From: an uncultured Acidobacteriota bacterium | GTDB lineage: Bacteria; Acidobacteriota; Vicinamibacteria; Vicinamibacterales; SCN-69-37 | NCBI GenBank assembly: GCA_963752045.1 | Contig: CAVVWN010000007.1 | Span: forward strand, 157,961-221,960 | Direction of reading: 5' to 3' | Length of the DNA: 64,000 bases | Shown: positions 1 through 64,000 of the stretch, in pieces | How positions within the stretch are numbered: position 1 is the first letter of the stretch | Layout: each line of letters begins with the position of its first letter | Notes under the pieces: generated by a model | What the model saw: only the letters and a program-made list of their open reading frames with translations | Database searches by the model: none | What the model was told of the DNA's origin: nothing | Made by a program: the position numbers and the translations under genes

Positions 1-240
1 CCCCGCGATGTTGCCCGTGCCGATCGAGGCGGCAAGCGCGGTCATGAACGCCTGAAACGGCGTGAGCGCGCCGCCGGCCTCCGCCGACTGCTTCGCAACC
101 ATCGCCCGGAATGCGTCCGGCAGGCGACGCACCTGCACGAATCCCAGCCGGAACGTGAGAAACACGCCTCCGCCGAGCAGCGTCCAGATGACGAGGTACT
201 GGAAGAGAAAGGTGGTCAGCGTGTCGATCGCCTGGGACAT
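1..240 (-). CDS. alanine/glycine:cation symporter (AGCS family), N-terminal fragment running off the window
   Basis: Not in the ORF track (no stop in window). Manual translation from ATG 240-238 gives MSQAIDTLTTFLFQYLVIWTLLGGGVFLTFRLGFVQVRRLPDAFRAMVAKQSAEAGGALTPFQAFMTALAASIGTGNIAG. The FQAxxTALAAxxGTGNIAG block is the conserved AGCS N-terminal signature. Confidence 0.75.
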   Translation of the reverse strand, partial: MSQAIDTLTTFLFQYLVIWTLLGGGVFLTFRLGFVQVRRLPDAFRAMVAKQSAEAGGALTPFQAFMTALAASIGTGNIAG

Positions 241-258
241 CGAGGCGGATCGTAACCT

Positions 259-437
259 GAATCTGGGATCTGGGATCTGGGATCTGGGGGCATCTGGCGA
301 TCTGCCGATCTGCCGATCTGGTGACCGTGAGTCCGGCGGTCGCGTCGGCGGGCCACGGCTCGGCTCGACGGCCGATCCCAGATCCGAAGATCCCAGATGC
401 CGTGAGATCCCAGATCCCCAGATCCCAGATTCAGATG
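259..437. repeat. foldback of GATC-containing 7/8-bp tandem arrays (left arm 261-323, core 324-373, right arm 374-437)
   Basis: Left arm is 4x ATCTGGG then 4x ATCTGSYG-type 8-mers. The right arm is the complementary GATCCCA-type array. Outer ends GAATCTGGGATCTGGG (259-) and CCCAGATCCCAGATTC (-432) are complementary, with one indel further in. It fills the gap between the SDR stop (431-433) and the symporter ATG (240). Confidence 0.9.
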
Positions 438-1210
438 TTCGATCGACTCTGCCCGCCGTCGACGGTGACGCATGCGCCGGTCACCCAGCTGGCGCGCGGC
501 GATGCGAGGAACGCCACGACGGCGCCCAGCTCTTCGGGCCGACCGAAGCGCCCGAACGGAATCTCACGCCGGACGAACTCGGCGATGCCCGCCGGATCGT
601 CCTGCTGGCGCTTCCACCACGAGCCGCCCTCGAACACCATCGAGCCGGGCGCGATGCTGTTCACGCGGATGTTGTCGGGCGCGAGCTCGCCGGCCATGGC
701 CTTGGCCAGGCTGATCTCGGCGGCCTTCACGGCGTTGTAGGTCATGCGGCCGCCGGTCTCGCGGCCGAAGATCGACGCAATGACGAGGATCACGCCCGCG
801 CCAGCCTGCTTCATGTGCGGGGTGACGAGCCGCGACATGCGGATGGCGGGAAAGAGCGTCTGGTCGAGCGCGGCCTGCCACTCTTCGTCGCTCGTCGACT
901 CGATGCCGGTACCGCCGGCCTTTCCGACGTTGTTGACGAGGATGTCGATGCGGCCGAACCGCTCGATCGTTCCGTCGACGACGGCCTGCGCGCCGGCGGG
1001 TGTCGAGACGTCGGCGGTGATGGCCAGCACGGCATTCTCGCGGCCGGCGGCCCGTTCCAGGTCGGCGGCCGCGCGCCCGAGAACATCCGCGCCGCGCGCG
1101 CAAATGGCCACGCGACACCCCTCCTCGACCAGCGCGCGCGCCGAGGCGAGCCCAAGCCCTCTGCTGGCTCCGGTGACGATGGCGACCTGATCAGTGAGTC
1201 CGAGATCCAT
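431..1210 (-). CDS. SDR family oxidoreductase (short-chain dehydrogenase/reductase)
   Basis: ORF 431..1312 trimmed to the internal ATG (MDLGLTDQVAIVTGASRGLG). It has the TGxxxGxG cofactor motif and YNAVK (YxxxK) catalytic motif. The upstream 34 aa lie in a palindromic intergenic hairpin. Confidence 0.85.
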   Translation of the reverse strand: MDLGLTDQVAIVTGASRGLGLASARALVEEGCRVAICARGADVLGRAAADLERAAGRENAVLAITADVSTPAGAQAVVDGTIERFGRIDILVNNVGKAGGTGIESTSDEEWQAALDQTLFPAIRMSRLVTPHMKQAGAGVILVIASIFGRETGGRMTYNAVKAAEISLAKAMAGELAPDNIRVNSIAPGSMVFEGGSWWKRQQDDPAGIAEFVRREIPFGRFGRPEELGAVVAFLASPRASWVTGACVTVDGGQSRSNI

Positions 1211-1227
1211 AGGGAAACACCCAGCAG

Positions 1228-1315
1228 CTAGTGTCCTGCGCACGACGGCTCGGTACGTCTTCCGGGCGCCGCGCTCCGGAAGCCGTGTACCGATCCGTCG
1301 TACGCAGGACACTAG
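1228..1315. repeat. 88-nt near-perfect inverted repeat (long hairpin) between the DUF547 stop and the SDR start
   Basis: Hand pairing of 1228-1256 with 1287-1315 gives 27 of 29 Watson-Crick pairs. An inner stem CTTCCGG (1259-1265) pairs with CCGGAAG (1276-1282), leaving a 10-nt loop. The right arm covers the TAG of the upstream gene (1312-1314). Confidence 0.85.
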
Positions 1316-2124
1316 AGCTCATTCAGACGCCAGTCGAAATTGCCGTACTCCATCCGGAACGAGTCGCGCTCGAGCAACTGCTGTTCCCGATTGAAGAGGT
1401 GAGGATAGACCATCGCGGCAATCGCGCGCTCGATGGGACTCCTGTTCGGCCACCTGCCGGCCGCGATCGGCCCGAACGCGCGCACGAACGCCTCCTCCCG
1501 CCAGCCCATGATGGGCGACACCACCAGGCGATCGCCGGCGATGTCCACCTGCACGCACGAGAGGCGCGTCGCGCACTCGGCGACGACGTCGGTGAGCTGG
1601 GCGTCGAGCCGCCCGGCAGCGAACGCCTCGCTGCGCAGCCTCGGGCTGCCCATCGCGCCCCGACCCAGCGCAAGCGACAGGCGCGCGTCGCCGTACGTGT
1701 CGAGCATCATCTGCTCGATGCCGTCGAGCGTGAGCGTGCGCCCGCCGACCCGGTGCGTGACCGCATCGAACGCGCCGGGAACCTGCCGGACGCTGCCCTC
1801 GGGGTACTCGGACGATCGCGTACGAATGGGATACGCGTCGATGACGGTCCGGAGCACGAGGGCGTTGTAGGCATTCAGCCAGAACGCCTGCTGCTCGGCC
1901 GGCGGCCACCCGGCCACCTCGGCGGCGGGCACGTTGAGCGACGCCAGGTACCGGTCGAGCGAGGAACGCTCGGCGCGAAGCGCCCGGTAATAGACGAGCC
2001 CGTTGCGCACGTAGGTGTCGAGGACGCGGTCGAACACGACATGACGATCTGCCTGGGCCGGCAGGGCCGCATACGACGCGGCGGTGATGAGGAGAGCGAC
2101 GAGACCCTTCATGTCAGCAGGCAT
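1312..2124 (-). CDS. DUF547 domain-containing secreted protein
   Basis: It has a signal-peptide-like N-terminus (MKGLVALLITAASYAALPAQA) and the QQAFWLNAYNALVLRTVIDAYP block typical of DUF547. An alternative start is ATG at 2112. Confidence 0.7.
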   Translation of the reverse strand: MPADMKGLVALLITAASYAALPAQADRHVVFDRVLDTYVRNGLVYYRALRAERSSLDRYLASLNVPAAEVAGWPPAEQQAFWLNAYNALVLRTVIDAYPIRTRSSEYPEGSVRQVPGAFDAVTHRVGGRTLTLDGIEQMMLDTYGDARLSLALGRGAMGSPRLRSEAFAAGRLDAQLTDVVAECATRLSCVQVDIAGDRLVVSPIMGWREEAFVRAFGPIAAGRWPNRSPIERAIAAMVYPHLFNREQQLLERDSFRMEYGNFDWRLNEL

Positions 2125-2157
2125 GATAACGCGACCGCCGCCGGCCGCCGGACCGCC

Positions 2158-3021
2158 TCACCTCTTCCGGGCGTAAACGGTCATGATGTCGCCGAGGTTG
2201 ACCGACGGCTGCAGGCGGCCGAGGCCGAGCGCGGTAGCCATCCGCAGCACGGCCGGCGCAAGCGGCGGCGCCAGCATCACGGCCGCCTTCCAGGCGGCAA
2301 AATCGAGTGGCACCCGCTTGCCGGACCTGTCGAGCCTCGCCATGAGGAAGCCCGTGCCGGACAGCAGGCGCGCAAGCGTCCCGGGCGTGAAGAAATAGAG
2401 ATGCCTCGGCGGAATCATCAGGTGCCAGAACCTGCCCGTCAGCCGTGCCACGAGACTCTCGGCGTCGCCAGTGCTCACGGCCAGATAGCCGCCGGGTTTC
2501 AGCGCGGCGAACGCCTTGTGCAGGCTGACGGCCGGCTCCGGCACGTGCTCGATGTAATCCCACATGGTCACCAGGTCGATCGAGGCGGGCTCGAGCTCGA
2601 CCGTCGCGAAGTCGGCCCGCGCCACGTCGAAGCCGCGTCCAATCGCCTGCTCCGCGGCATACGGCGAAAGTTCCACGCCCCGCACTTCATCGATGCCGGC
2701 GCTGCGCGCCGCCTCGAGGAAGTCGCCGGTCGCGCATCCGACGTCCAGCCAGCGCCGGCGGCCGACGTCGGGCAGCTCGAGCAGGCGCGCGACGCGGCGT
2801 GTGGCGTTCGCGAGACCGACGCCGTCAGGCCCGCCGGCGAACTTCCGGCCGACCTGGAAGAAGGCATCGCCGTAGATGACGTCGAGCTCGGCCGCCGACG
2901 GAATCTCGTTCGTGTAGACGAGCCCGCACGCGCGGCACCGCACGATGGTGTAGCCCCCCTTGCTGAACCGGCGCTCGAGCGCCGTCGTCTCGCCGCAGAC
3001 GTGACAGGGCCTCGAGGTCAT
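2158..3021 (-). CDS. class I SAM-dependent methyltransferase with N-terminal Cys4 zinc-ribbon
   Basis: CHVCG...CRACG zinc ribbon followed by SAM motif I WLDVGCATGDF. The start overlaps the upstream hydrolase stop by 4 nt (3018-3021). Confidence 0.8.
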   Translation of the reverse strand: MTSRPCHVCGETTALERRFSKGGYTIVRCRACGLVYTNEIPSAAELDVIYGDAFFQVGRKFAGGPDGVGLANATRRVARLLELPDVGRRRWLDVGCATGDFLEAARSAGIDEVRGVELSPYAAEQAIGRGFDVARADFATVELEPASIDLVTMWDYIEHVPEPAVSLHKAFAALKPGGYLAVSTGDAESLVARLTGRFWHLMIPPRHLYFFTPGTLARLLSGTGFLMARLDRSGKRVPLDFAAWKAAVMLAPPLAPAVLRMATALGLGRLQPSVNLGDIMTVYARKR

Positions 3022-3818
3022 CGAGCGAGCACGGCTGCGTTGAAGCCGGCCGGGTCCTCGAGGTTCGACAGGTGCCCCACGCCGTCGAGCACGACCAGGC
3101 GCGATCCGCCGATCGCCTGATGCATGGCGTCGGCCTCGCTCACGGGAATGAGCGCATCCTCCGAGCCGTGGATGATGGTCACCGGACAGGTGAGCGTCCG
3201 GAGGAGGGCCGTCGAGTCCGGGCGGTCGCGCATGGCCCGCACCGCCGCCCCGAGGGCATCGGCCGGGTTCGCCACGATCAACCTGGTGACGGCTTCGGCA
3301 AGGTCCGGCTGGTCTCTCTTCGTGGTCTCGCCGAGCAGCTTCGGCACCATCTCGCGCGCCACGCCCGCCGGCCCGTCACGTTCGAGGACCGCCAGCATCT
3401 CGGCGCGACTCAGCTTGCCTCTCGGCGAGTCGGCGGCCGCGCGCGTGTTCGCCAGGACGAGGCCGGTGATCCGATCCGGGGCCCGGTGGAGCATCGCGAA
3501 CACGACATACCCGCCCATCGACAGGCCGCCGACGTCTGCGCGCGGAATGTCGAGATGCGTCATCAGCTCGAAGACATCGGCCGCATAGTCGTCGATGGTC
3601 TGCCGTTCGAGGCCCAGCTGTTCGTAAGCCGGCCCCGCTCCACGGAATCCGCGAAGGTCGGGCGCGATGAAACGCCAGCCGGGCGGCACCCGGCCAAGCT
3701 GCGGCAGCCACTGGTCGGCCGAGAGCGGAAACGCATGCAGCCAGATGAGCGGCTTTCCGCTGCCGGCCTCGAGATACCGGACCGAGCGGCCGGCAAGATG
3801 AGCGACCTCCGAGCGCAC
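3018..3818 (-). CDS. alpha/beta hydrolase
   Basis: It has PLIWLHAFPLSADQW, the nucleophile elbow GLSMGG (GxSxG) and a C-terminal GVGHLSNLE. The start is uncertain: GTG at 3818 is chosen, and the alternative ATG at 3926 would overlap the divergent FKBP gene. Confidence 0.75.
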   Translation of the reverse strand: MRSEVAHLAGRSVRYLEAGSGKPLIWLHAFPLSADQWLPQLGRVPPGWRFIAPDLRGFRGAGPAYEQLGLERQTIDDYAADVFELMTHLDIPRADVGGLSMGGYVVFAMLHRAPDRITGLVLANTRAAADSPRGKLSRAEMLAVLERDGPAGVAREMVPKLLGETTKRDQPDLAEAVTRLIVANPADALGAAVRAMRDRPDSTALLRTLTCPVTIIHGSEDALIPVSEADAMHQAIGGSRLVVLDGVGHLSNLEDPAGFNAAVLAR

Positions 3819-3882
3819 GTGAGGATTGTACGGTACCGATCCGACGGTCCGTCGTACGATACTGACCGTGAGGAGTCCCCTG

Positions 3883-4326
3883 ATGCAGACTGTCGCCCGA
3901 CTTGCCGTGTTGCTCCTGTTGCCCATCTCGATTGCCGCCGGGTGCGCGCCCAAGGACGATACGGCCGCCCCGCCCGACGTGGCCGCACCCCCGTCCGACG
4001 CCCTGCGAACCCCGTCCGGCCTTGCGAGCAAGGTCCTGAGAGTCGGCATCGGCACGCGCCGTCCGACAGCCACCTCGATGGTGACCGTCCATTACACGGG
4101 GTGGACGACCGACGGCAACATGTTCGATTCGTCAATCGGCGGCACGCCGCCGTCGTTTCCGCTCGACGGCGTGATTCCCGGGTGGACCGAAGGCGTGCAG
4201 TTGATGGTTGAAGGCGAGAAACGGCGCTTCTGGATTCCAGGCGAGCTCGCCTACGACAACATCCCGATGCCCGACGCGCCCAAGGGCATGCTGGTCTTCG
4301 ACATCGAGCTCATCAGGATTCAGTAG
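3883..4326 (+). CDS. FKBP-type peptidyl-prolyl cis-trans isomerase, lipoprotein
   Basis: AGGAG lies 7 nt upstream of ATG 3883. It has a lipobox (LLLLPISIAAGC) and the FKBP core VHYTGWTTDGNMFDSS...GVIPGWTEG. Confidence 0.85.
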   Translation: MQTVARLAVLLLLPISIAAGCAPKDDTAAPPDVAAPPSDALRTPSGLASKVLRVGIGTRRPTATSMVTVHYTGWTTDGNMFDSSIGGTPPSFPLDGVIPGWTEGVQLMVEGEKRRFWIPGELAYDNIPMPDAPKGMLVFDIELIRIQ

Positions 4327-4342
4327 GCCCGACGGCCTGCAC

Positions 4343-4819
4343 CTACAGCCAACGGCGGACGCGGCGGCAGTACTCCGCGTAGTCACGGCCGAACTTCTCG
4401 GCGAGGTGTCGTTCCTCGCGGGCGATGACGAAACGGCGAAGTGAGACGAGCACGAGCGGCAGCACGAGAATCGGCCATACCGCGTTCAGCACGACCGAAG
4501 CCCCGACATAGGCCGCCGTGAGTCCGGCGTACATCGGGTTGCGCGTGAACCGGTACGGGCCGTCCAGCACGAGCAGCCGAGCCGCTCGATGCGGGATGAT
4601 CGCCGTGCGGGCACGCGCGAAGGTCACGATGCCCCACGCCATGAGCAGGAGCCCCACCCCGAGGAAGGCCCCACCGATCGCCTCCTGAATCGCTCCAGCC
4701 CCGTCATCGTCGATCTCGAACGGCAGAACGCGATTGAGAAGCCAGGCAGCCACGAGGCCGCCCACGAACAGCAGGGGCGGCGGGAACCGTACGCCTGGAC
4801 CTCGATCCGGTGAACTCAT
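4343..4819 (-). CDS. isoprenylcysteine carboxyl methyltransferase (ICMT/PEMT) family membrane protein
   Basis: ORF 4343..5137 trimmed to MSSPDRGP. It has several hydrophobic helices and the GPYRFTRNPMYAG signature. The upstream part of the ORF is antisense to the DUF2277 gene. Confidence 0.75.
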   Translation of the reverse strand: MSSPDRGPGVRFPPPLLFVGGLVAAWLLNRVLPFEIDDDGAGAIQEAIGGAFLGVGLLLMAWGIVTFARARTAIIPHRAARLLVLDGPYRFTRNPMYAGLTAAYVGASVVLNAVWPILVLPLVLVSLRRFVIAREERHLAEKFGRDYAEYCRRVRRWL

Positions 4820-4841
4820 CGCAGTATCATCGCGGAAAACC

Positions 4842-5126
4842 ATGTGCCGAAACATCCGGACGTTGTTCAACTTCGATCCGCCGGCTACCACCGAAGAGGT
4901 GCGAGCCGCATCCCTGCAGTTCGTGCGGAAGCTCAGCGGCTTCACGAGGCCGTCGCGCGCCAATGAAGCCGCGTTCGAACGCGCCGTCGAGGACGTGACC
5001 GCCATCGCCCGGCGTCTGGTCGACGAACTGGTGACGCAGGCGCCGCCGCGAAACCGGGAAGCCGAGGCCCGGAAGGCCAGGGCGCGCACCGCGGAGCGCT
5101 TCGGACGCCCGTCCGGCGCCGCGTGA
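4842..5126 (+). CDS. DUF2277 domain-containing protein
   Basis: The internal start MCRNIRTLFNFDPPATTEEVRAASLQFVRKLSGFTRPSRANEAAFERAV matches the conserved N-terminus I recall for DUF2277. Confidence 0.65.
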   Translation: MCRNIRTLFNFDPPATTEEVRAASLQFVRKLSGFTRPSRANEAAFERAVEDVTAIARRLVDELVTQAPPRNREAEARKARARTAERFGRPSGAA

Positions 5127-5143
5127 CTGACCGCCAAATCGAA

Positions 5144-5548
5144 TCAGGTTTGACGGGGCCCAGCCAGTCGCGCGCCCAGCCAGGCCGACGGAATCGGAAT
5201 TGCCACGCTCGCCACGCTCATCCAGAGCGGATGCGGGATGGTCACGACGTTGAAAAGCGCCCCGACGGCGAGCATCGCGCCAACCGCCAGCGCGTGCCCG
5301 GCCCGCCCGCCCCGCGAGATCCGTGCCGCAACCGCGCCGCCGGCCAGTCCCCCGGCAACATAGGCCAGGAGCACGAAGAGCAACGCCGCGGGCGACATCT
5401 GGGCGACGATTCTCGACATCCCTTCGGGCGTCATCGGGTCGATTCCCGCCGGCGGAGCAAAGATCGTGAGACCGACGGTTTCGACGAGTGTGATGACGAC
5501 GGCCGCAGCGAGAAGGCCCACGAGCACCGCAGCAACGGATCGAATCAC
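5144..5548 (-). CDS. hypothetical small membrane protein (about 4 hydrophobic helices)
   Basis: 134-aa ORF with hydrophobic segments throughout. It occupies an otherwise empty gap. No family recognised. Confidence 0.5.
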   Translation of the reverse strand: MIRSVAAVLVGLLAAAVVITLVETVGLTIFAPPAGIDPMTPEGMSRIVAQMSPAALLFVLLAYVAGGLAGGAVAARISRGGRAGHALAVGAMLAVGALFNVVTIPHPLWMSVASVAIPIPSAWLGARLAGPRQT

Positions 5549-5589
5549 GGCCGCCCCCTCCGAGTTGCAGATAAACTAGCGCGCATTCT

Positions 5590-6334
<745 letters not shown>

Positions 6335-6351
<17 letters not shown>

Positions 6352-7204
6352 GGTCCGGCACGCCCTGCGGCTGCACGAGGCGAAGCAGCACATCCACTTC
6401 TCCGGAGCCCTCGATGGCGGTCACGACGAGAAGCGCGGTGACCGACGAACCGGCGGTGCCGGCCGAGCGCAGGCGCGTCACCGACATGGCCCCGTCGGAC
6501 GTCTGCCCCTCAACGGTCCAACCGGCCGCCGACAGCTGACGTGCGTAGTGCGCGCCGATGGCGTCAGCGCCGCGTGAGCTCGTCAGTCGAATCGATGAGT
6601 ACAACGCGTCGGGGGTACCGCCCATGCTCGCTCGTCCGGAGCGCGCGCCCTCCGGCACGGGCATCGACGGCAACGGCACGTTCGACACGACGGAGGGCGC
6701 CTGCACGAGACAGGCGCGGCCGCGCTCGGTGGCGACCGAGGCGCGCACGTAGCTGCCCCCTTCGGAACGGGATAGGAAGCTCAGCGTCGCGAACTGATCT
6801 CCACGACAGAGCGACAGACTCGGGCCGGTCTCGCGCGCGGCGAAGCCCGCCGGCCGCAGCGGGTTGATCCAGCCGGCCGACTCGAGCCGCTCTTCGAAAA
6901 CCACCCGCTCGTCGGCCGAAAAGCGCGCGACGATCGCCACCACGGCCGAGAGACCGTCGGTTCCCGCGCTCACGCGGACGAGCGCGCCGGAAGGCAGCAG
7001 GTCGCCCGGAAAACCCGCCGGCGCCGAACCCACGCGCAGATCGAACGGCCGGTTCCCGAATCCCTCCGGACCGGAGAGGAGCACGGCCATGGCCTCGCGT
7101 GGTACGGACTCACCGCCCTGCGCGGCCGGCGATGCCGCCGTACGGGACGCATGTGGCAACACGATGGAGACGGCGGCAAGCACGGTCAGCGTGCGGACGG
7201 TCAT
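6335..7204 (-). CDS. hypothetical secreted protein
   Basis: ORF trimmed to MTVRTLTVLAAVSIVLPHA (signal-like). No family recognised. Its 3' end overlaps the cysQ 3' end by 17 nt (convergent). Confidence 0.5.
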
Positions 7205-7308
7205 GTAGCACCTCTCTCTCCGGCATTCTCGAACACCTCCGCCAGACCGCAAAGTACCAAGTGATCTCATTTTCGTAAGGTCCGTTCTCGTGTGACAGAA
7301 TCGGAATC

Positions 7309-9645
7309 ATGTCGCCATTGCCTTCCCTCACACGACCAGACGCGACCGCAACCAGCCGCCTTCGTGCGGCCGTCGTGACGCTCGTCGCAGCGTCCATGGC
7401 GACCCTGCTGGCTATCGCGCAGGATGCGCCCCCTGGATGGCCGCGGACCATCGAAACCCAGGGCTACACGATCACGATGTACCAGCCGCAGACCGACCGG
7501 TTCGAGGGAGACCTGCTCGAAGGACGGGCAGCCGTGTCGATCCGGCGCGCCGGCGGCGGTGACGCGACCTTCGGCGCGGTCTGGTTGTCGGCCCGACTCG
7601 ACATCGACCGCGACGAGCGCCTGGCGCGCGTCCGGCAACTGACGATACCCGACGTGCGTTTCCCGGAAGCCACCGACGAACAACGCCAGCAGCTCGTCCG
7701 CCTCCTCGAAACCGAGGTACCGAAATGGGACCTGACGATCGATCTCGATCGGCTCATTGCCGATCTCGACGATGGTCCCGTGGACGCCAACACGCCGGGC
7801 CTCCGGAACGACCCGCCGACGTTCGTCCACGTCACCGAGCCCACCGTACTCCTGCTCTTCGATGGCCAGCCCGTCGTGCAGGATGTCGAGGGCGGCACGC
7901 CTCTGGAGCGCGTCGTCAATACGCCGTTCCCCGTCGTCCGCGAGAAGGGCGGCGCGACGTTCTACCTGTTCGGCGGAAACGACCTCTGGTACTCGGCCAG
8001 GGAGCCTCTCGGCCCCTGGACGGTCACGACGTCGGTGCCGGCGGCCGTGGCGCGGATCGCCGAGGGCGCAGAGGTCGCCGACCCGATGGTCGACGCGAGC
8101 CAGGCTGCGCCGCCGAAGATCATCGTCGCAACCGAGCCGACAGAGCTCCTTGTCACCGACGGCGAGCCGCGCTGGGCGCCCATCGAAGGCGTCGACCTGC
8201 TCTACTGCGAGAACACGCCGTCGGACGTGTTCCTCGAGATCGCCTCTCAGCGGTACTTCGTCGTCGTCGGCGGCCGCTGGTTTGCCGGCCAGGCCGTGGA
8301 CGGAACCGTCAGGTGGACGCACGTCGCCAATGACGAGCTTCCCGAGGCCTTCTCCGACATTCCGGAGAGTTCGCCCAAGGCATCGGTGCTCGTCCATGTG
8401 GCTGGCACCGTGCAGGCCCGCGAGGAAGCACTCGAGAACGTCATCCCCGAGATTGCCGCCGTGAAACGTGATGCGTCGGCCCCGGCCATCCAGTACGACG
8501 GCGCCCCGGAATTCACGCCGGTCCAGCAGGTCGAGGCGATCAGCTATGCGGTCAACACCGCCGCGTCGGTCTTCAAGGTGGACAACACCTACTATCTCTG
8601 CGACAACGCCGTGTGGTACAGGTCGGCGTCGCCAACCGGTCCCTGGCAAGTCGCCACCGAGATTCCGTCGATTCTCTACACCGTCCCCGCGTCGAATCCG
8701 CATCACAACGTGACGTACGTGCGCGTGTACGACGTCACGCCGCAGGTGGTCTACGTCGGCTATACGCCGGGCTACACCGGGAGTTACTGGTCGCACGGGT
8801 GCGTGGTATGGGGAACCGGGTACCGCTACTACCCGTGGTACGGACCGCACTACTACCCGTATCCCTGGACCTGGGGCCTGCACATGTCCTACTACCCGTA
8901 TGCGGGATGGGGCGTGGGTGTGAGCTGGACGAATGGCCCGTTCCGGGTCACGGTGGGCTGGCGGTCCGGCCCGTACTATCGACCGCCCTATTACGGCGGG
9001 TGGTACGGCCCAGGCGGCTACCGACCGCCGTACCGTCCGTATCCGCCTCCCGGCTACCGTCCGCCGGGCTATCGACCCATTCCGACGCCCTACCCCACGA
9101 CGCGACCCGCAACGCCAGGGGCGCGTCCGATGCCGGCCCCGGTGCCGGCGCGACCTGCCATCTACGACAGGCCGGGCGTATCCGATCGCATGGCCCCAGG
9201 TACCTCGCCCGGCAGCCGGCCGCGGCCTGCTCCGAGTCAGATGCCGAACAACGTCTTCACCGATCCCAGCGGCAACATCTATCAGCGGACACCGAGCGGC
9301 GGGTGGGATGAGCGCCAGGGAGGACAGTGGAAACCGGCCGAGGGTCTCGACCGGCCCGCCGGTCCCACGACGCGGCCTTCTGCACCGGCAACGGGTGGTG
9401 CGTCTGACACACCCACCCGGCAGCCGCGCGCGAGCCAGCTGCCGTCCGGTCGCTCCGGTTCCACACCGGCCGTCCGGCCGCCGACGGCCTCACCTCGACC
9501 GTCACAGCCGATCGTGCGGCCGCCGACTGGCGGCGCGACACGTCCGCAACTCGAACGCGATTCGCGCGCCCGGCAGCGAGGCACGACACGATCCGGGTCG
9601 GCGCCGCCACGCCCGGCCGGACGCGGCGGACGAGGAGGGCGTTAG
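7309..9645 (+). CDS. large secreted protein of unknown function, paralog A (aromatic/Gly/Pro-rich C-terminal region)
   Basis: 778 aa with a signal-like N-terminus. It is collinear with and highly similar to the next gene over about 550 aa, followed by a Tyr/Trp/Gly/Pro-rich segment and a Pro/Arg/Ser/Thr-rich tail. Confidence 0.8.
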   Translation: MSPLPSLTRPDATATSRLRAAVVTLVAASMATLLAIAQDAPPGWPRTIETQGYTITMYQPQTDRFEGDLLEGRAAVSIRRAGGGDATFGAVWLSARLDIDRDERLARVRQLTIPDVRFPEATDEQRQQLVRLLETEVPKWDLTIDLDRLIADLDDGPVDANTPGLRNDPPTFVHVTEPTVLLLFDGQPVVQDVEGGTPLERVVNTPFPVVREKGGATFYLFGGNDLWYSAREPLGPWTVTTSVPAAVARIAEGAEVADPMVDASQAAPPKIIVATEPTELLVTDGEPRWAPIEGVDLLYCENTPSDVFLEIASQRYFVVVGGRWFAGQAVDGTVRWTHVANDELPEAFSDIPESSPKASVLVHVAGTVQAREEALENVIPEIAAVKRDASAPAIQYDGAPEFTPVQQVEAISYAVNTAASVFKVDNTYYLCDNAVWYRSASPTGPWQVATEIPSILYTVPASNPHHNVTYVRVYDVTPQVVYVGYTPGYTGSYWSHGCVVWGTGYRYYPWYGPHYYPYPWTWGLHMSYYPYAGWGVGVSWTNGPFRVTVGWRSGPYYRPPYYGGWYGPGGYRPPYRPYPPPGYRPPGYRPIPTPYPTTRPATPGARPMPAPVPARPAIYDRPGVSDRMAPGTSPGSRPRPAPSQMPNNVFTDPSGNIYQRTPSGGWDERQGGQWKPAEGLDRPAGPTTRPSAPATGGASDTPTRQPRASQLPSGRSGSTPAVRPPTASPRPSQPIVRPPTGGATRPQLERDSRARQRGTTRSGSAPPRPAGRGGRGGR

Positions 9646-9646
9646 C

Positions 9647-11737
9647 ATGGCGTCATTGCAATCACAGGGGCGGCTTCAGCGGACGGCGCAGGGCGGTTTC
9701 CTGCTGGCCTGCCTGGCGGGAGCCCTCGCCGGAACCGTCGCGGTCGCGGCACGTGCCCAGGACGCTGTTCCGGCATGGCCCCGATCGATCACGTCCGGAG
9801 CGTGGGTGGTGACGATCTACCAACCGCAGGCCGACACCTACGAGGGCGACAGGCTCGAGGGCCGGGCGGCCGTCTCGGTCCGCCGGACAGATGGGAGCGG
9901 CGAGCCGATTTTTGGCGCCGTGTGGTTCGCCGCACGCCTCGACATCAACCGCCAGGAACGCATGGCGTACGTCCGGGAGCTCACCGTTCCCGAAGTGCGC
10001 TTCGCCGACTCCACCGAGGAGCAACGCCGGCGGCTCACGGACCTGCTCGAGTCGGAGATGCCGAAGTGGAATCTCTCAATCGATCTCGACCGCCTCGTAG
10101 CGGACCTCGACGCCGGCGAGGCCGATGCTCTGACGGCCGGCCTCCGGCACGACCCGCCGCGGTTCGTCCACTCGATCGAGCCGGCCGTGCTGGTGCTGTT
10201 CGACGGCAAACCCACGGTGGCCGACCTCGAGGGCAGCGTCGGTCTTGAACGTGTCGTCAACACTCCGTATCCGGTGGTCCGGCAGAAGAGCGGCGCCACG
10301 TTCTATCTGTTCGGCGGCAATACGCTCTGGTACTCCGCAGCCGATCCGCTCGGGCCGTGGTCGGTGACGAAGTCGGTGCCTGCACCCGTTCAGCGGATCG
10401 CCGATGGCATCGAGACGGCGAAGAAGGAGACTGCGCCGTCCGACGCTCGCTCGCCACGCATCATCACCGCCACCGAACCGACCGAGCTCATCGTCACAGA
10501 CGGCGAACCGAGCTGGACGGCCATCGAAGGCGTGGACCTGCTCTACTGCGACAACACGTCCTCGGACGTGTTCCTCGAGACCTCGACGCAGCGGTATTTC
10601 GTGCTCGCCGCCGGCCGCTGGTTCGCCGGACAGGCCGTAGGCGACCAGGTGACGTGGGCTCACGTGCCGAATGACGAGCTGCCGGAGGCCTTCTCGGACA
10701 TTCCGGCCGACTCCCCGAAGGGAGCCGTGCTCGTGCACGTTGCCGGAACCGTCCAGGCGCGGCAGGAGCTCGTCGACAGCCGGATTCCGGACATCAGGTC
10801 GGTGCGACTCGGCGCCGCCTCGCTCGCCATCCGCTACGACGGTGAACCGGAGTTCCAGCCCGTGACCGGAGCGGAAGGCGTGAGTTACGCCGTCAATACG
10901 GCCGCGACCGTCTTCAGAACCGGCAACGCGTACTACGCCTGCGAGAACGCGGTGTGGTACCGCGCCGGCGTGCCCACCGGACCGTGGCAGGTTGCGACAG
11001 AGGTGCCGTCGGCCATCTACCTCGTCCCGCCGTCGAACCCTCACTACAACGCCACGTACGTGCGCGTGTACGACGCCACGCCGGAAGTGGCCTACGTGGG
11101 CTACACGCCAGGATACGTGGGGAGCTACGTCTCACACGGCAGTGTGGTCTGGGGCACGGGATGGAGCTACGACCCATGGTACGGCACGAGCTACTACCCG
11201 TTTCCGTGGACCTGGGGCCTGCACATGGGCTACCACCCGTGGTCGGGATGGGGCGTGGGCGTCGGTTGGGCGAGCGGACCGTTTCAGATCACGATCGGCT
11301 GGGTGGCCGGCCCGTACCAGCCGTATTCGTACGGCGGATGGTACGGACCTGGCGGCTTCATGGCGCCGTATCCGCGCGGGCCGGTGTATGTGAATCCCTC
11401 GCCCGGGATGACCGGCATGCAGTTTTCGCGGCCGGGCGTCTACGATAAGCCGACGATGTCAAACCGCGTGGCGCCGCCGCGGCCGATGGGCAGCTACGGG
11501 ATGCGGACCGATTCGGCCGGCACGGCCAACGACGTCTTCACCGACAAGGGTGGAAACATCTATCGCCAGAACGCGAGTGGCGGCTGGGACCAGCGGCAGG
11601 GTGGCACCTGGAACGCGGCCTCTGGCCTCGATCGCGGCTCCGGCACGTCGGCCACCCGCCCCGAGCTCGAAAGCGACGCCAGGGCCCGGTCACAGGGCGC
11701 CACCAGGTCCAGCCAGTTCCGCGGGAGTGGACGCTGA
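9647..11737 (+). CDS. large secreted protein of unknown function, paralog B
   Basis: ORF 8933..11737 trimmed to ATG 9647 (MASLQSQGRLQRTAQGGFLLACLAGALAGTVAVAARAQ), 1 nt after the stop of paralog A. Similarity to paralog A begins right after the signal peptide. Confidence 0.8.
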   Translation: MASLQSQGRLQRTAQGGFLLACLAGALAGTVAVAARAQDAVPAWPRSITSGAWVVTIYQPQADTYEGDRLEGRAAVSVRRTDGSGEPIFGAVWFAARLDINRQERMAYVRELTVPEVRFADSTEEQRRRLTDLLESEMPKWNLSIDLDRLVADLDAGEADALTAGLRHDPPRFVHSIEPAVLVLFDGKPTVADLEGSVGLERVVNTPYPVVRQKSGATFYLFGGNTLWYSAADPLGPWSVTKSVPAPVQRIADGIETAKKETAPSDARSPRIITATEPTELIVTDGEPSWTAIEGVDLLYCDNTSSDVFLETSTQRYFVLAAGRWFAGQAVGDQVTWAHVPNDELPEAFSDIPADSPKGAVLVHVAGTVQARQELVDSRIPDIRSVRLGAASLAIRYDGEPEFQPVTGAEGVSYAVNTAATVFRTGNAYYACENAVWYRAGVPTGPWQVATEVPSAIYLVPPSNPHYNATYVRVYDATPEVAYVGYTPGYVGSYVSHGSVVWGTGWSYDPWYGTSYYPFPWTWGLHMGYHPWSGWGVGVGWASGPFQITIGWVAGPYQPYSYGGWYGPGGFMAPYPRGPVYVNPSPGMTGMQFSRPGVYDKPTMSNRVAPPRPMGSYGMRTDSAGTANDVFTDKGGNIYRQNASGGWDQRQGGTWNAASGLDRGSGTSATRPELESDARARSQGATRSSQFRGSGR

Positions 11738-11754
11738 AGGGTTTGCAGGGCGCG

Positions 11755-12030
11755 TCAATCGAGTCGTATCGCCCCACAGTCGCTCAGCCGTGACAGCGCC
11801 TGTTCGACGTCGGTCGTGAGGTCGTCGGCGGCTTCCGGATACGCCCCGCGCAGCAGCTCGACAATCTCGCCGACCGTGCGTGCGCCATCGCAGAGGTCCC
11901 AGACGAGCGCGGCAGTCTCATTGAGAAACACCGTCTGGGCGGTGGCGGGACAGAACAGGAGTGCCTCGTTCTCGAGGCGCTCCAGCCTGCAATCGGCACC
12001 CTGTGTGGGCCTGGCTGACAGGTTCAGCAT
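11755..12030 (-). CDS. PqqD family protein (RiPP-recognition-element-like small protein)
   Basis: 91 aa. The pattern LENEALLFCPATAQTVFLNETAALVWDLCDGARTVGEIVELLRGAYP matches the PqqD/RRE consensus (xxLNxTAAxIWxLCDGxxTVxEIxxxL). It lies 19 nt downstream of the recQ stop on the same strand. Confidence 0.75.
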   Translation of the reverse strand: MLNLSARPTQGADCRLERLENEALLFCPATAQTVFLNETAALVWDLCDGARTVGEIVELLRGAYPEAADDLTTDVEQALSRLSDCGAIRLD

Positions 12031-12049
12031 CCCTCGATGCTATAGCGAA

Positions 12050-13864
12050 TCAGGCGGGCTCTTCGTGAATCGCCCGCAGGATGGTGTCGCCCAGCACCTC
12101 GGCCTTCTTTGCGCCGATGCCGTAGACCTGTTGGAGCTCGGCCGGCGTCGACGGCCTGAGGCGCGCCAGCTCCCTGAGCGTCGTGTCGTGGAAGATGACG
12201 TAGGGCGGCACGCCGCGCGCGTGCGCGAGCTCGGTGCGCAGGGCGCGGAGGCGGTCGAAGAGCACGCGATCGACACCCTCCCAGGACTCGGCCTCCACGC
12301 GCGACCGGCGCTGCGGCCTGTCCTTCTGCGGCTTCTTCTGACGCGCCAGCTCGAGGCCATCGGCGGCGAGTGGATCCCTGAGCAAGGCCACGCCCTCGGC
12401 GGTGAGCTGCAGCACCGGGTACTGGTCGTCGGTCTGCCGGACGAGCCCGCGCGCCACGAGCTGGTCGATGTAGCCGCGAACCTCGTTCATCGTCGCGTCG
12501 CGCAGGAGGCCGAACACGCTCAGCTGGTCGTGGCCGCGCTCGGTGACCGGACCACCCTCGCTGCCGCGCAGCACGTTGGTCACATGCGCGGCGCCGAACC
12601 GGCCACGCAGCCGCGCCACAGCCGACAGAATCTTGCGCGCAAGTGTCACCGGATCGCTCACCGACTCGAGCTCGCCCAGGCAGTAGTCGCACGCGCCGCA
12701 GTCATCTCGCCCGTACGCCTCGCCGAAGTAGCCGACCAGTCGCCGATGCCGGCATCCGACGCTGCCCGCATACCGCTCCATGTCGCGCAGGAGCGCGCGC
12801 CGCGCGTCGGTGAACGCCCCGTCCTGCTCGAACATCGTCTTCCACCGCATGAAGTCGCCAGCCGAGTAGATCAGAACGCATTCGGCCTCGAGACCATCGC
12901 GACCCGCGCGGCCAGACTCCTGCTGGTAGTGCTCGAGCGACTGCGGAGCCCCGGCATGAACGACGAACCGCACGTTCGAGCGATCGATGCCCATGCCAAA
13001 CGCCACGGTCGCCACGACGACGTCGGCCTCCTCGTTGAGAAAGGCATCCTGATTGCGATGACGCGTCTGGTCGTCGAGTCCGGCGTGATACGCGAGCGCG
13101 CGCACGCCTTCGGCCTGAAGCCACGAAGACAGCGCGTCCACTTCACGACGTGACTGGCAGTAGACGATGCCGGCCTGTCCGGCGTGCCGCGACAGCACGT
13201 CGGTGAGCTGCTTCTTGAGCACGCCCCGCGCCAGCACCCGGTAGACCAGGTTTGGCCGGTCGAAGGAGCCTACAAGCTCCACTGGATCGCGGAGTCCAAG
13301 CTGCGAGACGATGTCCTGTCGCACCCGCGCGGTGGCCGTGGCGGTGAAGGCATGAAGCGCCGCGTCGGGCCACCGATCGCGCAGCCTGGCGAGCTGCCGG
13401 TACTCGGGGCGGAAATCGTGGCCCCACTGGCTGATGCAATGCGCTTCGTCGATGGCGAAGAAGCTGAGCGGCTGCCGATCGACCAGGTTCAGGAAGCTCC
13501 CGCTTCCCTCCCCCACCAGCCGCTCCGGCGCGACGTATAGCAGCCGGTAGCGTCCGGTACGAATGCCCTCCGCCACCTCGGCGCGCCGATCGGGCGTGAG
13601 CGAGCTGTTGTAGCAGGCGGCAGGCACGCCGTTTTCCACGAGCGTGTCCACCTGGTCCTTCATGAGCGAAATGAGCGGGGAGACGACCACGGCAAGACCG
13701 TCCATCAGGAGCGCCGGCGCCTGAAAGCAGACCGACTTGCCGCCGCCGGTCGGCAGCACCAGCAACGAGTCGCGCCGGGCGAGGATGGCGTCCATCGCCT
13801 CCCGCTGATGCGGGCGGAACGAGGAGAAGCCCCAGTAACGCGACAGGACTTCCTGAAGGGACAT
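12050..13864 (-). CDS. recQ: ATP-dependent DNA helicase RecQ
   Basis: It has FRPHQREAM, LPTGGGKS, DEAHCISQWGHDFRPEY, a Cys4 zinc module (CRHRRL...CGACDYC) and a C-terminal HRDC-like region. Confidence 0.95.
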   Translation of the reverse strand: MSLQEVLSRYWGFSSFRPHQREAMDAILARRDSLLVLPTGGGKSVCFQAPALLMDGLAVVVSPLISLMKDQVDTLVENGVPAACYNSSLTPDRRAEVAEGIRTGRYRLLYVAPERLVGEGSGSFLNLVDRQPLSFFAIDEAHCISQWGHDFRPEYRQLARLRDRWPDAALHAFTATATARVRQDIVSQLGLRDPVELVGSFDRPNLVYRVLARGVLKKQLTDVLSRHAGQAGIVYCQSRREVDALSSWLQAEGVRALAYHAGLDDQTRHRNQDAFLNEEADVVVATVAFGMGIDRSNVRFVVHAGAPQSLEHYQQESGRAGRDGLEAECVLIYSAGDFMRWKTMFEQDGAFTDARRALLRDMERYAGSVGCRHRRLVGYFGEAYGRDDCGACDYCLGELESVSDPVTLARKILSAVARLRGRFGAAHVTNVLRGSEGGPVTERGHDQLSVFGLLRDATMNEVRGYIDQLVARGLVRQTDDQYPVLQLTAEGVALLRDPLAADGLELARQKKPQKDRPQRRSRVEAESWEGVDRVLFDRLRALRTELAHARGVPPYVIFHDTTLRELARLRPSTPAELQQVYGIGAKKAEVLGDTILRAIHEEPA

Positions 13865-13878
13865 CAGGACATCATACG

Positions 13879-13987
13879 GGTAACGACAGGTACGACAGGT
13901 ACGACGGGTACGACAGGTACGACAGGTACGACAGGTACGACAGGTACGACAGGTACGACGGGTACGACGGGTACGACGGGTGCCTCA
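13879..13987. repeat. tandem array of 9-bp unit GGTACGAC(A/G): 10 perfect units (13889-13978) plus a degenerate unit on each side
   Basis: Counted by hand. It reads (C/T)GTCGTACC on the recQ sense strand and ends 14 nt before the recQ ATG. Confidence 0.95.
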
Positions 13988-13993
13988 TGAAGA

Positions 13994-14039
13994 ATTCGGG
14001 GAGCCGGCCGGGTCTGAGTGGCCCGGTGGCTCCCCGAAT
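13994..14039 (-). terminator. stem-loop terminator candidate downstream of the outer-membrane protein gene
   Basis: Perfect 12-bp arms ATTCGGGGAGCC (13994-14005) and GGCTCCCCGAAT (14028-14039), followed on the minus strand by TTCTTC. It lies 27 nt after the stop at 14067. Confidence 0.6.
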
Positions 14040-14066
14040 GTCGTCAATGCGCCGAAGTGCGTGCGC

Positions 14067-14735
14067 CTAGCCGCCGAACTTGATGGCGATGCCGCCCGAG
14101 ACTTCGAACTGGTGCGAGTACTTCGAGTCGCCGACCACGTAGCAGCCCCAGAAGGGGTCGCACCACCAGCCGGCAGCCTCCGACGTGATGTAGGTCGGCG
14201 TCCAGCGGACACCGGCCTTGAAGCCAACGTTGCGGCTCTGTCCGGCGTAGAACTTCACGCCGGCGCCCCAGGTCGTGCTGAATCTCGTCGTCGATTCGGT
14301 GCTTCGTGCCTGGCCGAGCGAAGTGAAGTCCACGCTGCCGTAGTTGGTGGCGCCGAACCCGATCATCACGTAGGGGCGCACGGCGGCGTCGAACTCGCCG
14401 AAGTTGTAGCCGAAGTAGCCGTGGTAGTTGTCCACGTTCATGTCGCCAACGGTCGTCGTGGCCGTGCCGCGCAGCCGCAGTTCCGACATCTGCCGGCCCC
14501 ACTGGAAGCCGAACTCGCCGCCGTTGCGGGCGATGTAGCCGGCCGAGAAGCTGAACGACATCCCGTCGACGGGTTCGATGCGGTTGTACGCGTTTCCGTC
14601 CGGCGCCTCAACGGCATCGCCGGAAATTCCGTTGCTCACGGTCCAGCCGATGTTGCCGGTGATCTCCATCTGCGCCTGCGCTGGCGCCGCGAGCGCCACA
14701 ACCAGGCCCGCTCCAACTAGTGCTCTCGAGAACAT
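14067..14735 (-). CDS. outer membrane beta-barrel protein (OmpW/OmpA-N-like small porin family)
   Basis: GGAG lies upstream of ATG 14735. It has a signal peptide MFSRALVGAGLVVALAAPAQA and an alternating aromatic/Gly-rich beta-strand pattern through to the C-terminus. Confidence 0.7.
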   Translation of the reverse strand: MFSRALVGAGLVVALAAPAQAQMEITGNIGWTVSNGISGDAVEAPDGNAYNRIEPVDGMSFSFSAGYIARNGGEFGFQWGRQMSELRLRGTATTTVGDMNVDNYHGYFGYNFGEFDAAVRPYVMIGFGATNYGSVDFTSLGQARSTESTTRFSTTWGAGVKFYAGQSRNVGFKAGVRWTPTYITSEAAGWWCDPFWGCYVVGDSKYSHQFEVSGGIAIKFGG

Positions 14736-14928
14736 CAAGTCATCTCCTTCACTGATCCGAGGGCCTGTCACTCGTCCCTTCTGGACTGCCCTCAACACTT
14801 CAAGCTATCACACGCACAGCCAGGTAGTTCCCCGGTTTCCATGAAAAGGTGTTCACAAGTGCACACTGAGGATACTGGCCTGCACCACCGGCGGCGGTGT
14901 TGCCGCGGCATATACTTCGCCCACGACA

Positions 14929-15888
14929 GTGGCTGACGACGCACGTCTCTCCGTGATCGGCATCGACGCCGGCGGGTCCAAGACCGTATGCCGGCTGGCC
15001 GATGCCGACGGCCACGTGATCGCGGAGGCCCGCGGCCCCGGCGCGGGACTCCACGTGATGGCCGATGCGGATGTGGCGAGAACCCTGGGCGACGTCATCC
15101 GGCAGGTCTCCCGGTCTGACCGGCCGGGCCCGTCTGCCGTGTGCCTGGGAATGGCCGGCGTCGACCGCCCGGGCGAGCCGGAACGCATGGCGCGCGTGCT
15201 CGAGGGCCTCATCCCCGGCACGCGCGCGCTCGTCGTGAGCGACGCACTCATCGCGCTCGAAACCGGCGCCCCGGACGAACCGGGCGTCGTCATCGTCGCC
15301 GGAACTGGATCGATGGCCTACGGCCGCAACGCCGCGGGCCGCGCCGCACGCGCCGGTGGCTGGGGATACGTGCTCGGCGACGAGGGCAGCGGCTACTGGA
15401 TGGGCCGCCAGGCGCTGCAAGCGGTGATGCGAGCCGCGGACCGACGCGGGCCCCAAACGGCACTCACACCGCGCGTGCTGGCGCACTGGGGCGTCGACCG
15501 GCCTCAGGGTCTCGTCGAGAAGGTCTACGCGAGCGACCCCAAACCGTCCACCATTGCCGCGCTCGCCTCGCTCGTCGAAGACGCGGCCGTCGCAGGCGAC
15601 CCGATCGCGCAGCGCATCGTCAGTCATGGCGCTGCCGAACTGGCCACCGCGGCCACGTCGGTGGCCGCTCGCCTCGAACTCGAAGACACTCCGATGGTGC
15701 TCGGCGGCAGCCTCTTCCGGGTGATGCCGAGCCTCACCGCCGAGGTGACCGGGGAGCTGGGCCGGCGCATGCCGAATTCGACCGTGCGGCCGCTCGCGGC
15801 CGATCCGGTAGTGGGTGCGATCCGTCTGGCGCTTGCCGTGGCCGAGGACCGCCTGCGCCTGCCGGTGTACGCCGACGAAGGCGACTGA
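14929..15888 (+). CDS. BadF/BadG/BcrA/BcrD-type ATPase (N-acetylglucosamine kinase-like)
   Basis: It has IGIDAGGSKT, GMAGVDRP, AGTGSMAYG and GWGYVLGDEGSGYWMG, the ASKHA sugar-kinase motifs of this family. GTG start. Confidence 0.75.
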   Translation: MADDARLSVIGIDAGGSKTVCRLADADGHVIAEARGPGAGLHVMADADVARTLGDVIRQVSRSDRPGPSAVCLGMAGVDRPGEPERMARVLEGLIPGTRALVVSDALIALETGAPDEPGVVIVAGTGSMAYGRNAAGRAARAGGWGYVLGDEGSGYWMGRQALQAVMRAADRRGPQTALTPRVLAHWGVDRPQGLVEKVYASDPKPSTIAALASLVEDAAVAGDPIAQRIVSHGAAELATAATSVAARLELEDTPMVLGGSLFRVMPSLTAEVTGELGRRMPNSTVRPLAADPVVGAIRLALAVAEDRLRLPVYADEGD

Positions 15889-15934
15889 CGAGGCCGCGGC
15901 CATGGTGAAATAGGCGCAACCAAGGGGAGGTCTC

Positions 15935-17266
15935 GTGAGACGCTCAGCAATCGCCCTCGTAGCCACGGCCACCTTCTTCGCACCGGCGCCGACGGCCGCC
16001 CAGGATGCCTACTGGACGAGCGTGCAGGCCGAAGCGTCCCGGCTGCTCCAGCAGTACGTCCGGATCGACACGTCGGTGCCTCCGGGCGACGTGACGAAAG
16101 CCGCCGATCTGCTGGAGGCCGTGCTCGAGAAGGAAGGGATCCCCGTCACGCGCTACGAATCCGGCCCCGGTCGCTCGATCGTCGTTGCCCGCCTCGAGGG
16201 CACAGGGCCGGCGAAACCCATTCTGCTCATGCACCACATGGATGTCGTTCCGGCCGACGGGAGCCGGTGGGCACGCGACCCGTTTGGCGGCGAGATCGCC
16301 GATGGTCGCCTGTGGGGCCGCGGCGCGATGGACATGAAGGGCGTCGGCGTGGCGCACCTCATGGCCTTTCTGACACTGAAACGCCAGAACGTGCCTCTCG
16401 CCCGTGACGTGATCTTCATGGCGGTGCCAGACGAGGAAATTGGCGGCGATCTCGGCAGCCGCTGGATGATCGAGCACCACTACGCGGAGCTCGACCCCGA
16501 GTTCGTGCTGGATGAAGGCGGCTTCGGCAGCGCGGACCTCTTCGCCACTGGCAAGCGCGTGTACGGCATCTCGGTCGCCGAGAAGAAGATCCTGTGGCTC
16601 ACCCTCCGCGCCGAGGGCGTGGCCGGCCACGGTTCGCAGCCCCACGACCAGAATCCCAACGACCGCCTCGTCGCCGCGCTCGCCCGGCTGCTCGGCGAGC
16701 CGCTGCCCACGTCCGACTTCAGCGTCCTCGAGACGATGCGGGCGCGGGTAGGCACGTTCGCCGAGAACAAGTTCACCAACGCCATCCGCCATTCGACGAT
16801 TTCGGTCACGTCACTTCGCTCGGGCGTGGGCGATCCGCCCAAGGTGAACGTGATTCCGTCGGTGGCCGAAGCGACGCTCGATTGCCGGCTGCTGCCGGGC
16901 ACGACGCGCGATGAGTGGCTTGCCGAGATCCGGCGGCGACTCGGCGACCCCGGCATCGCGATCGACGTGACGTACGAGTCGGAAGATCCCGTGGTGACGC
17001 CGACCGAGACAACGCTCTACCGGGCGCTCGAGGCGGCAGTCCTGCGAGACGACCCGTCAGCCATCGTCACCCCCATCCTGATCCCGTACGGCACCGATTC
17101 GAATTCCTTCCGCCCGAGAGGTGTCAAGAGCTACGGCTTCTTCCCGGCCTTGCTCTCGGCAGACGCGCTGTCGTCGATGCACGGCGATGCCGAGTTCATT
17201 CCCATCGACCAGCTGGGCCGCGCATCCCGCCTGCTCTTCGAAGCGCTTCGCGACACGGCCCGGTAG
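15935..17266 (+). CDS. M20 family metallopeptidase, secreted
   Basis: GGGGAGG lies upstream of GTG 15935, followed by a signal peptide. Motifs present: HHMDVVP, GRGAMDMKG and PDEEIGG. Confidence 0.85.
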   Translation: MRRSAIALVATATFFAPAPTAAQDAYWTSVQAEASRLLQQYVRIDTSVPPGDVTKAADLLEAVLEKEGIPVTRYESGPGRSIVVARLEGTGPAKPILLMHHMDVVPADGSRWARDPFGGEIADGRLWGRGAMDMKGVGVAHLMAFLTLKRQNVPLARDVIFMAVPDEEIGGDLGSRWMIEHHYAELDPEFVLDEGGFGSADLFATGKRVYGISVAEKKILWLTLRAEGVAGHGSQPHDQNPNDRLVAALARLLGEPLPTSDFSVLETMRARVGTFAENKFTNAIRHSTISVTSLRSGVGDPPKVNVIPSVAEATLDCRLLPGTTRDEWLAEIRRRLGDPGIAIDVTYESEDPVVTPTETTLYRALEAAVLRDDPSAIVTPILIPYGTDSNSFRPRGVKSYGFFPALLSADALSSMHGDAEFIPIDQLGRASRLLFEALRDTAR

Positions 17267-17291
17267 GGTTCATACGGGATCGGAGACGCTC

Positions 17292-19595
17292 ATGGCTCAC
17301 GACAGAGGCCCGCGCAACGCCCCGCTCCTCGTCGGGATGCTCATCCTCGTCGTCTCGGGCGTTGCGACGTGGTTCCGGTCGGCGCCGCCCGATCCGCTGC
17401 CGACCGATGCGCCGGTGGGCGCCTTCTCGGCCGGGCGCGCCATGGTCGTCCTCGAACGGCTCGTCGGCGACGGCGAGCCCCACCCCATCGGCACCGACGC
17501 GAATGCCCGCGTGCGCGCGCGCCTCGTGGAGGCATTCGCCAGGCTGGGCTACGTGACGGACGTGCAGGAGACCTTCGCCTGCTCCGGCACGGATCGGGCG
17601 TGCGGCCTGGTGCAGAACGTCATCGCGAGGCAGCCCGGACCGCCGAGCGGCCCCGTCGTGCTCCTCGTCAGCCACTACGACTCGGTGGCCGCGGGCCCTG
17701 GCGCATCGGATGCCGGCGTGTCGGTGGCGGCCATCCTCGAGGCCGCCCGCGCGCTCGCCACCGATTCGGACCGGCGCAACGCCGTCGCCTTTCTCGTCAC
17801 AGACGGCGAAGAAGCCGGATTGCTCGGTGCGTCTGGCTTCGTCGCCGGCCATCCGCTCTTCCGCGAGGTTGGCGCCGTGGTCAACCTCGAAGCTCGCGGC
17901 ACGTCCGGCCCGAGCGTGATGTTCGAGACGAGCAGCGACAACGCCTGGCTCATCGCTCTGCTGTCGCGGTCGCTTCGGCGGCCGATGGCCAGCTCGCTCT
18001 TCTATCCCATCTACGAGCGGCTCCCGAACGACACGGACCTCACCGTGTTCAAGGAGGCCGGTGTGCCCGGCCTGAACTTCGCCTTCATCGGCGATGTCGC
18101 CCGCTACCACTCCCCGCAAGACGACGTGGCGCACGCGAGCCCGGCGAGCCTGCAGCATCAGGGCGAAAACGCTCTGGCCATCGTGCGTGCGCTGGCGGAG
18201 GCGGATTTCGAATCTCGCTCACCCGGCAACGCCGTGTTCTTCGACGTACTCGGGTTTGGCATCGTCGCCTGGCCGATCACGTTCACGGTGCCGCTCGCGG
18301 TGGCCGCATTTCTGATGGTGACCGTCGCCACGCTCGTGGGCTGGCGGTTCACCGAGTCGACGATGGCCGGCACGGCCGTCGGCCTCGTGAGCTGGATTCT
18401 CGCCCTTGGCGCGGCGGCGCTCGGCACCTGGCGCCTGATGGCCTGGCTCGACGCGAGCCGCGTCTGGCCCGGCGGCGCCACGACACGACCCGAAGCCTGG
18501 GTGCTCGCGTTCTGGCTCGTCGGACTCGCGTGCGCGGCCTCGGTGACGGCCCTGCTGGGCCGATGGAGCAAGGCGCCAGGAGCATGGTCAGGCTGCTGGC
18601 TTGGCTCGTCGGCCGCGGCGATCGCCGCGGCCCTGTACTTCCCGGAGGCGAGCTATGTGCTCGTCGCTCCTGCACTCCTGGCCGGCGTCTCCGGCGTGAT
18701 CGCCGTCAGCCTGGGCGGCAGGGCGCCGGGCGCGTTCGCCAGCGTGCTGCCGCTTGCGGTGGCCTCCGCGCTGCTGATGCCTCCCGCCTGGATGCTGTTC
18801 GACGCGCTCGGCCCGCCAGCGCTGCCTGTTGCCGGTTCGGCCATCGCGTTCGCGTCGGCCATGCTGGCCCCGGCAATGGCCGGCGCCGGGCGCTCCCGCT
18901 GGCTCGTACCGGTGTCGGCCCTGGCCGCCGCCGCAGTGCTTTCGGCGTGGGCGGTCCGAGCGCCTTCCTTCTCGCCCGAGCTTCCCGAACGCATGAGCAT
19001 CACTTTCTTCCAGCTGGCCGGCGAGGCGAAGGCTCGCTGGCTGGTGTCGCCGCAGTCGGGCACGCTCCCCGAGCCACTGCGTGCGGCGGCCCCGTTCGGC
19101 GCCGAGATGGGCGCCGGCTTCCCGTGGTCGCGGAATGGAACGGCGTTCTTCGCCGAGGTCGACCTCACGACCATGCGAGAGCCCGTCGTGGACGTCCTCT
19201 CGCGCCGCACGGAAGGCGCACGAACGACGGTGACGCTGCGCGCGCTCTCTCCCCGAAAGGCGCCGACGCTGGCCCTGCTCGTCCCGTCGAATCGGGTGGT
19301 GTCGGCGCGCGTGAACAACACGGAGATTCCCGAACGCCAGGCCGACCTGGAGGTTCGCCCTTCGCAGCGTGAGGCGGGCGCGTCGCTTCGCCGCTATGCG
19401 TGTTTCACGCTGCCGGCCGGCGGCGTCGAGATCGAGCTCGTCGTCGAGGGCGACGACCCGGTCGAGGGCTTCGTCATCGACCAGAGTGTCGGACTGCCAC
19501 CCGGCGGCAACCGCCTGGTATCAGCGCGGCCGTCGACCGCCACCGCAAGCGGCCAGGGCGACATCACGATGCTCGCGCGCCGCATTCGGTTCTAG
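17292..19595 (+). CDS. M28 family peptidase fused to a polytopic membrane domain
   Basis: ORF 17121.. trimmed to MAHDRGPRNAPLLVGMLILVV (TM anchor). It has the M28 motifs HYDSV, ASDAGVSVA and TDGEEAGLLGA, followed by multiple hydrophobic helices. Its TAG shares the CTAG tetranucleotide (19592-19595) with the stop of the convergent gene. Confidence 0.85.
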   Translation: MAHDRGPRNAPLLVGMLILVVSGVATWFRSAPPDPLPTDAPVGAFSAGRAMVVLERLVGDGEPHPIGTDANARVRARLVEAFARLGYVTDVQETFACSGTDRACGLVQNVIARQPGPPSGPVVLLVSHYDSVAAGPGASDAGVSVAAILEAARALATDSDRRNAVAFLVTDGEEAGLLGASGFVAGHPLFREVGAVVNLEARGTSGPSVMFETSSDNAWLIALLSRSLRRPMASSLFYPIYERLPNDTDLTVFKEAGVPGLNFAFIGDVARYHSPQDDVAHASPASLQHQGENALAIVRALAEADFESRSPGNAVFFDVLGFGIVAWPITFTVPLAVAAFLMVTVATLVGWRFTESTMAGTAVGLVSWILALGAAALGTWRLMAWLDASRVWPGGATTRPEAWVLAFWLVGLACAASVTALLGRWSKAPGAWSGCWLGSSAAAIAAALYFPEASYVLVAPALLAGVSGVIAVSLGGRAPGAFASVLPLAVASALLMPPAWMLFDALGPPALPVAGSAIAFASAMLAPAMAGAGRSRWLVPVSALAAAAVLSAWAVRAPSFSPELPERMSITFFQLAGEAKARWLVSPQSGTLPEPLRAAAPFGAEMGAGFPWSRNGTAFFAEVDLTTMREPVVDVLSRRTEGARTTVTLRALSPRKAPTLALLVPSNRVVSARVNNTEIPERQADLEVRPSQREAGASLRRYACFTLPAGGVEIELVVEGDDPVEGFVIDQSVGLPPGGNRLVSARPSTATASGQGDITMLARRIRF

Positions 19596-21460
19596 GGGGA
19601 GTCCCCAGGCTGGATGAGCACGTACCAGAACCGGAATCCGACGCGGTCGTCCGGGGCCAGCACCGGATAGATGCCGGCCGAAGATCCGGCCTCCACGAGC
19701 CCGTCCGACTGGAGCCTGAGCAGGTTCGACCCTGGCCTGACCAGCCGACCCGGCACGACGAGCTCGTACCGGCCGACCAGCTCCGGATTCCAGGTGAGAT
19801 CGAACGTCGCGAGCGTCTCGCCATTGACGTCCACGCGAACCCGCTGAGGTGGCAGGTCCTCACGCGGAATCGGATCCAGGCGAAGCACGAGGCCGTAGTC
19901 GTGGCGCTCGGGCAGCGGCAGGACGATCTCCACGGACTCGGCCGACGTGAACCGAGCGGTGACGTTCCCGGTCACCGAGAGCGCCCCCCAGCCCCGACGG
20001 AGGAGCCAATGGTCGCGCGGCCCCGCGACGAGAGGGGTCGGACGGTGCTCGACGAGCGCCTCGCGGGCGACGAGTGCCGGCATGCCCCACCACCAGGTGA
20101 GTCCAACCGCGGTGATGGCTGCCGCGACGGCGACCCGCCCGGCTGCGAGCCGCCACGAGGGTCGCGCGGTCCGCGCGACCCTGACGGCGCGGGCAATCGC
20201 GCCGGCACAGCCAAAGGCGGCCAGCAGGTAGAAGGCGTACGCGTGGAACGTGAACCGCCACTCCGCGCCGCCGGGAATCGACCACGTGATCATGTACGGC
20301 ACGAGCGAGCCGAGGAGCACGCCGAGCAGCAGGCGTCCGCGCGACGCGAACAGCCACAGCAGAAGGCCGGCCGCCGACAGCCACGCGAGCCCCGTGCCGA
20401 GCCCGGCCAGCCAGACGTTCAGGCCGTTCCACTTGTTCATGAACGGGACGACGAAGAGTCCCTGCAGCGCGATGTCGAGCGTCTCGACGGGCCGGGCGGC
20501 GAACTTGTCGATGATGTAGCGGCCCGAGCTCACGATCTCCGGTGCGGCGCCCTCGCGGCCGAGATAGAACTGCGTGTGGTAGTTCACGGCGTAGAACGGG
20601 TCGCCGTACACGACCGCGCAGCTCACCAGATACGGCGTCACGATCGCGGCCGCGACAAGACCGCCTGCGAGCACGAGCCTCAACCGCTCGCGAAAGACGA
20701 CCCCGTCGCGGGCAAAGAGCGTCCACAACACGGCGGGAGCCAGCATGAACGGTGCCGTCAGTCGCGTCAGGCAGGCCAGACCCGTGGCGACGCCAGCGAG
20801 GCCCGCGGCCCATGTCGTCGGTGTGCGGACCGTTCGAAGCCACAGCCAGACGGCCAGCAGGCTGAATGCCGTGAAGGTCTCCTCCCGCCAGCCTTCGATT
20901 GACCACAGAATGGCGTCGCGGTCGATGGCCAGGGCCGCGGCCGCGGCAAGGCCCGCCGGGGCCGAGACCGCTTCGCGACCCAGCAGGAACACGGCCACGA
21001 GCACAACAAGCGAAAACGTGATGGACGTCAGGCTGATGCCCACATCGCGACCGCCGGATGTGAAGAGTCCCAGGCGAACGGCCACGAGGTACACCGGTTC
21101 GCGCACGTGGGCCTGATAGAAGTGACGCATCTCACGCGCGAATCTGAGGTAGTTGTGAGGGTCGCCACCCGCGTACGGGTCGGGGTCGTACGGCCAGGCC
21201 CATCCCTCGGGCGTCACCGACGGACTGAGGCGCGTGGCGACGCCCTCGGCCGCACCGAGCCAGCGCGGTTCAGCGTGCCGCCCGAACGTGTCGGCGAGCG
21301 CGTCGAGACGCAGCAGGGCCGCAAAACCGACAATGAGCACGAGTGCGAGCCACGCCAGCACGCGCCCCGTGTTCCTGCGACCGAACGGGGTCGCTGGCGA
21401 TACCGCGGAAGATGGGGAGCCGGAGGTGCGATCCCCGGATGACACGGCGCAGTCTAGCAC
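19592..21460 (-). CDS. GT-C fold membrane glycosyltransferase-like protein (ArnT/PMT_2-like) with C-terminal extracytoplasmic domain
   Basis: It has many TM helices and a first-loop acidic/aromatic motif (GGDPHNYLRFAREM), resembling the GT39/83-like gene at 51164. GTG start at 21460 is uncertain. Confidence 0.55.
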   Translation of the reverse strand: MLDCAVSSGDRTSGSPSSAVSPATPFGRRNTGRVLAWLALVLIVGFAALLRLDALADTFGRHAEPRWLGAAEGVATRLSPSVTPEGWAWPYDPDPYAGGDPHNYLRFAREMRHFYQAHVREPVYLVAVRLGLFTSGGRDVGISLTSITFSLVVLVAVFLLGREAVSAPAGLAAAAALAIDRDAILWSIEGWREETFTAFSLLAVWLWLRTVRTPTTWAAGLAGVATGLACLTRLTAPFMLAPAVLWTLFARDGVVFRERLRLVLAGGLVAAAIVTPYLVSCAVVYGDPFYAVNYHTQFYLGREGAAPEIVSSGRYIIDKFAARPVETLDIALQGLFVVPFMNKWNGLNVWLAGLGTGLAWLSAAGLLLWLFASRGRLLLGVLLGSLVPYMITWSIPGGAEWRFTFHAYAFYLLAAFGCAGAIARAVRVARTARPSWRLAAGRVAVAAAITAVGLTWWWGMPALVAREALVEHRPTPLVAGPRDHWLLRRGWGALSVTGNVTARFTSAESVEIVLPLPERHDYGLVLRLDPIPREDLPPQRVRVDVNGETLATFDLTWNPELVGRYELVVPGRLVRPGSNLLRLQSDGLVEAGSSAGIYPVLAPDDRVGFRFWYVLIQPGDSP

Positions 21461-21583
21461 GGCGTTCCCGGCGCGCTCAGCGCGGCACGCTCAGATGCAA
21501 CTGCGGTTCGGCGATTCTAGTCGCGCCGGTGTCGCCGCGAGCGTCACGCGCTCAGCACGCGTCATCGGCTGCGGCCCTCGGGC

Positions 21584-22492
21584 TCAGTCCTTCCCTCGGC
21601 TGGCGATCTTCTTCCGGATGGCCTCGGCCGTCAGCGTGGCCCGGAACTCCACGATCTTCCGGCCGATGGCGACCGCCGCGTCCTTGTCGGCGATGGACAG
21701 GCCGTTGATCGTCGCCTTGCCGGCGGCGACACGGGCCGACCACCGGACCGATTCCGGGTCGGTGACCATCATGTTCATCGTGATCTGCGGATCGTCGTGC
21801 AGGCCGTCACTCGGCTGATCGGCCTTCGTCACGCCCGTCTCCACGAGAAACTCCGCCACGCGGGCGTAATCGTAATACTCGGGAATGTGCGCCACGACAG
21901 GCTGCGCGTTCCACTCGGCGTTGAGTTTCTCGGCGACGTTCCGCATGCCGTTGGTGTTGCCGCCCGAGTCGCCGATCAGGATGATGTTCTCGAACCCGTG
22001 CATCTTCATGCTGTGCACGACGTCGGTGAGGAGCGCCTCGAAGGTCTCCTGACGCAGGCTGATCGTGCCGACGGTTCGCATGTGCCCGGCCTTGGGCTCG
22101 ATCGTCCCTTCCGGCACGAAGGGCACGATCGGCGCGCAGAGCGCGTTGCCGAGCGTCCTCGCGATCGCGTCGCAATTGGCGCGCAGCACGTAGTTGTGCT
22201 TGCCGAGCGCGAGCCATGGTCCGTTGGGCTCGATGCCGCCCGTCGAGATGATGATGGTCTTCCTGCCGGCGGCCATCGCGTCGCGCACGTCCATCCAAGT
22301 CATCTCTTCGATCCACACCGTGTCAACGGCGGGCAGCGGGTTCGGCGTGTCGATGCAGTTGTAGGGATTGGCGCTGCACTCGCCGCCGCCGGCCGTGCGG
22401 GGATCAGGCGGCCGCTGTCCGCGGCCCTGCGCGCCCAGGTCCACTCCCATCGCGACCACGGCCAGCATCAATCCGAGTGCAACTCGTCTCAT
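21584..22492 (-). CDS. creatininase-fold family protein, secreted, with non-canonical active-site residues
   Basis: The layout TWMDVRDAM..GRKTIIISTGGIEPNGPWLALGKH...GTISLRQETFEALLTDVVHSMKMHGFENIILIGDSGGN parallels creatininase-family blocks (GSxExHGPHLPLxTD, GTISL, NGHGGN). The His/Asp/His positions read Asn/His/Ser. It has a signal peptide. Confidence 0.55.
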   Translation of the reverse strand: MRRVALGLMLAVVAMGVDLGAQGRGQRPPDPRTAGGGECSANPYNCIDTPNPLPAVDTVWIEEMTWMDVRDAMAAGRKTIIISTGGIEPNGPWLALGKHNYVLRANCDAIARTLGNALCAPIVPFVPEGTIEPKAGHMRTVGTISLRQETFEALLTDVVHSMKMHGFENIILIGDSGGNTNGMRNVAEKLNAEWNAQPVVAHIPEYYDYARVAEFLVETGVTKADQPSDGLHDDPQITMNMMVTDPESVRWSARVAAGKATINGLSIADKDAAVAIGRKIVEFRATLTAEAIRKKIASRGKD

Positions 22493-22670
22493 CGTCGTCT
22501 CCTGCCGGCCGGTCGACCGCCGGCGATCGCATTCCTGAGTGAAGCCAGACAGTAGCGCGAGGCCAGCCCCGAAGCAAGCCGCAGTTTCCAGAAACGTCGT
22601 ACGGACGTAGCGCGGCCGTTGCAGGGCATTGATATCTCTTCATGGTCCGGTTTGTGAGGTGAGCATCGCC

Positions 22671-24263
22671 ATGCGCAACGTGAAGACATTCCTGTACGTC
22701 TGGGCCGCCGTCTTCTTGGTCCTGGCGGCCGTGGGCCGACCGGTGAGCGGCCAGTCGTCGAAGAAGAGCATCATCCTGAGTCCGGTCGGCTCGTACGACA
22801 CGCCGTACTATGACGAAGGCGCCGTGGAGATTTCGGCCTACGACCAGCAGACGCGGAGAGCGTTCCTGACGTTTGCCGAACTGCCGCGGATCGAGGTCGT
22901 GGACCTCTCGGACCCGACAAGTCCGTTTCTGACGCACGTCATCGACCTCACGCCGTGGGGCGCCGACGCGCACGCTACGAGTCTGGCAGTCCACAACGGG
23001 GTGGTGGCGGCCGCGATTCCGCAGGGCCCTGAAGACACCGGGCCCGGCAAGGTCGTGTTCTTCAACGCCTACGGCACCTACATCAACGAAGTCACCGTCG
23101 GCGCGCTGCCCGACATGGTGAGGTTCACGCCGAACGGGCAGTACGTGCTCACCGCCGACGAGGGCCAGCCGCTCGACGACTATTCGTACGACCCGGAGGG
23201 CAGCGTGAGCATCATCGACATGTCCGACGGTGCCGAGGCGCTCACACAGGCGCACGTGACGGTCGCCGGCTTCGCCGCCTTCAACGCACCGGCCGTCATC
23301 GACCCGAGGATCCGCATCTTCGGGCCCGGCGCGTCCGTCGCCGAGGACCTGGAGCCCGAGTACATCGCCGTGTCGGCCGACTCGAAGACGGCGTGGGTCA
23401 CGCTGCAGGAGAACAACGCGCTCGCGGTCGTCGACCTGACGCGCAGGATGATCACCGGACTCGTGGCCCTCGGCTTCAAGAACCACGGCCTTCCCGCGAA
23501 CAAGCTCGACGCTTCCGACCGAGATGGCATCGATATCCAGGCCTGGCCCGGGCTCTTCGGCATGTACCAGCCCGACGGCATCGCAGCCCTCCAGTCCGGT
23601 GGACGGACCTTTCTCGTCACGGCCAATGAGGGCGATGTTCGCAACTACGACGGGTTCGATGAGGCTGAACGAGTCAAAGACGTGGTCCTGGACCCGACGG
23701 CGTTTCCGAACGCTGCGGTGCTGCAGGGCGACGACGCGATCGGACGGCTCAACGTCACCACCACACGCGGCGACGTGGACGATGATGGCGACTTCGACGA
23801 GCTCTACGCCTTCGGCGCCCGGTCGTTCACCGTCTGGTCGGCCGAGGGCGGCCTGATCTGGGACAGCGGCGATGCGTTCGAGCAGATCACGGCAGCCCGC
23901 TATCCGGCCAACTTCAACGCCAGCAACTCGAGCAATACGCCCGACAGCCGCAGCGATGACAAGGGGCCCGAGCCGGAAGGCATCGCCGTCGCGAAGCTCT
24001 TCGGACGCGACTACGTGTTCGTGGCCCTCGAACGGATCGGCGGCGTGATGGTCTATGACATCAGCGACCCGACGTCGCCGTCGTTCGTCCAGTACATCAA
24101 CATGCGGAACTTCAGCGAAAGCACGAACACGGCGGCCGCCGGAGACCTCGGCCCCGAGGCCTTCACCGTGATCGAGAACAGCTCGCTGGGCTCGCCGATC
24201 CTGCTCGTGTCGAACGAAGTGAGCGGCACGCTTCGCGTCTTCAGGATCGCGCAGGAGAAGTAG
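22671..24263 (+). CDS. choice-of-anchor I family protein (beta-propeller, formerly annotated alkaline phosphatase-like)
   Basis: ORF trimmed to MRNVKTFLYVWAAVFLVLAA. It has the characteristic blocks GAVEISAYD, LPDMVRFTPNGQYVLTADEGQP, DPEGSVSIID, EPEYIAVSADSKTAWVTLQENNA, TANEGD, GARSFTVW and DDKGPEPEGI. Confidence 0.8.
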   Translation: MRNVKTFLYVWAAVFLVLAAVGRPVSGQSSKKSIILSPVGSYDTPYYDEGAVEISAYDQQTRRAFLTFAELPRIEVVDLSDPTSPFLTHVIDLTPWGADAHATSLAVHNGVVAAAIPQGPEDTGPGKVVFFNAYGTYINEVTVGALPDMVRFTPNGQYVLTADEGQPLDDYSYDPEGSVSIIDMSDGAEALTQAHVTVAGFAAFNAPAVIDPRIRIFGPGASVAEDLEPEYIAVSADSKTAWVTLQENNALAVVDLTRRMITGLVALGFKNHGLPANKLDASDRDGIDIQAWPGLFGMYQPDGIAALQSGGRTFLVTANEGDVRNYDGFDEAERVKDVVLDPTAFPNAAVLQGDDAIGRLNVTTTRGDVDDDGDFDELYAFGARSFTVWSAEGGLIWDSGDAFEQITAARYPANFNASNSSNTPDSRSDDKGPEPEGIAVAKLFGRDYVFVALERIGGVMVYDISDPTSPSFVQYINMRNFSESTNTAAAGDLGPEAFTVIENSSLGSPILLVSNEVSGTLRVFRIAQEK

Positions 24264-24278
24264 CCGGACCACCAGTCA

Positions 24279-24306
24279 GGCGGCCGGCCGCGATCATCCG
24301 GCCGCC
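24279..24306. terminator. bidirectional stem-loop between convergent genes
   Basis: GGCGGCCGG (24279-24287) pairs with CCGGCCGCC (24298-24306), leaving a 10-nt loop. No clear U-tract. Confidence 0.4.
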
Positions 24307-24334
24307 GCCGCCTTCGGCCGCCGGCGGGGCAACC

Positions 24335-25174
24335 TCACGCGCCGGTCGGCGGGTCGAGCGACCGGCGACGCGATTCGAGCGCCGATCGGGCCTCTGCCGT
24401 CTCGGCCGCGCTCGCCTCCTGCTTCTGGATGTCTCGCGCGGCCTGGGTCACCTGCCGCTCCAGGAACTGCAGCCGCTCGGTGACGTGCTCGCGCTCGCGC
24501 TCGGCGCGCGCGAGCGCCTCGCGCGCGCGGGACAGATCGGCCGCCGCCCTGCGCTCGGCCGTCCGCGCCAGACGGATCTCGCGATCCAACGCGGCGGCGG
24601 CGCGCCTGCGGGCCTCTGCCGCGCGTTTGACGGCCCTGGCTGCGACCGGGACCGCAGCAAAGGTGATCTTCCGCCCGGGTACCCGCCCGGCCGGCACGAG
24701 CCCGGCGAGCGCCTCGAGGCCCATGGGTCTCAGCGGACGAGTCAGCCGGCCCGGCGGCTCGGACCCCGGCAGCGCCTGCAGCGTCTCGATCACGGCCGAC
24801 AGCGTCGCGGCCGACGTCACCTCGCCCGCCTCTCTGAGCAGGTCACGAATCTCCTGGGCCGCGGCCCGCACGGCGCCGCGGTGCTCGGCCTCGGCAGCCT
24901 CCACGTCGCCGCCCCGGCCCGACAGGCGCTTGCCATGCGCCGCCCGTAGGCGGCCGGCCGCGCCGACAAGGCGGTCCCAGCAGTCCCGGCGACGCCAGTA
25001 GAGCTGATTGACGGCCCAGGCCGGCAGCGACGGTTTCTGGAGCTTCCCGACCAATGCGCGGTCGGCACCAGGACGCTTCGCCAGGTCGTTACGCAGCGCC
25101 GTGAACTCGTCGAGCGGCGCCTGATACAGCCGATCGAGATCGTCGGGCGCGTCGGACCGCCGGCCCCCGGCCAC
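24335..25174 (-). CDS. hypothetical protein with Arg/Ala/Glu-rich coiled-coil-like C-terminus
   Basis: ORF 24335..25279 trimmed to GTG 25174, 1 nt after the upstream stop codon (25176-25178). No family recognised. Confidence 0.5.
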   Translation of the reverse strand: MAGGRRSDAPDDLDRLYQAPLDEFTALRNDLAKRPGADRALVGKLQKPSLPAWAVNQLYWRRRDCWDRLVGAAGRLRAAHGKRLSGRGGDVEAAEAEHRGAVRAAAQEIRDLLREAGEVTSAATLSAVIETLQALPGSEPPGRLTRPLRPMGLEALAGLVPAGRVPGRKITFAAVPVAARAVKRAAEARRRAAAALDREIRLARTAERRAAADLSRAREALARAEREREHVTERLQFLERQVTQAARDIQKQEASAAETAEARSALESRRRSLDPPTGA

Positions 25175-25175
25175 C

Positions 25176-26852
25176 CTACCGTCCCCGCTCCGCTCGTGCT
25201 CTCGGCTCGACACGGTCGAATCGAACCTGGCGAACGCGTCCCGTGCTCGCAGTGAAGCCGTCGATACGGAGCGCCGCATCTCTCGTGAACGTCACCTGCA
25301 GGCTCGCGGCCGAGAATCGATCCTCGGCTCGCGGCCTCATCGGGATCGCGCCGCGCTTGCGGTTCCACATCCGGAGCCGGCCGTCGGCGACCTCCACGCG
25401 GTATTCGACCGCCAGGTCGTCGCTCCAGTAGGTTCCCGTGTACTCGACGCGCGACGCGGCATCAGGGGCTGCTGGAGTCGCTTTCCGGAGCGCGCGCACG
25501 CGCCCGTCGATCACGCCCTGCAGCGACTGGCCGCCCACGAACCGAATGTCGGCCGAGCCCAGCCGGAAGCGGTCCGGCATGACCGGCACGAGCGGGCGGC
25601 CCGTCCCGCCGCCAAGAACGAGCTCACCGTCCCGAATACGCACCTCATCGAGCACATCCGTATCGTCCCGCGCGTAGAGCCCGGCCACTGCCTCGAGCTG
25701 AGCCGGCGACAGACGGAGTCCCTCCGGCGCGTCGCCGTTTGCGGCGGCCGGCTGCGGAAACTCGTCCTCGAGGACAACGTCGGCGACCTTGCGCGCACGG
25801 CCGCCGGGGTCCGCGTTGGGAAAACTGCAGAGCACGGCGATCGACGTGTCCTGATCCGGGAAGCGCAGGAATTCGCTGCGATACCCGGCATCCGCGCCGC
25901 CGTGGCCGACCGTGGGCAGGCCCCGGTGGCGCCCGTGCATGAGACCGGCCGCATAGCCGATCGTCTCGCCGCTCGTCAGCATGCCGCGGATGAGCAGGTC
26001 GTCGACGACCGTTCGACCGCCGACATGCGCGGTGACGAAGTTCCGGTCCCATCGCGCCAGGTCCTCGACCGTCGTGAAGAGGCTCGTGGCGCCGACCACG
26101 TCGAAGTCGGGAATGCTGAGCCGGTAGCCGCCGGGCGTTGGCGCGTATCCGTACGCCCGGCCCGGCACCACCATGTTGTGGTCGTCATGGAAGTGCGTAC
26201 GCGTCATGCCGAGCGGCTCGAAGATACGCCTGGTCGTGAACGCCCGCAGCGACTCGCCGCTGACCCGCTCGACGACGACGGCGAGCAGCGTGAACCCGGT
26301 GTTGCTGTACAGGTACTCCGCGCCGGGATCGAAGTTCGGCGCCCGCTGGCGGGACGTGATGTCCAGCACGTCAGCCTGCGTGATGACATCGGCTTCGAAC
26401 CGCCATCCGGCCATCGCCAGCAGATCCCACTGGTCGCGAAGACCGCTTGTATGGTTCACGAGGTGTCGAAGCGTGATCGTCTTCCCGAACTCCGGCACTT
26501 CCGGGATGTACGTCCGCACGTCGTCCTGCCACGACACCCGGCCCTCGGCGACGAGGAGTGCGACCGCCATGGCCGTGAACTGCTTGGACACCGAGGCCAC
26601 GTGGAAGACCGACGCCGGCGATATCGGCACGTCGTACTCGAGGTTCGCCGCGCCGTATCCGCGCATGACCAGAGGCTCGCCGCCTTGCATCACGCCCAGG
26701 GCACAGCCCGGTTCACCCGGGTCGATATCGGCAAACACCTGGTCGATGCGCGACGCCGCGGCCGGCGCCTGCGCCGAGAGCACGGCCAGCGCGGCCGGCG
26801 TGGCGAGCATCGCCAGGATCAGCCCGTGAGTCACTCCACGCCGACGCGGCAT
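25176..26852 (-). CDS. serine hydrolase (beta-lactamase/PBP4-like family), secreted
   Basis: It has SxxK (ASVSKQF) and YSN (YLYSNTGF) motifs and a signal peptide. GGAGG lies 8 nt upstream of ATG 26852, which is preferred over ATG 26867. Confidence 0.85.
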   Translation of the reverse strand: MPRRRGVTHGLILAMLATPAALAVLSAQAPAAASRIDQVFADIDPGEPGCALGVMQGGEPLVMRGYGAANLEYDVPISPASVFHVASVSKQFTAMAVALLVAEGRVSWQDDVRTYIPEVPEFGKTITLRHLVNHTSGLRDQWDLLAMAGWRFEADVITQADVLDITSRQRAPNFDPGAEYLYSNTGFTLLAVVVERVSGESLRAFTTRRIFEPLGMTRTHFHDDHNMVVPGRAYGYAPTPGGYRLSIPDFDVVGATSLFTTVEDLARWDRNFVTAHVGGRTVVDDLLIRGMLTSGETIGYAAGLMHGRHRGLPTVGHGGADAGYRSEFLRFPDQDTSIAVLCSFPNADPGGRARKVADVVLEDEFPQPAAANGDAPEGLRLSPAQLEAVAGLYARDDTDVLDEVRIRDGELVLGGGTGRPLVPVMPDRFRLGSADIRFVGGQSLQGVIDGRVRALRKATPAAPDAASRVEYTGTYWSDDLAVEYRVEVADGRLRMWNRKRGAIPMRPRAEDRFSAASLQVTFTRDAALRIDGFTASTGRVRQVRFDRVEPRARAERGR

Positions 26853-26876
26853 CGCATTCGCCTCCATGTGCTCCAG

Positions 26877-26902
26877 CTAACCCCGGTGGCCACCGGGGTT
26901 AG
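26877..26902 (-). terminator. perfect 26-bp palindrome at the corA stop (terminator-like)
   Basis: CTAACCCCGGTGG/CCACCGGGGTTAG, two 13-nt arms with no spacer. It overlaps the corA TAA (26899-26901). No U-tract. Confidence 0.45.
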
Positions 26903-27864
26903 AGCCAGCGCATTCTCCTGAAAAACCACAGCATCAGGCCCGATGCACCGAGCATCAGGCCCACGATCCACCAGAACTGGACGCCCTCGCCGCCCGGAAA
27001 GTGCGGCAGGGTCACGTTCATGCCGTAGGCGCCAGTCAGGACTGTCAGCGGCATGAAGATGGTCGAGATGATCGTCAGCACCTTCATGACGCGGTTGAGC
27101 CGATTCGACTGGTTCGACAGGTGCGCGTCGAGCAGGCCCGTCACCCGATCCTGAAGGAACAGCGCCTCGTCGGCGAGCCTGACGAGGTGGTCGTGCACGT
27201 CACGGAACCGGTAGGCCAGTGCCTCGGAGATCTGGGGGAACTCCCGCCGCGCCAGCCGGCCGACCGCATCGCGTTCGGGGAGCGTCACCCGACGCAGCGC
27301 GGCGATGTCGCGCTTGAGCCCGAGCAGGTCGCGCATCGGATTCCGGTCCGGCTCGTCGAACACCTGGTTCTCGAGCGTCTCGAGTCGGTCTTCGAGGGCG
27401 TCCACTTCGGGCCCGTAGTGATCGACCATCCGATCCACGATGCGATGGAACAGAGACACCGCGCCTTCGGCCAGCAGCTGCTCGTTGCGCGTGCAGGCGG
27501 AGCGCTCGGACTCGATCGAACGCGACGGGCCGTTGTGCACCGTGACGAGGAAGTTCCGGCCGAGGAAGAAGTCCACGTCCTGCGTCACGAAGCCGGCCGT
27601 GTCCGGACTGGCGACGATGCCGTGGAGGATGGTGTAGAGCACGCCGCCGTACGTCTCGATCTTCGGGTGATGGATCTCGGCCATCGCGTCCTCGACGGCG
27701 AGCTCGTGGAACTGGAACACCCGGTGGAGCAACCGCTGGTCGACCTCGTCGGGCTGCTCGACGTCCACCCAGAGGATCTCCGGGGCGTCAGGCTCGAGCC
27801 AGGCGGCATCGACGGTCGGGAGTTGCTCGGCACGGCCGGCGCGCCCGACGAGCACGGTGTGCAT
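26899..27864 (-). CDS. corA: magnesium/cobalt transporter CorA
   Basis: It has a YGMNV (GMN) motif followed by two C-terminal TM helices, and is about 320 aa long. ATG 27864 is preferred over TTG 27873. Confidence 0.9.
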   Translation of the reverse strand: MHTVLVGRAGRAEQLPTVDAAWLEPDAPEILWVDVEQPDEVDQRLLHRVFQFHELAVEDAMAEIHHPKIETYGGVLYTILHGIVASPDTAGFVTQDVDFFLGRNFLVTVHNGPSRSIESERSACTRNEQLLAEGAVSLFHRIVDRMVDHYGPEVDALEDRLETLENQVFDEPDRNPMRDLLGLKRDIAALRRVTLPERDAVGRLARREFPQISEALAYRFRDVHDHLVRLADEALFLQDRVTGLLDAHLSNQSNRLNRVMKVLTIISTIFMPLTVLTGAYGMNVTLPHFPGGEGVQFWWIVGLMLGASGLMLWFFRRMRWL

Positions 27865-27905
27865 GGGGTGCAATTCTACGCGCCGACCCGCACCCGGCGC
27901 ATCCT

Positions 27906-28337
27906 GTGGACCCGACGCCCCTGGCGACCAGCCGTATAATCGTCCCCGTGCCAGTCAGTCTGTCGGGTACTCCCCCGGGCGTGCAGCCCGTGCGCGTCGG
28001 CTTCAGCGCGCACGACCACGACCTCCGGTCCGTGGTCACGCTGCGGCGCGATCACCCGGCCGACGTCGGCGAGCGGCACGTCATCGCCAGGCTCAATGGC
28101 GGGCCGCCGGTCGCCCTTCGGTTCGACGAGTCGGTGACGGCCGAACTACCGCCCGGGCGGCATCACCTGCGGATCCACAACACCCTGTTCTGGAAGAACA
28201 TCCACTTCGCCATCGAGCCGGGCGAGCACATCGAGTTTCTCGCCATCAACAGCGCCCGCTGGTGGACGGCCGGCATGGCCGGCGTGCTCGGCGCCGCGCC
28301 GCTCTTTCTCACGGTCGTGCAACGGTCGCTTCGCTGA
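27906..28337 (+). CDS. hypothetical protein (C-terminal hydrophobic helix)
   Basis: 143-aa ORF with a GTG start in an otherwise unoccupied gap. No family recognised. Confidence 0.45.
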   Translation: MDPTPLATSRIIVPVPVSLSGTPPGVQPVRVGFSAHDHDLRSVVTLRRDHPADVGERHVIARLNGGPPVALRFDESVTAELPPGRHHLRIHNTLFWKNIHFAIEPGEHIEFLAINSARWWTAGMAGVLGAAPLFLTVVQRSLR

Positions 28338-28349
28338 GGCCGGTCGCGG

Positions 28350-28790
28350 TTACTTGCCCGCGATTTCCTTCATGCTCTTCTGCAGCTCGCCGAAACTGCC
28401 CTTGAACCCGTTGACCGCATCGTTCCAGGTGTCTTCGGTCGAGTCCTTCATCTTCGCGAGATGATCGGCCGCGCTCTTGTACTGCTCCTTCATCGAGGCC
28501 ACGGCCTTGTCCATCTGATCCTTGGCCTCGCCCTGAGCGCCCGCGGCCTTGCCCTCGAGCTCCTTGATGGCGGCATCCAGATCGGCCAGCGCCTTCTCCG
28601 AACGGCTCACGACCTCGTCCCTGGAGCCTTCGAACATCGTGGCGACGGCATCCGCGCCCTCCCTGGCCATCGCACCAACGTCGCTCGCCGCCGCCTCGGC
28701 CGCGCCCTGAGCTTCCTGGCCCTCGTTTCCGGAACATCCAACGGTCATCACAAGCAAGACCACGACGGGCCACATCCGCACTGTCTTCAT
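28350..28790 (-). CDS. hypothetical helical lipoprotein
   Basis: GGGAGAA lies upstream of ATG 28790. It has a lipobox (VVLLVMTVGC) and an Ala/Glu/Lys-rich mature part. Confidence 0.65.
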   Translation of the reverse strand: MKTVRMWPVVVLLVMTVGCSGNEGQEAQGAAEAAASDVGAMAREGADAVATMFEGSRDEVVSRSEKALADLDAAIKELEGKAAGAQGEAKDQMDKAVASMKEQYKSAADHLAKMKDSTEDTWNDAVNGFKGSFGELQKSMKEIAGK

Positions 28791-28908
28791 CTTTGATTCT
28801 CCCTGCATCGAAACCGCTCTGCCCCCGCGACCTTCGCTCGAGCCAGAGCCAACAGGAAATTTTACACGAGAACAGCCAGACTCTTCTCCTCTCGCAACCA
28901 GGGTCGGC

Positions 28909-31593
<2,685 letters not shown>

Positions 31594-31627
31594 GCGGACC
31601 TTCTCCTTCGCGCGTGCGCGCGTTCGC

Positions 31628-32695
31628 TCAGCCGGACCGCGGAGCCGCGTCGCCGGCCGACGATTGAGTGTAGCAGCGCACGCGCGGGGTACCGTCGGTC
31701 AGGCTCCCGATGACGGCCGCGTGCTCGAACCCGTCGCCGTGGAACACGGCAAGGACCGAAGCAACGGTCTCCGGCGCGCAGGCGACGAGCAGGCCGCCGC
31801 TCGTCTGCGGATTGGTCAGCAGGGCGCGCTGGAGGTCTGAGATGCCGTCGAGCTCGACGTCCTTTCCATAGCCGGACCAGTTGCGGCCCGAGGCGCCCGT
31901 GATGAGGCCACGGCCGGCCAGCTCGGCGACTCCCGGCAGGAGCGGCACCGACGGCCAGTGCAGTTCGGCGCCGAGGCTCGAGCCCCGGCACATCTCGAGC
32001 AGGTGCCCGAGCAGCCCGAACCCCGTCACGTCCGTCAGCGCGTGCACGCCGGGCATGGCCGACAGACGGAGTCCGGGGGTATTCAGCCGCGTCGTCGTCG
32101 CGATCATCTCGCGGTAGCAGTCGGCGTCGAGCTGCTCTTTCTTGAGCGCGGCCGAGTAGACGCCGACGCCGAGGGGCTTGCCGAGCACGAGCACGTCACC
32201 CGCGCGGGCGTCACGGTTCGTCTTGAGTCGACCGGGGTGCACGAGACCCATCGCCACGAGCCCGTAGATCGGCTCGATGGAGTCGATGGTGTGCCCGCCG
32301 GCAATGGGAATGCCTGCCGCCGTGCAGACTGACTCGCCACCTTCGATGACGCGACGAATCACGTCCACGGGAAGCTTGTCGATCGGCATCGCCACGAGGG
32401 CGAGCGCCATGATCGGCGTCGCGCCCATCGCGTACACGTCCGAGATGGCGTTTGTCGCCGCGATCCGGCCGAAGTCGAACGGATCGTCGACGATCGGCAT
32501 GAAGAAGTCGGTCGTCGCGACGAGCGCCTGCTCGTCGTTGAGCCTGTAGACGGCCGCATCGTCCGACGTCTCGAGCCCGACGAGCAGGGCCTCCGGCACG
32601 ACGCCGCCGGCCTGCTGCAGGATCTCGGAAAGCACGCCTGGCGCGATCTTGCACCCGCAGCCGCCGCCGTGCGAGAAGGAGGTCAGCCTGATCAC
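31628..32695 (-). CDS. selD: selenide, water dikinase (selenophosphate synthetase), Cys-type
   Basis: The N-terminal SFSHGGGCGCKI (Cys rather than Sec at the active-site loop) and AIR-synthase-like body are typical of SelD. Confidence 0.9.
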   Translation of the reverse strand: MIRLTSFSHGGGCGCKIAPGVLSEILQQAGGVVPEALLVGLETSDDAAVYRLNDEQALVATTDFFMPIVDDPFDFGRIAATNAISDVYAMGATPIMALALVAMPIDKLPVDVIRRVIEGGESVCTAAGIPIAGGHTIDSIEPIYGLVAMGLVHPGRLKTNRDARAGDVLVLGKPLGVGVYSAALKKEQLDADCYREMIATTTRLNTPGLRLSAMPGVHALTDVTGFGLLGHLLEMCRGSSLGAELHWPSVPLLPGVAELAGRGLITGASGRNWSGYGKDVELDGISDLQRALLTNPQTSGGLLVACAPETVASVLAVFHGDGFEHAAVIGSLTDGTPRVRCYTQSSAGDAAPRSG

Positions 32696-32749
32696 GCAGC
32701 CATTATGCCGCCTTGCGCACCAGGCCGGGACCTCCTTTCGCGGGCGGGT

Positions 32750-33970
32750 TCAGCGCCGGCCAGCCGGCCGCAGGAACTTCTGGAAGGCCCAGTGACCGAT
32801 GCGCACGCCTTGCTCTCGCCCGTCGACGTCGGCGAACCGGAAGTGAATGCCCTGGTAGATGCGCACGTCGACCATGTCCTGCTGCACGTCCGACAGCCGC
32901 AGGTACTGCCGCGGATTCACGAGCAGGTCCTGAAGCGGGCTCGACACGGTGAACACGATGTTGTCCGTGCCGAAGAACAGCTGCATCACCGTCGTGACGG
33001 CCGCCGTCAAGCAGTTGGCGCCCGAGCTGTATTCCGGATACGGCGGTGTCTGCACGAAGGGCGTCCAGTTGGCATCGCCGCTCGTCCGCGGGTTTCCGTC
33101 GGCATCTCCTTCGCGGATGGCCGTATAGGGCCGCCAGAAGGAGTAGAAGTACTTGGTCTCGTAGACGGCGATCTGCGAGTCGGCGGCGGCGTAGCTCACG
33201 AGCGCCAGCAGCCGGGCCGTGTCGCCAACGTTCGACAGATAGCCGTCGGCGACGCCGCGCACGCCTCCGTAGAGTTGAACGATGATGTTGCCCCAGAAGC
33301 GCGCCAGATCGGTCTGCGCGGCCGTTCGCGTGCTGCCCGTGGACGATCCCAGGGCCTTCACCTCGTCATAGTCGCGGCGGTACCGCTCGCTCTCGAGGGG
33401 CGCCGGCGACTCCGGCCGGAACTGTCTGGGCTCGAGGAGCGTGAACGGCTGCGTGAATGCCATGTAGGTGAACGCGCCGGCCGAGACGTTCGGCGTCAGG
33501 CGCCACTCTCCGGGATTGGTGCCTCCGATGAACGGGTCCAGGGGGGAGACGAACGGCGAGCGTCGAATGGCCAGAAACGCCTGGGCCGCTTCGGCACCAG
33601 CCGCAAGGCCCGGGTCCCCCGGATACGTACTGGCCGGGACCGGCACGCCCGTCAGGCAGGCCGGGGCCTGACCGTAGAGACCCGTCAGCACGCCGTAGGC
33701 GGCAGCGGCCGCCGCCGCGTCGACCGAGCCGATTCCCAGCCGACCCGGGTTCCGGTAGCGGTAGAACCCGAACCGGCCCTCAATCGTCTGCACGGCGTCG
33801 TGGACGGCGCCGTGGACGAGGGCGACGTCGATGAGTCCAGATGGCCCCGGACGGCCGGTCCCGACGCAGGACATCGTGATGGCATTCCAGGTGGTAACGA
33901 CATCGGCCATCGCCGGTGTGGCCACCAATAACCCCAAGGACGCGAGCATTGCCGTAAACCGCACTCTCAT
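32750..33970 (-). CDS. PAP2 / vanadium-dependent haloperoxidase family protein, secreted
   Basis: GGGAGGAC lies upstream of ATG 33970, followed by a signal peptide. KYFYSFWRP (KxxxxxxRP) and RIYQGIHFRFAD (RxxxxxHxxxD) are present. The central SGH motif reads SGA. Confidence 0.7.
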   Translation of the reverse strand: MRVRFTAMLASLGLLVATPAMADVVTTWNAITMSCVGTGRPGPSGLIDVALVHGAVHDAVQTIEGRFGFYRYRNPGRLGIGSVDAAAAAAAYGVLTGLYGQAPACLTGVPVPASTYPGDPGLAAGAEAAQAFLAIRRSPFVSPLDPFIGGTNPGEWRLTPNVSAGAFTYMAFTQPFTLLEPRQFRPESPAPLESERYRRDYDEVKALGSSTGSTRTAAQTDLARFWGNIIVQLYGGVRGVADGYLSNVGDTARLLALVSYAAADSQIAVYETKYFYSFWRPYTAIREGDADGNPRTSGDANWTPFVQTPPYPEYSSGANCLTAAVTTVMQLFFGTDNIVFTVSSPLQDLLVNPRQYLRLSDVQQDMVDVRIYQGIHFRFADVDGREQGVRIGHWAFQKFLRPAGRR

Positions 33971-34064
33971 GACAGTCCTCCCTTGCGTTTCTTCATGACT
34001 ACTGACCAAAACGAAGGCACAGCCGGTTCTGGACAGTGCCGCCGAGGAGGTCCAGCCTGCGACA

Positions 34065-34087
34065 GCGAACGTTCCGAAAGCGTTCGC
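34065..34087 (-). terminator. small hairpin 5 nt after the lipoprotein stop, containing copy 1 of a 19-nt repeated motif
   Basis: GCGAACG (34065-34071) pairs with CGTTCGC (34081-34087), leaving a 9-nt loop. Motif CGTTCCGAAAGCGTTCGCG is at 34070-34088. Confidence 0.5.
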
Positions 34088-34093
34088 GACCGT

Positions 34094-35155
34094 TCACTCG
34101 CGGCGCAGCGTCAGGGCCGACCGGCCGTTGCAGAAGCTGACTGGACTGACGCCGAACCCGTGTTGGTAGTAGTGGAACCCGCCGTCGAGCGTGCCGGCGA
34201 TCTCGTGCCCGTCAAGTACGGCCTCGACAACACCCCAGACGCCCAGAAGACCTCCCGGCTCGAGCTGGTCGAGCAGCTGGTAGGACGGATCACCGAAGTC
34301 ATCATCATCCGAGTAGTCGATCCTCGTCGTCACCGTGCTGCCAAAGACCCTGCCCTTCAGTTTCGCGGCAACCGCGACCGTCGGCCCGGACGGTCGCAGC
34401 ACGAGCTGCGATCCCGTCTGCTCGATGGACACCAGGAACTGGCGCGTTCGGGCCGGATCGGGCAAGGCCAGGCCGCAGCTGCCCGGAGGGGCGGACACGG
34501 TCAGCATCCAGTGGCCGGACAGGTCGGCGATGGGAGGAATCGGTGTCAGGGCGACATCACGAATCGTCGAGTCCGTCACGCCGATCTCCACGATGCGGCT
34601 CGTGCGCCCGGCAGCCGAGATTCGGACGCGCACGTCACCCGCGACCCCATAGAGCGCGTACGCGCCCCGGCCGTCGGTCGTCATGTGCTCTCCGGCCCCT
34701 ATGCCCTCCTCCACCTCGACGACGGCATCAGGGAGCGGCTGGCCGGTCTCGCCGTCGGTGACGAGGCCTGAGAGCTCGAACGTGCCGTCCTCGGTCACGA
34801 CGACGTTCAGACTCTGGATTGTCGTGCCGTGCCTCGCGAGGATCCTCGACCGGCCGCGCGACATGCCGCGGGCCACCCCGCCCGGGCCCACGTCCACGAC
34901 GCTTCCCGGCCGTGCGGAGAACCAGTCGGCAACCGCCGTGACGTCGCTCGTGGCGCCGTCGGCAGCCCGGACGACGGCCGAGTAGTGGGCCGTCGCCCCC
35001 GGCGCGATGGAGGCCGGCCCGGTGATGGTCAGCACGGGGCTCGCCGGCAGGCTCGTCGCCGACGTCGGCGAATCGCCACAGGCGGCGGTCGCAAGGAGCG
35101 CGAGCAGAGCGAGCCCGGTTCGGCGGAAGCGAAGGGCGCCTGGACTGGCAATCAT
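34094..35155 (-). CDS. lipoprotein with Ig-like (Big_2-type) and carboxypeptidase-regulatory-like domains
   Basis: ORF 34094..35398 trimmed to MIASPGALRFRRTGLALLALLATAACG (lipobox). It has an SPVLTITGPASIAPGATAHYSAV Ig-like segment and GLVTDGETGQPLPDAVVEV...DGRGAYALYGV (CarboxypepD_reg-like). Confidence 0.65.
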   Translation of the reverse strand: MIASPGALRFRRTGLALLALLATAACGDSPTSATSLPASPVLTITGPASIAPGATAHYSAVVRAADGATSDVTAVADWFSARPGSVVDVGPGGVARGMSRGRSRILARHGTTIQSLNVVVTEDGTFELSGLVTDGETGQPLPDAVVEVEEGIGAGEHMTTDGRGAYALYGVAGDVRVRISAAGRTSRIVEIGVTDSTIRDVALTPIPPIADLSGHWMLTVSAPPGSCGLALPDPARTRQFLVSIEQTGSQLVLRPSGPTVAVAAKLKGRVFGSTVTTRIDYSDDDDFGDPSYQLLDQLEPGGLLGVWGVVEAVLDGHEIAGTLDGGFHYYQHGFGVSPVSFCNGRSALTLRRE

Positions 35156-35220
35156 GATGGGTTCCTGCCGATTCTCTACCCGCGGGAATCGCGGAGTCGA
35201 AAACACCCTACGAAGTGGAG

Positions 35221-35239
35221 CGTTCCGAAAGCGTTCGCG
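35221..35239 (-). repeat. copy 2 of 19-nt motif CGTTCCGAAAGCGTTCGCG, 5 nt after the regulator stop codon
   Basis: Identical 19-mer to 34070-34088, with the same 5-nt spacing to the TGA (35245-35247) of the preceding minus-strand gene. Confidence 0.8.
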
Positions 35240-35244
35240 GGAAG

Positions 35245-38200
35245 TCAGGCCGGTTCCGGCGTCGAAGAGGTGAGGATCCGGTGCTCGAGCGCGCGGCTGC
35301 CCTGGGTCTGGGCCAGCTCGAGCGCCTGTCGGAGCGTGGCGTCGCGCTGCGGGGATGGTTCGAGCCTGCTGCGCTCGAGGTACAGCGCGGGAAGCCACCA
35401 GACGTCCGACCGCTCGATGGCCATCCCAATCGCGGCTTCGATAGTGGAGGCGGCCTGGTGCCTGTCTCCGGCGAGGCGATACGTCTCGGCCAGCAACGAG
35501 AGATAGTAAGGGCGCCGTGCCTGGGCCCGCTGGACGTCGAGCCGTGCCAGTGCCGACTCGATGGCCGGGATCCCGGAAGCCGGCTCACGCTGGCCGCGTG
35601 CCCAGCCCCGGAGCACCTCGGCCCAGTCTCCGTAGTACGCGAACCCGTGCCGACCGCAGAGTGACACAACGGCGTCCGCACACTCGAGGACAGCGGCCGC
35701 GTCCCGGCGCATCTGATGAAGCATGCCTGCGTAGGCAAACGCGAGCGTCTCGCTGAAGGGGTGGTCGAGCCGGCGCGCGAGCGCCAGCGCCTGATCGGCA
35801 TGCGCCAGCGCGGCCGGCTCGTCACCGAGCAGCCACACCACCTGCGCCTGCCACGCGTGCACGAACACGCCGAGATCCGACCCCAGGGGTGAGCGTCTCG
35901 GCTGCCGCTCGTCGTGTGCCGCCAGGGCCGCCTCGAAGTGCTGGTTCGCCGCCTCGAGCTCGCCACTCGTCAGCGACGTCGCGGCCATCGCGTGGTGTGC
36001 CTCGCAGCGGAATGACGGATTGAAAGCGCTCCCGGCCAGCGCCTCCTCCGACAGGGCCCGCGCGCGCCTGACCTCACCGAGCACGAACCGCAGCGTGAAG
36101 GCCACCCACAACCAGCGCACGGGCACCTGGCCACCGTGACCGCCGCGATAGAGCTCGAACACGCGGTCCAGGTTGCGCTCGACGTCCGGCGCCGCGTAGC
36201 CGCGCGCCGCATTGAACGCGACCGACAGACTCGAGCGAAGCGACAGCTCACGATCGTCTCGATCCCGGCCCGACGGGAGGCGCTCGAGCAGCGACAGCGC
36301 GTACGTCAGGCAACGGATCGCCTCCTCATTTGCCGTGACACGCATCGCCACCTCTGCGGCACGGGCAAGGAACGGCACGGCAGGTGCGGGCCGGCCTCCA
36401 CGGTCGAGGTGCAGCGCCACCGACGCGCTCACATCGTCCAGGCGATGGGCGTGCAACCGCTCCATCGCCTGCGCGATTCGCCGGTGAATCAGCCGGCGAC
36501 GCGCCGGACTGAGGGTGCTGTAGGTGACTTCGCGGATGCGGTCGTGGCTGAAATCCCACCGCTCGTCGCTCTGGGCGCGCACGACGTGCCGTCTCCAGAG
36601 CTCGTCGAGCGCCCGGACGAGCGCGTCCTCCTCCAGGTCGGCGGCCTCGGCCAGGATGTCGAACCCGAAGTCGCGCCCGACGGCCGCCGCCACCTCCGCG
36701 GTGGTGCGCGCCTCGTCCGACAGCAGGGCCATCCGCGCGGCGACAACGGCCTGCACCTGAGAGACAACGGCGCCCGCCGGGTCGCCCGGCTCCCTGACGG
36801 ACTCCATGTACCCGCGCTCGACGATGAACAGCGGATGGCCTTCGGTCTCGCGGAACAGACGCGCCGACGTCTGCTCGTCGAGAGACCGCCCGGCTACTTC
36901 GCCAGCCAGCTGCGCCGTCGCCGCCTGATCGAGCGGGCCGGGCCGGATGACCGACAGCTGACCGTCGCGCTCCAGGCGGTCGATGAGACGGCCGAGAGCC
37001 GGATTGTCCTGCTCCTCCTCAGAGCGTCCCGTGCCGACGACCAGGCAACGTGTACCCGCAGCCGAATGCAGGAAGTACCAGAGCCACTCGACCGTGTCCG
37101 TGTCGGCCCACTGCAGGTCGTCGAGAATCAGCACCAGGGGAGCTGCCGAACGAAACGCCTGCGCCAGTGACTCGAAGAAGCGCAGGCGCTCCCAGGTCTG
37201 GAGCTGCCGGGTTGGCTGGCTGACCTCAGGACGAGCCGCGACCACACCCGGATACAGCCGTGCGACGTCAGCCAGCGAGGCGGCATTCAGCCTGGCCAGA
37301 GCGGGCTGCACCGCGCCGTCCTTCAGCCAGACGGCAATCGGCGCGTAGGCCAGCCCGCCCTCGCCGGCATAACAACGCGCCGACAGAACCCTGACCCGGC
37401 TGCGCTCGCACCAGTCGACCAGTTCCTCGGCCAACCTCGTTTTGCCGATGCCGGCCTCTCCGCGGATCAGGCAGAGCCGAGGCCGGCCAGCCGCAGCTTC
37501 GCGCCAGGCACCCAGCAGCGCCTCCCACTCGAGCGCTCGACCGACCAGCCGGTACATGTTCGGTCGTGCCGGCGGCGGGACGACGGCAGCGACCTCGTCG
37601 AGCTCGAGAACCTCGCGGTACGTCTGGCGGGTGGCGGCGCTCGGCTCGACGCCCAGCTCCTTCCTGAACAGCGCTGCGCATTGCTGGTAGAGATGCAGCG
37701 CGGTCGCCCGTTCGCCGCGCCGCGCGTGACATCGCATCAGTGCGCACCAGGCCGGCTCGTCGAGCGGATCGAGGCGGAGCAGGTGCCGCAGGCATTCGAG
37801 CGCCTCGCCAAAGGCGCGATTCCCTTCCAGGAGCCCGGCCAGGCGAGCCAGCACGGCACTCGCGAGCGCGCGGAAGCGCTGCCGGTCGGACTCAATCCAC
37901 TGAGCCGCGCAGTCGGGCAGAAGGTCGCCCTTGTAGAGCCGCGCCGCTTCCGTCAGCGCCGCTTCGTCGCCACCGAGGCCACGTTCGGCCGCGGCCTCAA
38001 ACGCCGCAAGATCCACGCTGGCGTTCGACTGGTCGCGCCATGCCAGCGTTCGTGCGGTCGTTTCCACGAGAGCGTCCAGGCCGGGCCACTCTTCACGAAG
38101 GTGGTGCAGCTCGCGACGCAGGTTCGTGAGGGCCTGCGCGTCAGTCGAGTCAGGCCAGAGCGATCCGGCAACCCTCCGCCTGGCCAGCGGCGCCGCACGG

Positions 38201-38325
38201 GCATGGAGCATCAGAAACGCCAGCAGCTCCTGCTGGCGCGTGCTCGGCGCGCGGGCGCACGGCCGGCCGGCCGTGAGCACAGCGAAGCCCCCGAGCAGCT
38301 CGACGTGAACAGCCGAAGCAGCCAC
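35245..38325 (-). CDS. SARP/BTAD-family transcriptional regulator fused to a P-loop AAA ATPase and TPR-like C-terminal region (AfsR-like)
   Basis: It has an N-terminal winged-helix plus BTAD (LYKGDLLPD...WIESDRQRF...HLYQQCAALFRKELGVEPS), Walker A GEAGIGKTRL, Walker B-like LVLILDDLQWAD, and a long helical repeat C-terminus. Confidence 0.8.
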   Translation of the reverse strand: MAASAVHVELLGGFAVLTAGRPCARAPSTRQQELLAFLMLHARAAPLARRRVAGSLWPDSTDAQALTNLRRELHHLREEWPGLDALVETTARTLAWRDQSNASVDLAAFEAAAERGLGGDEAALTEAARLYKGDLLPDCAAQWIESDRQRFRALASAVLARLAGLLEGNRAFGEALECLRHLLRLDPLDEPAWCALMRCHARRGERATALHLYQQCAALFRKELGVEPSAATRQTYREVLELDEVAAVVPPPARPNMYRLVGRALEWEALLGAWREAAAGRPRLCLIRGEAGIGKTRLAEELVDWCERSRVRVLSARCYAGEGGLAYAPIAVWLKDGAVQPALARLNAASLADVARLYPGVVAARPEVSQPTRQLQTWERLRFFESLAQAFRSAAPLVLILDDLQWADTDTVEWLWYFLHSAAGTRCLVVGTGRSEEEQDNPALGRLIDRLERDGQLSVIRPGPLDQAATAQLAGEVAGRSLDEQTSARLFRETEGHPLFIVERGYMESVREPGDPAGAVVSQVQAVVAARMALLSDEARTTAEVAAAVGRDFGFDILAEAADLEEDALVRALDELWRRHVVRAQSDERWDFSHDRIREVTYSTLSPARRRLIHRRIAQAMERLHAHRLDDVSASVALHLDRGGRPAPAVPFLARAAEVAMRVTANEEAIRCLTYALSLLERLPSGRDRDDRELSLRSSLSVAFNAARGYAAPDVERNLDRVFELYRGGHGGQVPVRWLWVAFTLRFVLGEVRRARALSEEALAGSAFNPSFRCEAHHAMAATSLTSGELEAANQHFEAALAAHDERQPRRSPLGSDLGVFVHAWQAQVVWLLGDEPAALAHADQALALARRLDHPFSETLAFAYAGMLHQMRRDAAAVLECADAVVSLCGRHGFAYYGDWAEVLRGWARGQREPASGIPAIESALARLDVQRAQARRPYYLSLLAETYRLAGDRHQAASTIEAAIGMAIERSDVWWLPALYLERSRLEPSPQRDATLRQALELAQTQGSRALEHRILTSSTPEPA

Positions 38326-38412
38326 AGACCTACCGCCTCAGGGCTGACCGAAGGTCGGCCGGATTGCCCTCATGGAAGCTTGAGGATAGTCGAATCCGGG
38401 CCCGGCGTCGTC

Positions 38413-39156
38413 CTACTTCATCCCCACGGCGACCATCTTGCGGCGGATGAACGCGATCTGCGTCTGGAGCGGCAGGTCTTTCGGGCAGACGTCGTGGCAG
38501 CCGAGCAGCGACATGCATCCGAAGACGCCGTCGTCGTCGCCGACGAGCTCGTAGAAGTCCTCGTCGGTGCGCGTGTCTCGCGGGTCGAGGCGGAAGCGCG
38601 CGATCTTGTTGAGCCCCGCGGCGCCGACGAAGTCCTCGCGCATGCGGGCAGTGCCGCAGGCGGCAATGCAGCACCCGCATTCGATGCAGCGGTCGAGCAG
38701 GTAGATCTCTTCGGCCAGCTCCGGCTCCATCCGCTCTTCAATGCGCGAGAGGTCGACCTCCTGCTCCTTCATGTGGACCCAGGTCTCGAGCCGCTCGCCC
38801 ATCGCGCGCGCCCACTTGCCCGTGTTCACCGAGAGGTCGCCGATGAGCTCGAAGGCCGGAAGCGGCGCGAGCGTGATCTCGGGCCCGAGGTTCTTGGTGA
38901 GCGTGCGGCAGGCCAGATCTGGCTTGCCATCGATGAGCATGCCGCAGCTTCCGCAGATGCCGGCGCGGCAGACGAAGTCGAACTGGAGCGACGGGTCCTG
39001 TTTCTCGCGAATCTCGTTGAGCGCGATGAACAGCGTCATCCCGGCGGCTTCTTCGAGCTCGTACGTCTGCATGTGCGGCCTGCTGCCGGGTTCCTGCGGG
39101 TTGTAGCGCAGGATGCTGATCCTGAGCTGGCGGCCTCCAGGGGTCGGGTCGCTCAT
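38413..39156 (-). CDS. sdhB: succinate dehydrogenase/fumarate reductase iron-sulfur subunit
   Basis: It has the Cys clusters [21 protein letters not shown] and [12 protein letters not shown]. The start overlaps the flavoprotein stop by 4 nt. Confidence 0.9.
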
Positions 39157-41135
39157 CGGGTCACCGCCTTGTCGTCGATGCGTTCGTTGCGCCCGCGGAA
39201 GCGTTCCGGGAGCAGATGTTCGTAGGCCATGAGCGCCTGCTGGATCGCGTACCGGTCACCGCCGACCTTCCGGATGCGCTCCACTTCAGCCAGACGTGCC
39301 GCCGTGTCGGGGTGGTCCACGTAGTCTTTCGCGCCGTAGCCCCGCCAGCCTGGAGGCAGCTCCATCTTCTTCACGTCGAGCGCTTCGTAGGCGAGCGTCG
39401 GAAGCGTGTCGGACTCGTCCGCCCAGGTCGCAAGCGTGCGCTTGAGCCACTCGGCGTCGTTGCGCCGCGGGTAGTCCTCGCGGAAGTGCGCGCCGCGGCT
39501 TTCCGTGCGCAGGGCGGCGCCATAGGCCACGGCGAGCGCGACCTTCAGCATCTTCTGCGTGCGGTACGCCGTGACGAGCTCAGGATTGGACCCGCGGGCC
39601 TTGCAGCGAAGGCTGATCCGGCGGCTGCGGTCGAGTAGCTGCTCCAGCTCCGTCACGGCGGCCTCGAGGTCCTTGCCCCGCCGGAAGATGCCGACCTTGT
39701 CGGTCATGACCTGCTGCATGCGCGCGCGGATCTCGCTCGCGTCTTCCCCGCCGCCGCCGTCGAGCATGACGTCGAGCTTCGCCTGCTCCCGGCCGACGAA
39801 CTCCTTCACGACGCCGAGCGGGACGTTGAGGTCGTTCTCGGGCCTGTCGCAGAAGTCGCCGATCGACTCCCCCACGATCATGCCGGCCACGACCGTCTCG
39901 GCCACGGAGTTCCCGCCGAGCCGATTGAAGCCGTGCATGTCCCAGCAGGCGGCTTCACCGGCGGCGAACAGGCCCCTGAGCGTCGGGCTCTCGCCGCTGG
40001 GCTTCGTCCGCACGCCCCCCATCGTGTAGTGCTGCGCGGGCCTCACCGGAATCAGATCCTTCACCGGATCGACGCCGAGGAAGTAGTGGCAAATCTCGTA
40101 CACCTCGCGCAGGTTGTGCTTGATGTGGTGCTCGCCGAGCAGGGTGATGTCGAGCCAGATGTGGTCGCCGAACCGGCTCTTCGCACCCTTGCCCTTTGCG
40201 ATGTGCTCTTCCATGCGCCGCGAGACGACGTCGCGCGAGGCCAGCTCCTTCTTCTCGGGCTCGTAGTCCGGCATGAAGCGGTGGAGGTCCACGTCCTTGA
40301 GCAGCCCGCCGTCGCCGCGACAGCCCTCGGTGACCAGGATGCCGGCCGGGAAGATCCCGGTCGGGTGAAACTGGACCGCCTCCATGTTGCCAAGCGCCGC
40401 GACGCCGGTCTCGAGGGCGAGCGCGTGACCGATGCCCTCGCAGATCACCGCGTTGGTCGTCACGCGATAAATGCGACCGGCCCCGCCCGTGGCGATGGCC
40501 GTGGCCTTGGCGAGATACGCCGTAAGCGTACCGGTCACCAGGTCGCGAACGACCGCGCCGTAGCAGCGGCCCTCGTCGTGAATGAGCGCGAGCGCCTCGA
40601 CGCGCTCGTGCACGGGAATCTCGGACGCGATGGCCCGGTCGGCCACGGCCGTGAGCATGGCGTGGCCGGTGCCGTCCGACACGTAGCACGTCCGCCATTT
40701 CTTGGTGCCGCCGAAGTCCCGTTGCGCGAGCGTGCCGTGCGCCTCGTCGCGCTCGGTGATGGTCACGCGCTCGCCGTTGATGACGACCTCGCGGTCGCCC
40801 TTCCTGACCCGGCTCCAGGGCACGCCCCACGCCGCCAGCTCGCGCACGGCTTTGGGCGCAGTGTTGACGAACATGCGCACCACGTCCTGGTCGGCGCCCC
40901 AGTCCGACCCGCGCACCGTGTCCTCGAAGTGCACGTCCTCGGTGTCGCCCTGTCCCTTGATGACGTTGCCGAGGCTCGCCTGCATGCCGCCCTGCGCGGC
41001 TTTCGAATGCGAGCGCTTGGCCGGCACGAGCGAGAGCACGAGCGCGTCATGGCCCCGGCGCCTGGCGCCGAGCGCGACGCGCAGACCGGCCAGCCCGCCG
41101 CCGATCACGAGCACATCCGTATAGACGACCTTCAT
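39153..41135 (-). CDS. sdhA: succinate dehydrogenase/fumarate reductase flavoprotein subunit
   Basis: It has the FAD motif [19 protein letters not shown] (covalent FAD His region) and HYTMGG. 660 aa. Confidence 0.95.
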
Positions 41136-41911
41136 CGCCCACCTCCCGTACGGCCCTCAGCCGCCCAGGCGGGCGTGTACCGCATGTCGGGGGTGTCGCG
41201 GATCTCCCAGCCGATCCGGTAGTAGGCCGCCAGCGTCAGGAGGCCGAGCACCAGGAAGAACGCCGTCAGCGCCCACTTGAACCTCGACAGGCGCTTGCGC
41301 GACACCGCCGGGTCCGCGCCTTCGAACCAGCCCCACTTGACCGCGAGCCGGTAGAGCCCGACGCCGCCATGGAGCTCGACGCAGAAGAGCAGCACGAGGT
41401 ACAGCGGCCACCACGACTGGAAGACGCGAGTCCCTGAGGCGAAGGGCCCGATGGCGCCCGGGTTCATCAGCATCTGGTAGAGGTGCGCCGACCCCAGGAA
41501 GAACAGCAGGAACCCGGTGACGAACTGCAGCCACCAGAGCGACGTGTCGGCGTGCCGGAAGAGGTTCTTGTGGCCGATGAACGTCCGGTACTGCTCGTAG
41601 TTGGCCGGGAACTTGCGCATGGCCAGAAACGCATGGGCGATGAAGGAGGCGAAGACGAACGCCACGACTCCCGAAACCAGGATCGGATACGCGGTGCCGA
41701 AGACGAAGTAGCCCTCGAACATCTTGGTCACCGTCCACATCGCGTCCGGGCTGATCAGGATCGAGGACACGAACATCATGTGGCCCCACATGAACAGCCC
41801 CAGGAAGAGGCCAGAGACGCTCTGGAGCATGTCCAGACGAGCCGGCCAATGGCTCTTCTTCGCGCGCTCGGACAGGCCGGCGCCGGCGATCACCGTGGTT
41901 TCGGAAGTCAT
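41132..41911 (-). CDS. succinate:quinone/quinol:fumarate oxidoreductase di-haem cytochrome b subunit (Wolinella FrdC type)
   Basis: ORF 41132..42118 trimmed to AGGAG-preceded ATG 41911. [38 protein letters not shown] and [19 protein letters not shown] closely resemble my recollection of Wolinella succinogenes FrdC. Gene order is C-A-B. Confidence 0.8.
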
Positions 41912-42055
41912 CCTGCACGCTCCTGGATGGAACGTCCTCTTTGCGCGGCGATCGAACACGACCGAAGGGGAACCGGGACCGTCATGGGAGACGTGCCCAC
42001 CGCGGGAGTGACGGCAAGGAAGGACGCATACGTCGCGAGGATGCGCGCGGAAGGA

Positions 42056-42092
42056 GCGCCTGAGGTTCCGGGCAGGAACGCCCGGCAGGCGC
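42056..42092 (-). terminator. stem-loop terminator candidate after nrdJ
   Basis: An outer stem GCGCCTG/CAGGCGC and inner stem CCGGGC/GCCCGG lie about 60 nt after the nrdJ stop, followed by TCCTTCC on the minus strand. Confidence 0.4.
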
Positions 42093-42154
42093 CACGCCGG
42101 CGCACCGCTCACCCGCAATCTTACCGGATCAGCGGCGTCCTTGGGTGGACCGTT

Positions 42155-44947
42155 CTACGCGCAGCCGCTCGTGGTGCCGCAGTTGGTGCACTTGTAGCAG
42201 GCGCCCGAGCGCACCATGATCGAGCCGCACATCGAGCAGGGCGGCGCGTCTTCCTGATTCTGAATCGCCGCGAACCTCGACTTCGCCGCCTGTGGCGCGG
42301 ACTGGACTTCAGTCCGCGCTACGTCACCCGTCGCACCCGCCATCGCCTTCACATCGAGCGTGAGCTGCTCGGGCGTGGTCGGCTGCTCGGGCATGTTCAG
42401 CCCGGCGTTGTACTTGGCTTCCTCGGACAGGAACTTCGCCGCCAGCCACCGGAAGATGTAGTCGACGATGGACTTGGCGAAGCGAATCTCCGGGTTCTTC
42501 GTCATGCCGGCCGGCTCGAAGCGGACGTGGCTGAACTTGTCTACCAGGTCCTGAAGCGGCACGCCGTACTGCAGCGCGTAGCTCACGGCCTGCGCGAAGG
42601 CGTCGGCAAAACCGGAAATCGTCGAGCCTTCCTTGGCCATCGTGAGGAAGAGCTCGCCCGGCTGACCGTTCTCGTAGAGCCCGACGGTGATGTACCCCTC
42701 ATGACCGCCAATGTCGAACTTGTGGGTGATCGACCGGCGTTCGTCGGGCAGCCGCCGCCGCTGCGGTTCCGGCTGGGCGCCGGCCGCCACCTTCTCCTTG
42801 TCCTTCGACGTATTGAGCGGCTGGGTGCGCTTGCTGCCGTCCCGGTAGATCGACACGGCCTTGGCGCCGAGCCGCCAGGCATCGACGTAGGCCTGTTCGA
42901 TGTCCTCGACGGTGGCCTCTTTCGGCACGTTCACCGTCTTCGAAATCGCGCCGGAGATGAACGGCTGCACGGCGCCGATCATCTTGATGTGGCCCATGTA
43001 GTGAATCGATCGCGATCCGCTCGAGGGCTTGAACGCACAGTCGAACACGGCCAGGTGCTCGTCCTTGAGGAACGGCGCGCCCTCGATCGTCTCGTGCTCG
43101 TCGATGAAGCCGACGATGCCCTTGATCTCGTCGGCGGTGTAGCCGAGCTTCTCGAGCGCCATGGGAACGGTGTTGTTGACGATCTTCATCAGGCCGCCGC
43201 CGACGAGCTTCTTGTACTTGACGAGCGCGATGTCGGGCTCGACGCCCGTGGTGTCGCAGTCCATCATGAAGCCGATGGTGCCGGTGGGCGCGAGCACGGT
43301 GGCCTGCGCGTTCCGGTAGCCGTGCGCCTCGCCGAGCTCGACGCACTCGTCCCAGATCTCGCGCGCTTTCTCGAAGAGCGGGGCCGGAACGTGGGTCCGA
43401 TCGATGTCCTTGAGCGCGGTGCGATGCTTGCGCATCACGCGGAGCATCGGCTCGCGGTTCTTCTCGTAGCCGGGGAACGGGCCGCCGTGGTCGCGGGCGA
43501 CGCGGGCCGACTGCGCGTAGGCCGCGCCGTGCATGACGGCCGTGATCGTCGCCGCGTAGTCGCGGCCGGCGTCGCTGTCGTAGGGCAGCCCGCGCGACAT
43601 CAACAGCGCGCCCAGGTTGGCGTAGCCCAGCCCGAGCGGCCGGTAGTCGTGGCTGTTGCGCCCGATGGCCGGCGTCGGATAGCTCGCGTTGTCGATGAGA
43701 ATCTCCTGCGCCGTGATGAACGTCGCGCACGCGCGTTCGAAGCTCTCCGCGTCGAGTTCACCGTCGGGCCCGACGAACTTCATCAGGTTGATGGACGCCA
43801 GGTTGCAGGCCGAGTCGTCGAGGAACATGTACTCCGAACAGGGGTTGCTCGCGTTGATCCGCGCCGTGTTCGGGCAGGTGTGCCAGTCGTTGACCGTCGA
43901 GTCGAACTGCATGCCCGGATCGCCGCAGACCCAGGTGGCCTCCGCGATCTGACGCATCAGGTCGCTCGCCTTGTAGGTGTCCATCGGCTCGCCGCTCGTC
44001 ACCGCCCTCGTCTGCCAGTCCCCGTCGTCGAGCACGGCCCGCATGAACGCATCGGCCACGCGCACCGAGTTGTTCGAATTCTGGAAGAACACCGACGCGT
44101 AGGCCGGGCCGGTGAACGAGCCGTCGTAGCCGGCATCGATGAGCGCCCAGGCCTTCTTCTCTTCTTCCACCTTGCAGTTGATGAACTCGACGATGTCCGG
44201 GTGCTCGGCGTTGAGGATCACCATCTTCGCCGCCCGGCGCGTCTTGCCGCCGGACTTGATCACGCCGGCGAAGGCGTCGAAGCCCTTCATGAACGACACG
44301 GGGCCGGAGGCCGTGCCGCCGCCCGCCAGCACCTCCCTCGACGACCGCAGCGACGACAGGTTCGAGCCCGTGCCCGAACCGAACTTGAACAACATGCCTT
44401 CGGTCTTGGCGAGCGTGAGAATCGACTCCATCGTGTCCTGGACGGAGTTGATGAAACACGCCGAACACTGCGGCGCCTTCTCGAAACCGCAGTTGAACCA
44501 CACCGGGCTGTTGAACGCACCCTTCTGGTAGACCAGCAGGTGCTTCAGATCGTCGCTGAACGCCGACAGATCATCCTCGGAGGAAAAATACTCCTGCGCG
44601 CGCGCCCAGCCCGTGATCGTGTCGACGACACGGCCAATCAACTGCTTGACGGAACGTTCGCGCTGCGGCGTGCCGATCTGGCCGCGGAAGTACTTCGACA
44701 CCACGATGTTGGTCGCCTGCTGCGACCAGAACTTCGGGAACTCCACGTCACGCTGCTCGAACACAACCTCGCCACGCTCGTTGGCGATGACGGCCGCACG
44801 AAGCTCCCAGTCAATCTCTTCGAACGGATCGGTGCCTTCCTTGCTGAAGTACCGCTCGAATTCGAGACCGGAAACAGACCGGCCGGGGCCGAAGGCCCGA
44901 TCAGGCGCCGGTGCGGTCGTCGTGTCGCTGTGCTGAGCCCTGTGCAT
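42155..44947 (-). CDS. nrdJ: vitamin B12-dependent ribonucleotide reductase (class II)
   Basis: ORF trimmed to GGAGG-preceded ATG 44947. It has LEFERYFSKEG, NIVVSKYFRG, NSPVWFNCG, CSEYMFLDDSACNLASINL and a C-terminal Cys-rich tail CSMCG...CYKCTNCG. Confidence 0.95.
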   Translation of the reverse strand: MHRAQHSDTTTAPAPDRAFGPGRSVSGLEFERYFSKEGTDPFEEIDWELRAAVIANERGEVVFEQRDVEFPKFWSQQATNIVVSKYFRGQIGTPQRERSVKQLIGRVVDTITGWARAQEYFSSEDDLSAFSDDLKHLLVYQKGAFNSPVWFNCGFEKAPQCSACFINSVQDTMESILTLAKTEGMLFKFGSGTGSNLSSLRSSREVLAGGGTASGPVSFMKGFDAFAGVIKSGGKTRRAAKMVILNAEHPDIVEFINCKVEEEKKAWALIDAGYDGSFTGPAYASVFFQNSNNSVRVADAFMRAVLDDGDWQTRAVTSGEPMDTYKASDLMRQIAEATWVCGDPGMQFDSTVNDWHTCPNTARINASNPCSEYMFLDDSACNLASINLMKFVGPDGELDAESFERACATFITAQEILIDNASYPTPAIGRNSHDYRPLGLGYANLGALLMSRGLPYDSDAGRDYAATITAVMHGAAYAQSARVARDHGGPFPGYEKNREPMLRVMRKHRTALKDIDRTHVPAPLFEKAREIWDECVELGEAHGYRNAQATVLAPTGTIGFMMDCDTTGVEPDIALVKYKKLVGGGLMKIVNNTVPMALEKLGYTADEIKGIVGFIDEHETIEGAPFLKDEHLAVFDCAFKPSSGSRSIHYMGHIKMIGAVQPFISGAISKTVNVPKEATVEDIEQAYVDAWRLGAKAVSIYRDGSKRTQPLNTSKDKEKVAAGAQPEPQRRRLPDERRSITHKFDIGGHEGYITVGLYENGQPGELFLTMAKEGSTISGFADAFAQAVSYALQYGVPLQDLVDKFSHVRFEPAGMTKNPEIRFAKSIVDYIFRWLAAKFLSEEAKYNAGLNMPEQPTTPEQLTLDVKAMAGATGDVARTEVQSAPQAAKSRFAAIQNQEDAPPCSMCGSIMVRSGACYKCTNCGTTSGCA

Positions 44948-45155
44948 CTCGTGCCTCCGTCTTTCTGTACATGGCGACGCATCTTGCTCCGACGGCCGCC
45001 GATCGATTGTGTCGCGGACGCCGCAACAGTTACCTCGCCGCATGCCTTGCCGCCCGGAAACCCCGCGGGCCATGGTTTCCCGGGACGCCGCGACGAGTCC
45101 TCAGGCGAGACCCTGGGATGGCGTCGCCCTCGGCTGTTGCTGCTGCCGGCGAACG

Positions 45156-45184
45156 AATATGCGCCCTCACCTCCTTGATGTCAA
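45156..45184 (-). promoter_or_regulatory. sigma70-like promoter candidate for nrdJ (TTGACA-17 nt-CATATT)
   Basis: On the minus strand, TTGACA (45184-45179), a 17-nt spacer and CATATT (45161-45156). This implies a leader of about 200 nt before ATG 44947. Confidence 0.4.
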
Positions 45185-45193
45185 GCGTGAAAA

Positions 45194-45209
45194 CCACGAT
45201 ATGTTGTGG
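45194..45209. promoter_or_regulatory. NrdR-box-like 16-bp palindrome upstream of the nrdJ promoter
   Basis: CCACGATATGTTGTGG has 6 of 8 palindromic pairs. By my count it matches about 12 of 16 positions of the published NrdR box consensus (acaCwAtATaTwGtgt). It sits 9 nt upstream of the -35. Confidence 0.45.
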
Positions 45210-45360
45210 TCCCGAGAGTCACTCCCCTCGACATCTCGCGATCGAGCCCACTGGACCGGGCGTTTTTGCACCTGACCTATTTTCCCATGGTTGCACACGC
45301 CGGCACCGGGAGCCACGACGCCCGGGCGGCCCGCCGCGGCGGGCCTGATAGAGTTCGTCT

Positions 45361-46137
45361 GTGGACCCGATTCCGGCCCTCGACATGAGCCCGCAACCGG
45401 TGCCGCCGGCCATCGAGGTCCCGCGCACGGCGGTCGTGCCGCGCTGGTTCGCCATGATCCAGGCGTTCGCGGTGTGCGGCATCCCCACGCAGCTCTTCGT
45501 GGCTGCCGTGCTCATGCTCGGGCTGGGGCTCGAGCCCTTCCAGGGCGCCACCCTGTCGTTCGAGTTCTTCGCGACGCTCAGCCTGCTCGACACGGCGCTC
45601 GTCGCTCTGCTCATCCTGCTGTTCCTCACGCTCAGCGGCGAAACTTCACGGGACGTCTTCATCGGACCGCGCTCGATCCCGAGGGAGATTGTCCGCGGCC
45701 TGCTGCTCGTGCCGGTCGTCGCCATCGCGGTCACCCTGCTCGTCGTCGGCATCCGGACCGTCGCGCCATGGATGCACAACGTGCAGGACAACCCGCTCGA
45801 AGCGTTCATGCAGAGCCCGTTCGAGGCGCTCATCTTCATGGTCGTCGTGGTGCTGGCCGGCGGCGTGCGCGAAGAACTGCAGCGCGCGTTCATCCTGCAC
45901 CGATTCAGGCAGGCCCTTGGCGGCGTCGTCGTCGGCCTGGCGATCTTCAGCGTGGCCTTCGGATTACTGCACCTCGACCAGGGCTTCGACGTGGCGTTGG
46001 CCGTGGGCCTGCTCGGCCTGTTCTGGGGCATTCTCTACGTGCGGCGGCGTTCGGCCGTGCTGGGCATGACCAATCACGCCGGGTTCAACGCCGCCCAGGT
46101 GCTCCAGCAGCTCGTGGCCCGCGCTTTCGGGGGCTGA
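45361..46137 (+). CDS. CPBP family intramembrane glutamic endopeptidase (CAAX protease-like)
   Basis: It has multiple TM helices and the motifs GVREELQRAF (EExxxR), FGLLH (FxxxH) and HAGFN. GTG 45361 or ATG 45385 are possible starts. Confidence 0.8.
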   Translation: MDPIPALDMSPQPVPPAIEVPRTAVVPRWFAMIQAFAVCGIPTQLFVAAVLMLGLGLEPFQGATLSFEFFATLSLLDTALVALLILLFLTLSGETSRDVFIGPRSIPREIVRGLLLVPVVAIAVTLLVVGIRTVAPWMHNVQDNPLEAFMQSPFEALIFMVVVVLAGGVREELQRAFILHRFRQALGGVVVGLAIFSVAFGLLHLDQGFDVALAVGLLGLFWGILYVRRRSAVLGMTNHAGFNAAQVLQQLVARAFGG

Positions 46138-46147
46138 TTCCCGGCGC

Positions 46148-47185
46148 ATGGTCTCGCCCGGGCTCTTTCGCATCGTCCGCTGCCCAGACTGTGCGGGTCC
46201 CATTCATCCGGATGCGACGGCCGCCCGCTGCGAGCGCTGCGGCCGCACGTTCGACGCGGCGGCCGGGTATCTGGATCTTCGTCCCTCAACGGCCTTCGCG
46301 GAAAACACGAAGTATCTCGACGCCGAGTTGCACGCCGACGCCCGCCACGAGACGATCGCGCCGCCGCTGCTCGGGTCGAAGATCCGGCAGGACATGCTGC
46401 GGGCGTTTCTCGCGCCGGGTGCGGGCGACCGCGCAATCGACCTCGGCTGCGGGAGCGGACGCGCGCTTGCGTGGAACACGGGATCGGGAGCCGTGCTCAC
46501 GGGCATCGACATCAGCCCGTACTTCGCTCGTGAAGCGCTTGCCGGTCACGACCTGCTGCTCGGCGACCTTCGGCGGCTTCCCCTGCGCGACGCCGCCTTC
46601 ACAAAGGCCTGGACGCTCGACGTCGTCGAGCACGTCTCGCCCGATGCGCTCGAGCAGGTGCTCGCCGAAGCGAACCGCGTGCTCGCTCCAGGCGGCGCCC
46701 TGTTCGTCTACTCGCACGTGCGCAAGAACGGCTGGATCGCCGGCGGGGTCCGTGCGGTCAACAGGCTCGCCGCGCTGCTCGATCGGGCCGGCGCGCTCGA
46801 CCTCACGCAGGAACGGCTTCGCAAGTCCGACCATCTCAATCCGCTCGCCGACCACGAGGAACTGGAAGCGTTCGCCGCCCGCGCCGGATTCAGCATCGAG
46901 CGCATCACCTTCTATACGCCGATCGTCGGCGCACTCGTCGAGAACGTCCTTGTTCGCATGGGGGAACGGATGCTCGCAAGGCGGGCGGTCAGCGCCGGCG
47001 CGGCCGCGAACGCCCACGATCCGGCCGCCCTCAAGGCTGCCCGATCGGCCGCCAAGGCCCGGGTGCGCGCGAAAGGCGCAACCTACCGGATACTCGTGCT
47101 GCTCTCGGCCGTCATGAAGCTGGACATCTGGCTCTTCGGTCGCATCAGATCGGGGCCGTTCTTTGCGCTGCTCAGGAAGACATGA
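46148..47185 (+). CDS. class I SAM-dependent methyltransferase with N-terminal zinc-ribbon and C-terminal hydrophobic helix
   Basis: It has CPDCAG...CERCG, SAM motif I IDLGCGSGR, post-I LLLGDLRRLP and a C-terminal YRILVLLSAVMKLDIWLFG. Confidence 0.8.
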   Translation: MVSPGLFRIVRCPDCAGPIHPDATAARCERCGRTFDAAAGYLDLRPSTAFAENTKYLDAELHADARHETIAPPLLGSKIRQDMLRAFLAPGAGDRAIDLGCGSGRALAWNTGSGAVLTGIDISPYFAREALAGHDLLLGDLRRLPLRDAAFTKAWTLDVVEHVSPDALEQVLAEANRVLAPGGALFVYSHVRKNGWIAGGVRAVNRLAALLDRAGALDLTQERLRKSDHLNPLADHEELEAFAARAGFSIERITFYTPIVGALVENVLVRMGERMLARRAVSAGAAANAHDPAALKAARSAAKARVRAKGATYRILVLLSAVMKLDIWLFGRIRSGPFFALLRKT

Positions 47186-47188
47186 GCG

Positions 47189-47233
47189 GGTACGACAGGT
47201 ACGACGGGTACGACGGGTACGACGGGTACGTGG
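47189..47233. repeat. tandem array GGTACGAC(A/G), 4 units plus 1 degenerate (left arm of a foldback)
   Basis: It starts 3 nt after the methyltransferase TGA (47183-47185). The unit is the same as at 13889-13978. Confidence 0.95.
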
Positions 47234-47383
47234 AACGAGCTGGCGCTGGCCAGCCTTCTTCATGTGCTGGAGACGGTCGAATCAGAGAAGAGCTCGTGAG
47301 CCCTGTGGGAGTAGTGGCGAGCCGGCTTCGGTCACGTGCGGGAGTCCGCATTTGAGTAGAAGATGACAAGCTTCAGGTTCCTC

Positions 47384-47452
47384 GTACCCGTCGTACCCGT
47401 CGTACCTGTCGTACCTGTCGTACCCGTCGTACCCGTCGTACCTGTCGTACCC
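47384..47452. repeat. tandem array GTACC(C/T)GTC, 7 units plus a partial unit (right arm, reverse complement of the left arm)
   Basis: Counted by hand. It ends 11 nt before ATG 47464 of the first GT4 gene. Confidence 0.95.
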
Positions 47453-47463
47453 GAGATCTCTTG

Positions 47464-48609
47464 ATGCGCGTTCTCTACGTCGCCACCGACCAGACCGTTC
47501 CGGGCACGCTCGGCGGGTCGGTGCACGTGCAGGCTGTGGCCAACGGGCTGGCCGCGCGGGGCCACGACGTCCACGTCGTCGCCCGGCAGCGTGGACCGTG
47601 GCCGGAAGGGCCGGCCACCTGGCACGCCCTCGCCCCGCCGTTCGGCATCCGTCACCTCCGCTGGATGCATCAGGGCACTGTCACACGACTCGGACAGCGA
47701 ATCCGACCCGACGTCGTCATCGAGCGCTACCACAACTTCGGCGGCGAGGGCGTCCTGGCCGCCCGGCGCCTCGGCGTGCCCGCCGTGCTCGAGGTCAACG
47801 CGCCGGTCATCGACTATCCGGGATCGACCAAGTCGCGTCTCGACCGCGCATTGCTCGTCGAGCCGATGCGGCGCTGGCGCGATCGCGTCTGCAGGCTGAC
47901 GGACCTGTTCGTCACGCCAACGGCCGACATCCTGCCGTCGTGGGTCGACCGGAGCCGCGTCCTCGAGATCGAATGGGGCGCCGACGTTCACAGTTTCCGG
48001 CCGGACGTGCCCCGGGCGGCCGGTTTTCCCGGCGACCGCAGCCGCATCTGGTGCGTGTTTGCGGGCGCGTTCCGCTCGTGGCACGGCGTCGTCCACCTGG
48101 CGGCGGCGCTCGCGCGACTCCATGCGGCCGGCGACCATCGATTCGGCGCGGTGCTCATCGGTGACGGCCCCGAGCGGCCCGCCGCCGAACGCGCGGCGCG
48201 GGGCGTCCCTGGCATCGTCTTTACCGGCGCCGTGCCCCACGCGGCGATGCCGGGCTGGCTCGCTGCCGCCGACATCGGCGTGGCGCCATTCGACCCCATC
48301 AAGCACGGACCGCTTCGACTCGGCTTCTACTGGTCGCCCTTGAAGATCTTCGAGTACATGTCGGCAGGGCTGCCGGTCGTCGCGCCGGCGTTGCCGAGGC
48401 TGGGACGACTGATTCACACCGGCCGCGAAGGCCTGCTGTACGATCCGTCCGACCCGCGCGCACTCGACCACGCGCTCGGGGAGCTGGGCGATCCGGCCGT
48501 GCGGCGCCGAATGGGACAGGCCGCCCGTGTCCGCGTGGTCGACGAGTTCAGCTGGGAAGCGCATTGCGCGACGCTCGACGAGCGGCTCGCGCGCCTGGTA
48601 TCCGCATGA
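47464..48609 (+). CDS. glycosyltransferase family 4
   Basis: It has MRVLYVATDQTVPGTLGGSVHV and a C-terminal GT-B block WSPLKIFEYMSAGLPVVA. ATG 47464 is preferred over TTG 47461. Confidence 0.85.
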   Translation: MRVLYVATDQTVPGTLGGSVHVQAVANGLAARGHDVHVVARQRGPWPEGPATWHALAPPFGIRHLRWMHQGTVTRLGQRIRPDVVIERYHNFGGEGVLAARRLGVPAVLEVNAPVIDYPGSTKSRLDRALLVEPMRRWRDRVCRLTDLFVTPTADILPSWVDRSRVLEIEWGADVHSFRPDVPRAAGFPGDRSRIWCVFAGAFRSWHGVVHLAAALARLHAAGDHRFGAVLIGDGPERPAAERAARGVPGIVFTGAVPHAAMPGWLAAADIGVAPFDPIKHGPLRLGFYWSPLKIFEYMSAGLPVVAPALPRLGRLIHTGREGLLYDPSDPRALDHALGELGDPAVRRRMGQAARVRVVDEFSWEAHCATLDERLARLVSA

Positions 48610-49874
48610 GCTCACCGCTTCGGATTCTCGTCACGACCGATGCGTTTCCGCCGGTTTGCGGGGGCAGCGGATGGAGCAGCTGGGAGCTGGTCCGCGGCCT
48701 GGCCGCGCGCGGCCACCACGTCGAGGTCGTCAAGGTCGAGGCCGGACCGGCCGGCCACCTCGACACGACCTATGAGGGCGTCCGCGTCACGATCTTCAGG
48801 CAGCAGGCACCCGCCGTGCCGGTCGTCCGCAACGTCGCGAAGAACGAGCGGATGTGGTCGAAAGCGACCGCTTACCTGATCGACAGGCTTCGCACCGCGC
48901 CCATGGACGTCGTCCACGCGCAACACGTGATGAGCACCGTGCCGAGCATCAGGGCGGCTTCGCGAACCGGCACGCCGGTCGTCGCGACGGTTCGCGACTA
49001 CTGGCCGGTCTGCTACTGGTCCGACCTCATCCACGACCCAGCCTCGCCCACGCTGTGCCCCGCCTGTTCGACGGCCATGATGCGCCAGTGCGTGCGACCG
49101 CGCGCGGGCAATGCAGGCGTCGCCGCCTGGTCGCTGATCCCGTACATGCGCGCCAACCTGCGACGCAAGCGAACGACGCTCGCCCGCGCGAGCGCCGTCA
49201 TCGCCGTCAGCCACCGCATCGCCCACGACCTCGAGACCCGGGCGCCCGAGCTGCGCCAGACACCCGTGTTCACGATTCCCAACCCCGTGGACCTCGCGAT
49301 GCTCGATCGAGCCGGGACGGCCGCGGCCCCGCTCGACGGGGCCTACGCGCTCTACGCCGGCAAGCTCGCGCCGAACAAGGGCGCGCAGTTCCTGCTGCCC
49401 GCCTGGGCCGAAGCCGGGCTCGACTGGCCGCTCGTCGTGGCCGGCGACGGCCCGCTCCGCGCGGCGCTCGAAGAAGACGCCGCGCGTCGCCGACTCGACG
49501 TTCGTTTCCTCGGCTGGTGCGACCGGCCGGACGTGTGGAAGTGGATGCGGCACGCCACGATGCTGGCCTTCCCGTCGTACGGCCCCGAGTCTCTCAGCCG
49601 GGTGCTGCTCGAAGCCGCGGCGCTCGGCACGCCAATCGCCGCGATGGAGACCGGCGGAACGGCCGACATCCTCAAACACGGTGTGACGGCACTCCTCTCG
49701 GCCTCGAGAGAAGCGTTTGCCGAGGACCTTGCGACGCTCGGCCGTGATGAGCGGCTGCGCGCGAAGCTCGGCCACGCGGCTCGAGAGGACGTGCGGGCGC
49801 GGTTCTCGGCGGCCTCGGTCGTGGACCGGATCGAACAGGTTTACCGGGGACTGCTCCAACCCAGGGCAGCCTGA
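48606..49874 (+). CDS. glycosyltransferase family 4
   Basis: ATGA start/stop overlap with the previous gene. It has LRILVTTDAFPPVCGGSGWS and GPESLSRVLLEAAALGTPIAA. Confidence 0.85.
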   Translation: MSSPLRILVTTDAFPPVCGGSGWSSWELVRGLAARGHHVEVVKVEAGPAGHLDTTYEGVRVTIFRQQAPAVPVVRNVAKNERMWSKATAYLIDRLRTAPMDVVHAQHVMSTVPSIRAASRTGTPVVATVRDYWPVCYWSDLIHDPASPTLCPACSTAMMRQCVRPRAGNAGVAAWSLIPYMRANLRRKRTTLARASAVIAVSHRIAHDLETRAPELRQTPVFTIPNPVDLAMLDRAGTAAAPLDGAYALYAGKLAPNKGAQFLLPAWAEAGLDWPLVVAGDGPLRAALEEDAARRRLDVRFLGWCDRPDVWKWMRHATMLAFPSYGPESLSRVLLEAAALGTPIAAMETGGTADILKHGVTALLSASREAFAEDLATLGRDERLRAKLGHAAREDVRARFSAASVVDRIEQVYRGLLQPRAA

Positions 49875-51154
49875 TGGCGGGCACTGCTTCTGCGCGTCTC
49901 CGTGTCGCCGTCGTTTCGCGATCGGTCATGCCGCTCCACGGCGTCGGCGGACTCGAGCGCTCGACGCGGGATCTCGTCCGGCACCTTGCCGCACGTGACG
50001 TGGACGTGACGCTCATCACGCCGCCGCCGTCACGCGACGGCCTGGACGTCGGCGCCGACCCGTTCGCGTCGCGCCGCATCACCATCCGGCACGTGCCCTA
50101 CGTGACTTTTCCGCTGGCCAACCGCCGGGGCACGACCGTGCTCGACCGGAGCACGGCCTACCTCGTCTGGGCTCGCCGGGCGGGCCGGCTGGCACTCTCA
50201 CTGGTTCGCGAAGGACAGATCGACCTTGTGCACAGCCAGGGCGCGGCCGCGCTCGGGTACGCACGGGCGCGCCTCGGTGGCGAAGCCACCGCGCCGTTCG
50301 TCCTCAATCCGCACGGCCTCGAGGAGTTCGGAGCCACCGGCGCCGGTCTGCCACCAGCCAAGCGCCTGGGCTACGCGCCGCTCCGCAGGGCCGTCCGCAC
50401 GTGCGCGCGCGCGGCCGACTGTGTCATCGCCACCGACCGCGCGCTCGAGCCAGCGATCCTCCGGCACCTGCGTATCGACGCGGACCGGATGCGGACCGTT
50501 CCGAACGGCATCGACGTGCAGGAGGCCATGGACCATGCTGGCCCGCCGGAAGGCGCGATCCTGCGGCGCCGCCACCACATCGAGCCCGTCGAACTGGTGC
50601 TGCTCTCGGTCGGACGACTCGAAGTCAACAAGGGCTTCGAGCTTCTGCCAGCCGCCATCGCACGGGCGCTCGAACGATCGCCCTCGATGGCCGCGCGCGG
50701 ATGGCGCTGGGTCCTCGTCGGCGCCGGCTCGCGAAGCGGACAGATCGACGAGGCCATCGACGCTCACGATCTTCGTCGTCACGCGATCGTTGCCGGGCGC
50801 GTCGACGAGCGCGAGCTCCACGCCTGGTACGAGGCCGCCACGGTCTTCGTCCACCCGACCCGGTACGAAGGCAGCTCGCTGGTCACCCTTGAAGCGATGA
50901 GCCACGGGAAGCCGGTGATCGCGACGCGCGTGGGCGGTCTGCCCGACAAGGTGCGGCCGGGCGTCAACGGCTGGCTCGTCGAACCCGACGATGTGGAGGC
51001 GCTCGGAGCGGCCATTGCCGAAGCCGCCCGCAACACGACCCACCTCGGCACGATGGGCGCGAAGAGCCGGGAAATCGTGGAATCCGAATTCGCGTGGCCG
51101 GCGGTCGCGGCTCGTCAGCTGGCCGTCTACGACGAGTTGCTCGGCAAGCGCTAG
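49874..51154 (+). CDS. glycosyltransferase family 4
   Basis: Its start overlaps the previous stop by 1 nt. It has LRVAVVSRSVMPLHGVGGLE and YEGSSLVTLEAMSHGKPVIATRVGG. Confidence 0.85.
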   Translation: MAGTASARLRVAVVSRSVMPLHGVGGLERSTRDLVRHLAARDVDVTLITPPPSRDGLDVGADPFASRRITIRHVPYVTFPLANRRGTTVLDRSTAYLVWARRAGRLALSLVREGQIDLVHSQGAAALGYARARLGGEATAPFVLNPHGLEEFGATGAGLPPAKRLGYAPLRRAVRTCARAADCVIATDRALEPAILRHLRIDADRMRTVPNGIDVQEAMDHAGPPEGAILRRRHHIEPVELVLLSVGRLEVNKGFELLPAAIARALERSPSMAARGWRWVLVGAGSRSGQIDEAIDAHDLRRHAIVAGRVDERELHAWYEAATVFVHPTRYEGSSLVTLEAMSHGKPVIATRVGGLPDKVRPGVNGWLVEPDDVEALGAAIAEAARNTTHLGTMGAKSREIVESEFAWPAVAARQLAVYDELLGKR

Positions 51155-51163
51155 AATCTGCCC

Positions 51164-52705
51164 GTGCTCCCCCGCTCGCCCGCCACGCGTGTCTCAGCCG
51201 TCGAGTGGACCCTTGCGGTCGCCATCGTCGGGCTCGGCGGCGCGCTCCGCTTCGCGTTCATCGGTTCTGGCGTGCCGGCCGCGGTCGCCTCCGACGAGCC
51301 GTTCCTCATGGAACGCGCCTTCGCCATGCTGGTGACCGGGGATTTCAACCCGAGGGTGTTCGACTACCCGTCCTTGTACATGTACCTGCAGACGGCGGTG
51401 GCCGCGCTGCGTTTCGTGGTCGGCGCATTCCGGGGCGAGTGGTTTCAGCTCAGTCACGTCACGGCGTCCGATTTCTACGTCTGGGGCAGGGCGCTCACGG
51501 CACTTCTCGGCACGCTCACCGTCCTCCTCACCTGGCGTGTCGGCCGACGGCTGACTCCGGCGGCAGGCCTTTTCGCGGCGCTCTTCATGGCCGTGCAGCC
51601 CCAGCACGTCCGCGATTCCCATTTCGCGCTGACCGACGTGCCAATGACCTTCTTCGTCACGCTGGCCCTGCTCGCCAGCGTGCGGGCGGCCGAGGCGCGG
51701 AGCCTCCGCGCCTTCGCGCTCGCCGGCGCGGCGGTCGGGCTCTCGGCTGCCACCAAGTACACCGGCGGGATCGCGCTCGTCATCCCGCTCGCGGCCGTGG
51801 CGTGGACCCGCCTGGACGCGGCGACCAGGCTGCGCGCCGCCCTGGCCGTCGTCGGCGGTTCGGCGGCTGCCTTTCTGATCGGGGCTCCGTACACGGTGCT
51901 CGACCTGCCGGCATTCCTCAATGGATTCGGCTACCTCGCGAAAGCTCATGCCGGAGGCCCCGCGCCGGCGACCCCGGCCTGGTGGACCTACCTTCTCCAC
52001 CTGAACATCAACCTCGGGCTTCCTTTGTTGTGCCTGTCGATCATCGGCGTCGCCGTCGGCGCGATACAGGCCTTTCGCGCCGCGGCTTCCACGCGCGTCG
52101 TCTGGGCGACCGCCACCGTGTTCACGGCCGCCTTCTACCTGGAAGTCTCCGGACAGACACTGATCTACGGCCGCTATCTGCTCCCGATCCTGCCGCCGCT
52201 CTTCGTCCTCGCCGGCGGGGCGCTCGACCTGGGCCTCTCACGCTGGGGTCCCGTCGTCCGATCGAGTCGCTGGCGACGTGCCCTCGTCGTGGTGGCCGTC
52301 GTGGTTCTCGTCAGTCCGGCCGTCCTCCGAACGGGCACGCTGCTCTCGACGATGTCGAAGACGAGCAGCAACGAACTCGCGTATGACTGGATAGTCCAGA
52401 ACCTCCCTGCCGGGTCGAGAGTGGTCGTCGAGGCCGAGGGCATGAAGCTGCCGAACCGCTTCCGCGCCCGCAACGTCCAACGGCTCATCGACGAAAGCTA
52501 CGACGAGCTCGCTGCCGGCGGCGCCGAGTATCTCGTCGCCTCGTCGCTGGCTTCTCGAGGCGCGATGGCCGGCGGCTCCACCGATGAAGGCCGCGCGTAT
52601 CAGGAGCTGTTCGCACGCATGCAACTCGTGTTCGCCGTAAGGCCGACCGACCAACATCCCGGTTCAGAGATCCGGGTGTACCGCCTGGCGACGCGGGCGC
52701 CGTGA
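51164..52705 (+). CDS. GT-C fold glycosyltransferase (family 39/83-like, ArnT/PMT_2 type)
   Basis: It has about 10 or more TM helices and a first-loop motif ASDEPFLMERAFAM. The SAATKYTGG region is typical of phospholipid-carrier-dependent glycosyltransferases. GTG start lies 9 nt after the previous stop. Confidence 0.7.
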   Translation: MLPRSPATRVSAVEWTLAVAIVGLGGALRFAFIGSGVPAAVASDEPFLMERAFAMLVTGDFNPRVFDYPSLYMYLQTAVAALRFVVGAFRGEWFQLSHVTASDFYVWGRALTALLGTLTVLLTWRVGRRLTPAAGLFAALFMAVQPQHVRDSHFALTDVPMTFFVTLALLASVRAAEARSLRAFALAGAAVGLSAATKYTGGIALVIPLAAVAWTRLDAATRLRAALAVVGGSAAAFLIGAPYTVLDLPAFLNGFGYLAKAHAGGPAPATPAWWTYLLHLNINLGLPLLCLSIIGVAVGAIQAFRAAASTRVVWATATVFTAAFYLEVSGQTLIYGRYLLPILPPLFVLAGGALDLGLSRWGPVVRSSRWRRALVVVAVVVLVSPAVLRTGTLLSTMSKTSSNELAYDWIVQNLPAGSRVVVEAEGMKLPNRFRARNVQRLIDESYDELAAGGAEYLVASSLASRGAMAGGSTDEGRAYQELFARMQLVFAVRPTDQHPGSEIRVYRLATRAP

Positions 52706-54771
52706 CGTCCGTCATGCCAGCCGCGCCGGTCGTGGCCCTCTGGTGTGCCGGTACTCTCGGGCATTTTCTGCTGACCGCCGTGTGGGTCGATCGTTTCGGC
52801 CGAACCGGCGAGACCGGCGACGCCCGCTTCTTTGCCACCATGCTGTGGGCGACGGCCACCTTGAGTGCGGCGCTTTACGCGGTTGCCTCGACGGTCGGCC
52901 TCGACGTGATGACCGTCGTCTGCCTGCTCGCGGCCGGTCATTTCGTCACGTGGCGCCTCGGCGCCGGGAGGTGGGGGGCACATCTCGCCCACCCCCCGGC
53001 GCCGACCCGTGCGCTCGAAGTCGCCGCGGCCGTGACGCTCGGTGCGATCGTGCTTCGATGGGTGATCGTCGCCGCGCCAACGCTCGAGGTGAGCGGGACC
53101 GATGCGGCGCACTATCACATTCCGAACGCCGTGAACCTCGCCCTCGGCGCCAGTCCGTTCGACCTGCCGCCGAGCTCGCATCTGTACCCGATGGGCAGCA
53201 GCATGCTTGCCGCCTGGTTCATCCTGCCGTTCGGCGACGCGCTCCTGACCGACCTGACGATGGTCATCCCGTTCCTGCTGCTGGCATCGGGATTGGGCTG
53301 GCTCTTCCGCCTGACGACCGGGCTTTCCGGCCTTGCGTGGATGACGTGGCCCGTGCTCGCGCTCTTTGGCACGCGCCTGTTCCGGTCGGCGAGCCTCATG
53401 TCTGCCGACCTGATGTTTGCCGCAACGGTCACGGCTCTGGCTGCGCTCCTGTCGGCGATCGTCCTCGAGCGACGGCTGTCGCGGTGGTCACTCGTCTCGA
53501 CCGCGCTCGCCGCCGGGCTTCTGCTGGGTGCGAAGACCACCGGACTCATCGCGCTCGTCCTCCTCTCCGCGCCCGCGGTTGGGATCCTCGCCGTGATGGC
53601 CTGGCGCGGCATGGTCAGGATCGACGTGCGGCCGGCCGCGCTGACGTCGCTCGTCTCCGGCGTTGCGTTGGTTGCGGCCGGCGGGATCTGGCTGATTCGA
53701 AACTGGTGGGTATGGGGATCGCCGGTCGTGCCGAACGGCCTGACGCTCTTGGGCATTGAGATCTTCGCCGGCGTTCCGTTCGAGCGGTCCACCTACCTCT
53801 CCGTGCTTGGCGATCTCGCACGCGACCCGGCGTACCCGCTCGCCGAACGCGCCCGTCACTACATCAGCGAGTGGCTGAGCCCCTGGTACTTTCTGGCACT
53901 CGTCCCGATGGCGGCGATTCCGATCGACGCGCTCATCAACCGGCTGCGCGGCGGCCCGGGCGAACCCGCCGTCCGGCGGCTCGCTCTGCTGGCTCTCGTG
54001 GCGGGCACCATGGCGCCGATGCTCTGGCTGCTGGCCGGGGCACCCTGGACGAGCCTCGAGTGGACACGCGGGATGGCCCTGCGTTACGCGCAACCCTGGT
54101 GGGCCCTGCTGCCACTCGTGGCCACGGTCGGACTGTTTCCGGTGAGCGTTCCCTGGTACCGGCGGCCGATCCCCGCGGCCATCGCGGGTGCGGCACTGGT
54201 GACTGGAAGCATGATCGCCCTCAGCGCCGACGCCGGCATGCCGTATCCGCCACTGCCCACCGCAGCGACGTTACTCGGCGCTGGAATGCTGTGGGTGTGG
54301 GCCCGGCCGGGTGTGCGGGGGCGGATCTGGCAGGGCATCGCCGGCCTGGCCGTGATCTCGATCGCGTTCGCGGCATGGACGGTCCGGCTCGATGCGGACG
54401 CGCGCGCGGCGAGCGCCGCGGCCGCATCAGCGGTGCCGCCGACACCCGTGCGCCTCATCTACGAGGCGGCGCAGAATCACGAAGCGGCAAGCGGCAGGAC
54501 CTGCACGCAGCGCCGTTTTTTCGTGACCACACGGCTCGACGAGCCGCTGGGCCTCCAGGGCGTGGACTTCAGCAATCTCGTGTTCTATGCCGCCCGCGAC
54601 GTGGCCGTGACCTCGACGGTCGATCCGCTCGGAACGTGTGACTACGTCATCAGCTCGCGGGCCGTGCTCACGACGAAGAAGGGCGTGGATCTTCTCGGCG
54701 CGGTGAACCCCTACGCGGCCACGGTCGAGATCGCCGAGGCCCCTCCGTTCGTGCTCCTCGGCAAGCGCTGA
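52702..54771 (+). CDS. large polytopic membrane protein, possible GT-C-like glycosyltransferase or polymerase
   Basis: GTGA overlap with the previous gene. 689 aa, hydrophobic helices throughout, and an early-loop motif GTDAAHYHIPNA. Family not recognised with confidence. Confidence 0.5.
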   Translation: MTSVMPAAPVVALWCAGTLGHFLLTAVWVDRFGRTGETGDARFFATMLWATATLSAALYAVASTVGLDVMTVVCLLAAGHFVTWRLGAGRWGAHLAHPPAPTRALEVAAAVTLGAIVLRWVIVAAPTLEVSGTDAAHYHIPNAVNLALGASPFDLPPSSHLYPMGSSMLAAWFILPFGDALLTDLTMVIPFLLLASGLGWLFRLTTGLSGLAWMTWPVLALFGTRLFRSASLMSADLMFAATVTALAALLSAIVLERRLSRWSLVSTALAAGLLLGAKTTGLIALVLLSAPAVGILAVMAWRGMVRIDVRPAALTSLVSGVALVAAGGIWLIRNWWVWGSPVVPNGLTLLGIEIFAGVPFERSTYLSVLGDLARDPAYPLAERARHYISEWLSPWYFLALVPMAAIPIDALINRLRGGPGEPAVRRLALLALVAGTMAPMLWLLAGAPWTSLEWTRGMALRYAQPWWALLPLVATVGLFPVSVPWYRRPIPAAIAGAALVTGSMIALSADAGMPYPPLPTAATLLGAGMLWVWARPGVRGRIWQGIAGLAVISIAFAAWTVRLDADARAASAAAASAVPPTPVRLIYEAAQNHEAASGRTCTQRRFFVTTRLDEPLGLQGVDFSNLVFYAARDVAVTSTVDPLGTCDYVISSRAVLTTKKGVDLLGAVNPYAATVEIAEAPPFVLLGKR

Positions 54772-54787
54772 CCCGCCGGGCGATCGG

Positions 54788-55294
54788 TCAGCGCAGACCC
54801 GCGCGCACGCGCAGGCCGGCAATCCAGCCGGCGATGGCCTCGGACCGATCCGCCGCCGGGACGCTCCCAAAACGGTTCTCGATGTACGCCCGGATCGTCA
54901 CTGCATCTTTGAGCCAGGCCTCGAGCTCGTCCTCACTCATCCCGGCTTCCCCGAGCAGGACCCGCGTATCGACAGCGGGATCGAGCCGCGACCGCCAGCG
55001 TTCGCGTTCGGCGTCGACGAGATCCGGATCGGGCGGCGCGGGATTGAACCGGGCCACCTCGGCCACCATGAGCCAGTGGTTCTCGAGCGCGCGCTGAATG
55101 TCCGCATCGGTCGTCGCCTCGGCCGCGACGAGCTGCAACTGACGAGCCCGTCTCACATCGAGCTGGGTGATCACCTGATTACCCACACGCACGAGCACCC
55201 GGTCGACCTCGACCTGGGCGCCAACAGGAACGGCCGCAACGCCCATCAACACACCCATGACCGCCGAAGCCCACCGTGCCCTCGAAGATCTCAT
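54788..55294 (-). CDS. periplasmic SurA-N-terminal-domain-like chaperone candidate
   Basis: ORF trimmed to MRSSRARWASAVMGVLMGVAAVPVGA (signal). VDRVLVRVGNQVITQLDVRRA resembles the SurA_N start. It lies last in the tamB-bamA gene string. Confidence 0.45.
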   Translation of the reverse strand: MRSSRARWASAVMGVLMGVAAVPVGAQVEVDRVLVRVGNQVITQLDVRRARQLQLVAAEATTDADIQRALENHWLMVAEVARFNPAPPDPDLVDAERERWRSRLDPAVDTRVLLGEAGMSEDELEAWLKDAVTIRAYIENRFGSVPAADRSEAIAGWIAGLRVRAGLR

Positions 55295-55320
55295 CACCAC
55301 CACCCCCGTCGCCGCACCCC

Positions 55321-55415
55321 CGAACCCCGAACCCTCGGACCGTCGGACCGTCGGACCCCCGGACCTTCGGACCCCCGGACCGTCGGACCGTCGGACCCTC
55401 GGACCCTCGGACCTC
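55321..55415. repeat. tandem array of 8-bp unit CGGACCNN: 10 units (55336-55415) preceded by 2 degenerate CGAACCC units
   Basis: Counted by hand. It directly abuts the TAG (55416-55418) of the bamA-type gene and ends 26 nt before ATG 55294 of the next gene. The 8-bp period is incompatible with coding. Confidence 0.95.
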
Positions 55416-58362
55416 CTAGAACGCCTCCCCGATGCTGAAGTGCATCTCCCACAGGCGTTCCGGGCGGCCATTGAAGACCAGGCGGCTCATCTTGAACCCC
55501 ACGTCGAAGCGGAGTGGCCCGAGCGGGGAATCCCACCTGACGCCGAGCCCGGACGTGCCTCGGAGCCGGCCGAGGTCGAGGTCGCCGACCCGTCGGAACA
55601 CGTTGCCGCCGTCGACGAACCCGACCCCGACCAGACGCCGGCCGAACAAGTTACCGATACCGGCGCGCAGTTCCGCATTTACGACGATGACGGCGTTTCC
55701 GCCATTCGACAGACCGTCGTCATTGAGGATCTCCGACACGCCGAGCCGGTCGAGCTGGAAGCCGCGCACGGTGGTGCCGCCGCCGGCAAAGAACCGCTGG
55801 CTGGCTGGAAGGTCGTCGAGCGCGACGTCGGGAATGGGCTCGAAGGCAACCGGCTCCTCGAGCGGCAACCGGCGCTCGGCGGCTCTGGCAAGACCAAGCT
55901 GCGCGCGCGTGGCGAGAATGAACCGGCGATCCTCGGACAGCGGCGTGAACCGGACGGCCTGAAAGAATGTCTTGACGTAGTTGACTTCCGAGCCAATCGC
56001 CGTGAGCGCGGTTTCGATGTCCGCGGTGGCGAACGTCCCGCGCGTCGGCGCCACCAGGCTGTCACGCCTGTCCCACACGACGCCGGTAGAAAGCGTCGAC
56101 AGGCGCACCTGGGGAAAGAGCCGGTCGATGGCCGGCTGGTCCTCCGGAGGGATGAGCTCGTCGAAGAGCTTGGTGAAGTCCAGCCCGTAGCGTCCGGTCA
56201 CGCTGACGGTCGGCGAGACCCGGTGGAGGATCTCGGCGTTGACCGCCCGGCGCAGGAAGTTGAAATTCGTCCGGGTTGCCTGCTCCGACGTGAGGCCGAA
56301 CAGGATCTCCGAGTCGCTGCCAAAAGCGCGCCGTTCGCGATAGGCCACCGTGGTCCGGGTACTCGACGAACCCGAACGTGCCTCCCGAGTCGCCGATTTC
56401 CTTCAGCGTGGCGCGCTTGAGACTGAGCCGCCCGAAGAAGCTCAGGGTGCGGTCGCGCCCGCCGATGTGCCGCCTGGCCAGCTCGACGAAACCCCGCGGG
56501 GCGATCTCGAGCACCTCCTCGATGCGCTGACCGGCGAACGATTGTGGCCGACGGCCGGCCTCGATGCCGCCGCCGTAGCCAACGGTGGTTGCCGGAGCCT
56601 CGTCGACGGAGAGGATCACGTGCGCGCGCATGTCGCCAGGCGGTCTTGGCTGCTCGCTGAACGACGCGCGGGATACGCCGAGCTCCGCCAGCCGTCGCCG
56701 GCTCTCGTTGATGGCCGCCGGGCCGAACGGCTGCCCGGGCTTCAGCATGATGCGTTCGAGGATCGTCTCTTCCGACACCCGCTCGTTGCCGACCACCGTA
56801 ATCTGCGCGACGATGGTCTGGGGCCCTTCGGTGATGTGAAACGTCAGGTCGACGGAGGTGCCTTCGTCGGCGAACACCGGCTCGCGCGCTTCGACCCGAG
56901 CCGCGCGGAAGCCGCGGTCCTGATAGAGCGTCTCCAGATCGAGTCGGTCGAAGTAGACGGCCGCGACCGAGTACGGTTCCCCGGGCCGCGATCGCATCAC
57001 GGCCCGGAGATCGGCTTCGGGAACGACCGCGCTGGCGTCGGCCGGCTCGATCGCCACGGACCGCAGCAGGCCGCGAGGCCCTTCGACGATCTCCGGATTG
57101 AGGGCGAGCCAGGCCTCGGCCGGCGTCGACCTGTCGGCGTCCTCGGTGTACTGGGGTGTCGCCTCGACCGCATAGAAACCCTGCCGCTGGTACTCCAGGG
57201 CGACGCGCTGAATCCCCTGCAGCACGCGGGCATCGTCGACGGGATCGCCCGGCTTGACGCCAATCGCATCGCGAATCACGTCGTCGCCGAGGGCCAGTCC
57301 GGCAGGCAGATCGATACGAGCCAGGCGGTAGCGTCGCCCTCGCGTGACATGAAACGTGATGATGAGCTCGTCTCCCCGCGCCTCCCGCGTGTGGAAGACG
57401 TCGGCCTGCCGGTAGCCATCCTGCTCGAGCGCGCTGCGGATCAACTGGTCGGCGTCCTCGAGGAGATCTTCGTCGGCGAGGCCTTCACGCCGAATCGGGA
57501 CGAGGTCGTCCACGTTGCCACCAGGGCGCGCGTCTCCGGCCCACTCGACGCGAATGCGCGGCCCCGCGCCGATGATGAGCTCGAGATCGACCGCCGTGCG
57601 GTCGGCCGACTCGGTGACCTGGGGGTTCGCGAACGCGGAGTAGTAGCCGAGGCCGCTCAGCTGATCTCGCAGGCCGGCGAGCGCGCTCGAGAGCGCGCGC
57701 GGCCGATACGGGCTGCCTTCGACGGCGCCCGTCCGGTCGCGGATCTGCCGCTCGGAGAGCGGCGACTGGTTGTCGATGGTCACGCTCGCGATGCGGGCCT
57801 GCACACCGGCGTCCACGTCGATCGCGAGCGTCGCCCGTGAAGCACCGGCCGTCCGCACCGTCGCCGCCCGGGCCCGGGCACCGAGAAAGCCCTCGTCGTT
57901 GAGGGCCCGTTCGACGGCCTGCTCCACGTTGCGCAGGTTGGCGTTGGCTGGTGGCAGCCCGCCATACAGGTCGCGAACGTATCGCTGCAGGTCCGCCTCG
58001 GGCACCCCGAGCGTTCCCGCGAATGTGACCCGCTCGATCGGCAGCCTCGGCTCGAGGGCGATGGTGACGATGAGGCCGGCTGGCCCGTCGGCCACGAGCA
58101 GGCGGACGTCGTCGAAACGCGCGAGCCGCCCGAAGTGGTCCATTGTGGTACGAACGTCGACGATCGACAGCGGCCTGCCGACGGTGATCTCGACGAGGTC
58201 GCGCAACGAGCTGTCCGACTGCGGCACTCCCGCGAGCTCGATGCGGATCTCGGCCACGGTCCGGCCCGCAAACGACGCGACCGGGTCCTGCGCGAACGCC
58301 CCGGCCGGCAGAGACGCCGCGAGCAGGCCGACGAGGAGAACGGCAAGCGGGCGCGGACGCAT
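55416..58362 (-). pseudogene. bamA: BamA/Omp85-family outer membrane protein assembly factor, reading frame interrupted by a 1-nt frameshift near 56357-56359
   Basis: ORF 56062..58362 encodes a signal peptide, POTRA-like repeats and the first barrel strands up to ...GGTFGFVEY. ORF 55416..56348 continues in another frame with ...RTTVAYRERRAFGSDSEILFGL... to the Omp85 terminus HFSIGEAF. Removing one C of the CCC run (GGG 56357-56359 on plus) joins them. This could be a true pseudogene or a homopolymer sequencing error. Confidence 0.75.
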
Positions 58363-61300
58363 CAGAAGACGTACCGTATCCGAAAGTCGAGCGCGAAGGT
58401 CCGATCTTCGTTGCGGGACAGCACCCAGGACAGCCGGTCGCTCTGATCGTATTCGAGCAGGATGACTTCGTATTCGGCAGAGCTGTTGAGCGCGCGCGAG
58501 TACGTCAGAAACACGCGGCTCGAGATGCGTTTCCCGAGCGTGATGCGAGCCGTCGGGTTGAGCTGCTGCAGCGTGGCCTCGTCGCCGAGAAGCGGCGTAA
58601 TCGCAATCGTGTCGATCGGCACCGCCTGCTGCACGACCCGCTGCACGCCGCTCGTGATCGGCGAGGCCAGCACCTGCGCGGCCGCCGTCCGAAGCAGCAT
58701 CGCCTGCGCCTGCTGCGGCGACTGCAGCGACCGCTGCTCCACCTGGCCGAGGTCCGGAAGCTCGCCGAACATCAGCCCGAGAATGTCGATGTCGCTCGCG
58801 AGCGGCGGGTCGGACGTGAGCGTCGGCACGAACGAGTCCTTCGTGCCGGTCACGCGCAGGTCCACCTGGTACGTCTGCCCGGGAATGCGCACGCGCGTGA
58901 CGAGCTCGACGTCGAAGTACGGATCGAACCCGGACCCGCCGCCCTGGAAGTCCACCACGCCGCGCTGGACGATGTAGCGGTTCCCGGAAAAGAAGAGCTC
59001 GCCCTGGTCGATCGACACCCCTCCGACCAGCTGCGGCCGGTCCACCGTGCCGGAAAACAGCAGGTCCGCGCTCGCCCAGATCGTCGCATCCGGAAGACGG
59101 ATGACGGGTTCGGGCAGCCGGCTCGCCACCACGCGCACGTCGAAGACCAGCGGGAAGCCGGTCGGCTGGGACGGCGCATCAGGCAGCCCCCGTTCACCGC
59201 CAATCTGGCCGGATGCCGCCGACAGGTAGCCGAGGAGTCCCGCGCCCGGATCCAGCGGGACGCGGTAGTTTGCGCGCAGCACATCGACGGTGCCCGAGAG
59301 ACGCGGCGCCTCGGGCGGGCCCGTGAGCGACAGATCGGCGTTGAGCGTGGAGCGCAGGCCCTCGGGATAGCGCAGGTTCATCGCCGTGCCGGTCGCGCGC
59401 ACGTTGAACTCGGAGATCGCCGTGCCCTCGAGCAGAATCGCGCCGCCGAACCGCACCTGCCCGTCACCGAGCCGTCCGCCGAGCGCATCGAGGTTCACGC
59501 CGGTGCGGTCGAAGACGATCACGCCGTTGACGTCCGTCAGGCTCTGCGCGAAGGCGCTGTGGCGGATACGCCCGTCGGTGATCTGCGCCTGCCCCCCAAG
59601 GCGATAGCCGTCGAGCGGCCCTTCGAGGTTCGCCCGCAACGACGCGGCACCGGTCGCCCGCACGTCGGGAAAAAACAGCTGCAGAATCGTGAGGCTGGCA
59701 TCGCCGTCGAGCCGGACGTTGACGTCGGAGGTCTCAAGGTCCACGCCGCCCGACAGCGCCAGACTCGTGTCGGTGCCCGTCAGGCGCAGTTCGTCGATCG
59801 CAAAGCGGTTGTCGACGAACGACAGCCGGACCGGTCCGTCGTTGCTGAGCGTGAACTGCAGCAGCGTCAGGCTGGCCTCGTCGAGCGTGGCCGTCACGCC
59901 GAGCGACTCGACGGTGGCGAGCGGACCCTCGACGTGGATGCGGCCGGTGGCCGTGGCGACGGCGTAGCCGGCCAGCTCGGGCCCGAAGAACCGGATGTAC
60001 GGATCGAGCGAGGTCTCGAAGAACGACAGGTCGAGTACCGCGTCGGAACCCTCGGTGAGCGAGACGCGACCCGACCCGCTGATCGTCCCAAGCGGCGAGG
60101 TCGCGAGGAAGTTGTCGATCGTCATGGCGTCGCCGCGCACCGTCAGCCGGGCGCTGACCTGCCCGACGAACTCGTCCCCGACGTAGAGGTCGGGAACGAC
60201 CGGCGTGAACTCGTAGGTCGGGTCGTCGAACGATCCGCCACCGGTGGCCGTGAAGTGCATCACGCCGGTGAACGGCGCGCGCTCGAGCTTGAAGTTGTCG
60301 AGCGACTCGACCGGAATCTGTCCGCCGTCGGCGTCGAAGTCGTAGGTGTTGTCCCAGCCGATGTGCGCGGCCCCGCGCACCCTGCCGCCGCCCTTGTCCA
60401 TCTCGATGCCGCGGATTTGCAGGCCGTCGCCCTCGAACTCGAGCTCACCCGTCACCCAGGCGAACCGTTCGCCCCAGGCCTCGCCGGGCTCGATGCGCAA
60501 CCGGCCGGAGCCAACCGGTCCGCGGTACGGCCCGCTCAGGGCCAGGTCGACCTCGGACACGATGCCGTCCACCGACCAGTCGTCGAGACCGAACGCGTGA
60601 CGAAGATCGGACAGCGGCCAGCCCGTCAGCCGGAACCGGGCATCGATCTCCTCGCTGCCGTCGTCGCGGAAGCCGAGGGCAAAGCGGCCGTCGGTGCGAA
60701 TCGTGCCGCCAGTCGCGCTTCGGACCGAGCCGTCGCTGATCTCGACGAAGCCGCCTTCGACCACGAGGTCACCGGTCGCGTCACCCCACTCGACGTCCCA
60801 CGCCCGCAGCGCCTCGCTCACGAACCGTCCCGTGACGCGCGGGCGCGAAAACAGCCCGGTCATGCGGCCGTCGAACGTCCCCCGGCCGCCAACCTCAATC
60901 GCCTTCGTGGGCGACCCGCGCGACGTCAGCACGGCGGCGAGCAGCCGATCGCTTTCCTGCCATTCCCGGCTCGTGGCCCGGAAGGCGATGTCGGCCTCCC
61001 CGCCGCCGGACCTGCCGCTGAACGAGACGTACGTCGTCGGCGTGGCCGCCCAGCTCTCGTCGAAGTGGAGGCCCGACGGATCGAATCGATATCGGATCTC
61101 TCCGGCTGCCGGAAACGGCCCGAGGGGTGCCGCTCCGTCGAACGGCCTGACGGTCGGCGGCCGGATGTACGGTTCGTCGGGGACCGTGGCGCTGGCAATG
61201 CGCACGCCCGCAGGCGCGGCAATCGTCGTCAGGCCCTCGCCCGTCAGGCCCTCGCCGAACCGGCCGTTCGGCCAGCTCATCGAGGCGTTCCCCGTCAGCC

Positions 61301-62531
61301 GGCCGCGCGGATCGAGGCCGCCGAGATCGACCCGCGCGCCAAGCGCCAGAAGGTCCACGCCCGTGTAGTCCGCGCTGAACGTCGCCGTCGCTCCGCCCGG
61401 CGATCCGAGCGGGGCCAGGCCGTAGGCGAGCGTCATGTCTCCGCCGTAGAAACCAGCGTCGGCGCGGTGCACGCGGAAGCTCTCCGGCAGCCAGGTGAGC
61501 GAGCCACGCAGGTTCCGGAAATCGAAGCCGTTGACGCCGGCGAGCGCGCTCGAGAAGTCGCCCGAGAGTTCGCGGCCCTCCTTGAAGACGTGGAAGAACC
61601 CGTTGAACCGGCCCTGGCCGCTGAACACCCAATCCTGGCTCGCGAAGAACAGCTCGCGCATCCGCGGAAAATCGATCGTGGACTGCACGTCGTAACGCTG
61701 CTCCGGCCAGTTGCCGAAGTCGACGACGCCCGTGATGCTCGACCGCGCGCCGTCCGTATCGAGGTCGATCTGATGCAGGCGGACGAGCGAGCCGTCGATC
61801 GTGAAGCGCGTCCTGAAGTTCGCCCACATCGGCAGGAAATCGATGATGCGCACCGTGCCGTCCGAGAACCGCGCGGTGCCGTCATAGCGCCCGTACGCCC
61901 GGTTGCGAACCACGCTCACGTCGAGGTTCGGCGCCACGACGCTCCAGGGAGCCCCATGGTCGTCGTAGGTGAACTGGCCATCGAGCGCGTGCACGAAATG
62001 AACGCGGGTGCGCACGATCGGTGGCCGATCCGAGGGCGGACCGCCGCCACCGGTGCGAAGCCTCGGCAGGTTGTGACGGCCGTCGGCCCACCGTTCGATG
62101 ACCATGTCCCAGTCGGTCATCGTCACCTCGAGGACGATCTCGTTACTCCAGAGCGCGGACCAGTTGATGTGCACGCCGATCCGGCGCGCGGTGAGAAATG
62201 GCCGATCGGCCGGGTCGAGCCCCTCGATGACGAGGTCCTCGATCACGAAGTCCCCCGGCGTGATCTTGGCCGAGATGCTGCCGATGCGCATCGGCCGCTC
62301 GAGAAACCGGCTGCCCTCGCGCTCGGCGAGCGCGCGCACGTCGACGAAGGGGATCCGCGCCAGATCGATCGTGAAGAACGCGACGACCAGCGCAGCCACC
62401 ATCGCCGCGCCAATTTCCAGCGCTCGGCGGGTCCACCGTCCGAGCGCGCGCCGCTTGCGGCCCCGGACGCGCGGCGGCGTCTCGCCGGGCGCTGGAGGAT
62501 CGGGCGGATGCGACGTGTGGGCCCCGCTCAC
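58362..62531 (-). CDS. tamB: translocation and assembly module protein TamB (AsmA-like/DUF490 family)
   Basis: 1389 aa with an N-terminal TM anchor (IGAAMVAALVVAFFTI), a long beta-rich body and a DUF490-type C-terminus ...LLEYDQSDRLSWVLSRNEDRTFALDFRIRYVF. Its TGA overlaps the bamA ATG by 1 nt. Confidence 0.85.
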   Translation of the reverse strand: MSGAHTSHPPDPPAPGETPPRVRGRKRRALGRWTRRALEIGAAMVAALVVAFFTIDLARIPFVDVRALAEREGSRFLERPMRIGSISAKITPGDFVIEDLVIEGLDPADRPFLTARRIGVHINWSALWSNEIVLEVTMTDWDMVIERWADGRHNLPRLRTGGGGPPSDRPPIVRTRVHFVHALDGQFTYDDHGAPWSVVAPNLDVSVVRNRAYGRYDGTARFSDGTVRIIDFLPMWANFRTRFTIDGSLVRLHQIDLDTDGARSSITGVVDFGNWPEQRYDVQSTIDFPRMRELFFASQDWVFSGQGRFNGFFHVFKEGRELSGDFSSALAGVNGFDFRNLRGSLTWLPESFRVHRADAGFYGGDMTLAYGLAPLGSPGGATATFSADYTGVDLLALGARVDLGGLDPRGRLTGNASMSWPNGRFGEGLTGEGLTTIAAPAGVRIASATVPDEPYIRPPTVRPFDGAAPLGPFPAAGEIRYRFDPSGLHFDESWAATPTTYVSFSGRSGGGEADIAFRATSREWQESDRLLAAVLTSRGSPTKAIEVGGRGTFDGRMTGLFSRPRVTGRFVSEALRAWDVEWGDATGDLVVEGGFVEISDGSVRSATGGTIRTDGRFALGFRDDGSEEIDARFRLTGWPLSDLRHAFGLDDWSVDGIVSEVDLALSGPYRGPVGSGRLRIEPGEAWGERFAWVTGELEFEGDGLQIRGIEMDKGGGRVRGAAHIGWDNTYDFDADGGQIPVESLDNFKLERAPFTGVMHFTATGGGSFDDPTYEFTPVVPDLYVGDEFVGQVSARLTVRGDAMTIDNFLATSPLGTISGSGRVSLTEGSDAVLDLSFFETSLDPYIRFFGPELAGYAVATATGRIHVEGPLATVESLGVTATLDEASLTLLQFTLSNDGPVRLSFVDNRFAIDELRLTGTDTSLALSGGVDLETSDVNVRLDGDASLTILQLFFPDVRATGAASLRANLEGPLDGYRLGGQAQITDGRIRHSAFAQSLTDVNGVIVFDRTGVNLDALGGRLGDGQVRFGGAILLEGTAISEFNVRATGTAMNLRYPEGLRSTLNADLSLTGPPEAPRLSGTVDVLRANYRVPLDPGAGLLGYLSAASGQIGGERGLPDAPSQPTGFPLVFDVRVVASRLPEPVIRLPDATIWASADLLFSGTVDRPQLVGGVSIDQGELFFSGNRYIVQRGVVDFQGGGSGFDPYFDVELVTRVRIPGQTYQVDLRVTGTKDSFVPTLTSDPPLASDIDILGLMFGELPDLGQVEQRSLQSPQQAQAMLLRTAAAQVLASPITSGVQRVVQQAVPIDTIAITPLLGDEATLQQLNPTARITLGKRISSRVFLTYSRALNSSAEYEVILLEYDQSDRLSWVLSRNEDRTFALDFRIRYVF

Positions 62532-62557
62532 AGTTCCAGCTTAACCGACCGGCGCGC

Positions 62558-63073
62558 CTACTCGACCACGACGAGCAGACGCCCGGCCTCCACCGAAACG
62601 CCCTCGACGACGGCCACCTCGGTGACGCGGCCGGCGCGGACCGCCGTGAGCTCGTTCTCCATCTTCATGGCCTCGACGACGACCAGGCCCTGTCGAACCG
62701 CAACCTCGTCGCCGGCCTTGACGAGCACGCGAACAACCCGCCCCGGCATCGGCGCCACCACCCGCTGCGCCCCGGAGCTGCTGGCCTGGTCGGCCCCCAA
62801 CCGCCGGTACCGGCGGCCGTCGACGAGCGCCCCCACCACGACATGCGGAAACTCGACGATCCACTCACCCCCGGGGAGCCCGGTGAGCGCGGCGTCGACG
62901 ACTCCGCGATCGGCGGTGATGAGCGACAGGCCGAGGTCGGTTGGACGCGCGTCGAGCTCGACCGAAACGTCGTCGACGGCGACGCGGAATCGACCTCCCG
63001 AGCCGTCGGCCGGGCCGATCGGCTCGACGGAGACCTTGCGGAGCCGGCCGGCGACCTCCACCTCGAAGGTCAC
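62558..63073 (-). CDS. biotin carboxyl carrier protein (biotin/lipoyl attachment domain)
   Basis: It has a C-terminal biotinyl domain with VVEAMKMENEL (AMKM motif). GTGA overlap with the accC stop. Confidence 0.8.
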   Translation of the reverse strand: MTFEVEVAGRLRKVSVEPIGPADGSGGRFRVAVDDVSVELDARPTDLGLSLITADRGVVDAALTGLPGGEWIVEFPHVVVGALVDGRRYRRLGADQASSSGAQRVVAPMPGRVVRVLVKAGDEVAVRQGLVVVEAMKMENELTAVRAGRVTEVAVVEGVSVEAGRLLVVVE

Positions 63074-64000
63074 GAGCGTACCCCGTCAAGCCTTGCCGCG
63101 CGGCGCCAGGCCCCGCCGGTGCCAGCGTCGCTCGCCGCGGCCCCATGCGCGCGGAACCAGGTGCCGAGCGCGGCGGCCATCGCCGCATGTCGCTCGTCGT
63201 CTTCGGTCGGTTCGATGAAGAGCCGGCCCTTCCGCTCGGCGAGAATCCGGTCGAGGTACGTCGTGTCGAACCGGCCTTCGAGGAACTCCGGCTGGTGCAC
63301 CACCCACTGGAAGAACGGCACCGTCGTTCGTACGCCCACGACGCGGTATTCGTCGAGCGCCCGCGTGAGCCGGTTGGTGGCTTCGTCGCGCGTCTCGCCC
63401 CAGGCGACGAGCTTGGCGATCATCGAGTCGTAGAAGACCGGGATGTCGAACCCGGCGGCGACGCCTCGGTCATCTCGGATGCCGGGGCCGCTCGGTGTCG
63501 ACAGCGCGCGCACCAGGCCCGGCGACGGCATGAAGCCGCGGTCCGGATCCTCGGCGTAGATCCGGCACTCGATGGCGTGCCCGCGCGGCGTGAGCGCCCG
63601 CTCGGGCGCGACCGTCAGGGGCTCGCCCCGCGCGATGCGCAGCTGCCACTGCACCAGGTCGACGCCGGTGACCATCTCGGTGACCGGGTGCTCGACCTGG
63701 AGCCGCGTGTTCATTTCGAGGAAATAGAACTGGCCGTCGGCGTCGAGCAGGAACTCGATGGTCCCTGCGCTCCGATACCCGACCTCGCGCGCGATGCGCG
63801 CCGCGCATTCGGCCATCGCGGCACGCGTCTCCGCCGCGAGCACGGGCGACGGGGACTCCTCGACGACCTTCTGGTGCCGGCGCTGGATCGAGCACTCGCG
63901 CTCGACGAACGGCACGACCGTGCCATGGTGATCGGCGAGCAGCTGAATCTCGACGTGTCGCGGCGTGACGAGCCGGCGTTCGAGATAGACGGCCGCGTCG
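63070..64000 (-). CDS. accC: biotin carboxylase subunit of acetyl-CoA (acyl-CoA) carboxylase, C-terminal part; continues beyond the window
   Basis: The frame stays open to position 64000 (...AAVYLERRLVTPRHVEIQLLADHHGTVVPFVERECSIQRRHQKVVEESPSP...FLEMNTRLQVEHPVTE...). Confidence 0.9.
   Translation of the reverse strand, partial: DAAVYLERRLVTPRHVEIQLLADHHGTVVPFVERECSIQRRHQKVVEESPSPVLAAETRAAMAECAARIAREVGYRSAGTIEFLLDADGQFYFLEMNTRLQVEHPVTEMVTGVDLVQWQLRIARGEPLTVAPERALTPRGHAIECRIYAEDPDRGFMPSPGLVRALSTPSGPGIRDDRGVAAGFDIPVFYDSMIAKLVAWGETRDEATNRLTRALDEYRVVGVRTTVPFFQWVVHQPEFLEGRFDTTYLDRILAERKGRLFIEPTEDDERHAAMAAALGTWFRAHGAAASDAGTGGAWRRAARLDGVRS

Follow-up and report, generated by a model that had tools for sequence, protein, structure and literature searches.

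Inverted short-tandem-repeat arrays separating an SDR gene from a Na+/alanine symporter gene in Vicinamibacterales

In an uncultured Acidobacteriota bacterium (Vicinamibacteria; Vicinamibacterales; SCN-69-37), an SDR gene and a Na+/alanine symporter gene lie 190 nt apart, and the gap is occupied by two inverted arrays, each comprising eight ATCTGGG-type units of 7-10 nt. The arrays span positions 257-434 of the window, i.e., the whole stretch of 64,000 nt analyzed here (contig CAVVWN010000007.1, positions 157,961 to 221,960). By comparing the orthologous junctions, we found foldbacks homologous to this element across lineages, short junctions elsewhere, concerted change of the two arms, and loss of GATC sites, G3 tracts, and the Shine-Dalgarno motif. 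On balance, we lean towards regarding the element as a palindrome of two short-tandem-repeat arrays that is not mobile and evolves locally. It would correspond, in Vicinamibacterales, to the G-rich heptamer repeats found between genes of Xanthomonas and Nostoc, would most likely have originated by slippage and template switching, and may act as an intercistronic hairpin.

Layout and folding of the element

Both of the flanking genes are encoded on the minus strand. The upstream cistron is the SDR gene (434-1210; Pfam adh_short_C2, 4e-52), which is 100% identical to P0001 and of which the orthologues (75-88% identity) possess the same ...SNI* terminus. The downstream cistron is the symporter gene (Pfam Na_Ala_symp), of which only the 5' part (1-240) is present as the gene is cut by the window edge; this part can be aligned to 442-aa orthologues. 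The gap had been judged in a sequence-only reading to be something other than ordinary spacer, and this view held, as the space from the SDR stop codon up to approximately 16 nt ahead of the symporter ATG is taken up by a foldback with arms of tandem subrepeats. The stop codon TGA (431-433, minus strand) resides in the right arm, in agreement with the same reading, and within the outermost perfect inverted repeat, in which 257-274 pair with 417-434. This perfect pairing had been anticipated but covers 18 nt instead of 16 nt; likewise, the left arm ends close to the symporter ATG (238-240, minus strand) but at a distance of 16 nt instead of approximately 20 nt. The ...ATC TGA of the SDR gene itself can be read as unit 0 of the array, and AAC ATC TGA is kept in the orthologous loci L106, L108, L109, L117, and L118.

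The two complementary 7/8-mer arrays around a GC-rich core, as described from the sequence alone, were confirmed by TRF, which detected on the plus strand four perfect copies of ATCTGGG (x4.0; 261-288), 3.6 copies of ATCTGCCG (292-320), and a GATCCCA-type array complementary to the left arm (374-430). The G-rich 5' arm (371-434, minus strand) reads on the gene strand CTGA followed by eight units, ATCTGGG, ATCTGGGG, ATCTGGG, ATCTCACGGC, ATCTGGG, ATCTTCGG, ATCTGGG, and ATCGGCCG, the fourth of which is irregular, is 10 nt long, and recurs in the homologous arm of L117. The C-rich 3' arm (257-323, minus strand) is the complement of the 5' arm and reads on the plus strand CTGA, four copies of ATCTGGG, GGC, ATCTGGCG, ATCTGCCG, ATCTGCCG, and ATCTGGTG. 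The core between them (324-370; approximately 50 nt) is GC-rich (~80% G+C; the base composition of the window is 68.7% G+C), partly self-paired, and locus-specific. Between the hairpin base and the symporter ATG, there is a tail of 16 nt (GTTACGATCCGCCTCG; 241-256, minus strand), which contains no Shine-Dalgarno motif and is equal in length in all three element-bearing lineages. In the gene-strand reading, both arms consist of eight ATCT-initiated units in the identical order, including the irregular 10-nt fourth unit (ATCTCACGGC in one arm and ATCTGGGGGC in the other), and they align in register at 59 of the 74 columns. The matching unit order and the irregular unit common to both arms indicate that the array was already heterogeneous when it was duplicated as a whole in inverted orientation, rather than two arrays having expanded independently. 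ATCTGGG occurs at a single locus in the 64 kb; arrays scattered within genes would have spoken against the sequence-only reading, and no two-unit match was found elsewhere in the window, be it genic or intergenic.

A long imperfect hairpin had been expected from the arms, and folding bore this out. The RNA fold of 241-445 had a free energy of -129.5 kcal/mol (z = -9.5) for the gene strand and -133.7 kcal/mol (z = -9.4) for the opposite strand, the corresponding value with DNA parameters was -75.2 kcal/mol (z = -10.0), and none of the shuffles of this region folded equally well. The homologous foldbacks gave -168 kcal/mol (z = -11.5) in L117 and -47.5 kcal/mol (z = -3.1) in L118, in which the stem is much reduced with two units per arm. 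In all three lineages (the window, L117, and L118), the two strands of the element folded equally well. The sense RNA is not singled out, and a palindrome process at the DNA level fits this symmetry.

No terminator-like site was detected in 1-1500 in the search for intrinsic terminators, defined by a GC-rich stem of 5-20 bp, a loop of 3-8 nt, and a U-tract behind it (the stem is followed by GGUUACGAUCC), and a promoter scan at the locus found nothing. No Rfam 15 model matched at or above its gathering score; the best match, a plant miRNA-precursor model (29.7 bits vs. 197), reflects generic hairpin likeness. We rejected a CRISPR array, as the units are contiguous without spacers, and set aside an invertible promoter (inverton), as the core is only ~50 nt long, contains no promoter-like site, and does not differ in orientation between the window and L117. 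Long spurious open reading frames (216-473 on the minus strand and 62-1231 on the plus strand) run through the repeat, as no frame on either strand of an ATCTGGG array is interrupted by a stop codon. Arrays of this type are a possible source of false gene calls.

Orthologous junctions and similar arrays elsewhere

The SDR homologues place the source in Vicinamibacterales (Acidobacteriota). We recovered the DUF547-SDR-symporter synteny from independent assemblies and compared the SDR–symporter junctions. No element was found in L106, of which the junction is 7 nt long (ATC TGA, TGAggtattcATG, and ATG), or in L113 with a junction of 15 nt. The junctions of L110-112, L115, and L116 are 39 nt long, have no repeats, and follow a TAG stop. 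In L109 (32 nt), a short array of three units (ATCTGA ATCCGA ATCCGA), the first of which is the gene's terminal ATCTGA at the stop codon, is followed by agcctgtc, another ATCTGA, gggccc, and the ATG. Homologous foldbacks were found in L117 and L125 (two samples, identical; 261 nt) and, in a reduced form, in L118-L124 (seven samples, identical; 111 nt). When the window, L117, and L118 were aligned, the arms, only the start of the core (approximately 15 nt), and the 16-nt tail were homologous, and the irregular fourth unit ATCTCAxxGC was common to the window and the homologous foldbacks.

The sequence-only reading had proposed to compare unit counts among relatives, and the homologous foldbacks do differ in this respect. 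The SDR proteins of L117 and L118 are 97.7% identical to each other, and the arms on both sides comprise eight and two units, respectively (a difference of approximately seven units on one arm and approximately five on the other). The two foldbacks have the same centre and differ also by three copies of an internal 16-nt repeat; four tandem copies of this unit (TCTGCCGTCACGCAAG) are present in the core of L117 (3833-3897) and one copy in L118. The SDR–symporter junction is a general hotspot for tandem duplication. Directly after ATCTGA, L109 bears an insertion of 26 nt (within 831-862), which is flanked by ATCTGA and ends in a repeated TGA, and L113 bears an insertion of 8 nt (within 875-889), which is flanked by TGA and ends likewise in a repeated TGA. 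These small insertions suggest recurrent duplication at the stop codon even without a foldback.

A Shine-Dalgarno motif (GAGG or GGAG at -8/-9) was found in all five junction types without the element; among the element-bearing lineages, the window and L118 lack such a motif, and L117 has no more than AGGA at -13. In the gene tree (1014 nt), the window grouped with the element-free L106 with a bootstrap support of 82%, and L117/118 grouped with the element-free L113 with a bootstrap support of 96%. As the element-bearing lineages are each placed beside an element-free one, a single origin of the element requires several clean losses or recombination. The tree is too star-like to date gain or loss. 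As a further point against our preferred reading, the element is dispensable in several lineages and its stem is much reduced in L118. Junctions of 7, 15, 32, 39, 111, 190, and 261 nt form a series that would agree with an array growing or shrinking from the gene's own stop, in an order of states that the gene tree does not set.

In the outer stem, all of the 49 pairs were standard in both the window and L117, and none of them was broken. Four pairs were changed on both sides (three from G-C to A-U and one from C-G to G-C) and another four on one side to G.U; in a shuffle control on this covariation, 38 of 500 shuffles did as well, which makes the signal from the two sequences a weak one. The four one-sided changes all give G.U on the sense strand, and a sense-strand RNA signature was read from them but dropped, because both strands fold equally in the three lineages.

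Further intergenic arrays were found at three loci of the window. A second foldback (47187-47453) consists of five copies of CGGGTACGA (47187-47230) and eight copies of TCGTACCCG (47382-47453), both representing the 9-mer GGTACGACR, around a core of 150 nt (59% G+C). This foldback (-163.5 kcal/mol, z = -9.2) fills the whole gap from the stop codon of a methyltransferase gene (47183-47185) to the ATG of a glycosyltransferase gene (47464). Eleven tandem copies of the same 9-mer (ACGACRGGT; 13883-13981), an array that is C-rich on the coding strand, reside 18 nt upstream of the recQ ATG; the observation covers also 13993-14040, and a separate GC-rich stem-loop (ttcggggagcc...ggctccccgaa) lies between this array and the OprF-like gene upstream. 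Independent slippage hardly accounts for the identical 9-mer at two loci that are 33 kb apart. The TAG of an Omp85-family gene is followed, at a distance of 2 nt, by twelve copies of the 8-mer GGACCBTC (as read on the plus strand; 55316-55413), of which the minus strand is the G-rich one. Here, the gap between the convergent genes (54772-55415) is unusually long (~645 nt). In each of the six arrays of the window, the coding strand is G-rich if the array follows a stop and C-rich if it precedes a start, and many units of the 9-mer arrays carry AGG in place of GGG.

Arrays of a similar kind were detected in other Vicinamibacteria, among them two very large foldbacks, both of which extend from a stop codon in the direction of the next gene. 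In L053 (6178-6553), a locus of the MFD04944 MAG, a TAG stop is followed by nine copies of GGGGATCT, a core of 160 nt, and fifteen copies of CCCCAGAT. In L055 of the same MAG (6016-6681), 16 and 30 units of the GGGGATCT octamer are arranged around a core of 300 nt between a stop and a start codon; the core bears an additional long hairpin (gcaggcctgaaggcctgcgctaca...tgtagcgcagaccttcaggtctgc). Sixteen copies of GGGATCT, the first of which is 19 nt past a stop, were found in L033 (Vicinamibacterales SMAG_U1515), and L106, L107, and L110 have short intergenic 7-8-mer arrays of yet other units. The foldbacks at different loci have arm units in common and unrelated cores. As the same units recur at separate loci (GGTACGACR twice in the window and GGGGATCT in L053 and L055), slippage purely in situ is insufficient to explain them.

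In a scan of representative genomes for three copies of ATCTGGG, at least 105 loci were found in many phyla; the scan had no control heptamer, and we claim no enrichment. Among the matches listed, an inverted partner array was nearby, in either order, in approximately 15 of 102 (~15%). The arrays among these matches (e.g., L007, L044, L084, L090, and L103-L105) often grade into one-base variants that keep GATC, such as GATCTGA, GATCCGG, and GGGGATC in other phyla. The orientation rule known from the Xanthomonas repeats was supported across phyla, among the matches listed, only upstream of starts (11 vs. 2); the corresponding counts after stops were 15 vs. 11.

GATC sites, G tracts, mobility, and assembly

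The sequence-only reading counted at least 12 GATC sites and laid emphasis on them. The count stands, as there are 12 in 259-437, whereas 1.19 are expected from the window's own GATC density, and no other 179-nt window in the 64 kb exceeds this number. The emphasis does not. A GATC cluster could in principle act through methylation, for instance in binding of the Dam/SeqA/MutH type, as a restriction decoy, or in epigenetic switching, and a density approximately ten times the local one, together with the GATC kept by many unit variants in other phyla, might be taken in its favor. Nevertheless, the element contains 13 GATC sites in the window, three in L117, and none in L118, and the hairpin is retained in both orthologues; the spacing of 7-8 nt simply tracks the unit length, and GATC is over-represented 2.3-fold window-wide (6.7 per kb vs. 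2.9 per kb expected from base composition), so that it is neither avoided nor special. There is no sign in the window of GATC avoidance by a restriction system. Since the orthologous elements have only three and no GATC, the high count in the window is a by-product of the GGG|ATCT unit junction, and a role of the sites in methylation is very improbable. Likewise, the number of G3 tracts drops from five in the window to three in L117, of which the units are ATCTGGA/TCCAGAT, and one in L118. This decrease weighs against a regulatory G-quadruplex, in which four G3 tracts would fold either on the template DNA immediately before the symporter gene or in the RNA past the SDR stop. The quadruplex would then influence transcription or translation, with the hairpin as a competing structure. 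Such a reading is invited by 265-290 on the plus strand (the template strand of both genes), a perfect (G3N4)x3 G5, of which the unit count is exactly four, as favored in Xanthomonas (PMC4692102); it is one of only four canonical motifs in the 64 kb on both strands, and its placement fits the rule that arrays past a stop are G-rich on the coding strand and those at most 50 bp ahead of a start are G-rich on the non-coding strand (PMC4692102). On the other hand, the canonical motif is absent from L117/L118, the gene-strand arm has loops of 12-14 nt between its G3 tracts, many units of the window's 9-mer arrays have AGG in place of GGG, and the complementary arm 50 nt away would out-compete the quadruplex (approximately -130 kcal/mol). 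We therefore doubt that the element works as a G-quadruplex. As the pairing is kept while GATC sites and G3 tracts are lost, the hairpin, rather than methylation sites or G-quadruplexes, is the property that is maintained, at least at the SDR–symporter locus, and the same evidence points towards palindrome dynamics or an RNA hairpin.

The framing of the element as REP/MITE-type, also found in the sequence-only reading, did not survive the comparison. Had a mobile element of the MITE-like or foldback type, with subrepeat-built inverted arms at its ends, inserted at the SDR stop codon, this would account for the long inverted arms, the short junctions in close relatives, the patchy spread on the gene tree, and the same arm units at several loci of Vicinamibacteria and in many phyla. 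However, the flanks (...GAACAT and GTTACG...) have no direct repeat as a target-site duplication, and the palindrome extends 4 nt into the host's conserved ...C TGA (i.e., into its ...ATC TGA). There is no second copy within the 64 kb, the only match to a 22-mer of the core in the metagenome collection was a chance one inside a transketolase gene, the cores at different loci are unrelated, and no transposase is linked to the element, just as the Xanthomonas repeats are not associated with IS (PMC4692102). With no target duplication, and no dispersed core in the 64 kb and the metagenome collection, the element is not a MITE by these tests, and its insertion as a MITE-like or foldback mobile element is, in our opinion, unlikely. 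Even less credible is an artefact of assembly, by which a repeat was collapsed or chimeric. Tandem repeats and palindromes are indeed error-prone in assembly, and several of the cross-phylum matches reside at contig ends; nevertheless, homologous foldbacks were found at the same junction in independent assemblies (two samples for L117 and L125, seven for L118-L124), and the flanking genes are intact and collinear. This outcome, which the sequence-only reading had named as one that would undo it, is very unlikely.

Relation to known repeats, possible origin, and effect

Heptamer repeats of Xanthomonas (GGGAATC; GGGANTN), with approximately 185 sites per genome, and those of Nostoc (GGGGAYT) were described by Rehm et al. 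(2015; PLoS One 10:e0144275, PMC4692102). These repeats are intergenic in 89-93% of cases, mostly between genes of the same direction. The coding strand is the G-rich one in repeats that overlap a stop or follow it at 0-50 bp, and the non-coding strand in those at most 50 bp before a start. The Xanthomonas genomes contain 70-75 convergent inverted pairs each, with a preference for four units; the species differ in unit number but retain the pair type, no link to IS was found, and oligonucleotides of the repeats form G-quadruplexes in vitro (PMC4692102). The architecture is thus not as unusual for bacteria as it had seemed from the sequence alone. The element at the SDR–symporter junction resembles them in having at least two tandem units (14 bp or more) of ~7 nt with a G3 tract (here eight per arm), in being intergenic between same-direction ORFs, in the G-rich arm that starts from the stop codon and the C-rich arm that ends 16 nt before the ATG, and in the convergent opposite-strand pairing, which is found also in 47187-47453, L053, and L055. 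In contrast, its units are GGGATCT/ATCTGGG with the 8-mers ATCTGSCG (GGGGATCT in other Vicinamibacteria) and not GGGAATC or GGGGAYT, it is found in another phylum (Acidobacteriota), its arms are not uniform and include an irregular unit of 10 nt, the G3 tracts are lost in the orthologues, and the same genome builds a foldback also from the 9-mer GGTACGACR and arrays from the 8-mer GGACCBTC. Judging from the sequences, the element is akin to the repeats of Rehm et al. (2015) by architecture and placement but not a member by the sequence definition in that paper.

A looser relationship can be drawn to the TAACTGA direct repeats and the cyanobacterial STRR heptamers (MacGregor, 2015; PMC4679880), which are intergenic, near start codons, and spread over many unrelated lineages by an unexplained mechanism. 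In the BOGUAY genome, 169 direct sets and a single inverted set were found, and a binding site of a translational regulator was proposed (PMC4679880). Intergenic heptamer arrays are common to these systems and ours, but those are almost always direct and made of other units. The STRR heptamers have reportedly been known since 1990, and the over-representation of intergenic heptamers in bacteria is said to have been shown in 2007.

REP/BIME sequences, such as that of malE-malF, are dispensable, strain-variable intercistronic palindromes, of which the RNA hairpins block 3' exonucleases and alter the expression ratio in an operon. REPs are single palindromes of 20-40 nt with a conserved GTAG/CGTC head; RAYT transposases mobilise them, and their near-identical copies number in the hundreds (PMC3733652). 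As the arms of the element are SSR arrays of ~65 nt without a GTAG/CGTC head, the likeness is one of functional analogy only. Eukaryotic Foldback (FB) transposons also have long inverted arms built from tandem subrepeats. The element shares long inverted arms with FB transposons and MITEs but differs from them in having no target-site duplication, conserved body, or multiple copies, and in the host stop contained in its arm. What is new here is the paired heptamer-array architecture in the distant phylum Acidobacteriota and with different units; the kind is already known from Xanthomonas.

We propose the following scenario for the origin of the element as a palindromic pair of repeat arrays. 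The ancestral junction would have been ...AAC ATC TGA GGT AYT S ATG, in which GAGG, the Shine-Dalgarno motif of the symporter gene, overlapped the SDR stop; ATC TGA GGT A.. of this ancestral type is visible in L106, L113, and, outside its insert, L109. Replication slippage would have amplified ATCTGR-type units directly past the stop, although coincidence or microhomology capture could also explain the match between the ATCTGA seed and the unit. The heterogeneous array would then have been copied in inverted orientation with CTGA of the stop included, and the two arms would have changed together thereafter in both unit sequence and unit number, most likely by slippage and template switching within the palindrome; selection for pairing may also have caused this concerted change. 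Template switching at quasi-palindromes is a mutational process that homogenises and extends inverted-repeat arms, and it has been documented in E. coli as well as in yeast and primates for short inverted repeats, the length of which is in the tens of nt (PMC7202029, PMC8604942, PMC13100816). Arms built from SSRs and the phylum Acidobacteriota are beyond the range in which it has been demonstrated.

RNase III prefers double-stranded RNA of 20 bp or more. The element would be transcribed with both genes and form a stem of ~60 bp, the base of which would join the SDR stop to the site 16 nt before the symporter ATG. The hairpin may then replace tight translational coupling by a dsRNA barrier or a processing site, of the RNase III or 3'-exonuclease-block type, and thereby change the ratio of SDR to symporter expression. 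By analogy with REP hairpins and from the preference of RNase III for dsRNA, we infer that the element possibly acts as a processing site or an exonuclease barrier that uncouples the two genes.

A broader conjecture, to which we assign little probability, is that Vicinamibacteria, and Xanthomonas by the literature, may possess palindromic SSR pairs that maintain themselves and form a class of their own. Such pairs would fill intercistronic gaps from the stop codon to the translation-initiation region with a fixed polarity (the G-rich arm first in the direction of transcription). The hairpin in them would be functional and, by bringing the stop codon next to the site 16 nt ahead of the following ATG, preserve termination-reinitiation coupling, as a prokaryotic ribosome 'shunt', after the loss of the stop-overlapping Shine-Dalgarno motif. 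If this is the case, changes in unit number would tune the coupling. Palindromic repeat arrays like the one described here break short-read assemblies and create spurious ORFs, and they may reset operon coupling in abundant soil bacteria.

Follow-up and report, generated by a model that had tools for sequence, protein, structure and literature searches.

What are the short tandem repeats that fill several intergenic gaps of this acidobacterial genome, and how did they come to lie so close to gene ends? The window, i.e. the whole stretch of DNA that was analyzed, comprises 64,000 nt from a genome with 69% GC. A sequence-only reading had described a family-like pattern of six short-period arrays in four gaps. 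TRF detects seven arrays with periods of 7, 8 or 9 bp and 3.6 to 12.4 copies, spread over four gaps (loci 1 to 4, Table 1), and all seven are intergenic. In 40 dinucleotide-preserving shuffles of the window, no array with a period of 6-10, at least 3.5 copies and a score of at least 50 was found. The arrays are real and far beyond chance; the pattern and the short periods are borne out, with seven arrays rather than six. An assembly artefact was rejected because the arrays recur in finished plasmids and in assemblies made independently from short or long reads.

Arrays in the window

Flanking genes were identified from Pfam and orthologues, and distances to stop codons by direct reading of the sequence. 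At locus 1, a minus-strand Na/Ala symporter gene has its start codon at 238-240, about 20 nt from the 5' end of the first arm. The second arm begins at or inside the TGA stop codon (431-433; distance 0 nt) of a minus-strand SDR gene. Locus 2 has one arm without a partner, whose 5' end is 15-18 nt away from the start of minus-strand recQ (start codon at 13864). At locus 3, the left array begins 1 nt after the stop codon ending at 47185, and the outer end of the right arm is 10 nt from the ATG (47464) of a GT4 glycosyltransferase gene. This start is that of the source's annotated 381-aa protein (P0121). The array at locus 4 is 2 nt from the stop codon, and its degenerate inner end reaches to about 21 nt from the start of the next gene (55294), which is backed by orthologue lengths (162-167 aa, compared with 168 aa). 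Placement against gene ends, also noted in the sequence-only reading, thus holds, with 0-2 nt to stops and 10-21 nt to starts. In all seven arrays, the 5' end of the G-rich strand adjoins an ORF end (coding strand after a stop, non-coding strand before a start). The 9-mer GGTACGACR is common to the loci at 13.9 kb and 47.2 kb, where it fills three arrays, a match overlooked in the sequence-only reading.

Table 1. Repeat arms, TRF arrays and central regions of the four loci (window coordinates; 4HB, four-helix bundle)
Feature	Position	Strand	Description
Locus-1 first arm	258-322	+	(GGGATCT/ATCTGGG) x4, then (GATCTGCC) x3.6; G-rich strand on +; TRF, sequence, 2-unit scan
TRF array	261-288		ATCTGGG x4, 100% match
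TRF array	292-320		ATCTGCCG x3.6
Locus-1 centre	321-373		unique 53 nt, loop and upper stem; sequence, blastn, fold
Locus-1 second arm	373-433	-	degenerate GGGATCT, about x7.4; TRF, sequence, 2-unit scan
TRF array	374-430		GATCCCA, about x7.4, degenerate; reverse complement of the 261-288 array
Locus-2 solo arm	13880-13981	+	(GGTACGACR) x11; TRF, sequence, oriented flank listing
TRF array	13883-13981		ACGACRGGT x11
Locus-3 left arm	47187-47233	+	(GGTACGACR) x5; begins 1-3 nt past TGA (47183-47185) of methyltransferase gene
TRF array	47187-47230		CGGGTACGA x4.9
Locus-3 inner motif	47232-47261	+	GGAACGAGCTGGCGCTGGCCAGCCTTCTTC; recurs at inner end of GGTACGACR arms in other genomes; blastn, oriented flank listing
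Locus-3 centre	47231-47381		151 nt, without detectable 4HB gene remnant
Inner motif, second inverted copy	47354-47381	-	GGAACCTGAAGCTTGTCATCTTCTACTC
Locus-3 right arm	47380-47453	-	(GGTACGACR) x8
TRF array	47382-47453		TCGTACCCG x8, reverse complement
Locus-4 solo arm	55316-55413	-	(GGTCCGAS) x12; begins 2 nt past TAG (55416-55418) of Omp85/BamA barrel gene
TRF array	55316-55413		ACCCTCGG x12.4

Two of the four loci (1 and 3) are inverted pairs, neither with an ORF. Locus 1 spans 190 nt; the RNA of 238-433 (minus strand) folds with -120.4 kcal/mol (z = -8.6), and the stem extends from the second nucleotide of the UGA. Its 53-nt centre has no relative in the other loci (blastn against the loci), and its 7-mer turned up at no other fetched locus. 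Locus 3 spans 278 nt and encloses a short palindromic core. Its fold reaches -162.3 kcal/mol (z = -9.9), with a stem that starts 1 nt past the UGA. Both stems have at least 45 contiguous pairs, while the solo arms of loci 2 and 4 cannot form a hairpin. A motif search found good matches to the inner motif of locus 3 solely beside these arrays. An ECF-sigma promoter (GGAAC-N-TCTT) was considered for this motif and set aside because the spacing between its two conserved parts varies (13-18 nt) and the inverted copies pair with each other. No Rfam family, rRNA included, was found anywhere in the window.

Between the locus-2 arm and the stop codon (14067) of the upstream OprF-like gene, a long GC-rich hairpin is visible by eye. 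A sigma-70 and terminator scan around 13600-14300 found nothing.

The lead hypothesis of the sequence-only reading was that the arrays are methylation-dense epigenetic switches acting on GATC, GTAC or GGWCC. A short palindrome of the methylase type is indeed present in all four window units. Beyond the window the rule fails: 15 of 38 units of the clade contain a 4-bp palindrome, compared with 18.8 +/- 2.8 in composition-matched shuffles (P(>=observed) = 0.96), and variant units at orthologous sites (GGTGACGACR, GGTGCGACR) lack GTAC. Pfam shows no DNA methyltransferase or restriction gene adjacent to the arrays. The methyltransferase gene preceding locus 3 (46148-47185) matches the general SAM-dependent families Methyltransf_11/25/12, which suggests a substrate other than DNA. 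A methylation switch is highly improbable.

Units, empty sites and turnover in related genomes

The 9-mer GGTACGACR was found at more than 60 fetched loci from at least 8 genomes of Acidobacteriota/Vicinamibacterales, with at least 17 loci in one MAG. As the loci were selected by their 9-mer, context statistics from them are biased; all abundances are minimum values. Genes in these loci were called with our own codon-usage script. For the 81 arrays as a whole, read in the GGTACGACR orientation, what adjoins the 5' end is nearly always either a same-strand stop codon or a start codon of the opposite strand. The stop-side distance in 72 array-bearing gaps has a median of 7 nt and is at most 10 nt in 61%. 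Inverted pairs, singled out in the sequence-only reading on the basis of two loci, recur for at least 12 different units, and solo arrays are about as common as pairs. Arrays reach 24 copies and units 10 nt. A close variant of the locus-4 8-mer is present at two loci (L023 and L031). A TA or TGA/TAG target site was set aside: TA-rich stretches occur at many outer flanks, but several start-side flanks have none. Most matches to GGTACGACR outside Acidobacteriota (Streptomyces and others) look like in-frame coding repeats (Gly-Thr-Thr or Tyr-Asp-Gly) and, in our reading of their flanks, appear unrelated to the intergenic arrays.

The sequence-only reading did not recognize a described repeat class, but such repeats have already been published (Rehm et al. 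2015, PMC4692102; MacGregor 2015, PMC4679880). Rehm et al. [quoted passage not shown] Positions 261-288 of the window, (GGGATCT) x4 followed by GGGGG, have at least four G3 tracts and form a canonical G3N4 motif. With G at R, the 9-mer units yield a G3N6 motif (GGGTACGAC), and the rules of placement and orientation agree with the published class. About half of the 9-mer units, however, read AGG rather than GGG (7 of the 11 in 13883-13981), and many units of the same clade lack a G3 tract (AACTTCG, GGTCCAAG, CAATGAGG). So do the arms of cassettes in AT-rich genomes (see below), which lack any G-tract (AAAAGCT, AATTCAA, AAGTAAA, ATTAGTG). Paired arms, the gene enclosed by some of them and empty sites are left unexplained by G-quadruplexes, and we regard this reading as unlikely.

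Empty sites are informative for locus 3. At this site, relatives with 88% protein identity show TGAcATG, a gap of 1 nt where the window has 278 nt; therefore, the locus-3 composite was inserted into an operon spacer of 1 nt. A mini version of 151 nt is present in a relative with 78% identity. Both the window and L181 have a TGA on either side of the insert, in contrast to the single TGAcATG of the empty site; this could be a 3-4 bp duplication or reflect selection for a stop codon. A clear target-site duplication was not found, nor was there a direct repeat at other pairs. For locus 4, the orthologous gap is 14 nt long in a relative with 62% identity, and in one with 80% identity it holds GGTRCGACR 9-mers in place of GGTCCGAS 8-mers. 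The region upstream of recQ was compared with 80 metagenome relatives (39-75% identical), which define no empty site because they are too distant. Synteny is lost and the array is absent in most of them, and in one (L124) the gap is occupied by other units; this array has no deep positional conservation. Finally, two plasmids with 99% identical flanks differ by a whole block of arrays plus enclosed 4HB gene. At both empty sites examined (locus 3 and the plasmid pair), arrays and interior are absent together.

Occupied sites change as well. At one orthologous site next to glgP (L020, L177, L178), the two arms have 9/6.6, 24/15 and 11/8 copies; the unit is a 9-mer in two genomes and a 10-mer in the third, both arms being altered together. 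The enclosed 4HB gene has opposite orientations relative to glgP between copies. Thus, turnover alters the number of copies in an array and even the length of its unit, paired arms change together, and the interior can invert between the arms.

The sequence-only reading also considered expression-tuning VNTRs. Under this explanation, the arrays are host contingency loci whose copy number tunes transcription or translation of adjacent genes. Copy number does vary between relatives at the same site, which makes the arrays VNTR-like, and the array at 13880-13981 occupies all of the space ahead of recQ, in which a promoter is expected. Expression tuning finds no support. The arrays hug stop codons rather than promoters, and divergent gaps are not enriched (15 of 96 arrays, compared with 76 of 415 gene pairs). 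Phase-variable repeats lie within an ORF or between promoter elements, whereas these arrays follow stop codons or fill operon spacers. Their neighbors are housekeeping genes (SDR, recQ, GT4, bamA), and the whole structure is missing in close relatives with the operon unchanged, locus 3 being an insertion in a 1-nt spacer. Host VNTRs are thus quite improbable.

Cassettes with a four-helix-bundle gene

The four-helix-bundle (4HB) "IVS protein" family, first noticed within rRNA intervening sequences, is widespread, and its structure has been solved. The protein is a pentamer, taken to be akin to Avd, which serves diversity-generating retroelements as an accessory protein. In related genomes, inverted pairs of arrays with spacers of about 470-1000 nt enclose a gene of this family (PF05635/TIGR02436). 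A 4HB ORF lies between like arms in L020, L078, L091, L084, L077 and L177-L179, and L080 has a decaying copy with a fragment of 37 aa. The long copies encode solely the 4HB protein (130-160 aa); no transposase was found within their arms. In L091, the ORF is flanked by the inner motif known from locus 3; in the copies without an ORF (L072, L095 and L067), this motif makes up the core. An HMM search of the six-frame translation of the window found no 4HB gene or remnant.

The association also holds when arrays are not the starting point. Nineteen 4HB genes were fetched by protein homology alone, 3 from acidobacteria and 16 from plasmids of five phyla (six phyla counting Acidobacteriota), and every one of the 19 lies between inverted arrays whose units have 7-10 bp. 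Xanthomonas XCC0516 (PDB 2GSC) is a homologue of the 4HB protein (E = 8.6e-10), and a GGGAATC array at the start of this gene is listed in a table of Rehm et al. 2015 (PMC4692102). PADLOC gave no convincing defence-model match for the 4HB protein. In the literature searched (incompletely), there was no paper on the acidobacterial arrays; a link between 4HB gene and arrays was found solely in a study of the Coxiella IVS and was nowhere treated as general.

Arrays might have come first, as stop-proximal binding or landing sites of a host protein or recombination system, with 4HB genes and palindromic cores inserted later. The frequency of solo arrays fits this order of events, as does the variety of what like arms enclose: a 4HB gene, with the GGAAC motif present or absent, a core alone, or nothing at all. 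Also, the 4HB gene at the glgP site is 62-74% identical between genomes and the flanking glgP DNA 84-90%, which suggests exchange of cassettes through the arms. Against it, both empty sites examined lack the arrays along with the interior, and an element inserted into one array already in place would not end up with inverted arms. We consider this order of events rather unlikely.

Proposed origin and comparison with known systems

Our conclusion is that the arrays probably belong to foldback-like insertion cassettes similar to rRNA intervening sequences (IVS), either as arms or as single arms that stayed behind. A complete cassette would have the order gene end, (unit)n, leader, PF05635/TIGR02436 4HB gene, (reverse-complement unit)m, gene end. 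The window would contain gene-less derivatives: arms plus palindromic core at locus 3, arms plus 53-nt centre at locus 1, and solo arms at loci 2 and 4. Because the window holds no 4HB gene or remnant, their descent from gene-bearing cassettes is inferred: units and inner motif are shared, and intermediates exist elsewhere. In the transcript, a long stem would form with its base at the upstream stop codon, and the insert may be tolerated since it would be looped out or, by analogy with the 23S rRNA IVS, cut by RNase III. Arms would grow by replication slippage and be homogenized by template switching between them. The cassettes presumably move, with no transposase encoded. Their 4HB pentamer may bind the arrays, by analogy; the sequence-only reading had also proposed platforms for a repeat-reading protein, and the 4HB protein of complete cassettes is the natural candidate for it.

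Heptamer-type arrays dispersed through genomes were described decades ago in cyanobacteria and in 2015 in Xanthomonas; no consensus on their origin has emerged. They were taken for G-quadruplex regulators, or else served only for strain fingerprinting. The present work links them, testably, to the 4HB "IVS protein" family; gene-less hairpins and single arrays look like remains of 4HB cassettes. The older cyanobacterial STRR heptamers (Mazel et al. 1990) are of one kind with the heptamers of Xanthomonas and Nostoc. It is possible, and we suggest it tentatively, that short-period intergenic arrays across bacteria (STRR heptamers, Xanthomonas GGGAATC, acidobacterial 7-10-mers) are arms or footprints of a single unrecognized class of foldback-like mobile cassettes with a PF05635 gene as cargo. 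The 23S rRNA IVS would be the special case of insertion into rDNA, and the 4HB pentamer would recognize the arrays or help to propagate them. If true, this would provide an origin for a large share of bacterial minisatellites, a model for the rise of rRNA intervening sequences, a reason why metagenome assemblies break at 4HB genes, and an indication that the 4HB protein has a nucleic-acid substrate. For annotation, the warning is that such arrays are to be taken as insertions; neither promoters nor regulatory switches should be read into them.

Foldback transposons, known from Drosophila and other eukaryotes, have long inverted arms of short tandem subrepeats that vary in length. An internal coding segment is present in some copies and absent in many, and the elements are mobilized by a transposase. 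The likeness is an analogy of architecture only, with no homology implied. MITEs and REPINs (REP/RAYT, Correia; PMC3733652) are likewise small, non-coding, palindromic, intergenic and present in many copies per genome; they differ in presence between relatives and are kin to longer gene-bearing copies. Loci 1 and 3 share the inverted repeats, small size and lack of coding capacity of MITEs, but the arms are tandem arrays of variable length instead of fixed terminal inverted repeats. The gene of the long copies is not a known transposase, and a clear target-site duplication is lacking. REP/REPIN elements have palindromes of 20-40 nt with a GTAG/CGTC tag and a RAYT gene, whereas these arms are tagless.

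Direct repeats of the heptamer TAACTGA in Beggiatoaceae, cyanobacteria and Bacteroidetes (MacGregor 2015, PMC4679880) are also dispersed intergenic arrays near gene ends, with suspected lateral spread between phyla. They differ in being mostly forward, 1-43 nt before start codons, and in having stop codons in all frames; only one inverted pair and no 4HB link were reported. The arrays of Rehm et al. 2015 (PMC4692102) include GGGAATC in Xanthomonas and GGGGAYT in Nostoc PCC 7120. They comprise 2-26 short-period tandem units, one unit being dispersed over many loci per genome. They are intergenic, mostly between co-oriented genes, with many convergent inverted pairs and the same rules of placement and orientation, and their length varies among relatives while the type is kept. 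The window arrays share unit length and copy numbers, the occurrence of a unit at many loci and the G-rich 5' end at an ORF end. The four G3 tracts of that class are present at 261-288, partly in the 9-mers (A/G polymorphism) and not in many sister units. Units here have 7-10 bp, mostly 9, and G-tracts are not constant; Rehm et al. saw no connection with mobile elements, and their paper makes no mention of a 4HB gene.

The 23S rRNA IVS of Coxiella, Leptospira and Brucella (PMC4990558), which carries an S23p/4HB ORF, differs in location: it resides within the 23S rRNA gene, at helix 25 or 45, and is excised by RNase III. The cassettes described here lie between protein-coding genes and have long tandem arrays as arms; RNase III processing is suggested by analogy, and the window copies have no PF05635 ORF. 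The likeness is in the architecture: an element of about 430 nt with a PF05635 protein, inverted repeats and a long stem, as at loci 1 and 3. The Coxiella IVS (PMC4990558) has an ORF of the same family, which is prone to decay, a 28-bp terminal stem cut by RNase III and, at its 5' end, tandem heptamers in variable number.

Arrays in the window and across the clade

Seven short-period arrays were detected by TRF in four intergenic gaps of the 64-kb window (loci 1-4), which has a GC content of about 69%. The sequence-only reading had correctly seen such arrays filling four gaps, but had counted six instead of seven. No comparable array occurred in any of 40 dinucleotide-preserving shuffles of the window. 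All arrays are intergenic, as judged by direct reading and Pfam. That they adjoin gene ends, also proposed previously, holds as well: three stop codons are separated from the nearest array by 0, 1 and 2 nt, and four start codons by 10-21 nt. One 9-mer, GGTACGACR, is common to loci 2 and 3 and had been overlooked. Rfam has no family at gathering score anywhere in the window (1-64000).

Table. Arrays, neighbouring genes and other features of the window
Feature	Coordinates	Strand	Locus	Remark
Na/Ala symporter gene	1-240	-	1	
ATCTGGG x4	261-288		1	TRF
ATCTGCCG x3.6	292-320		1	TRF
GATCCCA ~x7.4	374-430		1	TRF; reverse complement of the ATCTGGG array
SDR gene	431-1312	-	1	
recQ	12050-13864	-	2	
GGACATCA x2	13859-13874		2	direct repeat; minus strand reads ATGTCCTGATGTCC
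ACGACRGGT x11	13883-13981		2	TRF
attcggggagcc...ggctccccgaat	13994-14041		2	long GC-rich inverted repeat, then TTCTTCAT on the minus strand
OprF-like gene	14067-14798	-	2	
SAM methyltransferase gene	46148-47185	+	3	
CGGGTACGA x4.9	47187-47230		3	TRF
Paired-arm palindromic unit	47187-47453		3	centre 151 nt
TCGTACCCG x8	47382-47453		3	TRF
GT4 glycosyltransferase gene	47464-48609	+	3	
168-aa gene	54788-55294	-	4	
ACCCTCGG x12.4	55316-55413		4	TRF
Omp85 barrel gene	55416-56348	-	4	
BamA, apparently split	55416-58362	-		barrel ORF plus POTRA x5 ORF
POTRA x5 ORF	56062-58362	-		

Three further features were noticed in the window. BamA appears to be split into a POTRA ORF and an Omp85 barrel ORF, which share about 287 nt in different reading frames; in the source, too, just a 230-aa fragment of the barrel (P0241) is annotated. 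The split is either a frameshift error from long-read assembly or genuine, reflecting a pseudogene or a programmed frameshift. At locus 2, the inverted repeat between the stop codon of the OprF-like gene and the recQ-proximal array looks like the terminator of that gene; a consensus terminator scan made no call at this position. A direct repeat overlaps the start of recQ, where the minus strand has two ATG codons, with a stop immediately after the first.

The proteins of the window have their best matches in named Vicinamibacterales, and a MAG contig (L074) is 84.6% identical to the window at the DNA level over 2.7 kb. When one genome per species was scanned with 3.5 units of the 9-mer as query, it was found at 96 or more loci, and 62 of those listed belong to eight Acidobacteriota/Vicinamibacterales MAGs. 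A single MAG has at least 17 loci among the matches listed. By their flanks, most matches in other phyla resemble in-frame coding repeats and appear unrelated. A contig binned as Phycisphaeraceae (L042, 5935-6130) has a 9-mer array and, after it, a sequence closely matching the inner motif GGAAC...CTTCTT (see below); either the element was transferred laterally or the contig was misbinned. In the 8-kb loci retrieved with the 9-mer, further units are also arrayed, frequently in inverted pairs: AACTTCG, TTGGGGC, CACGGAGG, GGTCCAAG, CAATGAGG, GGGCTATT and CGGGAACA. The "family-like pattern" reported for the window is therefore a clade-wide feature.

Paired arms and the four-helix-bundle gene

A motif, GGAAC(G/C)NGCTGGCGCTGGCCATCTTTCTT, is found next to the inner end of many 9-mer arms, and good matches to it were found solely beside 9-mer arrays. 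When arms are paired, their two inner motifs are mutually inverted, which makes the entire unit a long imperfect palindrome. Locus 3, with two arms and a palindromic core (the composite), is such a unit. As RNA, it is predicted to fold with -162.3 kcal/mol (z = -9.9), with an uninterrupted 45-bp stem beginning 1 nt past the UGA. The values for locus 1 are -120.4 kcal/mol and z = -8.6, and here the stem begins inside the UGA.

Three loci (L020, L078 and L091) have inverted 9-mer arms about 540 nt apart, each enclosing one ORF of ~130-145 aa (in L020, 4729-5148). The three products hit two families, PF05635 (23S rRNA intervening sequence protein; E = 9.5e-20, 2.4e-14 and 3.3e-11) and TIGR02436 (four helix bundle protein, 4HB). 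The ORF of L091 is flanked by the GGAAC motif on both sides. An HMM built from 124 such proteins was run over all fetched DNA. It recovered these three genes and revealed 4HB genes between the 7-mer arms AACTTCG and GTTCGAA (L084) and between the 8-mer arms GGGGCAAT and CATTGCCT (L077), as well as a 37-aa 4HB fragment between arms (L080). With this HMM, neither a 4HB gene nor a fragment of one was found in the window. Palindromes devoid of an ORF, including locus 3, look like deletion derivatives of 4HB cassettes, i.e., of inverted arms enclosing a 4HB gene. Most of the 139 close homologs of the acidobacterial 4HB protein are on contigs of just 0.5-5 kb. Such short contigs would be expected if short-read assemblies break at the flanking arrays, and metagenome assemblies therefore probably underestimate the number of these elements.

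The association extends across phyla. 4HB genes were retrieved by protein homology alone and then inspected for flanking arrays. Inverted flanking arrays were present in 3 of 3 acidobacterial cases (L177-L179). All 16 plasmid-encoded 4HB genes (L184-L199; Cyanobacteriota, Bacteroidota, Chloroflexota, Spirochaetota and Bacillota) have tandem arrays on both sides, with a period of 7 (8 in one case), and the arrays of the two sides match each other when one of them is inverted. Most of these genes are located between co-oriented neighbors, many of which are defense genes: cas6/cas4 (twice), cas2/cas1, cas10/cmr3, hsdS/hsdR, drmD/MmeI, and DUF1156/Swt1-HEPN (twice, in two phyla, both with the unit GATTTTA). 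One further gene separates an RND adaptor gene from that of its permease, and another is located ahead of recF.

In two plasmids, the cas6 and cas4 flanks are 99% identical, but the whole block of arrays plus 4HB gene (849 nt) differs. One has a heptamer-armed cassette (L184, 333-1181) and the other an unrelated 273-nt palindromic element (L200, 433-705), bounded by GTAGGTTGGGTT...AACCCAACCTAC. At this site, arrays and cassette are either both present or both absent. The breakpoint is about 7 nt past the cas6 stop codon, and this slot may be a recurrent site of insertion or exchange. The annotated cas4 of Anabaena sp. 90 (L184, 1114-1180) starts inside the right side of the cassette, so that its first residues (..TVTCHLSPVTS..) are encoded by the heptamer arm; the cas4 N-terminus differs in the relative without the cassette.

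Insertion, turnover and placement

Orthologous sites were compared with one or two relatives per site. At locus 3, the gene order NrdJ, Rce1-like, methyltransferase, GT4 is kept in relatives. The gap is 278 nt in the window but only 1 nt in two contigs with 88% GT4 identity (the readable DNA of one being '...aaatcTTGAcATGcgc'), and 22 nt in a relative with 81% identity; at 78% identity, it contains a mini element of 151 nt, whose arms have 3-4 units each. Thus, the composite was inserted into the junction between two genes of an operon, which is largely why its ends touch stop and start codons. At locus 4, one relative (62% identity) has a gap of 14 nt. In another (80% identity), the stop codon is directly followed by GGTRCGACR 9-mers, versus GGTCCGAS 8-mers in the window. 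This amounts to one substitution and one deletion, so that both unit and period drift while the site stays the same.

Next to glgP, the arm pairs of three genomes (L020, L177 and L178) have 9/6.6, 24/15 and 11/8 copies, and in one genome both arms have changed to a 10-mer (GGTGACGACR/TCGTCACCYG). Copy number and unit change over time, with the arms changing together. Relative to glgP, the cassette of L020 is oriented opposite to that of L177; what the arms enclose can invert. Forms lacking the gene or one of the arms also exist. The 4HB proteins at this site are only 62-74% identical, versus 84-90% for the flanking glgP DNA, which suggests cassette replacement. Compared to L177 and L178, about 2.4 kb are additional in L020 (5210-7652). 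They reach from the right arm of the cassette to a third array (7601-7652), which has the same unit and adjoins the conserved 152-aa gene. Other DNA may recombine or insert at such arrays.

In L074 (3988-4030), a gene for a class II (B12-dependent) ribonucleotide reductase has five in-frame GGTACGACR units in its linker region, which are translated as (GTT)n (GTTGTTGTT...). The ortholog in the window (~42290) lacks the array and has only a degenerate 'ggtgcgacgggtgacg' in its place. Evidently, arrays of 9-bp units can persist within coding sequences.

Placement was analyzed in acidobacterial loci that had been selected for presence of the 9-mer, with genes called by our own codon-usage script. 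In the 81 arrays oriented as GGTACGACR, the 5' end almost always adjoins a gene end, either a same-strand stop codon (e.g., TGAcg/GGTAC, TAGacg/GGTAC) or an opposite-strand start codon. In 72 array-bearing gaps, the median distance is 7 nt on the stop side (43% within 5 nt, 61% within 10 nt) and 47.5 nt on the start side. Without the element, the residual spacer is at most 40 nt in 33% of these gaps; 2.9% are expected if insertion is uniform per intergenic base and 43% if there is one insertion per gap. A bias in gene-pair context is absent (63 tandem, 18 convergent and 15 divergent for arrays versus 264, 75 and 76 for all pairs). Proximity to stop codons could result from targeting, or from survival solely where the downstream ribosome-binding region is spared. 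The claim that every unit embeds a palindrome had to be abandoned: a 4-bp palindrome is present in 15 of 38 distinct units, versus 18.8 +/- 2.8 in composition-matched shuffles.

Proposed mechanism and known repeats

In the proposed mechanism, the transcript would form a long stem rooted at the stop codon; the insert would thereby be looped out or become accessible to RNase III, so that insertion at operon junctions would be tolerable. Arms would be lengthened by slippage, their complementarity would be kept by template switching between them, and the 4HB pentamer may bind the arrays.

Systems for comparison include the cyanobacterial STRR and the Drosophila foldback elements. The Coxiella 23S rRNA intervening sequence encodes a member of the same ORF family; its 28-bp terminal stem is cleaved by RNase III, and it contains tandem GACAGAT heptamers in variable number (PMC4990558). 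In the literature searched, the coverage of which is incomplete, no other link between a 4HB gene and tandem-array arms was found.

GGGAATC arrays in Xanthomonas (~186 loci per genome, 2-26 units per array) and GGGGAYT arrays in Nostoc were reported by Rehm et al. 2015 (PMC4692102), including 70-75 convergent pairs. They were read as G-quadruplex formers, and a link to mobile elements was not seen. These arrays are closer to the 5' neighboring ORF, and the acidobacterial arrays follow the same rule. The acidobacterial 4HB protein matches XCC0516 of X. campestris (PDB 2GSC, five chains; E = 8.6e-10). Supplementary repeat #15 of that study (622956-622983, GGGAATC x4) is at a distance of 6 nt from bccP (XCC0517) and extends across the start of XCC0516, listed there merely as a conserved hypothetical protein (PMC4692102). 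XCC0516 encodes the crystallized four-helix-bundle protein.

Follow-up and report, generated by a model that had tools for sequence, protein, structure and literature searches.

A stretch of 64,000 nucleotides from an uncultured acidobacterium (hereafter the window) contains two inverted arrays of a 9-nucleotide repeat, GGTACGACR, between a methyltransferase gene and a glycosyltransferase gene, and the locus raises the question of what these arrays and the core between them are, and how they came to lie there. The window has a GC content of 68.7% and encodes Omp85 and OprF-like proteins, and homologues of the glycosyltransferase at 70–73% identity are labelled Vicinamibacterales. The features of the locus, together with a third array of the same 9-mer elsewhere in the window, are as follows.

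47183–47185, plus strand: TGA stop codon of the methyltransferase gene (gene 46148–47185; ORF list; Pfam Methyltransf_11/25).
47187–47233, plus strand: left arm, four perfect GGTACGACR units and one degenerate unit (GGTACGTGG) running into the core junction (sequence, TRF, dimer search).
47225–47261, plus strand: left subterminal module, the A-half, GGTACGTGGAACGAGCTGGCGCTGGCCAGCCTTCTTC (family alignments, profile HMM).
47262–47358, no strand assigned: variable interior (loop) of the core, without an ORF (outside the family profile match).
47359–47381, plus strand: right subterminal module, the B-half, GAAGATGACAAGCTTCAGGTTCC (blastn identity to relatives, profile HMM).
47380–47451, minus strand: right arm, eight units of GGTACGACR, which read YGTCGTACC on the plus strand (sequence, TRF, dimer search).
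47452–47463, plus strand: spacer CGAGATCTCTTG, 12 nt, from the end of the right arm (47451) to the ATG at 47464 (comparison by eye).
47464–48609, plus strand: first GT4 glycosyltransferase gene, following the element (Pfam; database protein P0001, 100% identical).
13880–13981, plus strand: solo array of 11 units of the same 9-mer, without a GGAAC-type core module (TRF at 13883–13981, dimer search).

The two arms, (GGTACGACR)x5 at 47187–47233 and the reverse complement x8 at 47380–47451, enclose a core of 146 bp, and together with this core they exactly occupy the gap from the methyltransferase stop codon to the glycosyltransferase start codon. The element measures 263 bp from one outer arm end to the other. 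Analysis with TRF gave a 9-bp array at 47187–47230 (4.9 copies, 94% matches) and the reverse-complement array at 47382–47453 (8.0 copies, 93% matches). A search for the degenerate GGTACGACR dimer returned 21 matches in the window where 0.02 were expected, a number reached in none of 100 shuffles, and these matches were confined to three places, at 13880–13978 (+), 47189–47233 (+) and 47380–47451 (-). The methyltransferase TGA, which is also where the orthologues of this gene stop, is followed by GCG and then by the first full GGTACGACR unit from 47189. The element-core region has a GC content of 0.59–0.64 compared to 0.69 for the whole window, no entry of the ORF list spans the element, and a mini-hairpin, GGCUUCGGUC, is present at 47323–47332 inside the variable interior. 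Structure prediction paired the arms over approximately 45 bp, with an additional GGAAC/GUUCC pair, and gave folding z-scores of -9.5 and -10.1, although scores of this strength are trivial given the inverted arms. The layout given in the preliminary description, of inverted 9-mer arrays able to pair over more than 35 bp around a less GC-rich core with a mini-hairpin but no ORF, was therefore borne out, with the core measured at 146 bp, the right arm at eight units and the distance to the ATG at 12 nt.

Two other short-unit repeats, each adjoining the ends of genes, were observed in the window. A second inverted pair built from another unit, (ATCTGGG)n/(ATCTGCCG)n ... (GATCCCA)n, lies at 261–430 between co-directional genes, and (ACCCTCGG)x12 occupies 55316–55413, directly after the Omp85 stop codon.

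The distribution of the 9-mer beyond the window was examined by a scan for three units in a row across 185,579 species genomes. This gave at least 100 loci, of which approximately 45, among the matches listed, were from Vicinamibacterales/Acidobacteriota MAGs, a single MAG carrying up to 20 or more array loci. Among the acidobacterial matches listed there were nine further convergent pairs of the form (GGTACGACR)n-core-(YGTCGTACC)n and no divergent pairs, and a conserved module, GGTMCGNGGAAC-GnGCTGnCGCTGGCCAnCTT, was common to the inner flanks of the arms. Approximately 35 Streptomyces loci and sporadic 27-mer matches lay mostly inside long ORFs and were set aside as coding repeats judged unrelated to the family; several of the Streptomyces loci had one common ORF profile with the repeat in a Val-Val-Pro frame, and most of the non-acidobacterial loci of the scan were inside long ORFs of unrelated taxa.

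Metagenomes were scanned using the arm/core junction as query, which gave at least 120 soil-metagenome loci with 61 convergent pairs against one divergent pair among the matches listed. The cores of these elements are mostly 59–106 nt and share one consensus, in which a long imperfect hairpin is closed by an AT-rich loop, and most family members have merely a short AT-rich loop where the window has 47262–47358. The same architecture, in which convergent 9-mer arms are followed inwards by conserved subterminal GGAAC.../...GTTCC modules around a variable loop, was found in more than 70 copies from Vicinamibacterales-type MAGs and soil metagenomes. These copies came from independent assemblies of many samples, including contigs of 0.5–1.7 Mb. 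A profile HMM built from 35 metagenome copies, the window copy not included, matched the window only at 47216–47263 (E = 5.9e-10) and 47351–47397 (E = 2.4e-7), indicating that both ends of the core are family sequence, while the core interior of approximately 90 nt is specific to the window copy. In the alignments the A-half is the most conserved portion of the element family.

A family member is made up of terminal inverted GGTACGACR arrays of variable number, the conserved subterminal modules GGTMCGNGGAAC-GnGCTGnCGCTGGCCAnCTT... and ...AAGATGRC..CAGGTTCC, and a variable loop. The ninth (R/Y) base of the unit shows mirror symmetry across the arms in 118 positions against 80, which exceeds chance (permutation p of about 0.006), with shifted registers giving less than 50%. 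The number of units in an array ranges from 2 to 16 between loci and was identical within both sets of near-identical contigs available (L228 and L229; L231 to L234), giving no sign of ongoing rapid change.

The state of the methyltransferase/glycosyltransferase junction in relatives was compared in orthologous clusters located through the glycosyltransferase protein, with the following results.

L105, glycosyltransferase identity 88%: junction ..TCT TGA c ATG.., a gap of 1 nt, empty.
An orthologue without DNA, glycosyltransferase identity 81%: junction gap of 22 nt.
L106, glycosyltransferase identity 78%: a 151-nt family member with arms x4 and x4 and a short core with CTGGCGATGGCC.
L107, glycosyltransferase identity 73%: junction gap of 4 nt, empty.

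The L106 element fits exactly between the TGA and the ATG. L107 carries another family member elsewhere in the same cluster, at a different junction (9759–9968), and the right end of its core is 95% identical to the window B-half over 22 nt. The B-half is also 92% identical over 37 nt to L160, a locus that carries an ORF between its arms, 100% identical over 26 nt to L150 and 85% identical over 41 nt to L238. The empty-versus-filled comparison envisaged in the preliminary description thus found both states, empty in L105 and L107 and filled in L106. The comparison shows the element to be an insertion into a formerly tight, translationally coupled junction inside one operon, the presence of which varies among relatives. 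By eye, the spacer CGAGATCTCTTG appears to resemble the ancestral methyltransferase 3' end of the relatives (..GGATCTC..TGA..ATG / ..AAATCTTGAcATG), with the TGATG overlap apparently kept.

Relative to the window, L106 has the conserved core half, the A-half, on the other side, and the window right flank GAGATCTCTTGATG is still like the ancestral end of the methyltransferase gene. Both observations favour independent insertions at the two junctions as the probable course of events, whereas one old insertion, followed by inversion of the core and precise loss in L105, could in principle give the same result. Neither the outer ends of the 12 pairs inspected nor the filled-versus-empty comparison revealed a target-site duplication, although a very short one may be hidden, since partial units at the start of the arms blur the ends. 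No universal target motif was found at the outer ends, though the arms are often bordered by TAG/TGA or TATA-like sequences.

A possible parent for such elements was provided by family members with long cores. L031, L150 and L160 have cores of 555–675 bp, each with one loop ORF that encodes a PF05635 protein (E = 1e-13 to 1e-20), and the three proteins are 43–59% identical to one another. In a tblastn search these were the only PF05635 matches in the approximately 1.4 Mb of loci fetched until then. When five further homologues (51–74% identity) were picked by protein similarity alone, all five were flanked by convergent GGTACGAC arrays, so that all of the related PF05635 genes examined (8/8) are carried in the loops of array-flanked long elements. 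The subterminal sequence of L238, AAGATGACAAGTGTCAGGTTCC, is the same module as window 47359–47381. PF05635 is the '23S rRNA intervening-sequence protein' (S23p), a four-helix bundle, and the protein family matches by sequence XCC0516 (2GSC), a pentameric four-helix bundle of solved structure, and also 2RLD. No transposase could be recognised in the long relatives with the same ends, this four-helix-bundle protein being encoded instead, and neither a transposition event nor a catalytic protein was identified. A four-helix bundle is not a known recombinase, and we know of no assigned role for PF05635 proteins outside diversity-generating retroelements. The 9-mer arm is conserved among elements with proteins diverged to 43–59% identity and with unrelated loops, and its conservation despite protein divergence to about 43% argues that the 9-mer is functionally constrained.

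Short members that lack the gene but have the arms and the subterminal modules look like miniature non-autonomous derivatives of these long elements. Searches of the window core with blastn and tblastn against the long elements gave nothing significant as a PF05635 remnant, so that, with the ORF present in eight long relatives, this copy could belong with them only as an ORF-less derivative. It may have been derived by internal deletion, judging from the shared termini, with no ORF remnant in the core. We consider it likely that 47186–47463 represents a single member of a foldback (hairpin) repeat family dispersed in the genomes of Vicinamibacterales-type Acidobacteriota, and a miniature, ORF-less derivative of an element resembling the S23p intervening sequences (IVSs). 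The foldback-type, non-autonomous mobile element that the preliminary description had listed among its options is thereby supported by the dispersed family, the empty and filled sites and the long, ORF-bearing relatives. In a literature search no paper contained the repeat string, and none connected PF05635 with elements of miniature or palindromic type. On this basis, which is not proof, the family of PF05635-associated foldback elements with tandem 9-mer arms appears previously undescribed.

The genomic context of the elements was analyzed using the flanks of 72 full elements. Both neighbouring genes were called in approximately 45, which were convergent in about 17, co-directional in about 21 and divergent in about 7; these statistics are approximate because the loci were retrieved by repeat search, the matches were listed in part and the genes were called by our own codon-usage heuristic trained on the fetched loci. 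The outer arm ends are typically 2–10 nt from stop codons. REP/BIME sequences are distributed in the same way (PMC3733652). Where the neighbours are co-directional, comparison of MFE favoured the sense strand 12 times and the antisense strand 9 times, and the A-half pointed upstream 8 times and downstream 7 times relative to transcription, so neither measure revealed a bias.

This placement could also be explained by a regulatory hairpin selected by the host, which would terminate or attenuate transcription, protect the mRNA 3' end or uncouple genes in the manner of REP/BIME sequences in E. coli operons, dispersal being secondary. Copies do lie right after stop codons, and the roughly 17 of 45 between convergent genes occupy the classic terminator/REP position (PMC3733652); the stem is very stable, and the A-half contains a small GC hairpin followed by CTTCTTC. 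However, the stem of the window copy is followed by CGAGAUCUCUUGAUG with no U-tract and so does not have the form of an intrinsic terminator, and a terminator scan found none for the element, reporting only a 6-bp internal hairpin. A regulatory hairpin is also unneeded in this operon, where the closest relative has a 1-nt junction, the 9-mer is conserved far beyond the needs of pairing, no orientation or strand bias was found, and the association with PF05635 in 8/8 cases is unexpected for a terminator. Overall, selection by the host for such a function is an unlikely origin of the element. The insulator or terminator between two operons that had been put forward in the preliminary description is likewise unlikely, since the two genes are translationally coupled in one operon in relatives and the U-tract is absent.

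A promoter consensus scan of both array loci, the element and the recQ array at 13880–13981, found no promoter, and no -10-like box is present between the right arm and the glycosyltransferase ATG. With neither a promoter nor a terminator consensus at the element, the glycosyltransferase must be transcribed through it, and the hairpin may have an effect on the operon mRNA.

The strong folding of the region, and the capacity of slippage to create short tandem arrays, leave a small-RNA gene, chance local replication slippage or an assembly artefact to be considered. An Rfam search of the whole window at gathering threshold gave no matches, rRNA included, and RNAalifold returned no consensus structure for 35 aligned short elements because the variable loops spoil the alignment. 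The small-RNA locus suggested in the preliminary description is likewise unsupported, given the lack of a promoter consensus, the unconserved interior, and the balanced counts for orientation (8:7) and folding (12:9). Slippage, which the preliminary description had itself argued against, and misassembly do not account for a composite architecture that recurs in about 80 copies from independent assemblies, or for the excess of dimers over expectation, and these three explanations can be set aside with near certainty. ARAGORN made a single call in the window, a dubious 91-nt tRNA-Arg within a glycosyltransferase gene.

In its distribution the family resembles the REP, BIME and REPIN sequences of proteobacteria, which are also extragenic and high in copy number, lie after stop codons or between convergent genes and rarely between divergent ones, and vary in presence between relatives (PMC3733652). 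Both groups form long hairpins from inverted doublets, and both include singlets and occasional intragenic, in-frame copies. The window copy is, like a REPIN, an inverted doublet with a spacer hairpin in an extragenic position after a stop codon. REPs, however, are single imperfect palindromes of 20–40 bp with a GTAG/CGTC tag and are linked to the RAYT Y1 transposases, while this family combines a tandem 9-mer array, a GGAAC module and a gene for a four-helix bundle. The arms of the window copy are tandem 9-mers that are not self-complementary, and CGTC occurs inside the unit and not as a terminal tag.

These similarities allow the alternative that the element is of REP/REPIN type and is mobilised by a RAYT/TIRYT transposase (IS200/IS605-like Y1) encoded elsewhere, with PF05635 as a frequent passenger of the loop. 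The REPIN-like inverted repeats with their spacer hairpin, the extragenic post-stop sites, the singlets and intragenic units, the absence of a target duplication, as for IS200/IS605 relatives, and the CGTC on one strand of each unit are all compatible with this, and Y1 transposases with long flanking terminal inverted repeats (TIRs) have been described in Acidobacteria (PMC3733652). Against it, the arms are non-palindromic tandem 9-mers where stem-loops of 20–40 bp with an end GTAG/CGTC tag would be found, an unsystematic look at the fetched 2–15-kb blocks noticed no Y1 gene between or beside the arrays, and PF05635 is the only gene found repeatedly between the arms. Mobilisation by a Y1 transposase is, in our estimate, improbable, somewhat more so than the host-selected hairpin.

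The solo arrays have to be considered separately. The array upstream of recQ is placed between recQ and the hairpin that follows the upstream OprF-like gene. On the sense strand of recQ, which is encoded on the minus strand, it reads YGTCGTACC, its last degenerate unit being 15 nt before the ATG at 13864, and the array is followed by TATGAT (13876–13871), 6 nt and the ATG (13864–13862). Its orientation is the same as that of the right arm relative to the glycosyltransferase, as the preliminary description had observed. The function that it had proposed the two arrays to share is hinted at by the co-directional solo arrays, where YGTCGTACC is on the sense strand near the downstream start in 7 cases and the opposite holds in 2, although the right arm is near the ATG because the element fills the whole intergenic gap. 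Among intergenic solo arrays, the 5' end of the GGTACGACR strand faces the nearest gene end in a ratio of 17:7 (p = 0.06). Thirteen solo arrays lie within called genes, on the sense strand and always in the frame GGT-ACG-ACR, where they encode (Gly-Thr-Thr)n. The genes that were checked with Pfam code for PheT, an E2 component (in the linker between its lipoyl and E3-binding domains), DsbD, a BamB-like protein and a VWA protein; the array is inter-domain in four of them and within a domain in one (PheT). The solo arrays, at recQ and in coding linkers, are outside the simple model of whole-element insertion; they may be decayed elements or footprints, or may have been seeded independently.

A TANNNT box ending 4–14 nt before the predicted start was found in 14/35 genes with an array at most 80 nt upstream compared to 45/331 other genes (Fisher p = 3e-4). 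Taken with the recQ arrangement, these counts suggest promoters of leaderless type in which the array occupies the spacer or -35 region. The idea could be extended to the proposal that the arrays are promoter or translation-initiation modules in which (YGTCGTACC)n provides a -35/UP-like or standby-site function, the core being incidental. Besides the box counts and the TATGAT that stands 6 nt before the recQ ATG, similar heptamer arrays upstream of genes in Beggiatoaceae and Xanthomonas have been discussed in a regulatory role (PMC4679880, PMC4692102). The glycosyltransferase copy, however, has no -10-like box from arm to ATG, arrays are also found after stop codons, between convergent genes and inside coding regions, the start codons are heuristic predictions, and some boxes partly coincide with array sequence. 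As an account of the family this proposal is very improbable.

Arrays of this kind recall the short tandem repeats known as STRRs in cyanobacteria, the TAACTGA repeats of Beggiatoaceae and the GGGNATC repeats of Xanthomonas and Nostoc, each built on one specific short unit whose tandem copies, varying in number, are found at many non-coding sites (PMC4692102, PMC4679880). Like the family described here, they are close to start or stop codons and mostly between co-directional genes, and the Xanthomonas repeat has its sense strand after stop codons and its antisense strand before ORFs, which is the rule seen for the 9-mer family (PMC4692102, PMC4679880). The 9-mer is a single unit within the 6–9-nt range of such arrays and occurs at many non-coding sites near gene ends. 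The known arrays are, however, described as solo direct repeats with no conserved core, inverted partner or associated gene. The GGTACGACR unit has no G-tracts and is thus not expected to form a G-quadruplex.

Miniature inverted-repeat elements (MITEs) such as Correia, RPE and Nezha share with the family their terminal inverted repeats, short non-coding interior and intergenic dispersal, and also have longer gene-bearing relatives with the same termini; insertions in frame are tolerated, as for the Rickettsia RPE. The window copy has the inverted termini and the small size of a MITE, but neither a target-site duplication nor a transposase-encoding parent was found. Family-wide, no target-site duplication was seen, the long relatives lack a transposase, and the TIRs are tandem arrays of variable copy number, which sets the family apart from MITEs.

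The closest precedent is offered by the S23p-type IVSs of Coxiella burnetii, Leptospira, Brucella and Xanthomonas, which resemble the family in their long stem of terminal inverted repeats, in the PF05635 ORF within the loop, in the existence of decayed or ORF-less versions, and in the short tandem repeats within the stem. The IVS of Coxiella burnetii consists of an inverted-repeat stem and an S23p ORF and is excised by RNase III at two to three tandem heptamers, GACAGAT, which vary between strains (PMC4990558). S23p IVSs have long been suspected to be selfish or mobile, by an unresolved mechanism, and the ORF has been proposed as the mobility factor (PMC4990558). The rotated unit GACAGGTAC shares 6/7 bases with the Coxiella heptamer, which with a chance estimated at about 0.02 is only a hint. 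The window copy has the long inverted-repeat stem but no PF05635 ORF in its loop, and it lies between two protein-coding genes and not in a 23S rRNA helix (9, 25 or 45). The family differs from S23p IVSs in occupying sites between protein-coding genes or inside them, in being present many times in a genome, in having long 9-mer arrays as arms and in including miniatures of 60–150 bp.

Returning to the reading of the element as a miniature member of a mobile hairpin family, the arms would serve as the cis-acting recognition sequence for whatever propagates it. The candidate for this role is the four-helix-bundle protein that the element encodes, which would act in trans, with catalysis presumably supplied by host recombination or replication functions. 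In the operon mRNA the perfect stem of approximately 50 bp could, by analogy with S23p-type IVSs in 23S rRNA, be a substrate for RNase III, and the element would be tolerated at sites where a cleavable hairpin does little harm. The glycosyltransferase of the window would then still be expressed from the read-through transcript. The stem now parts two formerly coupled genes of a glycosylation cluster, the relative expression of which has probably changed.

A wider hypothesis, which is possible although we would lean against it, is that PF05635 (S23p/Avd-like) is the signature gene of a widespread class of mobile hairpin elements whose arms are tandem repeats. Those copies that landed in rRNA would be the classical 23S IVSs, in Vicinamibacterales the class would have given rise to many miniature, ORF-less copies at operon junctions, the protein would read 9-mer or 7-mer arrays as iteron-like sites, and the solo arrays in promoters and in (Gly-Thr-Thr)n protein linkers might be explained as well. 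For Acidobacteria, which are abundant in soils, the family accounts for odd gaps of 100–300 bp within operons, for a class of intergenic and intragenic 9-mer arrays, and for likely assembly breakpoints. The origin and mobility of IVSs and the function of the S23p ORF have been at issue since the early 1990s (PMC4990558), and a family with ORF-bearing members, miniatures, conserved arms and datable empty and filled sites constitutes a natural test system for whether the four-helix-bundle protein binds the arms and drives or maintains the element.

On the sense strand of recQ (window 13862-13981), the array of 9-mers is followed directly by TATGAT, a spacer of 6 nt and the ATG, with no SD-like sequence in this interval. 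Judged from this arrangement, the recQ promoter appears to be of the leaderless type. Boxes of the form TANNNT, ending 4-14 nt before a heuristically predicted start with the array at most 80 nt upstream, were enriched at array-adjacent genes across the family (14/35 vs 45/331).

Arrays of GGTACGACR were also found inside called genes of loci retrieved by searching for the repeat (designated by L and a number), where the reading frame was always that giving (Gly-Thr-Thr)n. These intragenic arrays, among others, were:
L076, 1135-1161
L028, 4948-4983
L086, 5027-5071
L075, 6150-6185
L102, 6035-6061
Pfam domains were checked in five such genes, and in four of them (an E2 acyltransferase, DsbD, a BamB-like protein and a VWA protein) the array occupied an inter-domain position, while in the fifth, PheT, it lay within a domain.

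A solo array was present in the Omp85 region of the window:
55316-55413, (ACCCTCGG)x12
This array begins 2 nt past the stop of an Omp85-family gene (55416) and approximately 60 nt separate its end from the start codon of the minus-strand gene that follows (~55258). The Omp85-domain ORF (55416-56348) and a 766-aa ORF (56062-58362) lie on the same strand and overlap by approximately 290 nt; such a pair could come from one BamA gene broken by a frameshift or an error in sequencing, or from gene calls that overlap. ARAGORN called a 91 nt tRNA-Arg(TCG) on the minus strand at 49355-49445. This call lies within the second glycosyltransferase gene, on its antisense strand, and is probably a false positive.

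The heptamer of the Coxiella IVS, GACAGAT (PMC4990558), has 6/7 bases in common with the rotated GGTACGACR unit GACAGGTAC, a match with a roughly estimated coincidence chance of ~2%. The resemblance of the two motifs could mean that proteins of the S23p family have kept the same binding specificity, or it could be coincidence.

A second pair of inverted tandem repeats, with units unlike GGTACGACR, takes up the whole intergenic interval of two co-directional genes on the minus strand (stop ~432, start ATG 240):
261-430, arm 1 (ATCTGGG)x4 + (ATCTGCCG)x3.6; GC-rich core of ~53 bp; arm 2 (GATCCCA)x7
The architecture is like that of the 47186-47463 element, however the core lacks the GGAAC module. 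In the MAG SMAG_U1395 the same imperfect palindrome of ~190 bp (GGTGGACGTCCGGGCGCGGGCGGGTTGTGT...) follows each of two GGTACGACR arrays (L036:45-235 and L044:2305-2479), and this repeated module is distinct from the GGAAC core. At L032:3380-3570 a GGTACGACR array lies 2 nt past a stop codon, and a ~44-bp unit (GCGTACGTAGCGCGGCTCGGGCTGTGAGCCGCGTCGGGTAATCG) is repeated 4-5 times in tandem after it. Short-unit arrays also formed additional inverted pairs with the units CACGGAGG/CCTCCGTG (L031:6-115) and GGCTTGG/CAAGCCTC (L056:7469-7558). Hairpins armed with tandem repeats are therefore not confined to a single unit, and seem to be a common feature across these genomes.

Follow-up and report, generated by a model that had tools for sequence, protein, structure and literature searches.

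Between a bamA-type gene and the gene that follows it, the 64-kb stretch of DNA analyzed here (the window, taken at its full length) carries a tandem array of 8-bp units. Does this array act on the genes around it, as a first-pass annotation had suggested in proposing a G-quadruplex (G4) at this site, or is it a simple repeat without a dedicated function? We consider the second answer the probable one, namely that the array is a slippage-generated long-unit SSR (an octanucleotide repeat of VNTR type). Less probable readings are weighed below at the points where the evidence bears on them.

The octamer array and its gene neighborhood

The array was confirmed as ten copies of CGGACC on the plus strand (55336, 55344 ... 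55408), with all nine consecutive spacings exactly 8 bp. Its first unit (GAGGTCCG on the minus strand) begins at 55415, 0 nt after the bamA TAG, as the first-pass annotation had stated. Equally correct were its observations that GGACC occurs in every unit (the CGGACC core is present in 10 of 10 perfect units) and that four units contain CGGACCG (at 55336, 55344, 55376, and 55384). The array had also been said to end 26 nt before the next ATG, which needs correction: the perfect units end 41 nt, and the degenerate units approximately 21 nt, before the ATG at 55294. The complete bamA-to-next-gene spacer is 121 nt long (55295-55415), and the array occupies only part of it. TRF called the repeat at 55316-55413 (period 8, 12.4 copies, 85% matches, score 119), and also reported multi-unit block periods of 24 and 32 bp. 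A two-unit pattern, GGTCCGNNGGTCCG, allowing at most one mismatch, matched 13 times in the window compared to 2.25 ± 1.27 times in shuffles, and 10 of the 13 matches fall in the post-bamA array.

On the minus strand, the first half of the array reads TAG-GAGGTCCG AGGGTCCG AGGGTCCG ACGGTCCG ACGGTCCG GGGGTCCG AAGGTCCG, and the sequence continues after AAGGTCCG as GGGGTCCG ACGGTCCG ACGGTCCG AGGGTTCG GGGTTCG GGGGTGCG GCGACGGGGGTGGTGGTG-ATG. The commonest unit of the array is ACGGTCCG. Two spacer bases vary per 8-bp unit while the hexamer core is strictly kept, the variable dinucleotides of the ten sense-strand units (NNGGTCCG) being GA, AG, AG, AC, AC, GG, AA, GG, AC, and AC. Units are perfect beside the stop codon and decayed at the distal end, giving a total of ten to thirteen (ten perfect and about three decayed). 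The description of the sense strand as G-rich with many G runs was accurate (63 G versus 29 C in 121 nt, 52% G, and eight runs of at least three G). No opposite-strand GGTCCG array that could serve as an inverted partner was found nearby.

The genes on either side form a row with the order tamB-like, bamA-type, and small secreted protein (Table 1), which upholds the earlier placement of the array between genes of an envelope-biogenesis operon. The bamA-type protein has the C-terminus ...HFSIGEAF, like its orthologues, and a 1-nt frameshift in a CCC run (near 56358) breaks its reading frame; the orthologue aligns to residues 1-666 in one frame and to residues 667-978 in the next. This break reflects either a homopolymer assembly error or a pseudogene, and the assembly error seems likelier for an essential gene. 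Based on orthologue comparison, the most plausible start of the downstream gene would be the ATG at 55292-55294, which an SD-like GGGGG(T) at 55302-55307 precedes by 8 nt. The public version of the protein (P0001, 156 aa) starts at an internal ATG at 55258 and lacks a positively charged n-region. As the 168-aa protein matched nothing in Pfam, NCBIfam, or PDB, we do not label it SurA-like. Elsewhere in the window, the tRNA-Arg(TCG) call at 49355-49445 on the minus strand is, at 91 nt, unusually long for a tRNA.

Table 1. Coordinates of the post-bamA locus and of the other short-unit repeat arrays in the window.
Feature	Coordinates	Strand	Remarks
tamB-like gene (TamB/DUF748), first of conserved three-gene row	58362..62531	-	
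bamA-type gene, POTRA repeats and Omp85 barrel	55416..58362	-	two overlapping ORFs
TAG stop of bamA-type gene	55416..55418	-	
Ten in-phase 8-bp units	55336..55415	-	sense strand NNGGTCCG
Decayed units (about three), 3' end of array	55316..55335	-	AGGGTTCG, GGGTTCG, GGGGT... (GGGGTGCG-like)
G-rich tail, only segment with G-quadruplex potential	55295..55341	-	G4Hunter 2.16; sequence GGGTTCGGGGTTCGGGGGTGCGGCGACGGGGG
Downstream gene, 168 aa, signal-peptide-like N-terminus (MRSSRARWASAVMGVLMGVAAVPVGA/QVE)	54788..55294	-	
ATCTGGG/ATCTGCCG array with its reverse complement (GATCCCA)	261-320 and 374-430		inverted pair
(ACGACRGGT)11 array, sense strand GTCGTACCY	13883-13981		18 nt upstream of recQ start
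(CGGGTACGA)5 array	47187-47230		starts 1 nt after methyltransferase stop codon
(TCGTACCCG)8 array, complement of CGGGTACGA array	47382-47453		ends 10 nt before GT4 glycosyltransferase start

Origin of the array and comparison with known repeats

Only about 20 homologues of the downstream protein were found in 5.8 billion proteins. We compared six independent orthologous loci, in which this protein is 56-76% identical. The order tamB, bamA, and small protein is kept in all six, with spacers between bamA and the next gene of 22, 31, 26, 41, 16, and 0 nt (the genes overlap at the sixth). The array is absent from every one of them (0 of 6, with spacers of 0-41 nt), including the nearest relatives (73-76% identical in the neighboring protein). 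A search of JGI metagenomes for a near-identical strain locus returned no matching contig. At one of the six loci (L005/L006), the 41-nt spacer, GGGGGCCCGACGGTCCGGGTGCGGGCGTGCGGAGGTGCGAA, is made up of degenerate 8-mers in a row, ACGGTCCG among them, in effect a proto-array, and another relative has GCTTAGG twice in its spacer.

The missing array and the short spacers at the six loci point to a recent slippage-type expansion in this lineage, and the proto-array suggests that the amplified motif predates the array, in an operon spacer that was short and rich in G and T. Absence from all six loci also argues against conserved regulation of this operon by the array. The gradient from perfect to decayed units and the block duplications fit this origin, as both are typical of arrays growing by slippage or unequal exchange.

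The unit type itself is common. Scanning one genome per species for four consecutive GGTCCGNN units recovered at least 116 stretches in genomes of many phyla. Hosts among the matches listed include many Streptomyces and Kitasatospora, Frankia, Micromonospora, Gemmatimonadota, Vicinamibacterales, other Acidobacteriota, Acidimicrobiia, Myxococcota, some Proteobacteria, and one haloarchaeon. Most of the listed arrays consist of 4-18 identical units (GGTCCGCC, GGTCCGGC, GGTCCGGG, and others); they often lie beside other short-period arrays, and several are at contig ends. By a crude GC3-based test, 29 of the 116 listed stretches fall inside long ORFs, and approximately a quarter of the listed intergenic arrays are at most 10 nt from a stop codon. 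Such wide occurrence implies that the unit type arises repeatedly. A literature search for the exact repeat strings found no paper.

The predicted structure of the array is equally unexceptional. Its GGUCC cores pair mutually (with a U.U mismatch) to give a long imperfect predicted RNA hairpin of -57.3 kcal/mol, compared to -64.7 ± 3.4 kcal/mol for dinucleotide shuffles (z = +2.2). As 198 of 200 shuffles were at least as stable, and the predicted DNA fold was likewise weaker than its shuffles, an exceptional RNA or DNA hairpin was rejected. Occlusion of the ribosome-binding site by the array was rejected too, since predicted SD/AUG accessibility was 0.555 with the array and 0.556 after its in silico deletion. 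Rfam 15 returned nothing at the gathering threshold in the window and nothing at E ≤ 1 in 55200-55500. We found no sigma-70 promoter consensus at the array locus, no terminator-like site in 54700-55700, and no T-run after the array; the hairpin plus U-tract of an intrinsic (Rho-independent) terminator was thus missing. The array also does not have the makings of a phase-variation contingency SSR, being intercistronic, without a promoter consensus, and without a translated frame. REP/BIME sequences of enterobacteria are intercistronic or lie 3' of stop codons, occur in many copies, and are often arranged as inverted pairs around a central site, while REPs themselves are single imperfect palindromes of approximately 35 bp and not tandem arrays. 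Although a 9-mer composite in the window (47187-47453) resembles the REP/BIME layout, the post-bamA array does not: it has no inverted partner and no hairpin above chance, and by the same measures (z = +2.2) it is not REP/BIME- or MITE-like.

Rather, the array belongs to a known class, the long-unit intergenic simple repeats of GC-rich bacteria. Long SSRs with units of 5-11 bp were reportedly described by Mrazek et al. in 2007 from non-pathogens with large GC-rich genomes, as a class defined statistically and without a function attached. The array resembles this class in unit length, non-coding site, GC-rich host (68.7%), and presumed origin by polymerase slippage. It also has several attributes of an LSSR/VNTR, with a head-to-tail unit in the 5-11-bp range repeated at least four times at high identity (period 8, 12.4 copies), a non-coding location between the bamA TAG and the next ATG, and a lineage-specific distribution instead of conservation at orthologous sites (six spacers). 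To our knowledge, long-unit repeats in the intergenic DNA of GC-rich bacteria, first noticed in 2007-2015, still have no accepted function.

Closer parallels and differences can be drawn for individual families. Repeats with 6-9-nt units in intergenic DNA are over-represented in large GC-rich genomes, near the 5'-neighboring ORF, and vary in length between related species, with their function left unresolved (PMC4692102). The G-rich heptamer SSRs described by Rehm et al. in 2015 (GGGAATC in Xanthomonas and GGGGA(C/T)T in Nostoc) lie on average 28 nt from the 5' ORF versus 160 nt from the 3' ORF, and convergent inverted pairs are frequent among them (PMC4692102). The post-bamA array is similar in its tandem 6-9-nt-class units, intergenic site, and GC-rich or large host genome, and it likewise follows a stop codon within 50 nt with its G-rich strand as sense (0 nt after the TAG). 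Elsewhere in the window, the inverted pair at 261-320/374-430 (ATCTGGG) closely resembles the Xanthomonas GGGNATC type. Unlike these heptamers, however, the post-bamA unit has 8 nt, with GG instead of GGG tracts and an internal CC (making the core not G4-competent), and is repeated 10-13 times and not the preferred four, in a different phylum. The heptanucleotide elements of Geobacter metallireducens (GGACCGG/GGGACCG x4 at 49 sites, proposed to be regulatory; PMC2700814) share the GGACC core and tandem units and are dispersed at many sites, but they have a 7-nt unit in a fixed four copies and also occur inside genes; the likeness is one of shared core. TAACTGA direct repeats, found at ORF boundaries in Beggiatoaceae and cyanobacteria and possibly acting post-transcriptionally (PMC4679880), are comparable as short-unit direct repeats at an ORF boundary, but are AT-rich, sit a few nucleotides upstream of start codons, and have 2-6 copies (PMC4679880).

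From the array and its position, its absence in orthologues, the proto-array, the unexceptional RNA structure, and the wide occurrence of the unit, we infer slippage as the mechanism, as well as co-transcription, uncoupled translation, and selective near-neutrality. In this view, a ACGGTCCG-like 8-mer within the tamB-bamA-small-protein row would have been amplified by strand slippage or unequal exchange, which enlarged the spacer from at most 41 nt to 121 nt (about fourfold). The array would be transcribed as untranslated intercistronic RNA and would have no sequence-specific regulatory role, its likely consequences being passive. Specifically, the bamA stop codon would have been shifted approximately 100 nt further from the next start codon, with the result that translational coupling would be lost and the downstream gene would rely on its own SD-like GGGGGU, and spacer length would become mutable in 8-bp steps. 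Selective neutrality is suggested by non-conservation at only six loci, and a point against it is that a sister 9-mer family is distributed non-randomly in related soil contigs.

Polarized arrays at ORF boundaries

Besides the post-bamA array, TRF detected four further intergenic arrays of 7-9-bp units in the window (Table 1). The pair at 261-320/374-430 takes up the interval from one TGA stop codon (258-260) to the convergent TGA of an SDR gene (431-433). Counting the post-bamA array, the window has four independent array loci, and in each of them the G-rich strand abuts an ORF boundary with its 5' end. The array at 13883-13981 comes after a terminator-like hairpin of the upstream gene, and the recQ ATG sits in a duplicated 8-mer (TGATGTCC x2, 13859-13874). 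The two 9-mer arrays at 47187-47453 make up a composite element, (CGGGTACGA)n + core + (TCGTACCCG)n, which spans the distance from the methyltransferase stop to the GT4 start. A relative (L003, 5966-6105) carries this inverted 9-mer pair too, in the orthologous methyltransferase/GT4 spacer, at approximately 63% protein identity, although copy numbers and core length differ from those in the window. Rfam assigned the 9-mer composite to no family; its only hit was hairpin-shaped and far below threshold.

A metagenome scan for three GTCGTACCY units recovered at least 120 contigs (L125-L244), mostly from soil and with 62-70% GC. Close inverted pairs number 18 among the contigs listed, and in every one the G-rich arm is on the 5' side and the C-rich arm on the 3' side. 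For arrays that follow the stop codon of a long high-GC3 ORF at a distance of at most 15 nt, the sense strand is the G-rich one in 38 cases and the C-rich one in 8 (p = 9e-6, contigs listed), and most of these listed arrays start 1-5 nt from the stop. Between the paired arms lies a shared oriented core, with GAACGAGCTRNCGCTNGCCANC, a T-rich stretch, and then ...TGGCNAG...CAGGTTC. The polarity of the 9-mer and its retention at an orthologous site indicate that some arrays of this clade are probably maintained by selection or a specific mechanism. In sequence terms, the unit GGTCCGAC of the post-bamA array is one position off GGTACGAC, the first eight bases of the 9-mer, and the array follows the 9-mer rule in that its G-rich strand is the sense strand and starts at a stop codon.

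The same contig set holds related 7-8-mer arrays (GGGTTCCG, GGTTCCGA/GGAGGTTC, GGTCCAAG, and AAAGGTCC), located at 2250-2289 and 3620-3659 in L212, 6373-6513 in L241, 1229-1386 in L237, 2077-2168 in L166, and 2703-2819 in L170. Several lie 0-3 nt after, at, or overlapping stop codons, and some are hairpin-forming inverted pairs; the L241 contig has a run of perfect GGAGG motifs. Very long compound arrays of tens of units occur in L182 and L213. The array at 2250-2289 in L212 fills an operon spacer exactly as the post-bamA array does.

A rival reading places the post-bamA array in a clade-wide class of strand-polarized arrays that are functional and punctuate ORF boundaries. On this reading, RNA would leave an ORF G-rich and Rho-resistant, and any RNA running into the ORF from outside, antisense RNA included, would have C-rich repeats that form a rut-like loading pad; the array would then insulate bamA from antisense or read-in transcription. 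RhoTermPredict takes 78 nt with a C/G ratio above 1 and C at regular spacing as a rut candidate (PMC6407284). The plus-strand (antisense) RNA of 55178-55389 has this composition, to which the RhoTermPredict comparison is confined, with a C/G of 3.73 per 78 nt that is the maximum of the window; only 0.6% of the scanned windows reached a C/G of 2. The strand placement at all four loci of the window and the polarity of the listed 9-mer pairs and post-stop arrays are in line with such a class. So are the related 8-mers with the same layout (GGGTTCCG and GGTTCCGA, for example at 2250-2289 in L212), and the Xanthomonas and Nostoc repeats obey the same positional rule (PMC4692102).

Other counts speak against this reading. 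Arrays of GGTCCGNN in other phyla show no strand bias at stops (11:17 and 9:12 among the matches listed), and a universal strand rule for these arrays is hence unsupported. The non-9-mer arrays of the clade sample divide 8:5, which is not significant, and single 9-mer arrays preceding a co-directional gene split 5:5. At this small sample size, the same 5:5 count also leaves Rho-polarity avoidance, by which C-rich sense arrays would be purged from operon spacers, unsupported. At the bamA locus, an antisense transcript would already run untranslated for approximately 500 nt before reaching the array, and the absence of the array from orthologues would make any such function dispensable. On balance, we consider membership of a functional polarized class rather unlikely, although it is the main rival of the slippage reading. 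A related and broader idea, in our assessment a little more doubtful, is that the array is one case of a soil-bacterial punctuation system of 7-9-mers related to GGT(N)CGA and placed 0-5 nt from ORF boundaries. If this were true, a composite would have a G-arm and a C-arm on the two sides of a conserved, oriented core of approximately 60 nt, and the arrays would be functional insulators or 3'-end elements instead of slippage debris.

G-quadruplex potential, remaining readings, and implications

The G4 proposal was assessed by scanning the 64-kb window with G4Hunter and by searching for G3+N1-7 motifs, then allowing loops of up to 12 nt. The claim of G4 potential was supported only in part, as the potential is weak and confined to the degenerate tail. 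The G4Hunter peak of the entire window (2.16) falls in the post-bamA spacer, within the G-rich tail (55295-55341), while the ten CGGACC units score only 0.24-1.4 because CC accompanies GG in each of them. The spacer lacks a canonical G3+N1-7 motif. With loops of up to 12 nt, a single motif appears, GGG-TTC-GGGG-TTC-GGGGG-TGCGGCGAC-GGGGG, with loops of 3, 3, and 9 nt. Its final G run coincides with the SD-like GGGGG that precedes the ATG by 8 nt. The tail (GGGUUCGGGGUUCGGGGGUGCGGCGACGGGGG) overlaps the ribosome-binding site of the next gene. ViennaRNA with G-quadruplexes enabled gave an energy gain of -13.6 kcal/mol, equaled or exceeded by 33 of 100 mononucleotide shuffles, which means that the repeat arrangement adds nothing beyond base composition. 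Modeled in this way, G4 potential is a property of base composition and the tail, and not of the arrangement of repeats.

Could a G4 in the RNA or non-template DNA of this spacer nonetheless influence how the spacer is transcribed or how the downstream gene is translated? The top-scoring tail has four G3+ runs, the ViennaRNA model places a small G4 just upstream of the AUG, and G4 formation in vitro is documented for G-rich heptamer repeats that belong to this genomic class (PMC4692102). The post-bamA units, however, do not supply the four or more consecutive G3+ tracts of the Rehm class, having GG and only occasionally GGG or GGGGG (12-21 nt apart), with C-containing 6-nt loops. Given also the indifference of the energy gain to shuffling, the array-free orthologous spacers, and the fact that GGTCCGNN arrays elsewhere are mostly GGTCCGCC or GGTCCGGC and not G-rich (among the matches listed), we regard a regulatory G4 at this locus as unlikely.

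Iterated binding of a protein to the units appears improbable. A strictly kept hexamer core with two variable spacer bases would suit a recognition site, short palindromes (GATC, GTAC, and GGWCC) occur in the unit cores of all arrays in the window, and similar proposals were made for the Geobacter GGACCGG x4 elements (PMC2700814) and the TAACTGA repeats (PMC4679880). Against this, recent amplification would leave the core just as well conserved, a period of 8 bp does not match the helical turn of DNA, the analysis turned up no candidate binding protein, and orthologues lack the array. Scarcely credible is an assembly artefact or a translated sequence, such as an N-terminal extension of the downstream protein from an ATG at 55471: the ORF 54788..55471 does stay open through the array, and the bamA frameshift hints at assembly indel errors, but the array is only 100 bp long with heterogeneous units (and so no collapsed perfect repeat), it contains no in-frame start codon, orthologues start at the signal peptide, and an 8-bp unit cannot hold a reading frame when copy number changes. 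Because this ORF starts inside bamA (its ATG lies 56 nt within the gene) and lacks a counterpart in orthologues, translation of the array as coding sequence or as an N-terminal extension was rejected.

Read as a passive simple repeat, the post-bamA array alone matters little, as a recent and dispensable expansion in an operon spacer. It also serves as a warning against taking G-richness in a 69% GC genome for a G-quadruplex signal. The polarized 9-mer composite element is the more promising lead. Its family abuts stop codons, combines a fixed G-arm/C-arm polarity with a conserved core, and has persisted at an orthologous site. With rules this strict, hypotheses such as orientation-specific Rho loading, protection of 3' ends, or a mobile element of MITE type can be tested directly.
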